Source: an uncultured Deinococcales bacterium (GTDB lineage Bacteria; Deinococcota; Deinococci; Deinococcales; JAAFIG01). Taken from it: a DNA stretch of 17,608 nucleotides. Positions 1-17,608 of this stretch are shown here, one piece after another. Within the stretch, counting starts at the first letter, position 1, and the number at the start of each line of letters is the position of its first letter. Below the pieces are notes generated by a model. That model did no database searches. It worked only from the letters and a program-made list of their open reading frames with translations, and had not been told where the DNA came from. Location of the stretch: positions 1 to 17,608 of the forward strand of contig CAXTTL010000090.1 of the NCBI GenBank assembly GCA_964247135.1. The letters run 5' to 3'. A program made the position numbers and the translations under genes.

Positions 1-377
1 TTTTCGTTTGCCCGTGGCGTTACAAATTCTGCCAAAAACAAGCCAAAAACCGCAAGCGCCGCCCCAAGAATCAATAAACTTCTCGTCAAACGGCTGAGGC
101 TGATGCCTCCAGCAAAACTTGCCAACAGTTCGTTGTCTTTGGCGAGTCGCCCAAACACCAAAAGCACGCTAAAAACGATGGCGAGTGGAAACGCCCGCAA
201 GGCAAATTCTGGAATTTGATAAATCAACCATTTGCCGGTCGCACTTGGGGGCAAAGCGCCCAGGTACTGCGCCCTGGCAATTAAACTTTGAAACAAAAAC
301 AATGCCACGTACAAACTGGTGCCGATCAAAAAGTTGGGAACGACTTCACGAAAAACGTACCATTCAAGCCGTTTCAC
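1..377 (-). CDS. LptF/LptG (YjgP/YjgQ) family permease, 5' part only (runs off window start)
   Basis: Not in the ORF track. Hand translation from GTG at 377 gives MKRLEWYVFREVVPNFLIGTSLYVALFLFQSLIARAQYLGALPPSATGKWLIYQIPEFALRAFPLAIVFSVLLVFGRLAKDNELLASFAGGISLSRL...EFVTPRANE, containing the family hallmark 'GRL..DNEL.A..AGGIS..RL'. Frame is open to base 1. Confidence 0.92.
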   Translation of the reverse strand, partial: MKRLEWYVFREVVPNFLIGTSLYVALFLFQSLIARAQYLGALPPSATGKWLIYQIPEFALRAFPLAIVFSVLLVFGRLAKDNELLASFAGGISLSRLTRSLLILGAALAVFGLFLAEFVTPRANE

Positions 378-422
378 AACTTCACCGAGAACCCTCGAGC
401 CAATGCGGACATGATCGGCATT

Positions 423-2378
423 TTAACGCAGTCTCAGACCGAAACTGAATTTGAAACCTGTGCCGGCGGTTGGATATCCAACCGCCAGATTTTGTTGGGT
501 AATGTACGCCCCAAAAACAAAACCAAAACTCGAGGAGTAGATGGTGATGCTCGAGCCGAATTCGCCGTATTGGGTGACGAAATCATAACTCACCAGCGGC
601 GTCAGGCTGAGAACAGGGGTTTGAAATGGAGTGTCAAAATTGTCCTTCAGCACATTGCCGTCGTAAAAATCGAGGTCAAAGCTGGCTCGCACGATTTGGT
701 TGTTAAATGGCTGAGGATTGTTCAGGAACACTTTTCGCAAGTCAACGACCAACGACAAACCCAGTTGAGGGTTGCGAAAATTGACGCCCTGAAAACCGAG
801 CGCAGGCGTTGACCCAACGGGTGGAGTGAAGTTCAAACCGATGCTCAGTGTGGTGGCTGGCGTGATCGCGTAACGGGCAAAGACATTCGTGCCAAACGCT
901 TCCAACCAAGAAATGCCGCTCGAGATCGAACCCCAGTTTTGTGCCGCAATTCTCACGGCGTACCTGGCATTGAAACTGGCGTTGGCATTCAGGACAAACA
1001 CGAAGTTTTCGGTTTGAAATGGGTACGCTGTGAAATCAATGCCTGCGGCGGCACTGAAGCCAAAATCTGAAATGCTCTTGCCCCAACTGATCGTGGGTGA
1101 AGCCCGCAAAAAAACTTGATTTTGAGCCTTTGCGATATCGCTGGGGGCTGGGGTCAATGTCTCTTGCCAGACATGCCCATACTCGAGTTTGGCGCGGTAA
1201 TTAAAAATGCCAAAATCGGTGTTTGAACTGCCCCCAACGGCGTATCCAACACGTTCATCGCCGCTCGAGCGACTGGGCGTCGCGGTTGCAATTCGGCGTC
1301 CGGTGTCAAAGTTAAAAGTTATCGTGAATCCAGTGTTGGGGTCACGCTCGAGAAAAAAGCGAAAACTGTTGTAAGTCGCCCCAATATCGTCTTGTCCGAC
1401 AAAGTACGTCCAGCCCTCTTTGACGCCGCGCATAAACAAAGTGAGGTTGGTGGCAGCCGTGCTCGAAAATAAATTGTTGCCAATCGCGGTCAACCTGCCC
1501 TCTTCGCCAGCCAAAATCCGTAAGTTGCTGACACCAAGGTTTAAACCAGCCCCAAAACTGAAGACCAGCGGAATCTCGAGTGGGTAGGCTGGGTCGTAGG
1601 TGTAGGTGTCCAAATGAATCGGAATTCCAAAAATCTTGATTTCAGTGTCCAATAAAATAAAAACGCCGGCATCATTTGAAATCGCTCGTTTGGCGCTGAA
1701 GGTCAGGTCGGAATTGCTCGAGACTCGTCCAAGCGAACCCGTGACGGTTTGGGCGGTGGCGGCACCATTTTGGATGGTGGCATCCGTGGCGTTGACCACA
1801 ATATTTGATGTGGAATTTCGCAGTCCCGTCACGACCAGGGTATCGTTTTTGAAAACGGCGGTGGTCGTGGCATAACGCTGCGTCACTTGTCCGCCCGCGC
1901 CAATTTTATCAATCACCGAATTCTCGAGACTTAAGTCTTGTCCCTTCAGCACGCCGCGCTGGGCTTTGATGTTGTAGGTTCCGCTTGGCAAGCCCGATTT
2001 CTTGTAAGAACCATCAATCGTCAAAACCAGCGTCTCGAGCGTAATGTTTTCCTCTTTGGCGACCACGTTTTGTACCGTGCCCCGAGCGCCACGGGCGCGA
2101 ATCTGGGCATTCTGGGCGCTTAAGGTGTTGGTCGCCTCCTCGAGCGTCAAAACCGGAGCTTCGAGCGCCCAGCCGTCCCGTTCAAAGCAACCGTTGATAA
2201 ATTTGGTGAAACCATTTTCGGAGTCCAAACTGGCGGCGCGAACGACACCGACGCCTTCGACGGTTAACTGGTCGCCGTCAGGTATTTCGGGACACAGGGC
2301 ATTGTCTTGCGCTCGAGCCAAGCTGGCAACACCAAGACAAGCTACAATGAGTGCGGATAGAAGTGTAGGACGAATCAC
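423..2378 (-). CDS. Outer-membrane beta-barrel protein, LptD-like (651 aa)
   Basis: Signal peptide (…ASLARA|Q), beta-rich N-terminal region, C-terminal amphipathic strands ending FKFSFGLRLR; lies between an LptA-like gene and lptF/G. Family call is inferred from architecture and context. Confidence 0.7.
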   Translation of the reverse strand: MIRPTLLSALIVACLGVASLARAQDNALCPEIPDGDQLTVEGVGVVRAASLDSENGFTKFINGCFERDGWALEAPVLTLEEATNTLSAQNAQIRARGARGTVQNVVAKEENITLETLVLTIDGSYKKSGLPSGTYNIKAQRGVLKGQDLSLENSVIDKIGAGGQVTQRYATTTAVFKNDTLVVTGLRNSTSNIVVNATDATIQNGAATAQTVTGSLGRVSSNSDLTFSAKRAISNDAGVFILLDTEIKIFGIPIHLDTYTYDPAYPLEIPLVFSFGAGLNLGVSNLRILAGEEGRLTAIGNNLFSSTAATNLTLFMRGVKEGWTYFVGQDDIGATYNSFRFFLERDPNTGFTITFNFDTGRRIATATPSRSSGDERVGYAVGGSSNTDFGIFNYRAKLEYGHVWQETLTPAPSDIAKAQNQVFLRASPTISWGKSISDFGFSAAAGIDFTAYPFQTENFVFVLNANASFNARYAVRIAAQNWGSISSGISWLEAFGTNVFARYAITPATTLSIGLNFTPPVGSTPALGFQGVNFRNPQLGLSLVVDLRKVFLNNPQPFNNQIVRASFDLDFYDGNVLKDNFDTPFQTPVLSLTPLVSYDFVTQYGEFGSSITIYSSSFGFVFGAYITQQNLAVGYPTAGTGFKFSFGLRLR

Positions 2379-2386
2379 GCGCCACT

Positions 2387-3019
2387 TTACCTGTTTTTCT
2401 CGAGTAAGCCAAGGTATCTGGCTTTGACCGCCTCAGGAATGGAATTTCCAGTTTTGGTGCTGATCGCCTTGCCGCCGCCATCAAACTTGATCCAGAGCAC
2501 CTGCCCCTCGAGTTTGGTTTTGCCTTTTTCCTGAAACAGGTATTTGCCCGACAAGAACGCCTCGTGGCTTTTACCGTCGATCACGGCGCTGTTGGCTTTG
2601 ATCACGGGGCTGCTCGCCGAAACCGCACCTGGCGAAACAATGATGCCCGCCTTCGGATAAGCCACCGCATTGGCGCTCGAGAGGGATTTGACTTCGCTGG
2701 TCGAAACGGAGAGCGGTCCAGACAATGCCATGCGGTCCGAGGCGATGTTCCAATCGATTTTTGAAGCCGCTATGCTTTGGGCTTGCGAGGTGATGATGGT
2801 CGCGTTGGTGGCATTTAAAAATGCACCATCTTTGACCTTGATGTACGAACCCTTGATCGTGATGCCGTTGACGTTATCGATGACTGTTCCGCCTTGGCTC
2901 ATGGTGGTCACGCCGTTTGCGTCGGTTTCTTGGTCGCCATTGGCTTGAATCACCAGACCGCCTTGGGCGAGGGCGACGCCAAGCAATAGACTCGAGATGG
3001 TTAAGATTCCTTTTTTCAC
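2387..3019 (-). CDS. Exported LptA/OstA-like beta-jellyroll protein (210 aa)
   Basis: Signal peptide (MKKGILTISSLLLGVALA|Q), short repeated beta strands (ITIKGSYIKV, SIAASKIDWNIASDRMALSG); first gene of the Lpt-like cluster. Confidence 0.6.
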   Translation of the reverse strand: MKKGILTISSLLLGVALAQGGLVIQANGDQETDANGVTTMSQGGTVIDNVNGITIKGSYIKVKDGAFLNATNATIITSQAQSIAASKIDWNIASDRMALSGPLSVSTSEVKSLSSANAVAYPKAGIIVSPGAVSASSPVIKANSAVIDGKSHEAFLSGKYLFQEKGKTKLEGQVLWIKFDGGGKAISTKTGNSIPEAVKARYLGLLEKNR

Positions 3020-3082
3020 GAGGTTATCTTAAACGCCGCTCGGTGTGTACCGTGAGGATTCGATAAATTCGAGATCAGGATT

Positions 3083-3961
3083 TTAGGCTCGAGCAACGAC
3101 GATTTGGGTGCTTGGAAGCGTAAAAGGCAGTGCGTTCTCGTCGATGATTTCAAAGGCGTCTCGCCATTTGTCTTTTAAGAAATCAATCGTGTAAACCTGC
3201 CGCGTTAGGGGCGTAAAACCAGTCTGGTGCAGTAACTTCTCGAGATCATCGCCGTTCGCCCAACCAAAAATTTCGCCGACCTCAATGTCCCAGTTGGTTG
3301 CGTAAAAATATTTGGTGGCAAATTCGTAAAAATGACTCGCCTGCATGGTGCACAAATTTCCTTGCAGCGCAAACTCGAGTTTGAATGGTCTGAAGTCGTC
3401 GCTGAAGCGCCAAAAAATTTCTTGGAGTGCAGGATTTTTAAACCGAATCTGTAAGAACTGCGGCTCGAGCCTGACCCCGTCTCGAATGATTAACCTGCCG
3501 CCAGGGAGAAGTAAACTTTTCGCCAAACCAAAAATTTGTTTTGCCGCCACCAACATGGGCGACACGCCAGCCTCGAAAAAACGCTCGGGACGCTCGAGGG
3601 CGAAGGTGGCAAATTCGTGCAGGGCGCTGCACAAGATGACGCTCGAGAATTTTGGTTCGGTCAGCTTTTCTGGATGCTTGCACAACTCAAAAATATCCTG
3701 ACGGTAAAAACGAACCCGATCCCCAAGCTGTTTGGCGGCGGTTCCAAGCAATTTGGCGCTCAGGTCAATGCCGACCAATTCCAAAGTTGGATCACGAAGC
3801 TGCAACAACTCGAGCACCGCCCCCGAACCACAACCCAGTTCGAGCACTCGGTTGCCGGTCACAAACTCGAGCATTTTGGCTTTATCGGGTTTGCTCATAG
3901 CCATGCCAGCCACGTATTCCGACAGCCCCACGGCGTCGTGAACGTCGGCGCGGGTGCTCAT
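3083..3961 (-). CDS. Class I SAM-dependent methyltransferase (292 aa)
   Basis: Motif I VLELGCGSG, acidic LVGIDLS, SALHEF, and LLPGGRLIIRDG; start overlaps the upstream stop (ATGA). Confidence 0.9.
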   Translation of the reverse strand: MSTRADVHDAVGLSEYVAGMAMSKPDKAKMLEFVTGNRVLELGCGSGAVLELLQLRDPTLELVGIDLSAKLLGTAAKQLGDRVRFYRQDIFELCKHPEKLTEPKFSSVILCSALHEFATFALERPERFFEAGVSPMLVAAKQIFGLAKSLLLPGGRLIIRDGVRLEPQFLQIRFKNPALQEIFWRFSDDFRPFKLEFALQGNLCTMQASHFYEFATKYFYATNWDIEVGEIFGWANGDDLEKLLHQTGFTPLTRQVYTIDFLKDKWRDAFEIIDENALPFTLPSTQIVVARA

Positions 3962-4380
3962 AAATCATCAAACTCGAGCACAAAACCGGCTTCGATCTCA
4001 GCTTGCATTTTCTCGAGTTGCGCTGGGGTTGGAATGCTCAAGGACACAAAAGACCAACGTGCGATGCCGTCGTTCTGGTCTTTGCTCGCCTCGAGTTTGA
4101 CCACATGAAAAATCATGTTGCTGCCAAGCAAGCGCATTTCGCCAGGTTTGTTCCATGCTGCCAGTTCGCGCTTCAAAACGCTGATTTCGCCGCGCACCAC
4201 CCAAATTCTTCCAGTGCCGATCAGGTCGTTCAAGCCCGCTGGCGGTTTTCGACGGCGAAATTGGTCGCTGACCGCCTGGTCTTTGGTGCGTTTGTCGCGG
4301 GTGATGCTGAGGATGATGGCTTCCAGCAAAGGAATGCTGGTGTCAGCACCTTGAATGCGTGGATGGATTAAGCTCATCAT
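3958..4380 (-). CDS. Hypothetical protein (140 aa), translationally coupled to the methyltransferase
   Basis: GGAG about 10 nt before ATG at 4380 (ORF track extends to 4440); ATGA overlap with the next gene; fills the gap after aroH. No family recognised. Confidence 0.65.
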   Translation of the reverse strand: MMSLIHPRIQGADTSIPLLEAIILSITRDKRTKDQAVSDQFRRRKPPAGLNDLIGTGRIWVVRGEISVLKRELAAWNKPGEMRLLGSNMIFHVVKLEASKDQNDGIARWSFVSLSIPTPAQLEKMQAEIEAGFVLEFDDL

Positions 4381-4468
4381 GATTGCTTCACTCCGTTCGA
4401 TAGTACGACACCCTCGAGGTTTCACGGTGTTCATTTGCACTTTTGGCTTTTAAAAGTACAAATCTTGC

Positions 4469-4870
4469 TTACTGTGCGCTCTCGAGGTCGGGTCGCAGCA
4501 CCACGGCATCTCGGAGGTAAACGTGCCTGATGTCCTGTTGTTTTTTATCGGTGTTAAGGTGCATCATCACCCGAATGGCGCGTTGCAAACGCCCAGGCAC
4601 CGGAATCTCGAGGGCATTCAAGAGCGGCACGAATTTCATGTTCAACCCGTTTCTTGCGGCTTCGGCGGGAAAGGCGGCGTTCAAATCTGGGGTCACGGTA
4701 AAAATGATGCTGCACAAACCCTCGAGTTCTGCCGCCGACGGCGCATGTGGGTGTTCGCAGACCGAATTTTGGGCGAGCATTTCGATCAACAGTTCTTTGG
4801 TGGCGTCAAAAATTGCCTCTGGAGTGTTTTCAATTACCGTGGTTGCACCGCGAATGCCTCGCATCATCAT
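4469..4870 (-). CDS. aroH: AroH-class chorismate mutase
   Basis: [50 protein letters not shown] match the AroH family. Three tandem ATGs make the exact start uncertain. Confidence 0.96.
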
Positions 4871-4879
4871 GATGTTGCG

Positions 4880-4888
4880 AGTCTAACA
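4880..4888 (-). promoter_or_regulatory. Extended -10 element (TG-n-TAGACT) for aroH
   Basis: Minus strand reads gaTGtTAGACTcgcaacatcATG; no Shine-Dalgarno present. Confidence 0.55.
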
Positions 4889-4943
4889 TCACTTCCCAAA
4901 AGACGCACCTGGCTTGTTTAGCCCGATGCCTCGCGCTCGGATT

Positions 4944-4972
4944 TTGGAATTCATTCCCAAATGAATTAGAAT
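4944..4972 (+). promoter_or_regulatory. Sigma70-type promoter of mmsA/iolA with overlapping inverted repeat
   Basis: TTGGAA (4944-4949), 17 bp, TAGAAT (4967-4972); AATTCATT-N4-AATGAATT at 4948-4967. Confidence 0.6.
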
Positions 4973-5042
4973 CGATCAGCAAATCGAAAGTAATTTGAGC
5001 GTCAATCGAAACCAGTCACATGTTTTTATTCAGGAGGAAGCC

Positions 5043-6575
5043 ATGACCCTTGCCGCCGAACCGACCACACCTGCCACCCAAACTGCCAAACGAATTCACC
5101 ATTGGATCGCCGGAAAACCGCACGCCTCAACCTCTGGGCGCAGCGCCCCCGTGTACAATCCTGCCAGCGGCGAGATTCAGGCAACCGTCGATCTGGCGAG
5201 TGTCGAGGAAATCAGCCATGCCATCGCCACAGCCAAAGCCGCCTCGGTTGGTTGGAGGGTAACACCGCTCGCCCGCCGTGCGGAAATCATGTTCAAATTC
5301 CGCGAATTGCTCGACGCAAACCGCCAAGAGCTGGCGCACATCATCAGCCTCGAGCACGGCAAAGTGCCCAGCGATGCGCTGGGCGAAATCGCCCGAGGCT
5401 TGGAAAACGTCGAATTCGCCTGCGGCGTGCCGCACCTCTTGAAGGGCGGTTTTTCCGAACAGGTTTCTCGAGGGGTCGATGTTTACAGCATCCGTCAACC
5501 TTTGGGCGTGGTGGCTGGCATCACGCCCTTTAACTTTCCGGCGATGGTGCCGCTCTGGATGATCGCCAACGCCGTGGCTTGCGGCAACGCCTTTGTCTTA
5601 AAACCATCCGAAAAAGACCCGAGCGCCAGTTTGTTCATTGCCGAACTCTTGAAACGCGCCGGTCTTCCCGACGGCGTTCTGACCGTGATTCACGGCGATA
5701 AACTCGCGGTCGATACGATTCTCGAGCATCCAGATATCGCCGCCGTTTCGTTTGTCGGCAGCACGCCAATTGCCAAATACATTTACGAGACCGGAACCAA
5801 GCACGGCAAGCGCGTTCAAGCCTTGGGCGGCGCGAAAAACCACATGTTGCTGCTGCCCGACGCCGATGTCGAGATGGCAGCCGACGCCGCCGTCAGTGCC
5901 GCCTACGGCTCGGCAGGCGAACGCTGCATGGCGATTTCGGTGGTGGTCGCGGTGGGCAACGTTGCCGACCCAATGATCGAAGCCTTGCGCGCCAGGTTGC
6001 CAAAAATCAACGTTGGACCTGGCACCGACAAAGACGCCGAAATGGGACCACTCATCACCCGCGAACACCGCGACAAGGTTGCGGGGTATCTCGAGAGTGG
6101 GAAGGCTCAAGGCGCGACCCTGGTGGTCGATGGTCGTGACGCCGACATTGCCAAGTCAGACGGTTTTTTCTTGGGTGTCAGCTTGATGGATCACGTCACC
6201 GCTGACATGGATTCGTACAAAGACGAGATTTTTGGACCCGTCTTGCAAGTCGTTCGCGTCAACACCTATGAAGAAGGCTTGAAACTCATCAATGACAATC
6301 AGTACGGCAATGGGACGGCAATCTTTACCAGGGACGGCGGCGCGGCGCGGCAATTCCAATTCGATGTCAACGTCGGCATGGTCGGCATCAACGTGCCAAT
6401 TCCGGTGCCAGTCTCCTATTACAGCTTTGGCGGTTGGAAAGCCAGCTTGTTCGGCGACACGCACATGTACGGACCCGAAGGCATTTTGTTTTACACCAGG
6501 GGTAAAGTCGTCAGCTCGAGGTGGCCCGACCCGAGCACCTCAAAAGTCGATTTGGGCTTTCCGCAAAACCGTTAA
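5043..6575 (+). CDS. mmsA: CoA-acylating (methyl)malonate-semialdehyde dehydrogenase (MmsA/IolA), 510 aa
   Basis: ITPFNFPAMVPLW, LKPSEKDP, SFVGSTPIA, KRVQALGGAKNH, catalytic GERCMA, EIFGPVL, FGGWKASLFGD. Start placed at ATG 5043 after AGGAGG. Confidence 0.96.
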   Translation: MTLAAEPTTPATQTAKRIHHWIAGKPHASTSGRSAPVYNPASGEIQATVDLASVEEISHAIATAKAASVGWRVTPLARRAEIMFKFRELLDANRQELAHIISLEHGKVPSDALGEIARGLENVEFACGVPHLLKGGFSEQVSRGVDVYSIRQPLGVVAGITPFNFPAMVPLWMIANAVACGNAFVLKPSEKDPSASLFIAELLKRAGLPDGVLTVIHGDKLAVDTILEHPDIAAVSFVGSTPIAKYIYETGTKHGKRVQALGGAKNHMLLLPDADVEMAADAAVSAAYGSAGERCMAISVVVAVGNVADPMIEALRARLPKINVGPGTDKDAEMGPLITREHRDKVAGYLESGKAQGATLVVDGRDADIAKSDGFFLGVSLMDHVTADMDSYKDEIFGPVLQVVRVNTYEEGLKLINDNQYGNGTAIFTRDGGAARQFQFDVNVGMVGINVPIPVPVSYYSFGGWKASLFGDTHMYGPEGILFYTRGKVVSSRWPDPSTSKVDLGFPQNR

Positions 6576-6587
6576 TGACCATAAAAC

Positions 6588-6612
6588 AACCCTCGAGATC
6601 AACTCGAGGGTT
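6588..6612. terminator. Hairpin between convergent genes, probable bidirectional terminator
   Basis: AACCCTCGAG-atcaa-CTCGAGGGTT with A-rich left and T-rich right flanks. Confidence 0.7.
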
Positions 6613-6628
6613 TAACTTTAAGTTGTTT

Positions 6629-7447
6629 TTAGTGCTTGAGCAATGCGCCCAAAATTCCGGTCAAAATCGCGCCAGTGCTCGAGGCTCCAGCATCGCGTTG
6701 ACCGTTGGGGTGGGTCATGTTCGCGCCCTGGTTGACCGCACCCAACAGCGACCCAAGAATGTCCGCCATGCCACCGCCCTGGGATTGCCCGCCGCCAAGA
6801 ACGCTCCCGAGGATGCCGCCCAAGCCGCCAGCTTGTGGTTGTTGCGCTTGTTGAGGGTGCTGTCCGCCGCCGAGCAACCCACCGACAATATTGCCCAGCG
6901 CTCCGCCGGCGCTACCGCTGCCTCCGCCGAGCAGACTGCCCAAAACGTTGCCGAGTGCACCGCCCCCACCGCCATTGCCCATCAGGCTGCCGAGAATGCC
7001 GCCCACGTCCAAGCCGCCAGGCGCCTGCTGACTGCCGCCTGTTAACATCCCCAAAAGTGGTCCCAGTGCGCCCAAAGGACCAACTTGATCGACCCCCCTG
7101 GTGTCATGGTTCGCAATGCCTGCGCCCAAGGCGCCGACAATTGGCGCGACATCTTGCGGGGTCAATTGATTTGGGTGCCCCTGATATTGTTGTGCCGCCT
7201 GCGTGAAGGCGTCCGAGTACGCTTTGGAGGTAAAACCGCTCGAGCTGTTCCCGATGGCTTGAGCCGCCGCTTGAAACTGCGTGCCCAGATCGGCATTCGG
7301 GTCGCTCGAGGTGGCTTGCTGCGCGGCTTGAAATTTTGCCAACACGTCCGAACCGTGGGTTGGATGGGCTGGATCGGCTGAATTGAGTGATTGTTCTTGG
7401 GTTTTAAGCTGGTCGACCACATTGCCAAGTACGTCTTGAAGTGTCAT
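6629..7447 (-). CDS. Gly-rich protein with degenerate DAK2/DhaL-like domain (272 aa)
   Basis: GGAAGGA before ATG 7447. SLNSADPAHPTHG, SSSGFTSKAYSDAF and RDAGASS resemble DhaL-type motifs, split by repeated LGGILGSLLGG segments. Confidence 0.65.
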   Translation of the reverse strand: MTLQDVLGNVVDQLKTQEQSLNSADPAHPTHGSDVLAKFQAAQQATSSDPNADLGTQFQAAAQAIGNSSSGFTSKAYSDAFTQAAQQYQGHPNQLTPQDVAPIVGALGAGIANHDTRGVDQVGPLGALGPLLGMLTGGSQQAPGGLDVGGILGSLMGNGGGGGALGNVLGSLLGGGSGSAGGALGNIVGGLLGGGQHPQQAQQPQAGGLGGILGSVLGGGQSQGGGMADILGSLLGAVNQGANMTHPNGQRDAGASSTGAILTGILGALLKH

Positions 7448-7667
7448 GGAAAATCCTTCCGTCATACCGCAAATTTCTTCTCGAACCTCGAGCAACCTCG
7501 AGACGATCAAAGGTTTACGGATACGAAATCCTAGCACCGATTGAATCAGTCCGTGAAGACTTTGAATTTGAAGAATTCTTAAAACTTATGGGGGAAGGTT
7601 ATGGCTTTATTTTGTCCAAGAAATATTTGATTTGAGTCCAAACCACTTCACAAAGTGGTCTGGAAAC

Positions 7668-7697
7668 TTGACACGCTTTCAACCCTCGAGATAACCT
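7668..7697 (+). promoter_or_regulatory. Sigma70-type promoter of the sugar ABC operon
   Basis: TTGACA (7668-7673), 18 bp, TAACCT (7692-7697); flanked by inverted repeats at 7642-7659 and 7725-7749. Confidence 0.6.
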
Positions 7698-7814
7698 CAT
7701 GGAACTGCTCAGCATAGCGATTTTCGTTACGAACTTTTTGTTTGTAACGCTCGGGTGTTTCCCGAGGGGTTTTAAGCCTGAATTGTGGCTCGAGGAGAAC
7801 CTGAGGAGGTTCGT

Positions 7815-9086
7815 ATGAAACGAAAGCTGTTAATGGGACTCGTGGGGCTGGGCATGGCTGCCGGTTTGGCTGGCGTCGTGGCTCAAAGTGGAACTGGCAA
7901 ATTGGTCTACAATTCGGACGCGTCCGATCCAGCACCGAAAGCTTACGATCAAAAGATTGTCGCGCAGTTTAAAGCCAAATACCCAGGCATCGACATGACG
8001 CACAACACCGTCGATCATGAAAGCTTTAAGCAAGCCATTCGCACCTACCTCGCCAGCGACAATCCACCAGATGTTCTGACCTGGTTCGCCGGAAACCGGA
8101 TGCGTTTCTTCTCGAGCAAAGACCTGGCTGCCGACATTGGTTCGGTCTGGAAAGACAACGGCTGGGAAAAGACCTTTCCAAAGGGCTTCCAAGCGCTGTC
8201 TCAGGACAAAGGCAAGTACGTCTTCTTGCCAACCAGCTACTACTGGTGGGCAATGTATTACCGCAAGGACATCTTCCAGAAATTGGGCTTGAAGGAAGCC
8301 AAAACCTGGCCAGAATTTTTGGGCCTGTGCCGCTCGCTCAACAAGGCAGGCGTCACGCCAATCATGACCGGCTCGAAGTTCCTGTGGCCACTGGGCGGCT
8401 GGTTTGATTTCTTGGACATGCGCGTCAACGGACCACAGTTTCACGTCGACGTGACCGACGGCAAAATCAAGTACACCGACAGCCGCGTCCGCAAAGTCTT
8501 TAGCTACTGGAAGCAACTGCTGGACAACAAATGCTTCCTCGAGAACAGCGCCAGCTACGACTGGCAAGACGCCGCGCAGCTCATGACCCAAGGCAAGGGC
8601 GCGATGTACCTGATGGGCGATTTCATCCGCGACCAATGGAAAGACGGACTGGAAGCCAGCCAACTTGACTTCTTCCGTTTCCCAATCATCAACGCCAAGT
8701 TGCCAGTCGGCGAAGAAGCCCCAACCGACGGATTCTTTGTGCCAGCCAAAGCGCCAAATATTGCCAACGCCAAACTCTTCATGGGTTACCTTGGCAGCAA
8801 GGAAGCCATGGAGCAAGGCGCCAAAGAACTCGGTCGTTTGGTTCCACGCAGCGATGTGGACAAAGCACTTTATGCCAGCAAGCCACAAATTGCCAAAGCC
8901 CAAGCCACCGTCATCGAACCAGCCGATTACATCGCGCAGTTCTATGACCGCGACACCGACCCAGAAATGGCGAACATCGGCATGAAAGGCTTCCAACAAT
9001 TCATGCAAGACCCAAGCCAACTCTCGAGCATCCTCAAGAACCTCGAAGCCACCCGTGAACGAATTTACGGTAAAATCACCCAGTAA
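7815..9086 (+). CDS. Carbohydrate ABC transporter substrate-binding protein (family 1), 423 aa
   Basis: GAGGAGG then ATG 7815; signal peptide; PPDVLTW, YYRKDIFQKLG, PEFLGLC, GKGAMYLMGDF; followed by two CUT1 permeases. Confidence 0.93.
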   Translation: MKRKLLMGLVGLGMAAGLAGVVAQSGTGKLVYNSDASDPAPKAYDQKIVAQFKAKYPGIDMTHNTVDHESFKQAIRTYLASDNPPDVLTWFAGNRMRFFSSKDLAADIGSVWKDNGWEKTFPKGFQALSQDKGKYVFLPTSYYWWAMYYRKDIFQKLGLKEAKTWPEFLGLCRSLNKAGVTPIMTGSKFLWPLGGWFDFLDMRVNGPQFHVDVTDGKIKYTDSRVRKVFSYWKQLLDNKCFLENSASYDWQDAAQLMTQGKGAMYLMGDFIRDQWKDGLEASQLDFFRFPIINAKLPVGEEAPTDGFFVPAKAPNIANAKLFMGYLGSKEAMEQGAKELGRLVPRSDVDKALYASKPQIAKAQATVIEPADYIAQFYDRDTDPEMANIGMKGFQQFMQDPSQLSSILKNLEATRERIYGKITQ

Positions 9087-9099
9087 GACTTAATGCGGG

Positions 9100-9138
9100 A
9101 ATCCCGCTCGGGGGTCATCTCGGGCGGGATTTTATTTT
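9100..9138 (+). terminator. Intrinsic terminator/attenuator hairpin after the binding-protein gene
   Basis: AATCCCGCTCGGG…CTCGGGCGGGATT followed by TTATTTT. Confidence 0.7.
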
Positions 9139-9283
9139 CAAAACAGACCCTGAATCCAAAATCTGGTTATTTTGCTAAGACAAGAGTAGACTTCAAAAGT
9201 ACAAAATTAGAAATTTCGTTGAATAGCACACCCTCGAGAAACCGTTCACTCCATGTTCAAAACTCGAGATCAAAGGAGGTTTT

Positions 9284-10246
9284 ATGGCTCTGGCAAGCAG
9301 GCGCACCCGAAGCGCAAATTATCAGACTTTGGCGCTCAACCGCTTCTTGGTGATCTTCTCGTTTTTAGCGGTTCCATTGGGACTTTACATGGTTTGGGTG
9401 CTGTGGCCCACCCTTTACACTTTCTACTTGTCACTGACCAACTGGGATTCTTTTACGCCACCCGTTTTTGCGGGATTTGAAAACTACAAAAACCTATTTT
9501 CAGACCCAGAATTTCAACACGCCATCATCAACAATGCCATCTGGATTTTGGTCTTTATCACCGTGCCGACAGCCGCAGGTTTGGCACTGGCGACGGTGTT
9601 GAACAACAACTTGCGGTTTGACCGTTTCTTAAAGGTCGCGTATTTCCTGCCAATGGTGATTGCTCCAGTGATTATCGCGCTGATCTGGAGTTGGATTTAC
9701 CTTCCCCAACAGGGATTGTTAAACGCTTTTATCAATCAAGTGCTTCAATTGCTCAAAACCCTTGGTTTTAACGTCGATCCCAAAGCGGCATACAGCATTG
9801 GTTGGCTCGGCGATCCCAAACTGGCACTGATTGCCGTGATGGCACCTGCGGTCTGGCGGCAAACGGGTTATGTCATGATTCTGTATTTGGCTGGTCTAAA
9901 AACCGTTGACGCCGAAGTGGTCGAAGCCGCCAAAGTGGATGGCGCGACTGGCTGGAGCATGTTCAGGTACGTGATTTTCCCGATGCTCTCGCCGGTCACC
10001 ACCATCGTGGTGGTGGTCTCAATCATCGACTCCTTGCGGTCGTTTGACATCGTCAACGTCATGACCAAAGGTGGTCCGGTCAGCGCCACCGAAGTTCTGG
10101 CAAATTACATGTACGTCAAATCTTTCGATGACAACAGACTCGGTTACGGCGCTGCGATTGCCGTGGTGCTCTTTGGATTTGCCTTAATTTTCGTCATGAT
10201 GTACTTGCGCCAAGTCATGGCACAGGAAGACGAGGGAACAGCATGA
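9284..10246 (+). CDS. Carbohydrate ABC transporter permease (MalF/UgpA type)
   Basis: AGGAGG RBS; FAGFENY, YFLPMVIAPV, EAA loop EAAKVDGA, TKGGP; multiple transmembrane helices. Confidence 0.95.
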   Translation: MALASRRTRSANYQTLALNRFLVIFSFLAVPLGLYMVWVLWPTLYTFYLSLTNWDSFTPPVFAGFENYKNLFSDPEFQHAIINNAIWILVFITVPTAAGLALATVLNNNLRFDRFLKVAYFLPMVIAPVIIALIWSWIYLPQQGLLNAFINQVLQLLKTLGFNVDPKAAYSIGWLGDPKLALIAVMAPAVWRQTGYVMILYLAGLKTVDAEVVEAAKVDGATGWSMFRYVIFPMLSPVTTIVVVVSIIDSLRSFDIVNVMTKGGPVSATEVLANYMYVKSFDDNRLGYGAAIAVVLFGFALIFVMMYLRQVMAQEDEGTA

Positions 10247-11118
10247 GCCTAGCCCAACCCGCCCAAGTCAACAAAGTCGTCCGCGAGAAAAAAATTCGCA
10301 AGGGCGTTCATCCCGCCGTGATTTTCATCGTCTGGTTTTTTGCGCTGTTGTGGCTCGTTCCAATCGTCGGCGCTTTCCTGACCGCCTTCAGAACCTTTGA
10401 TGACCTCAACGAATTTGGCTTGTTCAGCATTCCACACGTGTTCACACTCGATAACTTCACCAGGGCTTGGAATCAAGCCAACCTTGGGCAATTCATGCTC
10501 AACAGCTTCATCATCACCATCCCAAGCCTGACCGCCTGCGTTTTACTCTCGAGCATGTGCGCTTATGCCCTGGTGCGTTTCCGCTTTGCCCTCGCACGAC
10601 CCTTGTACATGATGTTCGTGGCGGGGTTGATGCTGCCATTTCAAATGCTCCTTCTACCCGTTTTTAAGCTCTCGAGCCAACTTCATATTTACAATACCTA
10701 CTGGTCACTGATTTTGATTCACACCGCGTTTCAACTTGGGTTTTGCAGCTTTGTGTTGCGCAACTTCATGCGCACCGTCCCGCCAAGTTTGTTTGAATCC
10801 GCCGTGATCGACGGCGCAACCGAATGGGTGATTTTCCGCCGCATCGCATTCCCGCTGATGCTACCTGGTCTTGCTGCACTCGCCACGCTCGAGTTCACCT
10901 GGATTTTCAATGATTTCCTCTGGGCGCTGGTACTCATTCAGGACACGCACCTGAAGCCAGTCACGACTGGTCTGGCGAACTTGCGCGGGCAGTTCACCAC
11001 CGATTACCCACTGATTGTCGCTGGAAGCCTTGTGGCGACCATTCCGACATTGATTGTGTTCTTTGGGTTGCAACGCTATTTTATTCAAGGTTTAACGGTT
11101 GGTGCGACCAAGGGTTAA
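10243..11118 (+). CDS. Carbohydrate ABC transporter permease (MalG/UgpE type)
   Basis: ATGA overlap; FTLDNF, AYALVRFRF, ESAVIDGA, WIFNDFLW, QRYFIQGLTVGATKG. Confidence 0.95.
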   Translation: MSLAQPAQVNKVVREKKIRKGVHPAVIFIVWFFALLWLVPIVGAFLTAFRTFDDLNEFGLFSIPHVFTLDNFTRAWNQANLGQFMLNSFIITIPSLTACVLLSSMCAYALVRFRFALARPLYMMFVAGLMLPFQMLLLPVFKLSSQLHIYNTYWSLILIHTAFQLGFCSFVLRNFMRTVPPSLFESAVIDGATEWVIFRRIAFPLMLPGLAALATLEFTWIFNDFLWALVLIQDTHLKPVTTGLANLRGQFTTDYPLIVAGSLVATIPTLIVFFGLQRYFIQGLTVGATKG

Positions 11119-11131
11119 ATTCTCGAGCATC

Positions 11132-11177
11132 AAAAAGAATCTCGAGCTTTGGATATTTCAAGGCTCGAGATTTACTT

Positions 11178-11178
<1 letters not shown>
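11132..11178. terminator. Bidirectional terminator between the ABC operon and tRNA-Gly
   Basis: Stem AATCTCGAGCTTT (11138-11150) / AAGGCTCGAGATT (11160-11172) with T-rich tails on both strands. Confidence 0.7.
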
Positions 11179-11253
<75 letters not shown>

Positions 11254-11263
11254 GATCTTCTCG

Positions 11264-11292
11264 AGTTTAGCGAGTTACGCGCTTTCGTGCAA
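11264..11292 (-). promoter_or_regulatory. Dedicated promoter for tRNA-Gly
   Basis: TTGCAC, 17 bp, TAAACT ending 10 nt before the tRNA. Confidence 0.7.
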
Positions 11293-11297
11293 GTATC

Positions 11298-11328
11298 AAA
11301 AAAAAGAATCTCGAGCGCAAACTCGAGA
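11298..11328 (-). terminator. Intrinsic terminator after tRNA-Tyr
   Basis: Minus strand TCTCGAGT-ttgc-GCTCGAGA followed by TTC and a T8 run. Confidence 0.75.
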
Positions 11329-11332
11329 AACG

Positions 11333-11417
11333 TGGTGGGCAGGGATGGATTCGAACCATCGTACGCTATGCGAACGGATTTACAGTCCGTCTCCTTTAAC
11401 CACTCGGACACCTACCC
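11333..11417 (-). tRNA. tRNA-Tyr (GTA)
   Basis: GGGTAGGTGTCCGAGTGGTTAAAGGAG-ACGGA-CTGTAAA-TCCGT, long variable arm, GGTTCGAATCC, ends CCA; 85 nt. Confidence 0.97.
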
Positions 11418-11448
11418 AAGGTGCAATTTCAAATCAAACACTAGCTCT

Positions 11449-11525
11449 TGGAGCCACCCATCGGAATCGAACCGACAACCTTCCGATTACAAATCGGGTG
11501 CTCTACCGGATTGAGCTAGAGTGGC
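11449..11525 (-). tRNA. tRNA-Thr (TGT)
   Basis: GCCACTCTAGCTCAATCCGGTAGAGCA-CCCGA-TTTGTAA-TCGGA…GGTTCGATTCC…GGGTGGCTCCA; 77 nt. Confidence 0.96.
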
Positions 11526-11567
11526 AAAAAACCGTTAAAACCCGAACAGTTTCCCGCTCGGTCTGAG

Positions 11568-11596
11568 ACTTTAACACCGTGGTTCGCACGTGTCAA
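11568..11596 (-). promoter_or_regulatory. Promoter of tRNA-Thr/tRNA-Tyr
   Basis: TTGACA, 17 bp, TAAAGT. Confidence 0.8.
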
Positions 11597-11606
11597 GCAT
11601 TTTTCA

Positions 11607-11635
11607 TTGACGGTTGGGAAAATCACTGATACACT
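11607..11635 (+). promoter_or_regulatory. Promoter of tRNA-Ser, back-to-back with the Thr-Tyr promoter
   Basis: TTGACG, 17 bp, TACACT. Confidence 0.8.
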
Positions 11636-11663
11636 CGGACGCGCTCGAGAATCGGGTTACACT

Positions 11664-11753
11664 GGAGAGGTGTCCGAGCGGTTTAAGGAGCACGCCTGGA
11701 AAGTGTGTGTATGGGAAACTGTACCGAGAGTTCGAATCTCTCCCTCTCCGCCA
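11664..11753 (+). tRNA. tRNA-Ser (GGA)
   Basis: GGAGAGGTGTCCGAGCGGTTTAAGGAG-CACGC-CTGGAAA-GTGTG, long variable arm, GTTCGAATC, CCTCTCCGCCA; 90 nt. Confidence 0.97.
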
Positions 11754-11779
11754 AAAATGTTGTACAGCACGGCATTTTG

Positions 11780-11823
11780 AAATCAGACCCTCGAGTGTAA
11801 TTTGTCTCGAGGGTCTGATTTTT
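11780..11823 (+). terminator. Intrinsic terminator after tRNA-Ser
   Basis: 16-bp stem AAATCAGACCCTCGAG / CTCGAGGGTCTGATTT running into a T tract. Confidence 0.85.
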
Positions 11824-11962
11824 GCTGTTTTCGGGAGTTTTTCGGGAGATAGAAATTTTGTCCAATATTTTTAACTCGAGTTTGCCTGAAAATCAAAGAC
11901 GTTGGCATCTCGAGATGCCGTGATTCCCAAAATTGCTATTTTGGGACTGCGTTAAAGGTAGT

Positions 11963-12653
11963 GTGATTAACCTTTCTATTTTTACGCGAGAAACCTTCAC
12001 GATGCCTTTTGAGTACGCTCAAGGTTTAAAACGTGGAATGCAGTTGTATCAAGGCAGAACATGTGGTAATGTGAAGTATGACTTCGAGGGGTTGGCGCTT
12101 ACGTGAACTGGCTGTGAAATTTAATTCACAGCATTATGCGCGTGACGATAGATTGTTGCGCCACAGTGATCATTGTGGCGGTTTTGCATCTGAGCACCCT
12201 GGATTTTATGATTTTGAAGAAGATATTTTTTCAGCGACTCCTAATGAATCTCCAGAAATAAATGATCCTATGCGCGATAAGCAGGAAAAATTTAGACTTC
12301 GGGTGTTCCCTGATGTTTTTTAAAAGAAAAAGGGTTATAGGCGTTTAAATAGAAAGAGATTAACAGCTTGGGCAAATTATCTTTGGAAAGAAGAAAGCGC
12401 TAGTTTTAAAAAAAATATTGTTTCAAAATCTTTGGGAGATAGTGATCCCAAAGATTTCGGTCTAAATCTTGCTGAATGGTTTGGCAATAATTTTATTTTG
12501 ATCTTGAATATGTTCGCGTCATTTATTCTTTTTCGTAAAATTTACGTTGATGAACGGGTGACTAACTTTGAGTTTGAAGTAAATACACAACCCATTTATT
12601 CGCTATTTGAGATTCACCCACAAATACAATCAACTTGCGCTCCTAACGTCTGA
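11963..12653 (+). pseudogene. AT-rich hypothetical gene interrupted by a nonsense codon and probably a frameshift
   Basis: ORFs 12078-12323 and 12432-12653 share a frame separated only by TAA at 12321-12323. An upstream ORF, GTG 11963 to TGA 12106, overlaps in another frame. Confidence 0.55.
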
Positions 12654-12719
12654 GAACACACGGTTATCGCCTTGTGTTTCTCACCTCGAGTATTTATTGC
12701 TCGAGTGTACGTTAGGAGC
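12639..12719 (+). promoter_or_regulatory. Structured 5' leader (three-way junction) hiding the RBS of the HTH gene
   Basis: 11-bp perfect closing stem GCTCCTAACGT/ACGTTAGGAGC enclosing two hairpins; TACAAT at 12625-12630 just upstream. Confidence 0.6.
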
Positions 12720-12725
12720 TTTTAA

Positions 12726-12956
12726 TTGAATAGTCCATTAAATCCGCAAGTTATCACGGTTAAAGCTTACTTTGGTGTGTCAGACGTTGCAGAACGTTGG
12801 GGGGTGCATCAAAACTTCGTTTACAATTTGATTAAGGGTGGTGAGCTTCCTTGCCTTCACCTTGGCAACCCCGGAACAAAACGCCCTGTAATTCGCATCC
12901 CACTTATTTCACTTGAGGCTTGGGAAGCAAATCAACTCACCAAAGGGCAAAAATAA
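12726..12956 (+). CDS. Excisionase/AlpA-like winged HTH protein (HTH_17 type), 76 aa
   Basis: YFGVSDVAERWGVHQNFVYNLIKGGELPCLHLG…IRIPLISLEAW; AGGAG 7 nt before TTG. Confidence 0.88.
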   Translation: MNSPLNPQVITVKAYFGVSDVAERWGVHQNFVYNLIKGGELPCLHLGNPGTKRPVIRIPLISLEAWEANQLTKGQK

Positions 12957-13102
12957 TGCTCCGTGCTGTTAACACGGAGTTCTCGAGTACGGGGCACTTG
13001 ATTGTACCATCTCGAGCGTTAAGGCTTGTCCCATTTGGGACAGGCAAGGTTCAAATCCTCGTTTTTAGCTTGCTAAATTTGGAGGTACAACATGGCGCGT
13101 GA
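12956..13102 (+). CDS. Putative 48-aa leader/coupling peptide
   Basis: ATG overlaps the HTH stop (TAATG); frame stays open across the whole spacer and ends 11 nt inside the primase gene. Confidence 0.4.
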   Translation: MLRAVNTEFSSTGHLIVPSRALRLVPFGTGKVQILVFSLLNLEVQHGA

Positions 13103-15410
13103 TGATTTGCGTGATGCGTTGCAGTCCGACGCTAACAGCATCCCCGCACTTCTCGAGAGTTTTGGAGTTGATACTTCTCGCTTGACTACAAATGGTGGTG
13201 TGATGCTTGACCCGCGTCCAGGGCATGAAGAAAGCAATCCTAGCTTTTCGGTATTTCGAGGAACTGATGGTGTGTGGTTGTACAAACGTCACGGCGATGA
13301 TGGCGACAGTGGAAACGCATTTGATTTAGTAAAAGCATTTAACAAAACGTCCGGTGAGGCGGCGCAAACGCTGAAAGATCGCGCTGGGGGTAACACCGTG
13401 TCACACGCCCCGCGTTCTCTTTCGCTTGCAAAAACTGTACCGAAACCCAAGCCAAAACCCATTTACAAACCCGTGAGTCCCACACTCTCTGTCAAGCTCG
13501 AGAAAGCACAGCACGCTTTGGCAGGACTCGAAACCTTGCCCGACTGCTTGACCGCTCGAGGTTTTGATGCTGCGATGTGTGAGGTTTACGGTTTGGGACT
13601 CGAGAATGACGCGGTACTCATCCCAATTTATCGCGGCGCTGACTTGGTGCAAATCAAACAACGCAATCCAAACAGAGAACAACCGCGTTACAAATATCTC
13701 GAGCCAGGGCATGGCGCACCCGCATGGTTAAGCCCTGATTATGCAAACCCGACAACTCGAGCCGTGCTGATTGTTGAGGGCGAATTCAACGGACACGCGG
13801 CACACGCGGCGCTCGAGAATGCGGGTTTGAGCCTTGCCGTTCAGGGTGTCGGAGGTGTGAAAAATCAATTGCACCTCGAGCAGCTTTCAGGACGTGATGT
13901 TTTCGTGTACGCCGATGGTGACGAACCAGGAGGCAAAGCGGCACAAAAATGGGCAGCACTGGCACAAGAAAACGGTGCAAGCCAAGTCAAGATTCTCGAG
14001 CCACTGCCAGAACTCCAAGACTTTTGTGATTTGCTCGGCACGAGCGGCGCTGATGGTCTTAGCACATGGTTACAAAACGCTTTTGTTGAAGCACAAACAT
14101 TTGAACCTGATTCGTTCGAGGACAATAGTCTTAATTCGGGCGCTGATGAAAACGGATTCCCAGAACTCGCAGAAGAGGCATTGTATGGACTGGCTGGCGA
14201 TGTTGTCCGAGCGATTGAACCAACAACAGAAGCACACCGCGCCGCGCTTCTATTTTCGTTTTTCGTAGCTGTAGGAATTGCACTTGGAACAAAACCACAT
14301 TGGAAAATTAGCGGCGTAATGCACACTTTGCGTTTGTTTATCGTTCTTATCGGATTGAGTGGCAAGGGTCGCAAAGGCACGTCTTGGGGTGCTTTACGCG
14401 GTGTTACCGAAACCGCATTTGGTGATGATTTTTATGCCGAACACGTCACAACTGGACTGAGTAGCGGTGAAGGTTTGATTTATGCCGTGCGTGATGCCGT
14501 GCAAAAGCCTATGACCAGAGACGGCAAGGTTGAACTGCAAATCGTTGATGAGGGCGTTGCCGATAAACGCTTGGTCGTTCTCGAGTCTGAGTTTGGGCGC
14601 GTGTTGAAAGTCATGAACCGTGAAGGTAGCACCTTGTCACCAATTATTCGGCAAGCTTGGGAAATTGGTGCAAAAGATAATTTGCGCGTAATGACGAAAA
14701 ATTCAACCACGGCAACGGGCGCACACGTTGGAATTGTTGGACACTGCACCCGTGATGAGTTGTTAAGGTATCTCGAGGATACCGAAACGGCAAATGGTTT
14801 TGCGAATCGTTTCCTTTGGGTGATGACCAAACGCGCTCGAGTCTTGCCTTTCGGGGGAGAACCGAACCAGCACGTAATGAACAAGCTTGGTGAGCGCCTG
14901 AAAGCCGTGGCGATGTGGCTCGAAGGTACAGATGGTGTCCTGTACTGGGGCGAACAAACAAAACCTCTTTGGGCGAGTATCTACCCTGACTTAAGTGAAG
15001 GCTCGAGCGGTTTAAGCGGTGCGGTTACATCTCGAGCCGAAAGTTATGTCATGCGCCTTGCGGGATTATACGCGGTGTTAGACAAGTCACTCGAGGTCAA
15101 ACCCGAACACCTCACAGCGGCACAGGCATCTTGGGAATACTGCGAAGAGTCGGTGTTTAACATCTTTGGAAGGCGCACGGGCGATGTTGTCGCAGATGCG
15201 ATTCTGGAAGCACTGAAAGCACATGCCGATAAACGCCTGACCAAGACCGAAATTTCAGCTTTGTTTCAACGAAACCAAAGCGCGGGACAGATTGATCGTG
15301 CTACCCAGGTACTTGTCCGAGATGGCAAAGCCCGAATGACAAAAGGTGAGTCTAAGAACGGCGGTAAAGCACCTCAGATTTTGGAATTGCTGGGTATGCA
15401 ATATGGGTAA
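13092..15410 (+). CDS. Primase-helicase fusion: degenerate CHC2-like domain, Toprim, DUF3987/YfjI-like ATPase (772 aa)
   Basis: GGAGG RBS; PGHEESNPSFSV; Toprim VLIVEGE…YADGDEPG…DFCD; P-loop GLSGKGRKGTS, SSGEGLI, LESEFG, NGFANRFLW; possible C-terminal winged helix. Confidence 0.88.
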   Translation: MARDDLRDALQSDANSIPALLESFGVDTSRLTTNGGVMLDPRPGHEESNPSFSVFRGTDGVWLYKRHGDDGDSGNAFDLVKAFNKTSGEAAQTLKDRAGGNTVSHAPRSLSLAKTVPKPKPKPIYKPVSPTLSVKLEKAQHALAGLETLPDCLTARGFDAAMCEVYGLGLENDAVLIPIYRGADLVQIKQRNPNREQPRYKYLEPGHGAPAWLSPDYANPTTRAVLIVEGEFNGHAAHAALENAGLSLAVQGVGGVKNQLHLEQLSGRDVFVYADGDEPGGKAAQKWAALAQENGASQVKILEPLPELQDFCDLLGTSGADGLSTWLQNAFVEAQTFEPDSFEDNSLNSGADENGFPELAEEALYGLAGDVVRAIEPTTEAHRAALLFSFFVAVGIALGTKPHWKISGVMHTLRLFIVLIGLSGKGRKGTSWGALRGVTETAFGDDFYAEHVTTGLSSGEGLIYAVRDAVQKPMTRDGKVELQIVDEGVADKRLVVLESEFGRVLKVMNREGSTLSPIIRQAWEIGAKDNLRVMTKNSTTATGAHVGIVGHCTRDELLRYLEDTETANGFANRFLWVMTKRARVLPFGGEPNQHVMNKLGERLKAVAMWLEGTDGVLYWGEQTKPLWASIYPDLSEGSSGLSGAVTSRAESYVMRLAGLYAVLDKSLEVKPEHLTAAQASWEYCEESVFNIFGRRTGDVVADAILEALKAHADKRLTKTEISALFQRNQSAGQIDRATQVLVRDGKARMTKGESKNGGKAPQILELLGMQYG

Positions 15411-15969
15411 GTTGCTCGAGCGTATCAAAGCTCAATTGATGACCCGTTACGAAAAAGACGAAATTGACGAAATAACCGTCAATCAAAAGGCAAACACTTT
15501 TGCTGAGGTTACGAAATTGGATTCACGCCCTCCAAACCCTGTAGTACCTGAACCTAATTTCGTAAACCCTCAAAACTTGGGGAGTGTTTCAGGCACAGCT
15601 ATTTCGTCACATTCGTTAAATTCGCTCAATGAACGTCAGAGCATTCCTCAAACGCTCGAGCTTCCCTTAAGTGAGTTTGATTCCAAGGTTATTGTTCCAT
15701 CTGTTTTTACATCCCCTTGGACTGCATTCCGTGACAGCGTGGAGCGTGTCTGGGGCTTACTCCAAGCCAAAGGGACACGCACCGTTCACTTGGTCGGTGA
15801 CGGTCAACGTGTTGCAACGCACTTCACGGCTCGAGATGCAAACCAATTGAAGGCGCTGGCTGACTCAGGCGAGAAGGCATACCCAAGCATCAGGACTTTA
15901 GGGGTTATCCCAGTCTTGCCCGATATGGTCATGCTCGAGTTCACCACGCAAAGCCAAGCACAAGCCTAA
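15403..15969 (+). CDS. Hypothetical protein (188 aa) overlapping the iteron array
   Basis: ATG 15403 overlaps the primase stop by 8 nt. No family recognised. Confidence 0.6.
   Translation: MGKLLERIKAQLMTRYEKDEIDEITVNQKANTFAEVTKLDSRPPNPVVPEPNFVNPQNLGSVSGTAISSHSLNSLNERQSIPQTLELPLSEFDSKVIVPSVFTSPWTAFRDSVERVWGLLQAKGTRTVHLVGDGQRVATHFTARDANQLKALADSGEKAYPSIRTLGVIPVLPDMVMLEFTTQSQAQA
15449..15625. repeat. Convergent iteron array, putative replication origin
   Basis: ACGAAA at 15449, 15458, 15467, 15511; inverted copies TTTCGT 15558 and 15602, ATTCGT 15611, ATTCGC 15620. Confidence 0.75.
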
Positions 15970-15980
15970 CCCTGTCCGTA

Positions 15981-16011
15981 TTGGCACACCGTCACCGTGA
16001 CGGTGTGCCAA
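15981..16011. repeat. Perfect 31-bp palindrome
   Basis: TTGGCACACCGTCAC-C-GTGACGGTGTGCCAA; 15-bp arms, intergenic, no T tract. Confidence 0.9.
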
Positions 16012-16047
16012 GCACCCAAGACCCCCACTCAATCAAAGGAACAAATC

Positions 16048-16458
16048 ATGTCATTGATAAGAACACCCAACTTAGACGTTCGCAGAATCATTGGTGAAGG
16101 TAGAAACTTCTTTTTGGTCTTGAAGATTCGGTTTCACGTCTGGGCGTACAAACGCAAACTCAACTCGAGACTTCAAACCCAGAAACGTTCCAAGCAGAAA
16201 CTAGCGGATCGTTGGCAGTCTCTCGAGTTAGACCAAAAGCAACTTGTGCCTTGCTTAACGGGGCTTGCTTTGACTGAACATATTCAAGTTTTACATGACT
16301 TTGAATGCAGCAATCAAGACTTAGAAGCAGGATTGCTCGAGCAGCTTGCTCGAATGGACTGGTTGCTTTGCGACATGAAAAACAAACCGTGTTCAGACCG
16401 TGCCGAACTCGAGCAACTGCTTGAAATGATCCTCAAGATTCGGGCGGTAGGTTCTTGA
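16048..16458 (+). CDS. Hypothetical helical/coiled-coil protein (136 aa)
   Basis: AAAGGA 7 nt before ATG 16048; Leu/Glu/Gln-rich C-terminal half. Confidence 0.6.
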   Translation: MSLIRTPNLDVRRIIGEGRNFFLVLKIRFHVWAYKRKLNSRLQTQKRSKQKLADRWQSLELDQKQLVPCLTGLALTEHIQVLHDFECSNQDLEAGLLEQLARMDWLLCDMKNKPCSDRAELEQLLEMILKIRAVGS

Positions 16459-16724
16459 GTCTCGAGCAGACCATCAATAACATTCACGGGTTGCTGTTAA
16501 CCCTCGAGCGGTGCGCCCGTGTTGGCTTTCAGAACGACTTAGAACCCGCTCGAGCCTTAACGGTAGTGTCTGAACTCCGTATTGATTTTGGTTTGATGCT
16601 TGGGTGCGTTCCAGAGTTCACAGCCGAACAATTGATTGAGTTCCATATTGATCTTGCAGAGTTTCTAACAAGACTCGAGGCTCGAGTATCACCCTTGCTC
16701 ACGGTTAAGTCTTGCATCGCTTGA
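16455..16724 (+). CDS. Hypothetical helical protein (89 aa)
   Basis: TTGA start/stop overlap with the previous gene; amphipathic helical pattern. Confidence 0.55.
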   Translation: MSLEQTINNIHGLLLTLERCARVGFQNDLEPARALTVVSELRIDFGLMLGCVPEFTAEQLIEFHIDLAEFLTRLEARVSPLLTVKSCIA

Positions 16725-16811
16725 CGCTCGAGCATAGCAAGATTCTCAATCTTGGTTTATGTCGCAATTTCGCAGAAACCAAACAAAGTGAATCAAAAGA
16801 ATTGAGGTTAC

Positions 16812-17165
16812 ATGTCAAACAAACAACGTTTAGAACGTACAACTCCCCTGAATTGGGGCGGTGTACGGGAAAAGAGTGGTAGAAGAAAGTTAGCCCCTTC
16901 CTCGAGCGTCCGAATTGACCGTGAATTGCTCAGGCAAGTTAGGCGGTTCATGCGGTTTAACGGCAATCCTCGAGAGTTGGTTGAATGCGCCGTGAGGAAG
17001 GAATTACTCGAGCGTCAAACGGCTCGAGATGCACACCTCCGAGTTGTGGCACTCGGAATGTACGAGCGTAACAAAGCAAACGGGCGAGCATCCTCAGCAT
17101 TAGTGCGGAAGCTTGTCGCCGATGCGCAACGTGAGGATACCCCCCAGCATAAAAACGCGATTTAA
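16812..17165 (+). CDS. Putative ribbon-helix-helix DNA-binding protein (117 aa)
   Basis: WGGVREKSGR motif then SVRIDRELLRQVRRF…PRELVECAVRKELL (strand-helix-helix); GAGG before ATG. Confidence 0.65.
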   Translation: MSNKQRLERTTPLNWGGVREKSGRRKLAPSSSVRIDRELLRQVRRFMRFNGNPRELVECAVRKELLERQTARDAHLRVVALGMYERNKANGRASSALVRKLVADAQREDTPQHKNAI

Positions 17166-17233
17166 CTGGGTCGGGGAGCAGGGTATGAGTATCCAACCGC
17201 TCACCGAATTTTTAGAATTTTTGAAACTTTAGG

Positions 17234-17275
17234 CTCGAGGTTGTCCAGACAGTGGACAACCTCGAGTTATTTTTT
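17234..17275 (+). terminator. Intrinsic terminator after the RHH gene
   Basis: 14-bp stem CTCGAGGTTGTCCA / TGGACAACCTCGAG then TTATTTTTT. Confidence 0.8.
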
Positions 17276-17419
17276 GCTGGAAAGACCCACCCCTCTAGGT
17301 AGAAGCTATCCAGTTGCTGTCAGAATTTTTAGAGTTTTTGGTTTGAAATTTTTAGGCTCCCCGAGTACAAAACCGTTACTCGAGACGGTAAAAACTACGT
17401 TCAACGGTATTATCATGCG

Positions 17420-17608
17420 GTGCAAACCAACACCGCGCTCGAGCAACACCCATCAGGTGAAATTCCATCTGTACCACTTCCCGCAGGGTTTATTTCACTG
17501 GCGCAACACGCCACCCTAAACACGTATGACGAAAACCTCAACCAAATTTTCAGAGCTTTGCGCGTGTTTAATCCTGACAAACTCGAGCACTTAACCAAAC
17601 CGGAACTT
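17420..17608 (+). CDS. Possible hypothetical protein, 5' part (runs off window end)
   Basis: Frame open from 17333 to the end. First canonical start is GTG 17420, 6 nt after TATTAT; translates MQTNTALEQHPSGEIPSVPLPAGFISLAQHATLNTYDENLNQIFRALRVFNPDKLEHLTKPEL. Confidence 0.4.
   Translation, partial: MQTNTALEQHPSGEIPSVPLPAGFISLAQHATLNTYDENLNQIFRALRVFNPDKLEHLTKPEL

Follow-up and report, generated by a model that had tools for sequence, protein, structure and literature searches.

For three decades, highly iterated palindromes (HIPs) have puzzled those who study cyanobacteria. DNA uptake sequences, the DUS of Neisseria and the USS of Pasteurellaceae, are non-palindromic words of 9–12 letters with a density of about one per kb; their uptake bias has been demonstrated, they have accumulated by molecular drive, and they alter peptide content. 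In E. coli, very-short-patch repair is a sequence-specific repair bias that raises the abundance of CCWGG, a methylase target word. The criteria of the HIP class are named in Elhai (2015) and Xu et al. (2018); HIPs are described in the available text of the former as having a GC content of at least 75% and a density of 1,000–2,000 per Mb (PMC4390886), and the accessible part of a preprint has only recently tied them to methylation-dependent natural transformation (bioRxiv 10.1101/2024.09.10.611283).

The window analysed here, a whole contig of 17,608 bases from an uncultured Deinococcales bacterium, holds exactly 107 CTCGAG sites (6.08/kb). Dinucleotide-preserving shuffles of the window (n = 200) gave a mean of 3.31 sites and a maximum of 11, and none reached 107. 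The resulting excess of ∼24- to 32-fold agrees with the first-pass annotation of this DNA, which had counted about 107 sites and put the excess at about 25-fold. Nor is the word limited to this contig. In the host genome (5.09 Mb, from an assembly that is 84% complete) CTCGAG is the commonest hexamer, with 33,925 copies (6.7/kb, or ∼6,660 per Mb) where base composition predicts 1,371 and dinucleotide frequencies 963, so that the excess stands genome-wide against both models; all 297 contigs of at least 5 kb carry it, at 2.6–10.5/kb. Under a Markov model of maximal order (order 4), 27,444 copies would be expected (observed/expected 1.24), a ratio that is uninformative because the pentamers CTCGA and TCGAG themselves mostly belong to CTCGAG. 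The hexamer alone is the iterated word in this genome, its flanks being weakly biased. We found no published description of CTCGAG over-abundance in the literature.

CTCGAG resembles HIP1 (GCGATCGC) of cyanobacteria. Both are short palindromes in gross excess across the whole genome, whether the DNA is coding or not, and both are conserved beyond background; in both cases the primary function is obscure and coding sequence is shaped by the word. It differs from HIP1 in phylum and in the word itself, which has six letters rather than eight. Its density is ∼6,700 per Mb versus 1,000–2,000 per Mb, and its GC content 67% versus at least 75%, as far as the available text on HIPs goes (PMC4390886). 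Spacing is near-random here, whereas it is quasi-periodic for HIP1 in the accessible part of PMC13756078, and a matching orphan methylase was not found among XhoI-linked types in 19 family genomes. The alternate HIP GGCGCC of Calothrix PCC 7103 is likewise a hexameric palindrome iterated in a single lineage, but it is 100% GC, and the same text on cyanobacterial HIPs lists two methylases able to modify it (Elhai, 2015; PMC4390886), whereas none is recognisable here. The XhoI and PaeR7I systems share the six-letter site; in contrast to them, a profile search of the host genome for the XhoI-family nuclease (PF04555) gave no match, the model itself working within the order (matches in 4 of 151 genomes), and homologues of the partner methylases in the 19 family genomes are not close. 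Like DUS and USS, CTCGAG is a lineage-specific word that lies in and between genes, is more frequent immediately downstream of genes and affects peptide composition, and core uptake genes are present; however, as a palindromic hexamer at 6.7/kb it departs from their non-palindromic form of 9–12 letters at ∼1 per kb. The effect is also far larger than that of very-short-patch repair, and neither a Vsr-family gene nor a position-specific C/T signature was found in the host genome.

All 19 family genomes carry CTCGAG, at 4.3–6.8/kb. A weaker excess occurs in several other families of the order, and the word is absent as an excess from Deinococcus-like genomes. The trait is graded across the order, reaching 1.4–3.4/kb in Meiothermus-sized genomes that are 99–100% complete, and experimental work would be feasible there if isolates are at hand. 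In one genome of the order, G027, 2,645 of 3,131 CTCGAG sites read GCTCGAGC, a hyper-abundant octamer. The core uptake and processing genes ComEC and DprA are each present in 18 of the 19 family genomes; control genomes have them in 10 of 14 and 11 of 14 cases respectively, so their presence is not specific.

Conservation was followed in this one 17.6-kb window against five congeners, which are related, non-independent genomes. Between 72% and 81% of the sites are kept, versus 38–48% of other hexamers, and four-fold degenerate third positions are 83–94% identical within sites and 60–68% outside them. One-off variants of the word, genome-wide and between orthologues, are mainly transitions and fall at all three symmetric positions (15, 16 and 13 in the orthologue comparison). 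These comparisons show sites that are actively maintained, with losses that are mainly transitions and continual restoration. The silent-site conservation fits per-site selection as well as it fits biased conversion.

A probable integrative element adjoining tRNA-Ser (12685..17608, plus strand) carries 42 sites (8.53/kb). The host genes at 1..11118 (an LptF/G fragment, a class I methyltransferase, chorismate mutase, aldehyde dehydrogenase, an ABC sugar-type binding protein and two permeases) carry 54 sites, or 4.86/kb. The element encodes an excisionase-like ORF (12726–12956) and a primase/helicase (13092–15410), both on the plus strand, and otherwise small ORFs on the same strand; no integrase was found within the contig. 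Homology to congeners G001, G002 and G004 ends at 11756–11757, just beyond the end of tRNA-Ser, and the element is present in congener G003 with 90% identity, where 33 of the 39 sites in the alignment are preserved. Density and conservation support long residence of the element in the lineage, as the first-pass annotation had supposed when it described the element as marked at least as densely as the host. A force inside the cell explains the high density more easily than uptake-driven drive does.

CTCGAG is thus a genuine highly iterated palindrome, present throughout an uncultured Deinococcales family and actively maintained there. Our leading explanation, which we put forward tentatively, is that a sequence-specific drive keeps the word. 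A sequence-specific protein would read the hexamer and bias recombination or repair towards the perfect word, which amounts to molecular drive. The drive may run during DNA exchange between clade members, as is now argued for HIP1, and would act on each site independently and on any long-resident DNA, mobile elements included. We infer this mechanism, having identified no reader protein. A further-reaching proposal, which we regard as doubtful, is that CTCGAG serves as a methylation-independent genomic self-barcode: the bare hexamer would bias recombination, repair or defence towards the cell's own DNA, rewriting about 1 in 50 codon pairs and forcing resident mobile elements to carry the mark, and the octamer of G027 (GCTCGAGC) and the weaker excess in Meiothermus-sized genomes (1.4–3.4/kb) would represent stages or variants of one system. 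An independent case in another phylum shows the phenomenon to be general. With a word that is different, 3–6 times denser and without a recognisable cognate methylase, the contrast to cyanobacteria can help to tell essential features (a sequence-specific reader and a drive) from possibly incidental ones (methylation and periodicity).

Under the classical model of HIPs (Elhai, 2015), CTCGAG or its TCGA core would be marked by an orphan methyltransferase, and a methylation-dependent repair or transformation step would create and keep the word. The model has precedent: each cyanobacterial HIP has a matching methylase in the available text of PMC4390886, and HIP1 boosts transformation only if methylated, according to the accessible part of the preprint (bioRxiv 10.1101/2024.09.10.611283). 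XhoI-linked methylases also circulate in the order, where four genomes have XhoI-family nucleases with methylase partners, and G027 combines its octamer with an orphan-looking copy of such a methylase (63% identity; no XhoI nuclease found). However, searches of the 19 family genomes with the two XhoI-linked types, the gamma Eco57I+TaqI_C type and the beta TTHA0409-like type, turned up no close homologue of either (best partial matches, 26–47% identity), and the closed genome G011 gave zero matches. The beta methylase, present in 19 of 27 Thermus-like genomes, has no effect on CTCGAG counts there (1,455–2,803 sites with it, n = 19; 1,696–2,294 without it, n = 8), and the Meiothermus-sized genera carry their sites mostly without both types (beta in 0 of 20; gamma in 5 of 20 at ≥ 50% identity). 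Every placeable methylase of the host genome is encoded beside a nuclease of a family whose named site the genome avoids, and the sites of its resident restriction systems are purged, not enriched. Beyond the enzymes so placed, the genome holds further methylases that could serve the model (a type I-like M subunit of 798 aa, a 1,499-aa Eco57I-type protein and two MmeI-like enzymes), the specificity of a methylase not being readable from sequence alone. Among the families searched, the sole methylase common to the host genome and G011 is a D12 enzyme paired with a SacI-like nuclease, which occurs in just 6 of the 18 other family genomes. Furthermore, no position of the word has a C-to-T excess of the 5-methylcytosine kind, either among variants genome-wide or between orthologues. 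We regard the model as unlikely; its enzyme would have to escape recognition by homology or be encoded in the 16% of the genome that the assembly lacks. In this family the system seems to do without a dedicated XhoI/PaeR7I-type methylase. The HIP-like system proposed in the first pass survives as a word that is genome-wide, coding and non-coding, conserved at silent sites and present in 19 of 19 family genomes, but its methylation-guided part found no backing in this search.

The copies might instead be functional binding sites whose number is under selection. They could bind an abundant protein of the nucleoid, of DNA repair or of defence, and might for instance form a self-mark that spares the cell's own DNA and is copied by mobile elements. 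A palindrome suits a dimeric reader, and the conservation of silent positions and the resident element's higher density than that of the adjoining host genes are in keeping with this idea, as is the extreme efficiency with which the lineage otherwise purges palindromes, a sign of strong nuclease pressure. Foreign-looking AT-rich islands lack the mark as well: the longest site-free gaps have a GC content below 0.47 in 22 of 32 cases, and genes sampled from five low-GC gaps had Wzy-like, STAND-like/AAA, RT-trypsin and S41-peptidase matches, one being without a match. We regard a selected number of binding sites as rather improbable, because spacing is near-random and density homeostasis is not seen (variance/mean ratio 1.12 for counts per 1-kb window; coefficient of variation of inter-site distances 0.96), because stretches of native genes longer than 1.3 kb can stay free of the word throughout the history of the genus, and because a candidate protein was not found. 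The sites behave independently, since inter-site distances are near-exponential, with a sole period of 3 bases, and the sites do not sit in the middle of longer hairpins. In our leading explanation, the AT-rich islands without CTCGAG are recently imported. For practical purposes, the word sensitively distinguishes native from recently imported DNA in these genomes.

It is very improbable that the word is a by-product of codon, dipeptide or base-composition history, such as descent from a GC-rich ancestor with the preference for CTC and GAG codons that is seen in Thermus-like genomes. The Leu-Glu frame does hold 63% of coding sites, and in Thermus-like genomes, which reach ∼0.8–1.2/kb, the mirror word GAGCTC is just as frequent, in line with their codon usage. 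In the host genome, however, GAGCTC has 0 copies and coding DNA is less dense in CTCGAG than non-coding DNA (6.55/kb versus 7.24/kb). Coding sequence contains 28,097 sites versus 4,000 ± 57 in synonymous shuffles that leave the encoded protein and the codon usage of every gene unchanged, a sevenfold excess that withstands the codon-shuffled control proposed earlier; codon-order shuffles gave 1,691. Leu-Glu is found 22,929 times versus 9,757 expected (2.35 times), 17,613 of these (77%) being spelled CTCGAG, whereas the reverse Glu-Leu (9,859) is not enriched. The target of this directional force is the word in the DNA, not codon or dipeptide usage; the force has saturated the synonymous opportunities and pushed proteins towards Leu-Glu, and silent-site conservation shows that it acts today. 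The aldehyde dehydrogenase gene (4995..6575, plus strand) has four Leu-Glu, three of them written CTCGAG, compared with a median of one in 75 distant orthologues. At two of these three positions the commonest dipeptide in the orthologues is another one: Ala-Glu (43) at residue 119, and Val-Gly (16) or Leu-Asp (13) at residue 366. The word also distorts the codon, dipeptide and k-mer statistics used in binning and gene prediction.

An artefact of cloning, assembly or binning, including the XhoI-library effect raised in the first pass, found no support and can be dismissed, as sites internal to genes are conserved at orthologous positions, the four closest named matches ('Deinococcales bacterium' MAGs with different isolate prefixes) have 4.8–6.1/kb around the same gene, and the word is in 19 of 19 family genomes, a single-contig one included.

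Density within the window is uneven, as had been noted before. Where constraint is weak, the word reaches ∼13/kb, both in the first 25 bases after stop codons (12.6/kb) and in the tRNA cluster at 11119..11914 (Gly, Tyr and Thr on the minus strand, Ser on the plus strand; 11 sites, 13.8/kb), in which all 11 sites lie in spacers, zero lie within tRNAs, and all 11 are conserved in G003. The solute-binding protein gene (7785..9086, plus strand) has four sites (3.07/kb). The average for the genome's 17 binding-protein homologues is 2.52/kb, a consequence of their low content of Glu, Arg and Leu-Glu; of the 38 Leu-Glu that they do have, 33 are still written CTCGAG. The two site-free stretches reported earlier were recovered, at 9263–10548 and 11909–12685. 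The first contains an ABC permease gene (9284..10246, plus strand) with no site and no Leu-Glu, in which Glu, Arg or Ser make up 10% of residues and whose orthologous stretch has 0–1 sites in each of the five congeners. The second is the AT-rich left end of the element (11915..12684; 38% GC, no site), which is 81% identical to G003 over 528 alignable bases.

An exact count gave 107 CTCGAG sites in the window, in agreement with the hand count of about 107 in the first-pass annotation; 200 dinucleotide-preserving shuffles of the window gave a mean of 3.31 and a maximum of 11. The uneven density described there was likewise borne out, with 42 sites in 12685-17608, four in the binding-protein gene and none in 9263-10548 or 11909-12685. 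The excess extends beyond this contig. In the whole assembly (5,091,702 bases in 386 contigs, 84% complete, the window being the entire contig C90), CTCGAG is by a wide margin the commonest hexamer, with 33,925 copies (6.66 per kb) against 1,371 expected from base composition and 963 from dinucleotides, and each of the 297 contigs of at least 5 kb carries 2.6-10.5 sites per kb (median 6.8). Bias in the flanking bases is slight (39% of sites have G at -1 and 38% have C at +6), and the word is thus the hexamer itself. An order-4 Markov model of the genome gave an observed/expected ratio of 1.24, which is uninformative because both pentamers within CTCGAG mostly occur as parts of it.

By named records, the genome groups among 'Deinococcales bacterium' MAGs. 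Around the same gene, four Deinococcales MAG loci carried 4.8-6.1 sites per kb, five Deinococcus loci 0-0.41, and 68 further loci, mostly from other phyla, a median of 0.7. All 19 genomes of the family hold 12,028-35,442 copies (4.3-6.8 per kb), and 0-568 copies of the mirror word GAGCTC. We also counted a sample of 150 further genomes of the phylum, for which the labels Deinococcus-like and Thermus-like are guesses from genome size: CTCGAG numbered 26-1,010, at or below expectation, in 77 genomes of Deinococcus-like genus g7; 1,455-2,803 in 27 genomes of Thermus-like g9, where GAGCTC is equally common; 3,336-12,522 (1.4-3.4 per kb) in 20 genomes of g13, g18 and g19 that are 99-100% complete; and 2,224-10,639 in 12 genomes of family f2. 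Among the genomes actually counted, the excess is graded over the order and strongest in the family under study.

To separate the word from coding, we called 4,598 genes from ORFs and codon log-odds, which together make up 84.5% of the genome, with N-containing genes dropped. CTCGAG is denser outside genes than inside them (7.24 versus 6.55 per kb, leaving nine sites that straddle gene borders out of both counts). Synonymous-codon shuffles within genes, which preserve every protein and the codon usage of each gene, left 4,000 ± 57 sites (five replicates) of the 28,097 observed, and shuffling codon order left 1,691. The excess thus survives the codon- and dipeptide-preserving control that the first-pass annotation had named as a refutation of a HIP-like excess (HIP, highly iterated palindrome). 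Within genes, the word reads Leu-Glu 17,613 times, and falls in frame 2 6,331 times and in frame 1 4,153 times. The protein sequences themselves are bent by it: there are 22,929 Leu-Glu dipeptides where amino-acid frequencies predict 9,757, and CTCGAG spells 77% of them, while Glu-Leu, the same pair reversed, numbers 9,859. The aldehyde dehydrogenase of the window has four Leu-Glu, compared with a median of one in 75 distant orthologues (78 of 80 loci aligned over at least 450 residues, with three close Deinococcales MAG loci set aside), and two of the three positions that it spells CTCGAG most often carry a dipeptide other than Leu-Glu in these orthologues. At residue 136 (5400-5405), Leu-Glu is also found in 42 of the 75 and is spelled TTGGAA, the other three being CTCGAG; ancient Leu-Glu positions have therefore not invariably been converted.

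The maintenance of sites was followed in orthologous stretches from five same-genus genomes, 84-87% identical overall to the window, by tiling the best BLAST segments and skipping those that overlapped earlier ones by more than 20%. In this comparison, which covers one window and related, non-independent genomes, CTCGAG was retained at 72-81% of window sites per congener and all other hexamers at 38-48%. Per-base identity was 0.91-0.95 within sites and 0.83-0.86 outside, and four-fold degenerate third positions were identical in 83-94% of cases inside sites versus 60-68% outside. One-letter differences in the orthologues were mostly transitions and fell evenly on the word, with 15, 16 and 13 at its three symmetric positions; words one letter off CTCGAG showed the same pattern genome-wide. 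There is turnover as well: of 31 positions that align across all six genomes, CTCGAG stands in all six at 10. A directional force acts in the present day on the word itself, site by site.

We infer that a sequence-specific reader would bias recombination or repair towards perfect CTCGAG, a reading that we favour tentatively and place somewhat short of probable. Exchange by transformation would be possible, since 18 of the 19 family genomes have ComEC and 18 have DprA; as these genes also occur in 10 and 11 of 14 control genomes, respectively, this is weak support. Current work on HIP1 points in a like direction, and a correlation of HIP1 with competence proteins and type IV secretion has been described (PMC13756078).

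The classical HIP model, which ties the word to a methylase, seems to us doubtful. The CTCGAG-specific methyltransferase and partners that the first-pass annotation proposed to look for did not emerge: with PF07669, PF12950, PF01555, PF00145, PF02384 and PF02086, no methylase of the genome could be tied to CTCGAG, and profile searches of this 84% complete assembly found no XhoI-family nuclease, TaqI_C domain or Vsr (PF03852). The nucleases adjoining its DNA methylases are MvaI/BcnI-, NotI-, NgoPII-, Eco29kI- and SacI-like; further methylases are M.PvuII-like (E 1.5e-149 to PDB 1boo), MmeI-like and type I-like, together with a 1,499-aa Eco57I-type protein whose contig is rich in small ORFs. Homologues of the latter were found only in G007 among loci from five CTCGAG-rich genomes, and those of the 798-aa type I-like M protein are ~60% identical over several phyla and uninformative on specificity. 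P0121, a 466-aa methylase-like protein with an SPPY motif preceded by a SAM-binding motif (G000:C4:28580-29977, - strand, L008/L109, beside proS), was rejected as a driver because it is patchy, being interrupted by stop codons in G005 and in G012 and reduced to remnants in G001 and G002. No methylase common to the CTCGAG-rich genomes G011, G019, G027, G009 and G007 was found. Three sequencing runs contained at most 7% of the sampled words, and none of the three is listed as RNA.

The order has XhoI systems of its own. XhoI-family nucleases occur in four of 151 genomes, one of them broken, and their partner methylases are of two mutually unrelated types (L155-L159). A beta-class N6_N4 methylase of the TTHA0409 family (E 3.9e-111 to PDB 2zie) accompanies the nuclease in G021, G141 and G033, convergent with its gene in the first two; a gamma-class Eco57I+TaqI_C methylase lies upstream of the nuclease gene broken by stop codons in G031. 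Homology searches of the 19 family genomes revealed no close homologue of either (best matches partial, 26-47% identity), so that the methylase feature of the HIP class leans negative here, and the closed genome G011 had no match at all to either type. The beta type is present in 19 of the 27 Thermus-like genomes, whose CTCGAG counts (1,455-2,803) do not differ from those of the eight without it (1,696-2,294), and is missing from all 20 g13, g18 and g19 genomes, five of which have the gamma type (identity of at least 50%). As far as homology can tell, the excess thus neither requires a cognate methylase nor follows from having one. This reading is bounded by specificity being illegible from sequence and by the incompleteness of the assembly, so that methylation may still occur in this family. 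The one case that does fit Elhai's pattern is G027 (family f2, genus g12; 100% complete), which has an orphan-looking TTHA0409-like beta methylase (L117) adjoined by an asparaginase gene and sharing 63% identity with the methylases that neighbour XhoI nucleases; G027 itself yielded no XhoI nuclease. There, 2,645 of 3,131 CTCGAG sites read GCTCGAGC, and the iterated word is this octamer.

Many other palindromes are extremely avoided in the genome under study (GGCC, 380 copies; CCGCGG, 11; CAGCTG, 15; CGTACG, 5; GGATCC, 7), and matching restriction-modification genes are present (NgoPII-, Eco29kI-, M.PvuII-, MvaI/BcnI- and NotI-like; L004, L005, L006, L009, L010), although the pairing of nuclease with avoided site rests on family names. 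GAGCTC, the half-site swap of CTCGAG, has no copy in 5.09 Mb, and GGGCTC, GAGCCC and GGGCCC have four, six and one. A D12-class adenine methylase gene overlaps a distant SacI-like nuclease gene (L014, G000:C320:742-4293). Copies of GAGCTC are few in every one of the 19 family genomes, though this methylase was found in only six of the other 18, and the pair was discarded as a universal driver.

Inter-site distances are near-exponential (mean 148, median 108 against 103 expected, CV 0.96), the variance/mean of counts in 1-kb windows is 1.12, and the sole period is 3 bases; helical or quasi-periodic spacing was not found in these distances. No two sites lie 6 bases apart, because such a pair would make GAGCTC. 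The metagene profile is flat at 6-7 per kb, with a peak of 12.6 per kb in the first 25 bases 3′ of stop codons, and the sites do not sit in the middle of longer palindromes or hairpins (first flanking pair complementary in 21% versus 27.5% expected). Selection on the number of binding sites is a further explanation, and to us an unlikely one; codon history or artefact, even taken jointly, is very improbable.

The uneven density reflects protein composition and foreign DNA. Of the 32 longest CTCGAG-free gaps, 22 have a GC content below 0.47 (genome 0.527). Genes from five low-GC gaps look like accessory genes, four with Pfam matches (a Wzy-like ligase, STAND-like/AAA ATPases, a reverse-transcriptase-trypsin fusion and an S41 peptidase) and one without. 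The fusion joins a reverse-transcriptase domain to a trypsin-like protease in a 35%-GC island free of CTCGAG (L200, G000:C4:51606-53234), and is possibly a defence-type reverse transcriptase. Three of four sampled gaps of normal GC are solute-binding protein genes. The 17 binding-protein homologues of the genome average 2.52 sites per kb owing to their low content of Glu, Arg and Leu-Glu (Leu-Glu 0.51% versus 1.61%); CTCGAG spells 33 of their 38 Leu-Glu. The site-free permease gene of the window has no Leu-Glu, and in the five congeners the corresponding stretch holds 0-1 sites apiece. Protein constraint limits the force acting on the word. Recently imported DNA shows no sign of that force, and a resident element does show it.

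The closest known kind is the HIP class (PMC4390886; PMC5861425). CTCGAG resembles that class in its gross excess, its independence of coding and its conservation, but differs in periodicity, GC content and density range. We found no published account of CTCGAG hyper-abundance in bacteria in sources outside subscription journals and REBASE; the nearest literature concerns a CpG motif of the honey bee (PMC3903499) and an m5C methylase for CTCGAG in Halorubrum (PMC8112702).

In the window, host genes end at 11118 and are followed by tRNA-Gly, tRNA-Tyr and tRNA-Thr (- strand) and tRNA-Ser (11664-11753, + strand). Four host ORFs of 160-651 aa, all on the - strand (423-2378, 2387-3019, 3958-4440 and 6629-7537), matched nothing in Pfam or PHROG at the thresholds applied. 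Downstream of tRNA-Ser lie an excisionase-like ORF, a primase/helicase and small same-strand ORFs. Homology to G001, G002 and G004 breaks off at 11756-11757, directly beyond the tRNA-Ser end, and runs on in G003 at 81-94% identity. The segment 12685-17608 (+) and its AT-rich left end (11915-12684; 770 bases, 38% GC, no CTCGAG) probably form an integrative element at tRNA-Ser, found there in two of six genus genomes compared; contig C90 contains no integrase, and no relatives of the element's primase were found in IMG/VR. CTCGAG density in 12685-17608 is 8.53 per kb versus 4.86 in the adjoining host genes, and G003 keeps 33 of 39 alignable sites, both of which support the long residence in the lineage suggested earlier. 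G003 and G005 carry extra DNA (~5.5 kb and ~13 kb, respectively) in the interval that separates the permease genes from the tRNA cluster, and G005 also has a second copy of the junction's first 55 bases; the 3′ end of tRNA-Gly (junction at 11168-11186) looks like a second integration hot spot.

Follow-up and report, generated by a model that had tools for sequence, protein, structure and literature searches.

A tRNA-Ser-integrated island of a Deinococcales bacterium with its own integrase, AlpA-like regulator and primase-helicase replicase, and a possible satellite-type lifestyle

To our knowledge, phage satellites and other hitchhiking islands are described almost only from Proteobacteria and Firmicutes. 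Satellites and related islands shape the conflict between phages and hosts and carry defence genes. PICIs (SaPIs and the Gram-negative PICIs) are usually ~9–15 kb in size, with an integrase gene at one end and a pri-rep module whose iteron origin lies 3′ of the replicase; they encode an AlpA-type activator and lack virion genes, and several of them can share a genome, each at its own att site. The int/AlpA/primase triad is likewise found in islands not known as satellites, such as CP4-57 of E. coli. According to the report on the PICMI satellites of Vibrionaceae, their marker set consists of a tyrosine integrase, AlpA (PF05930/PF12728) and a primase (DUF3987/DUF5906); these elements measure ~6 kb, hold about six genes, integrate next to fis, and carry iolg, which overlaps the int start by 1, 4 or 13 nt, and a helper phage induces them to excise, replicate and be packaged as a concatemer (PMC10803314). 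Elements integrated in tRNA genes may encode primases to which a helicase domain (DUF3987, DUF927 or another) is fused (Kazlauskas et al., 2018, PMC5862659), and the AgaPP/AgaPH element combines an AEP/PrimPol primase with a DUF3987 helicase, a DUF3987 protein having been demonstrated to act as a 5′-3′ helicase of a mobile-element replicon (PMC11724360). The island analyzed here belongs to the known int/AlpA/primase class (PICI/PICMI-like). A preliminary description held such elements to be poorly described in this phylum, which is accurate for satellites only, since tRNA-integrated primase elements are reported, in general terms, for Deinococcus-Thermus (PMC5862659).

The window, an entire contig of 17,608 nt (C90), comes from a Deinococcales MAG (G000), and the stretch flagged in it is the tRNA-proximal first half of an island of ~13.55 kb (Table 1). 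The island starts at position 11757, is cut by the end of the contig at 17608, and continues on contig C158. We joined the two contigs because congeners have empty sites, because a gene of ~290 aa spans the gap (it resumes at C158 11367-10708), and because TTCGGGAG occurs at both ends. By blastn, the attL core is identical to attR (C158 3702-3642) at 59 of 61 positions, and the boundaries given by these repeats concur, by alignment, with the empty sites of two congeners, G004 and G001, in which the same tRNA cluster lies ~38 bp from an ortholog (82–83%) of the NAD-binding gene flanking attR. In a search of five other genomes of the genus, the tRNA-Ser site proved occupied in G003 and G005 and empty in G004 and G001, while G002 gave no assignable state; as two congeners have an empty site, the locus is not core chromosome of the clade. 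The 3′ part of the tRNA is now provided by the island side of attL. Its original terminator remains at attR according to the empty-site alignment, and we infer that the perfect inverted repeat that follows attL is an island-borne replacement.

No integrase adjoins the tRNA, as the preliminary description had stated, and its guess of a distal one proved right: a tyrosine integrase gene (PF00589, 8e-20) occupies C158 3889-5262, beside attR. At this end, a Cro/C1-like HTH gene overlaps the integrase start by 1 nt with its stop (TAATG) and is followed by int, three arm repeats and attR. The TTCGGGAG repeats, of which the island has two at the attL arm, three at the attR arm directly past the int stop, and no others, are putative integrase arm sites. 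Nearly all core genes of the island, int included, share one direction. A second copy (82%) of the ~117-bp repeat unit lies at C158 9575-9696, and the two copies thus flank a segment that is missing from G003.

Table 1. Features of the island and its target site in the window
Feature	Position	Strand	Evidence or remark
tRNA-Ser(GGA), integration target	11664..11753	+	ARAGORN; Rfam tRNA 52.3 bits
attL core, 61-bp direct repeat, 3′ part of tRNA-Ser(GGA)	11696..11756	+	blastn; empty-site alignment
Perfect 16-nt inverted repeat, then T-run	11780..11821	+	inverted-repeat search
Two tandem TTCGGGAG arm-type repeats	11828..11848	+	TRF; motif positions in both island halves
Broken ortholog of 191-aa orphan of G003	12078..12653	+	two ORFs, 12078-12323 and 12432-12653, in one frame
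AlpA/Xis-like HTH_17 protein, 76 aa	12726..12956	+	PF12728 (HTH_17) 1.5e-9
Hairpin-rich spacer before primase	12957..13091	+	folding vs. shuffles
Primase-helicase replicase, 772 aa	13092..15410	+	Pfam, PHROG, homolog alignment
207-aa ORF overlapping primase end and enclosing iterons	15346..15969	+	97% in G003
Candidate iteron origin	15449..15629	.	repeat and motif positions; comparison with relatives
153-aa orphan	15997..16458	+	90% in G003
89-aa orphan	16455..16724	+	78% in G003; 38% in paralogous island on C327
117-aa orphan (earlier called RHH)	16812..17165	+	60% in G003
~117-bp repeat unit with terminator-like hairpin (17232-17268)	17190..17352	+	
First 63 codons of ~290-aa gene	17420..17608	+	aligned with three homologs of 289-293 aa

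Of the eight features listed in the preliminary description, from the tRNA to an RHH protein, seven were found in the sequence, RHH being the sole one that was not confirmed. The cargo gene is present, but its two same-frame ORFs form a single ortholog of a 191-aa orphan, split by one in-frame TAA at 12321-12323. It is probably a decaying cargo gene, so that some decay is under way at the attL side. GC content is 38% over 11757-12725, CTCGAG is absent from 11909-12685, and in a metagenome contig 426 different letters replace 12133-12573. The Xis/AlpA-like HTH protein was borne out by Pfam and by a match to phrog_66 ("excisionase and transcriptional regulator", 5e-5); it scored 20.2 bits against TIGR01764, under the cut-off of 28.8, is 98.7% identical in G003, and has paralogs at 42–53% in C131 and G011. 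The spacer that follows is structured in the sense of a stable fold (z -3.74; 0 of 200 shuffles as good), and three other island spacers gave z-scores of -3.3 to -5.8 vs. 0 to -2.25 for five chromosomal spacers. It showed no covariation, however, is absent in G007, and matched no Rfam family, only tRNAs having reached the gathering score in the Rfam scan. The RNA-level control proposed earlier is therefore not sustained, as there are only stable hairpins without covariation in a spacer that is not kept across the family.

The proposed primase-helicase fusion was confirmed, with matches to PHROG primase/helicase families down to 1.8e-11. Its layout comprises a DnaG-like/Toprim primase (~aa 40-345) and a divergent DUF3987-type helicase domain (~aa 350-772). 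The primase has a cysteine-less "HxExxPSF" stretch, as read from the translation, and scored 21.9 bits against Toprim_2 (cut-off 22.1). A local Pfam search of the window replicase for DUF3987 (PF13148) returned nothing at E ≤ 1. The DUF3987 assignment is made instead from a precomputed PF13148 label and from homologs of the C-terminal domain, 17 of 21 of which match PF13148 (35–56% identity, best 4.9e-16), and on these grounds the suggested Toprim plus DUF3987 replicase is supported in the form of a divergent DUF3987-type domain. G421, R427-K428-G429-T430, E498 and E500 are invariant in the helicase domain across 21 sequences; Walker A-like and acidic Walker B-like motifs are conserved, with a deviant P-loop (KGRKGTS). 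Primase and helicase domains exchange freely among relatives.

The iteron array was likewise verified. ACGAA[AT] occurs at 38, 47, 56 and 100 past the replicase stop and, inverted, at 147, 191 and 200, and five of the eight window copies of ACGAAAT fall within 15458-15607; the 7–8 motifs seen at the candidate origin compare with a genome density of 0.33 per 300 bp. Offsets are equal in G000 and its 54%-identical relative G007, with a 9-bp shift, and the intervening sequence has diverged. The N-terminal part of the enclosing 207-aa ORF is kept in G007 (40% over 75 aa). A related GCGAAAGAA repeat set was found in G207, and paralogs with a canonical DUF3987 domain bear other repeats. Very probably, the island possesses its own replication module, for which this array is the candidate origin.

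The small orphans of the preliminary description are real, as all three are conserved in the congener G003. The 153-aa orphan had no Pfam, PHROG, NCBIfam or PADLOC match and no phage tblastn match. For the 117-aa orphan, the RHH assignment found no backing from Pfam, from sequence-based structure matching or from Foldseek (E ≤ 0.001); the protein has only two homologs among 1.84 billion representatives, and its model consists of helices only (37-47, 53-89, 96-107) with a low-confidence N-terminus and a mean pLDDT of 67. A tblastn search of 50,697 phage records matched none of four island orphans. Further cargo consists of a WD40 protein, a secreted 273-aa protein (best ESM Atlas score 0.76, not usable) and the ~290-aa gene, whose family has a predicted structure with a mean pLDDT of only 55.6, too low for a structure search, and whose alignment shows what we take to be an ADP-ribosyltransferase-like R...S-x-S...Q-x-E spacing. 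PADLOC applied to 29 island proteins gave weak or domain-level matches only, none indicating a known defence system.

The same island is present at the same tRNA in G003, with a primase 93% identical, and G005 has an integrase 80% identical at this site. Between G000 and G003, island DNA is 89.7–89.8% identical over 8.6 kb, compared with 84.3% over 4.6 kb of chromosomal flank. Related loci include three further primase paralogs in G000 (on C253, C132 and C327) and complete tRNA islands in four other genomes from different genera, located at tRNA-Thr (G007, 9146 bp), tRNA-Ala (G011, 8442 bp), tRNA-Val (G207, 9053 bp) and tRNA-Arg (G107, 9180 bp). Perfect repeats of 45–51 bp bound three of these, and a 93-nt repeat family at 85% bounds that of G107. 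G000 also has at least three further related integrase loci, next to tRNA-Phe, tRNA-Lys and tRNA-Pro. Assembled contigs of four sediment metagenome runs contain a 90–99% relative (shares 0.16–0.18), and one of them runs from the tRNA into the island; neither a circle junction nor an empty site turned up in these runs, where contigs cannot reveal one reliably. The att repeats, distal integrase, replicase and candidate origin support the integrative replicon of the preliminary description, and the element is almost certainly an integrative mobile island.

Regarding its spread, Pfam and PHROG searches of this island's ORFs revealed no capsid, terminase, portal, relaxase, structural or lysis gene, and no scaffold, packaging, hijacking or known interference gene (terS, ppi or cpm type) was recognized. 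PHROG matches were confined to primase, helicase and excisionase families, with no psu, delta, sid, eps or cnr-like gene. Neither a full prophage nor a conjugative module is thus found in the rest of the island, and Pfam detected no capsid, TerL, portal or relaxase in 41 ORFs of three complete relatives. With its own integrase, excision regulator, replicase and origin, and nothing for particles or mating, the island therefore has the look of a phage-satellite-type hitchhiker. In such a lifestyle, Int and the AlpA-like protein, as an excision or activation factor, would recombine attL and attR into a circle; the replicase would bind the iterons via its helicase/C-terminal part, unwind and prime, and the circle would thereby replicate on its own. 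Spread of the island would then require outside help, most likely from a phage. On balance, we lean slightly toward a site-specific, self-replicating and possibly phage-aided island of ~13.55 kb with a PICI/PICMI-type satellite lifestyle, while dependence on a helper phage is a tentative proposal that falls somewhat short of an even chance.

A PHROG scan of 56 further ORFs gave, as the only virion-related matches, collagen-repeat "tail fiber" proteins and a 182-aa small-terminase-like protein of the G107 island (phrog_1482, 4.4e-6, 30-159; phrog_4044, 5.9e-8), whose nearest ESM Atlas clusters are viral, some of them named terminase. Such a protein occurs in 15 of 301 Deinococcota genomes, and in 6 of these 15 its gene lies 2–5.5 kb from a homolog of the island's primase domain. 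Three islands with this gene were delimited, all in relatives of family f3; the protein was found in none of 10 genomes of the island's own family (f1), and G000 gave no tblastn match below E = 1. A TerS-like gene in related islands of another family raises the satellite reading without proving it. It is conceivable, if rather doubtful, that these are the first phage satellites of Deinococcota, forming one lineage-wide family of 8–14-kb tRNA islands with a PICI-like form, seen in a large genus of another family, that encodes its own small terminase, and a minimalist form that lacks it and includes the present island. Several copies could then coexist because their tRNA targets differ, as do their swapped helicase-domain and iteron specificities.

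Alternatively, the island could be an integrated plasmid-like replicon that excises, replicates, spreads phage-free as naked DNA or in vesicles, and reintegrates via its own integrase. Natural competence is known for Deinococcus and Thermus. The integration and replication modules are complete, and packaging and hijacking genes are absent here, as they are in G007 and G011, the complete relatives nearest to it. HK97 capsid, TerL (two families) and portal had no matches in the 84%-complete MAG, so that no resident helper is visible, a weak sign at this completeness that would also suit a plasmid-like replicon, as would the rarity of the replicase family in phage records (1 weak match in 50,697); in IMG/VR, not one of 18 candidate stretches held up. 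We nevertheless consider this explanation unlikely, given that the tight 8.4–9.2-kb range of four relatives from different genera and the TerS-like gene in related islands of the same order both fit packaging, and that no partition or copy-control genes were recognized. Transfer as an integrative mobilisable element, for which a host conjugative element would act through an unrecognised oriT or relaxase, is a poor prospect. The small size, tRNA site and integrase of the island would fit, and any of its many orphans could be an unrecognised mobilisation protein, but the Pfam-scanned island ORFs contain no relaxase, coupling protein or T4SS family, and a replication module with an iteron origin, not a transfer module, forms the conserved core. 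It is just as improbable that the island is an immobile remnant retained for its cargo (the WD40 protein, the secreted 273-aa protein and the ~290-aa gene) with decaying mobility genes: the in-frame stop in the attL-side gene, the 2 of 61 differing att positions and the island shared by G003 and G000 at one site would agree with this, yet the open frames of the integrase, both HTH genes and the 772-aa replicase are uninterrupted, both ends retain intact arm repeats, island DNA is more alike across species than its flank, the site is empty in two congeners, and the same genome holds the further integrase loci and primase paralogs. A prophage remnant was rejected, as the five relatives that were delimited are compact, retain intact repeats and show no debris of structural genes.

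Since the general class is already known, the gain from this island is one of range and detail and not of principle. It is part of a coherent Deinococcales island family delimited to base level, with att cores, arm sites, integrase, AlpA-like regulator, replicase and origin; a single genome has four or more related loci, and closed genomes from related genera contain complete copies, some of which also have a small-terminase-like gene. These islands are candidates with which satellite biology can be tested in a phylum whose study has centered on DNA repair, and compatible mini-replicons and integrases could serve as genetic tools.

Compared with known systems, the island resembles PICIs in its size, terminal int, origin 3′ of the replicase, AlpA type, lack of virion genes and co-residence of several islands, and through the TerS-like gene in relatives of another family of the order; it differs from them in that TerS, Ppi, Cpm or a master repressor is not recognized and core genes are nearly unidirectional. 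It shares tRNA integration, a primase-helicase fusion with iterons and a size of ~10 kb with P4-like satellites, but has no psu, delta, sid, eps or cnr-like gene, and its helicase is of the DUF3987 type and not the P4 alpha type. An integrase, primase and DUF3987 helicase core, a tRNA-bounded island and domain swaps are common to the elements described in PMC5862659 and PMC11724360, whose primases, as presented there, are AEP/PrimPol, whereas that of the present island is DnaG/Toprim-like. From the PICMI satellites it is distinguished by its length of ~13.55 kb (relatives 8.4–9.2 kb), tRNA sites, Toprim N-domain and occurrence in Deinococcota, and by a helper dependence that is a tentative proposal (PMC10803314). 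It matches them in the absence of capsid-remodelling and terminase genes, in its variable cargo, in the colocalised int, AlpA (PF12728) and DUF3987-type primase (DUF3987 by homologs and precomputed label), and in a small gene that overlaps the int start, here by 1 nt (PMC10803314).

The element is a real and well-delimited mobile island of a class already known, and it extends over two contigs of the Deinococcales MAG (G000; 5.09 Mb, 386 contigs, 84% complete). A stretch of 61 bp around the 3′ end of tRNA-Ser(GGA) recurs in opposite orientation on C158, another contig of the same MAG, with 59 of 61 positions identical, and a tyrosine integrase of 457 aa (PF00589, 8e-20) adjoins this second att copy. 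The genes beyond this att copy are ordinary (NAD(P)H-binding, alpha/beta hydrolase, HD domain and 2-hydroxyacid dehydrogenase). In the congeners G004 and G001, where the site is empty, ~38 bp separate the same four-tRNA cluster from the NAD-binding gene's ortholog (82-83%), and a four-way alignment fixes the exact limits of the insert, following CCGCCAAAA at the left side and preceding CTGGAAAGTG at the right. An open frame of 63 codons at the end of the window matches the N-terminal part of a 289-293-aa protein family, a frame of 219 codons entering C158 from its contig end matches the remaining part, and only ~10 codons are absent between the two. Additionally, the octamer TTCGGGAG occurs as two tandem copies 70 bp inside attL and as three just past the int stop near attR, but nowhere else in the island, and the attL and attR arms contain an identical 26-nt block; the octamers are putative integrase arm sites. 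The integrase, which the preliminary description had presumed to be distal or lost, is distal, on a contig linked to the window by the empty sites of the two congeners, the split ~290-aa gene and the TTCGGGAG arms. The 5,852 bp on the window's contig, a gap of ~30 bp and 7,665 bp on C158 give an island of ~13.55 kb.

The window comprises the complete contig C90 (17,608 bp) of the MAG, and NCBI taxonomy assigns Deinococcales to the phylum Deinococcota. The flanking chromosomal genes (window 1-11118) encode LptF/G, a methyltransferase, chorismate mutase, an aldehyde dehydrogenase and an ABC sugar transporter. In G000, ~60 bp separate tRNA-Gly from the ABC permease gene, vs. ~5.6 kb in the congener G003, where the interval holds ORFs of 331, 850, 277, and 177 aa and is a second variable spot by the same tRNA cluster. 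The window contains 107 copies of the hexamer CTCGAG; the genome total of 33,925, or 6.66 per kb, is ~27 times what 1/4096 predicts. Its density in the island, counted from motif positions, matches that of the genome (46 copies in 5,852 bp), and it is absent from one low-GC island stretch of 776 bp that holds the broken cargo gene.

Locations of features of the island, its surroundings and related loci (numerals give the order within the island)
Feature	Location	Remarks
tRNA-Gly, -Tyr, -Thr	window, after 11118	minus strand
tRNA-Ser(GGA)	window 11664-11753	plus strand
61-bp att repeat	window 11696-11756; C158 3702-3642	
1. Hairpin and T-run	window 11780-11821	able to terminate tRNA
2. Arm repeats	window 11830, 11841	
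CTCGAG-free stretch	window 11909-12685	
3. Broken orphan	window 12078-12653	
4. HTH_17 protein		
5. Hairpin-rich spacer		
6. Replicase	window 13092-15410	plus strand; 772 aa
7. Iterons		within 207-aa ORF
Inverted repeat	window 15981-16011	between 207-aa and 153-aa ORFs
8. Orphans		153, 89, 117 aa
9. Repeat with strong hairpin		
10. ~290-aa gene	window 17420-17608; C158 (L008) 10708-11367	
11. Repeat as in 9		second copy
12. 273-aa protein	C158 (L008) 8690-9511	opposite strand
13. 628-aa protein		14 WD40 repeats
14. 77-aa ORF		
15. Cro/C1-like HTH		91 aa
16. int, arm repeats, attR		
Permease/tRNA-Gly interval	G003 contig C655 (L057) ~4704-10332	
Paralogous replicase	C327 (L011) 2181-4073	
DUF4238 protein	C327 (L011) 1-795	
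IS1 transposase	C253 (L009) 3123-3773	
G007 island		tRNA-Thr; 9,146 bp incl. IS3
IS3-type orfA/orfB pair	G007 (L054) 10206-11383	
G011 island		tRNA-Ala; 8,442 bp
G207 island		tRNA-Val; 9,053 bp
G107 island		tRNA-Arg; 9,180 bp
TerS-like protein	G107 (L069) 6705-7253	182 aa
GTGTAGTAG-type doublets	L069 3406-3429, 12343-12366	
GTGTAGTAG-type doublets	L072 5368-5390, 16271-16293	
GTGTAGTAG-type doublets	L071 1728-1751, 13530-13553	

The gene order is borne out by G003, in which a single contig runs from primase to int. The stop of the small HTH gene overlaps the int start (TAATG), and its Cro/C1-like family scores are 2.5e-7 in the G007 island and 6.6e-6 on contig C202. The 273-aa protein has no family match; it is 49% identical in G003 and contains a Thr/Pro-rich linker, and its N-terminus looks like a signal peptide, as judged from sequence. 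A role at the surface or in exclusion is possible. Only three homologs of the ~290-aa gene were recovered in a search of 5.8 billion proteins. The family retains the blocks RL[YF]RG, ASW[SA]F, and NQYEA[IV]VG, whose spacing is reminiscent of the R/S-x-S/Q-x-E signature of ADP-ribosyltransferases, and its structure model is poor (pLDDT 55.6). Exactly at the boundary of the 207-aa and 153-aa ORFs there is a perfect inverted repeat (15 nt, gap of 1 nt) that might serve as operator or terminator. Two earlier proposals were not borne out. The structured spacer had been taken as a sign of RNA-level control, but its stability is common to other island spacers, and it is kept only in a 98.7%-identical neighbor, without compensatory changes, and is missing in G007. 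Likewise, the ribbon-helix-helix assignment of the 117-aa ORF is supported neither by sequence nor by a modest structure model.

The replicase is composed of two parts. The first, residues 40-345, has matches among phage primases of the DnaG/Toprim type (PHROG 239, 47, and 849; 1.8e-11 to 4.6e-9) and scores 8e-8 against TIGR01391, far below the model cut-off. For the second, residues 350-772, at least 4,984 of 8,000 scored candidates are homologs at E ≤ 0.001; most of these homologs bear a precomputed PF13148 label, and some are named DUF3987 in their sources. In a local Pfam scan, the window's replicase gave no DUF3987 match even at E ≤ 1, and the domain was matched in 17 of 21 aligned homologs of its C-domain (best 4.9e-16); G421, R427-K428-G429-T430, and an E498-x-E500 stretch are invariant in the aligned homologs. 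PMC11724360 shows for a DUF3987 protein that it is a 5′-3′ helicase acting with a mobile-element primase. The primase and helicase halves are shuffled in evolution. The paralog on C327, another G000 contig, is 66% identical to the window's replicase over a 149-residue BLASTP alignment of aa 233-373 (79% over aa 233-346 in the genome search), and after this segment comes a canonical DUF3987 domain (1.3e-73) unrelated to the window type at the BLAST level. The G007 replicase joins an N-domain 73% identical to that of G011 to a window-type C-domain, and in G207 a RepB-type primase is joined to such a C-domain. Within one genome, nearly identical Toprim segments are fused to unrelated helicase domains, each helicase type being trailed by its own repeat set, a pattern suggestive of module swapping with a reset of origin specificity.

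Directly after the replicase stop, ACGAA[AT] occurs at offsets 38, 47, 56, and 100, with complementary copies at 147, 191, and 200. The G007 replicase is 54-56% identical, and the corresponding offsets there are 47, 56, 65, and 109 for the first set and 156, 200, 209, and 218 for the second: equal spacing, shifted by 9. In the alignment of the two, conservation of the origin region is limited to the repeats. The motif has a genome-wide density of 0.33 per 300 bp, and five of the eight window copies of ACGAAAT fall in the iteron region. At the corresponding position G207 (C-domain 46-48% identical) carries two copies of GCGAA[AC]GAA and another three in inverted orientation, and the repeats differ in C327 and G011, which have the other helicase type. 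From this co-variation of helicase type and repeats, in a few cases, we infer that the iterons may be read by the helicase half or the C-terminal part of it.

The island belongs to a family of related tRNA islands with four complete, delimited relatives, of which those in G107, G207, and G011 come from closed genomes. In their common layout, int with a small HTH beside it is followed by a variable middle, small ORFs, and the replicase, which has an HTH_17 upstream. The end repeats of the G007, G011, and G207 islands are perfect (45-51 bp), and the G107 ends belong to a 93-nt repeat family at 85%. G000 itself holds three more integrase paralogs (37-40%), adjoining tRNA-Phe, -Lys, and -Pro, and an additional three primase paralogs, each of them located at the end of a contig. 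The primase is present in 11 of 31 close relatives, and of 301 genomes from the phylum, 87 have at least its N-domain (E ≤ 1e-10). In the paralogous C327 island, the cargo position downstream of the replicase and a homolog of the 89-aa orphan is taken by a protein of the DUF4238 family (Pfam, 1.7e-30), which PADLOC lists as a candidate defense gene ('DUF4238-Pers', 6.3e-6). Insertion sequences lie inside the G007 island (IS3) and upstream of the primase locus on C253 of G000 (IS1). Elements with AEP primases that are integrated at tRNA genes have been described for many phyla, Deinococcus-Thermus among them (PMC5862659).

The island had been proposed to be a phage satellite or integrative replicon. 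No capsid, large terminase, portal, relaxase, or T4SS family was matched by its ORFs or by the 41 ORFs of three complete relatives. The hallmark of PICIs is a 9-12-kb integrase/primase island that has a terminase small subunit (TerS) but no large subunit. The TerS-like protein of the G107 island matches small-terminase PHROGs, and the ESM Atlas clusters nearest to it (0.95) are viral, some being named terminase. The gene adjoins that of a collagen-repeat protein, which matches phage tail-fiber PHROGs via its repeats. This TerS-like protein is present in 15 of 301 genomes, and 14 of the 15 belong to a single large genus of family f3. By coordinate comparison, six of the 15 genes lie 2-5.5 kb from a homolog of the window's primase domain on the same contig; for the other nine no same-contig primase match was listed, the two samples of 300 genomes may differ in composition. 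The limits of islands that combine int, HTH, and primase with the TerS-like gene were mapped in G107 (9.2 kb), G142 (11.2 kb), and G050 (12.1 kb), and the gene was also noted in int/primase island loci of G146, G109, and G271. Close to each end, the TerS-bearing islands carry doublets of the GTGTAGTAG type, a parallel to the TTCGGGAG arm repeats of the window's island.

These 9-12-kb tRNA islands of another Deinococcales family are candidates for PICI-like satellites. Judged by titles and abstract openings, we found no work on Deinococcus phage satellites, nor any SatelliteFinder work on this group, although some of the loci may already appear in published satellite censuses. The island is of moderate interest, mainly as an entry point to candidate satellites in Deinococcota. 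Helper-phage markers were not found in the G000 MAG (84% complete), nor were phage homologs of four orphans, and dependence of the island on a helper phage is conceivable at somewhat below even confidence. A TerS-like gene was found neither in the window's island nor in any of the 10 genomes of its own family. According to PMC10803314, PICMI satellites need no packaging gene and are defined by the same int/AlpA/DUF3987 triad.

Follow-up and report, generated by a model that had tools for sequence, protein, structure and literature searches.

A conserved RNA three-way junction that probably couples translation of an excisionase-like gene to its upstream neighbour in a tRNA-integrated Deinococcales island

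The window, the whole stretch of 17,608 nucleotides analysed here, comes from an uncultured Deinococcales bacterium and carries a small tRNA-integrated island on its plus strand. ARAGORN places a tRNA-Ser(gga) gene at 11664..11753, whose 3' part is probably the attachment site at the left border of the island; a 61-nt copy of it (97% identical) lies on another contig (C158) beside a tyrosine integrase (Pfam Phage_integrase, 4.3e-20). The island's content is an upstream gene that we call orfU, an HTH gene, a primase-helicase and the integrase. The HTH gene (12726..12956) encodes a 76-aa excisionase/AlpA-like protein (Pfam HTH_17, 1.5e-9; phrog_66 'excisionase and transcriptional regulator', 5e-5) and starts with TTG, 7 nt past its Shine-Dalgarno sequence (SD). 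The 772-aa primase-helicase (13092..15410), the island's replication gene, matches PHROG 239 (1.8e-11), 47, 849 and 5311; its Toprim_2 score of 21.9 bits is marginally below the cutoff of 22.1. From homology, the HTH protein may be the factor through which the structure described below keeps excision and replication off.

The end of orfU and the start of the HTH gene are joined by a predicted RNA three-way junction. On direct reading of the sequence, GCTCCTAACGT (12639-12649) and ACGTTAGGAGC (12709-12719) form an 11-nt perfect inverted repeat, P1. RNAfold of the 97 nt from 12632 to 12728 returns exactly P1 and two enclosed hairpins: P2 (12651..12683), which has a single bulge and is extended by 3 bp at its apex, and the 8-bp P3 (12685..12705). 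The minimum free energy of this fold is -42.7 kcal/mol, compared with a mean of -19.1 (sd 3.1) for 200 dinucleotide shuffles, none of which was as stable (z = -7.54). The 5' arm of P1 consists of orfU's final four sense codons (GCT CCT AAC GT-), including an anti-SD-like CUCC, and the 3' arm holds the SD AGGAG (12714-12718), which the predicted fold pairs with these codons. The first three bases of P2 are the orfU stop TGA. The SD lies 61 nt past this stop, and the spacer is 72 nt in the window and 57-123 nt in relatives. Our sequence reading and RNAfold agree with the initial annotation on the three helices, on the AGGAG within P1 and on the stop codon, and the TTG start likewise lies at its listed position.

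Neither P1 nor P3 is persuasive by itself. Inverted repeats with arms of 11 nt or longer within 120 nt occur 13 times in the window, so an 11-nt inverted repeat is not rare here. P3 combines two CTCGAG copies with two inner base pairs, and since the window has 107 copies of this palindrome where 3.3 are expected (a roughly 30-fold excess), P3 alone is weak evidence. It is the three nested helices, together with their conservation in relatives, that place the structure beyond chance. Two extensions of the junction were rejected. One, a P0 helix predicted for the window, would join ACTTGCG to CGCAAGT inside the HTH gene, but the partner is missing from L058, L049 and L060. The other, in which TACAATCAA (12625-12633) would pair over a long distance with TTGATTGTA (12998-13006), is seen solely in the window's minimum free energy fold and neither in the centroid nor in the relatives.

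To see how widespread the junction is, we ran a covariance model (R1) over 151 genomes of the order. Seven were positive, with one copy per genome, all among the 19 genomes of a single uncultured Deinococcales family; none of the 132 genomes outside the family matched. Blastn against 363 genomes of the order found no homologues beyond these seven, pattern scans of metagenome and viral contigs gave no matches to the junction, and a pattern scan of genome contigs recovered solely the six known relatives. Searches of Rfam gave no match for the junction, either at the gathering score or at E values up to 10 (12400-13150), in keeping with the initial annotation, which could not assign it to a known family. 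In two of the seven loci (L049 and L060), another small ORF stands in place of the HTH gene after the orfU tail and junction, so the device travels with orfU rather than with the HTH protein. A third locus, L057, lacks a canonical HTH start codon where the homologous one would lie.

In the alignment of the seven sequences (A5), 93.1% of 217 pair cells are paired, compared with 33-47% when the partners are slid, though the alignment was fitted to the model and its column shuffles are already 90.3% paired. Four pairs have changed on both sides, a count matched by 13 of 500 shuffles, and the covariation score of 0.217 (0.159 in shuffles) was reached by none of 500. The covariation check proposed in the initial annotation came out in favour of the junction, which is conserved in all seven family genomes. 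Across these loci P1 measures 10-11 bp and the whole fold -32 to -44 kcal/mol. The P1 pair at the third position of the Pro codon is U-A, A-U or C-G among the seven and G-C in a more diverged locus, L074, and is a mismatch in L057 and L058. In P2, 94% of cells are paired, with a two-sided change at one pair; in P3, 96% are paired, and the inner pair 76:82 is A-U in four loci and U-A in two.

The alignment also contains 22 G-U cells and only 3 A-C cells, which indicates that the plus strand is the folding RNA. This bears on whether the region is instead a DNA-level site, such as an origin, a recombination site or an operator of CTCGAG palindromes, or a by-product of the CTCGAG repeat. The over-represented palindrome does build P3, and the window often has two CTCGAG copies separated by a few bases. 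However, the compensatory changes fall in P1 and P2, helices free of CTCGAG, and together with the strand asymmetry they favour a plus-strand RNA. Iterons are absent, the att repeats lie elsewhere than the junction (46-nt direct repeats in genomes G005 and G018, and the 61-nt repeat in G000), and across loci an SD and start come next at a fixed spacing of 4-8 nt. We consider a DNA-level explanation extremely improbable.

The loop and junction bases differ in sequence and length among the seven loci, with J3/1 ranging from 3 to 7 nt, which is unlike a ligand pocket. A three-way-junction riboswitch was rejected on these grounds and for want of an Rfam match at the gathering score or at E up to 10. 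An RNA thermometer of the ROSE or fourU type was likewise rejected, given the 11 perfect pairs of P1, the -42.7 kcal/mol fold and the lack of an Rfam match.

Within the window, orfU is interrupted. Its 5' part (MTSRGWR..., 12078..12323) ends at an in-frame TAA (12321-12323), 330 nt upstream of the orfU end, and its 3' part (12324..12653) continues in the same reading frame for 109 open codons to TGA 12651-12653, ending in the tail PQIQSTCAPNV. The program-made list gives the ORF ending at this TGA as 12432..12653. In the closest relative, L044, which has an intact orfU of 186 aa, a TCA (Ser) codon aligns with the window's TAA. The window's 109-codon open frame was equalled in 8 of 5000 shuffles, and the open frames of 126-194 codons in five loci were reached by 0-1 of 5000; orfU length in relatives is about 125-194 codons. 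In all seven loci the orfU frame runs through both the conserved 5' region and the 5' arm of P1 before ending at the same TGA. Part of this region, TACAAT (12625-12630), had been taken in the initial annotation for a -10 element starting transcription just before P1. These bases lie within orfU codons, a sigma-70 consensus scan calls nothing there, and the final T is unique to the window (the others read TACAAA in four cases, TACAAG in one and TCCAAA in one), so a promoter at this place is not supported.

Three diverged loci (L074, L078 and L077) were found via the HTH protein, bringing the comparison set to 10 mutually related loci, all from metagenome-assembled genomes of one family. The three have helices of other sequences, yet in all 10 loci the SD partners in the minimum free energy folds lie inside the orfU coding sequence. 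In nine of the 10, all SD partners are no more than 16 nt from the end of the orfU stop, and the stop codon likewise occupies the same structural position in nine. One of the three diverged loci has only a weak single hairpin, and the L077 hairpin is no better than shuffles (z -0.6). In L074, where model R1 scores only 14.2 bits (E 0.13), some SD bases find partners further upstream (-31 to -33) once the fold is extended. Since the alignment including the diverged loci (A7) was mostly noise, it was left out of the counts.

Taken together, we think it probable that the junction is an mRNA structure coupling translation of the HTH_17 gene to that of orfU. The comparisons show the fold, its conservation with covariation, the strand that folds, the coding nature of the P1 5' arm and the fixed stop; we infer a common transcript for the two genes, opening of P1 by ribosomes and dependence of HTH output on orfU translation. 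In the free mRNA, P1 would tie the SD to the Ala-Pro-Asn-Val codons, with their CUCC, and so block de novo initiation. A ribosome arriving at the orfU stop would cover the P1 5' arm and move into P2, releasing the SD 61 nt downstream, and a new 30S subunit or the terminating ribosome could then start at TTG 12726. P2 and P3 would hold the 72-nt spacer compact, allowing P1 to reclose fast once no ribosome is present. If the window's TAA is real and coupling is obligatory, the window copy would be expected to make little HTH protein.

RNA-unfolding coupling is established elsewhere, and an extract from a review places the rpmI-rplT example at a spacing of +52 nt (PMC12548453). It requires a translated upstream strand of the inhibitory helix, which the co-oriented orfU supplies as the P1 5' arm in all seven loci, and a sequestered SD, which prediction places within the P1 3' arm. 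The sequestration claimed in the initial annotation is borne out by folding models of all seven free leaders, in which the predicted probability of the SD being unpaired is 0.000-0.022. It rises to 0.05-0.44 when a ribosome is modelled by folding only the RNA 3' of stop+12; by this model, a ribosome at the orfU stop would free the SD only in part. According to the extract, coupling tends to weaken with distance, and a structure right after the stop can lower it (PMC12548453). The 57-123 nt spacer and the start of P2 at the stop codon itself count against coupling. Also unfavourable are the TAA within the window's orfU, the mismatched P1 pair in L057 and L058, the missing canonical HTH start in L057, the weak L077 hairpin and the near lack of codon-position bias in the orfU body.

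Other ways in which translation could pass from orfU to the HTH gene were rejected. Stop read-through fusing the two fails as a general mechanism, since TAA 12723-12725 closes the frame in the window and the frame is open only in L057. Programmed bypass of the T4 gene 60 type would have no in-frame landing codon in the window, and the last sense codon of orfU varies (GTC, GCC, GTT, GCT). The frame relation between the genes is not conserved either (in frame in four of five loci, out of frame in one).

The orfU protein has no significant match in Pfam or PHROG, an atlas comparison gave a best score of 0.86 and no family, and a single-sequence AlphaFold2 model had a mean pLDDT of 34 and was unusable. 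Differences in the body of the gene fall almost evenly on codon positions 1, 2 and 3 (69, 56 and 78). The tail, with the consensus PQIQ(T/S/A)TCAPN(V/A) in all seven loci, is the sole conserved part of an otherwise hypervariable protein, and a protein-word search with it found only two proteins, both already in our set. In the final 11 codons, 6 of 11 third positions vary compared with 2 of 22 first and second positions (p = 0.008).

Such a tail raises the idea of an arrest peptide, a special case of coupling in which the orfU tail pauses the ribosome at or near the stop on some signal and P1 is held open. The PQIQxT codons lie upstream of P1 and are unpaired in the consensus, and the arrangement of a stop within a stem and an SD downstream resembles known arrest systems. 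However, the third-position bias of these unpaired codons (3 of 6, compared with 1 of 12 other positions) is not significant (p = 0.08), and the diverged loci retain the tail only loosely (RPTLMTCAPNA in L074, PAIQPNAPSYC in L078 and PAIQPVAPNA in L077). Conservation is best for Ala-Pro, which is encoded by codons that pair with the SD, so an RNA constraint can explain it, and we know of no arrest motif that the tail resembles. An arrest switch thus seems very unlikely. The more specific proposal that PPLEY-PQIQTTCAPNV-stop is a regulatory nascent peptide pausing at the base of P2 on a cellular or phage-derived cue, with orfU as a sensor ORF, is quite improbable too; if true, production of the island's excision and replication regulator would hinge on the translation status of orfU, and this would be a new arrest-peptide switch of a mobile element.

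The junction could also be a stand-alone riboregulator that silences the HTH gene until it is opened or cut by a factor acting in trans, in which case the position of the orfU stop would be incidental. Candidates for this factor are an antisense RNA encoded in cis, an RNA-binding protein, a helicase, a product of a helper phage and a small ligand. The structure is highly stable and conserved, and P2 and P3 are retained though P1 alone would suffice for coupling. Variable loops are also compatible with a cis-antisense RNA, which would co-vary automatically. Nevertheless, the junction matches no Rfam family at E up to 10, the sequence and length of its loops and junctions are not conserved, a consensus scan calls no minus-strand promoter-like site in 11700-13200, and the G-U and A-C counts imply that the complementary strand folds worse. 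Nor does a riboregulator explain why the stop position is fixed in nine of 10 loci and why the SD is paired with orfU codons in all 10. We therefore regard it as unlikely. The initial annotation had listed an antisense RNA, a helper-phage factor and ribosomes ending the upstream ORF as possible openers; on the same observations the first two are not supported, and the third is favoured because, in the seven loci and the three diverged ones, an ORF stops within or beside the 5' arm.

Perhaps the structure is never opened conditionally at all, being a constitutive damper that sets a low, fixed rate of HTH synthesis, or an mRNA processing or stability element (an RNase site or protective structure between the cistrons). 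Excisionase/AlpA-type regulators are typically needed in small amounts, and the 10-11 bp P1 within a fold of -32 to -44 kcal/mol would suit such a role in all seven loci. However, an SD unpaired with a predicted probability of at most 0.02 and permanently closed would leave the gene nearly silent. A damper also leaves unexplained that the SD always pairs with the translated end of orfU, and that the frame and stop position of orfU persist while its body diverges. We find this decidedly unlikely.

The proposed coupling has parallels in several known systems. In R1 (tap-repA) and IncI-alpha/IncB (repY-repZ), rep translation needs ribosomes that finish an upstream ORF ending in an SD-sequestering structure, so that, as proposed here, an element's replication or regulatory gene is tied to the end of an upstream ORF. 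Their leaders are short peptides under cis-antisense RNA, and IncI-alpha additionally needs a pseudoknot; orfU, at 125-194 codons, is no short leader, and the consensus scan called no minus-strand promoter-like site. SecM controls secA and MifM controls yidC2 by ribosome pausing, and in these systems and TnaC a conserved C-terminal peptide lies next to an SD-hiding stem, as with the orfU tail, although that tail has no recognised motif, is loosely kept in diverged loci and would stall only hypothetically. The initial annotation had drawn an analogy with P4 CI and P1 C4 RNA. These likewise exert RNA-level control in a small integrative element with a primase-type replication gene, but P4 CI and P1-P7 C4 are processed small RNAs acting in trans on repeated complementary targets. 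Rfam includes a C4 model; the junction has no match there at E up to 10, no complementary copies of its arms except P1 itself, variable loops and junctions and no called minus-strand promoter-like site, and we dropped the analogy.

In MS2, translation of an upstream gene melts a helix hiding a downstream initiation site, as proposed here, and the coat-replicase case involves the long-distance 'Min Jou' interaction. The MS2 helices are long-range or overlapping in viral genome RNA, whereas here a local junction joins two cistrons of a DNA element. Coat-lysis coupling in MS2 is also covered in the review extract (PMC12548453). Another counterpart treated there is the E. coli infC operon pair rpmI-rplT (L35-L20): a downstream SD is likewise paired with translated upstream-cistron sequence, and the spacer is long enough (+52 nt) for the upstream ribosome to open the structure without occluding the downstream site (PMC12548453). 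The coupling predicted here differs in its compact three-way junction, in a stop that forms the first P2 bases, in its 72-nt spacer (57-123 in relatives) and in its setting ahead of an excisionase-like regulator in a mobile island, and there is no sequence or Rfam relation between the two. Upstream ORF translation also exposes a structured initiation region in Salmonella mgtA, which has an intergenic ORF (PMC8092293, in extract), and in iraD, which has a uORF (PMC5574718, in extract); as described in those extracts, both use short regulatory ORFs in the 5' leaders of chromosomal genes, unlike orfU.

The junction would thus be a known type of control, SD-sequestering coupling, in a new setting, a mobile island. 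If confirmed, it would be a clean natural case of long-spacer coupling, in which a covarying three-way junction gates the island's first regulator on a fast-evolving gene, and it would add an RNA structure family absent from Rfam. With its stop inside a helix and its SD 61 nt away, it offers a compact test case for the debate between RNA unfolding and ribosome scanning. The mechanism is a textbook one and the junction is confined to one uncultured lineage, so its general significance is modest.

Some minor features lie nearby. At a relaxed E value, Rfam gives an FsrA match on the minus strand (12426-12496), whose 24.7 bits are far under the gathering score of 80. A T-arm-like GGTTCAAATCC at about 13055 was set aside, as the 36-nt matches to it elsewhere fall in the RBS regions of other genes and not in tRNAs. 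Immediately 3' of the HTH stop codon, a further hairpin is predicted (12959..12979), and the relatives carry one there with other sequences.

In the window, the two arms of helix P1, GCTCCTAACGT at 12639-12649 and ACGTTAGGAGC at 12709-12719 on the plus strand, pair perfectly with each other (inverted repeat I13). On the same strand, the Shine-Dalgarno sequence (SD), AGGAG, occupies 12714-12718 and a 76-aa ORF starts 7 nt further on, with TTG at 12726; the TGA ending ORF 12432..12653 lies at 12651-12653. Direct reading placed all of these features, together with a TACAAT at 12625-12630, exactly where the initial annotation had put them. The three-way junction of P1, P2 and P3 that it proposed is also what RNAfold returns for 12632-12728 (-42.7 kcal/mol, against a shuffle mean of -19.1; z = -7.54), with an equally good fold in 0 of 200 shuffles. 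A repeat of the P1 type should be read with caution on its own, as inverted repeats of 11 nt or more within 120 nt number 13 in the window; P3, which consists of two copies of CTCGAG, a palindrome far commoner in the window than expected, calls for the same caution.

The junction structure is real and conserved among related metagenome-assembled genomes of uncultured Deinococcales. Across the 19 genomes of the family, blastn matched the leader in six other genomes, with homology beginning near 12600-12614. A covariance model of the junction (R1), trained on the window and its 91%-identical relative, found a single copy per genome in 7 of the 19; among 151 genomes of the order it found the same 7, and 0 of the 132 outside the family. 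Nothing beyond these 7 was found by blastn in 363 genomes of the order, and scans of metagenome and viral collections gave 0 matches. Rfam gave no match to the junction, whether the gathering score or an E cut-off of 10 was applied.

Each of the seven sequences, folded singly, gives the same junction (-32.4 to -43.7 kcal/mol). The junction and loop bases differ among loci in both sequence and length. In the alignment of the seven (A5), standard pairs fill 93.1% of 217 pair cells, falling to 33-47% when partners are slid by 1-3 columns; column shuffles are already 90.3% paired. Two-sided changes occur in four pairs, two of them in P1 and one each in P2 and P3, a count reached by 13 of 500 column shuffles. 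The covariation score is 0.217 versus 0.159 in the shuffles, reached by 0 of 500. Covariation, which had been suggested as a check on the fold, is present, with its support limited by the high pairing of the shuffles, by the 13 shuffles that match the two-sided count and by the alignment comprising seven related sequences fitted to R1. G-U cells outnumber A-C cells by 22 to 3, indicating that the plus strand is the one that folds.

The conserved stretch preceding P1 is coding. All seven loci have an upstream frame, orfU, that reads through this stretch and the 5' arm of P1 to end at the same TGA, itself the first three bases of P2; the C-terminal tail is (PPLEY-)PQIQ(T/S/A)TCAPN(V/A). The frame is open for 126-194 codons in five loci, a length found in 0-1 of 5000 shuffles, for 109 codons in the window (8/5000) and for 71 codons in L049, on a truncated contig (71/5000). 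Variation within the final 11 codons falls on 6 of 11 third positions compared with 2 of 22 first and second positions (one-sided Fisher p = 0.008), and both covarying P1 pairs are third positions of orfU Ala and Pro codons. Frame length, third-position bias and the placing of these pairs argue that orfU is translated. Outside this end, orfU is hypervariable, with 18-49% identity to the L044 sequence in a multiple alignment. The window and L044 proteins share 83 of 186 aligned residues, and their genes differ at 69, 56 and 78 nucleotides in codon positions 1, 2 and 3. Family searches recognised no family for orfU, and its AlphaFold model (pLDDT 34) is unusable.

This coding sequence also covers TACAAT, whose earlier reading as a promoter -10 element is not supported: the hexamer spans the orfU codons ATA-CAA-TCA, and no sigma-70-like site was called there. 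Only the window carries the final T, the other loci having TACAAA (four), TACAAG (one) or TCCAAA (one). A consensus scan of 11700-13200 called two sigma-70-like sites on the plus strand, where shuffles lead one to expect 3.0; the minus strand gave none. The suggested resemblance to P4 CI and P1 C4 RNA control found no support in either the Rfam or the inverted-repeat search. Stop-codon read-through, translational bypass and two extra long-range helices were each examined and rejected.

The best-supported function of the junction, and in our judgement a reasonably probable one, is to couple translation of the HTH regulator to that of orfU. Its anatomy is that of RNA-unfolding coupling, with the downstream SD paired to the translated end of the upstream gene, a model described in a 2025 review (PMC12548453). 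A ribosome at the orfU stop codon would have to occupy the 5' arm of P1 and enter P2, and HTH initiation could be either de novo or by the terminating ribosome; P2 and P3 may keep the spacer compact. orfU and the HTH gene are presumably co-transcribed, and the HTH gene presumably depends on orfU translation. In the free leader of all seven loci the SD has a predicted accessibility of 0.000-0.022, compared with 0.05-0.44 when only RNA 3' of stop+12 folds; as the model is one of equilibrium, these figures are indicative only. According to the same review (PMC12548453), RNA unfolding is more plausible when the spacing admits a second ribosome, as in rpmI-rplT (+52 nt). It adds that coupling usually declines with distance and can be reduced by structure just past the stop, two points that make the junction a less straightforward fit. 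This kind of control is already known; the junction is a new case of it, in a narrow uncultured lineage. The boldest reading, in which the conserved orfU tail acts as a regulatory nascent peptide, seems to us improbable.

An in-frame TAA (12321-12323) divides the window's own orfU copy into 12078-12323 and 12324-12653, both in one frame; it aligns with a TCA (Ser) of the intact 186-aa orfU in L044, the nearest relative. The TAA arose by nonsense mutation or else is an assembly artefact. No SD-like sequence was seen before TTG 12432 or ATG 12510 on reading the window sequence. If the TAA is real and coupling is obligatory, HTH output from this copy would be low, and the island might stay fixed at its site.

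A family search with the HTH protein as query found 11 loci, spread over 9 of the 19 genomes. Five have canonical leaders, three (L075, L076 and L079) lack the orfU tail, and three carry a diverged tail with an SD-sequestering fold of their own. In L074, the tail RPTLMTCAPNA ends at TGA within a three-way junction with an unrelated P2 and a P1 of CUCCGAA/UUCGGAG; the Pro-codon pair, elsewhere U-A, A-U or C-G, is G-C here. The L078 tail (PAIQPNAPSYC, stop TAG) leads into a larger branched fold with a 123-nt spacer. In L077 (PAIQPVAPNA, stop TAA; 57-nt spacer), a single hairpin pairs GCC-UAA-AAAAG with the SD region and folds no better than shuffles (z -0.6). MFE folding places the SD partners within orfU coding sequence at 10 of 10 loci (the seven canonical and the three diverged), and all are within 16 nt of the end of the stop at 9 of 10; in the extended L074 fold, three SD bases instead pair at -31 to -33. 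At L057 (8698-8790, in G005), no stop other than the orfU TGA separates the orfU and HTH frames, and ATA stands where the usual start would be, which bears on the HTH start codon or a possible read-through there.

Two of the seven canonical loci, L049 and L060, carry the tail and junction ahead of a different, strongly acidic 59-aa ORF rather than the HTH gene, indicating that the device accompanies the end of orfU, not the HTH protein. These may be remnants or a separate two-gene cassette; no tRNA was called and no integrase-like ORF was seen on the L060 contig, where the adjoining gene is, as we take it from its sequence, a putative ribosome hibernation factor. A terminator-like hairpin also follows the junction in L049 (G013:C140) and L060 (G015:C464, 770-1397, minus strand).

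The 76-aa ORF encodes an HTH_17 protein (Pfam, 1.5e-9) that also matches phrog_66, 'excisionase and transcriptional regulator' (5e-5); the next gene encodes a 772-aa primase-helicase (PHROG 239, 1.8e-11, among others). A tRNA-Ser(gga) lies at 11664-11753, and a 61-nt copy of its 3' part adjoins a tyrosine integrase on another contig of the same genome, from which we infer that the window holds the left part of an integrated island. The whole element is visible in two relatives. In G005, it occupies about 7.6 kb between 46-nt direct repeats of the tRNA-Ala(cgc) 3' end, in the order att, orfU, junction, HTH, DUF3987 helicase (3.3e-79), other genes, integrase (5.4e-23) and tRNA. In G018, 46-nt tRNA-Ala(ggc) repeats bracket about 8.4 kb of one contig in the same order, the putative integrase there being an ORF of integrase size. 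Just inside both ends of the G005 island (L057, 8099-8122 and 15430-15453) is a 24-nt direct repeat, a tandem of GTTCCGCAT, whose copies may be arm-type integrase sites.

In the HTH-primase spacer (12957-13062), a hairpin begins at the HTH stop codon, as it does in L044, L059 and L058. Its stems differ by locus (CTCCGTG/CACGGAG, GCCGCGC/GCGCGGC and GTCCCGCGC/GCGCGGGAC), a pattern suggestive of structural conservation; L057 lacks the hairpin, its next ORF being directly adjacent. This first hairpin scores as terminator-like on the minus strand, and further window hairpins lie at 12982-13016 and 13029-13048. An unrelated gene on contig C277 has an RBS region with 86% identity across 36 nt to that of the primase at 13055-13090 (…TAAATTTGGAGGTACAACATG), a similarity also present in three related genomes; no tRNA was called in the three matching loci checked. 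The gap between ORFs 15346-15969 and 15997-16458 is spanned by a perfect inverted repeat of 15 nt with 1 nt between its arms (TTGGCACACCGTCAC / GTGACGGTGTGCCAA, 15981-16011). Its right arm covers the GTG start of the latter ORF, and the repeat may be an operator or other protein-binding site of the island.

CTCGAG is a highly iterated palindrome of this lineage. In the literature collection searched, no paper mentions both CTCGAG and 'highly iterated palindrome'. The 17.6-kb window has 107 copies versus 3.3 expected (maximum 11 in 200 shuffles), in coding and intergenic DNA alike, with none between 11914 and 12685. Its density in relatives (L057, L058, L059, L060, L074, L077 and L078) is 4.3-7.9 copies per kb.
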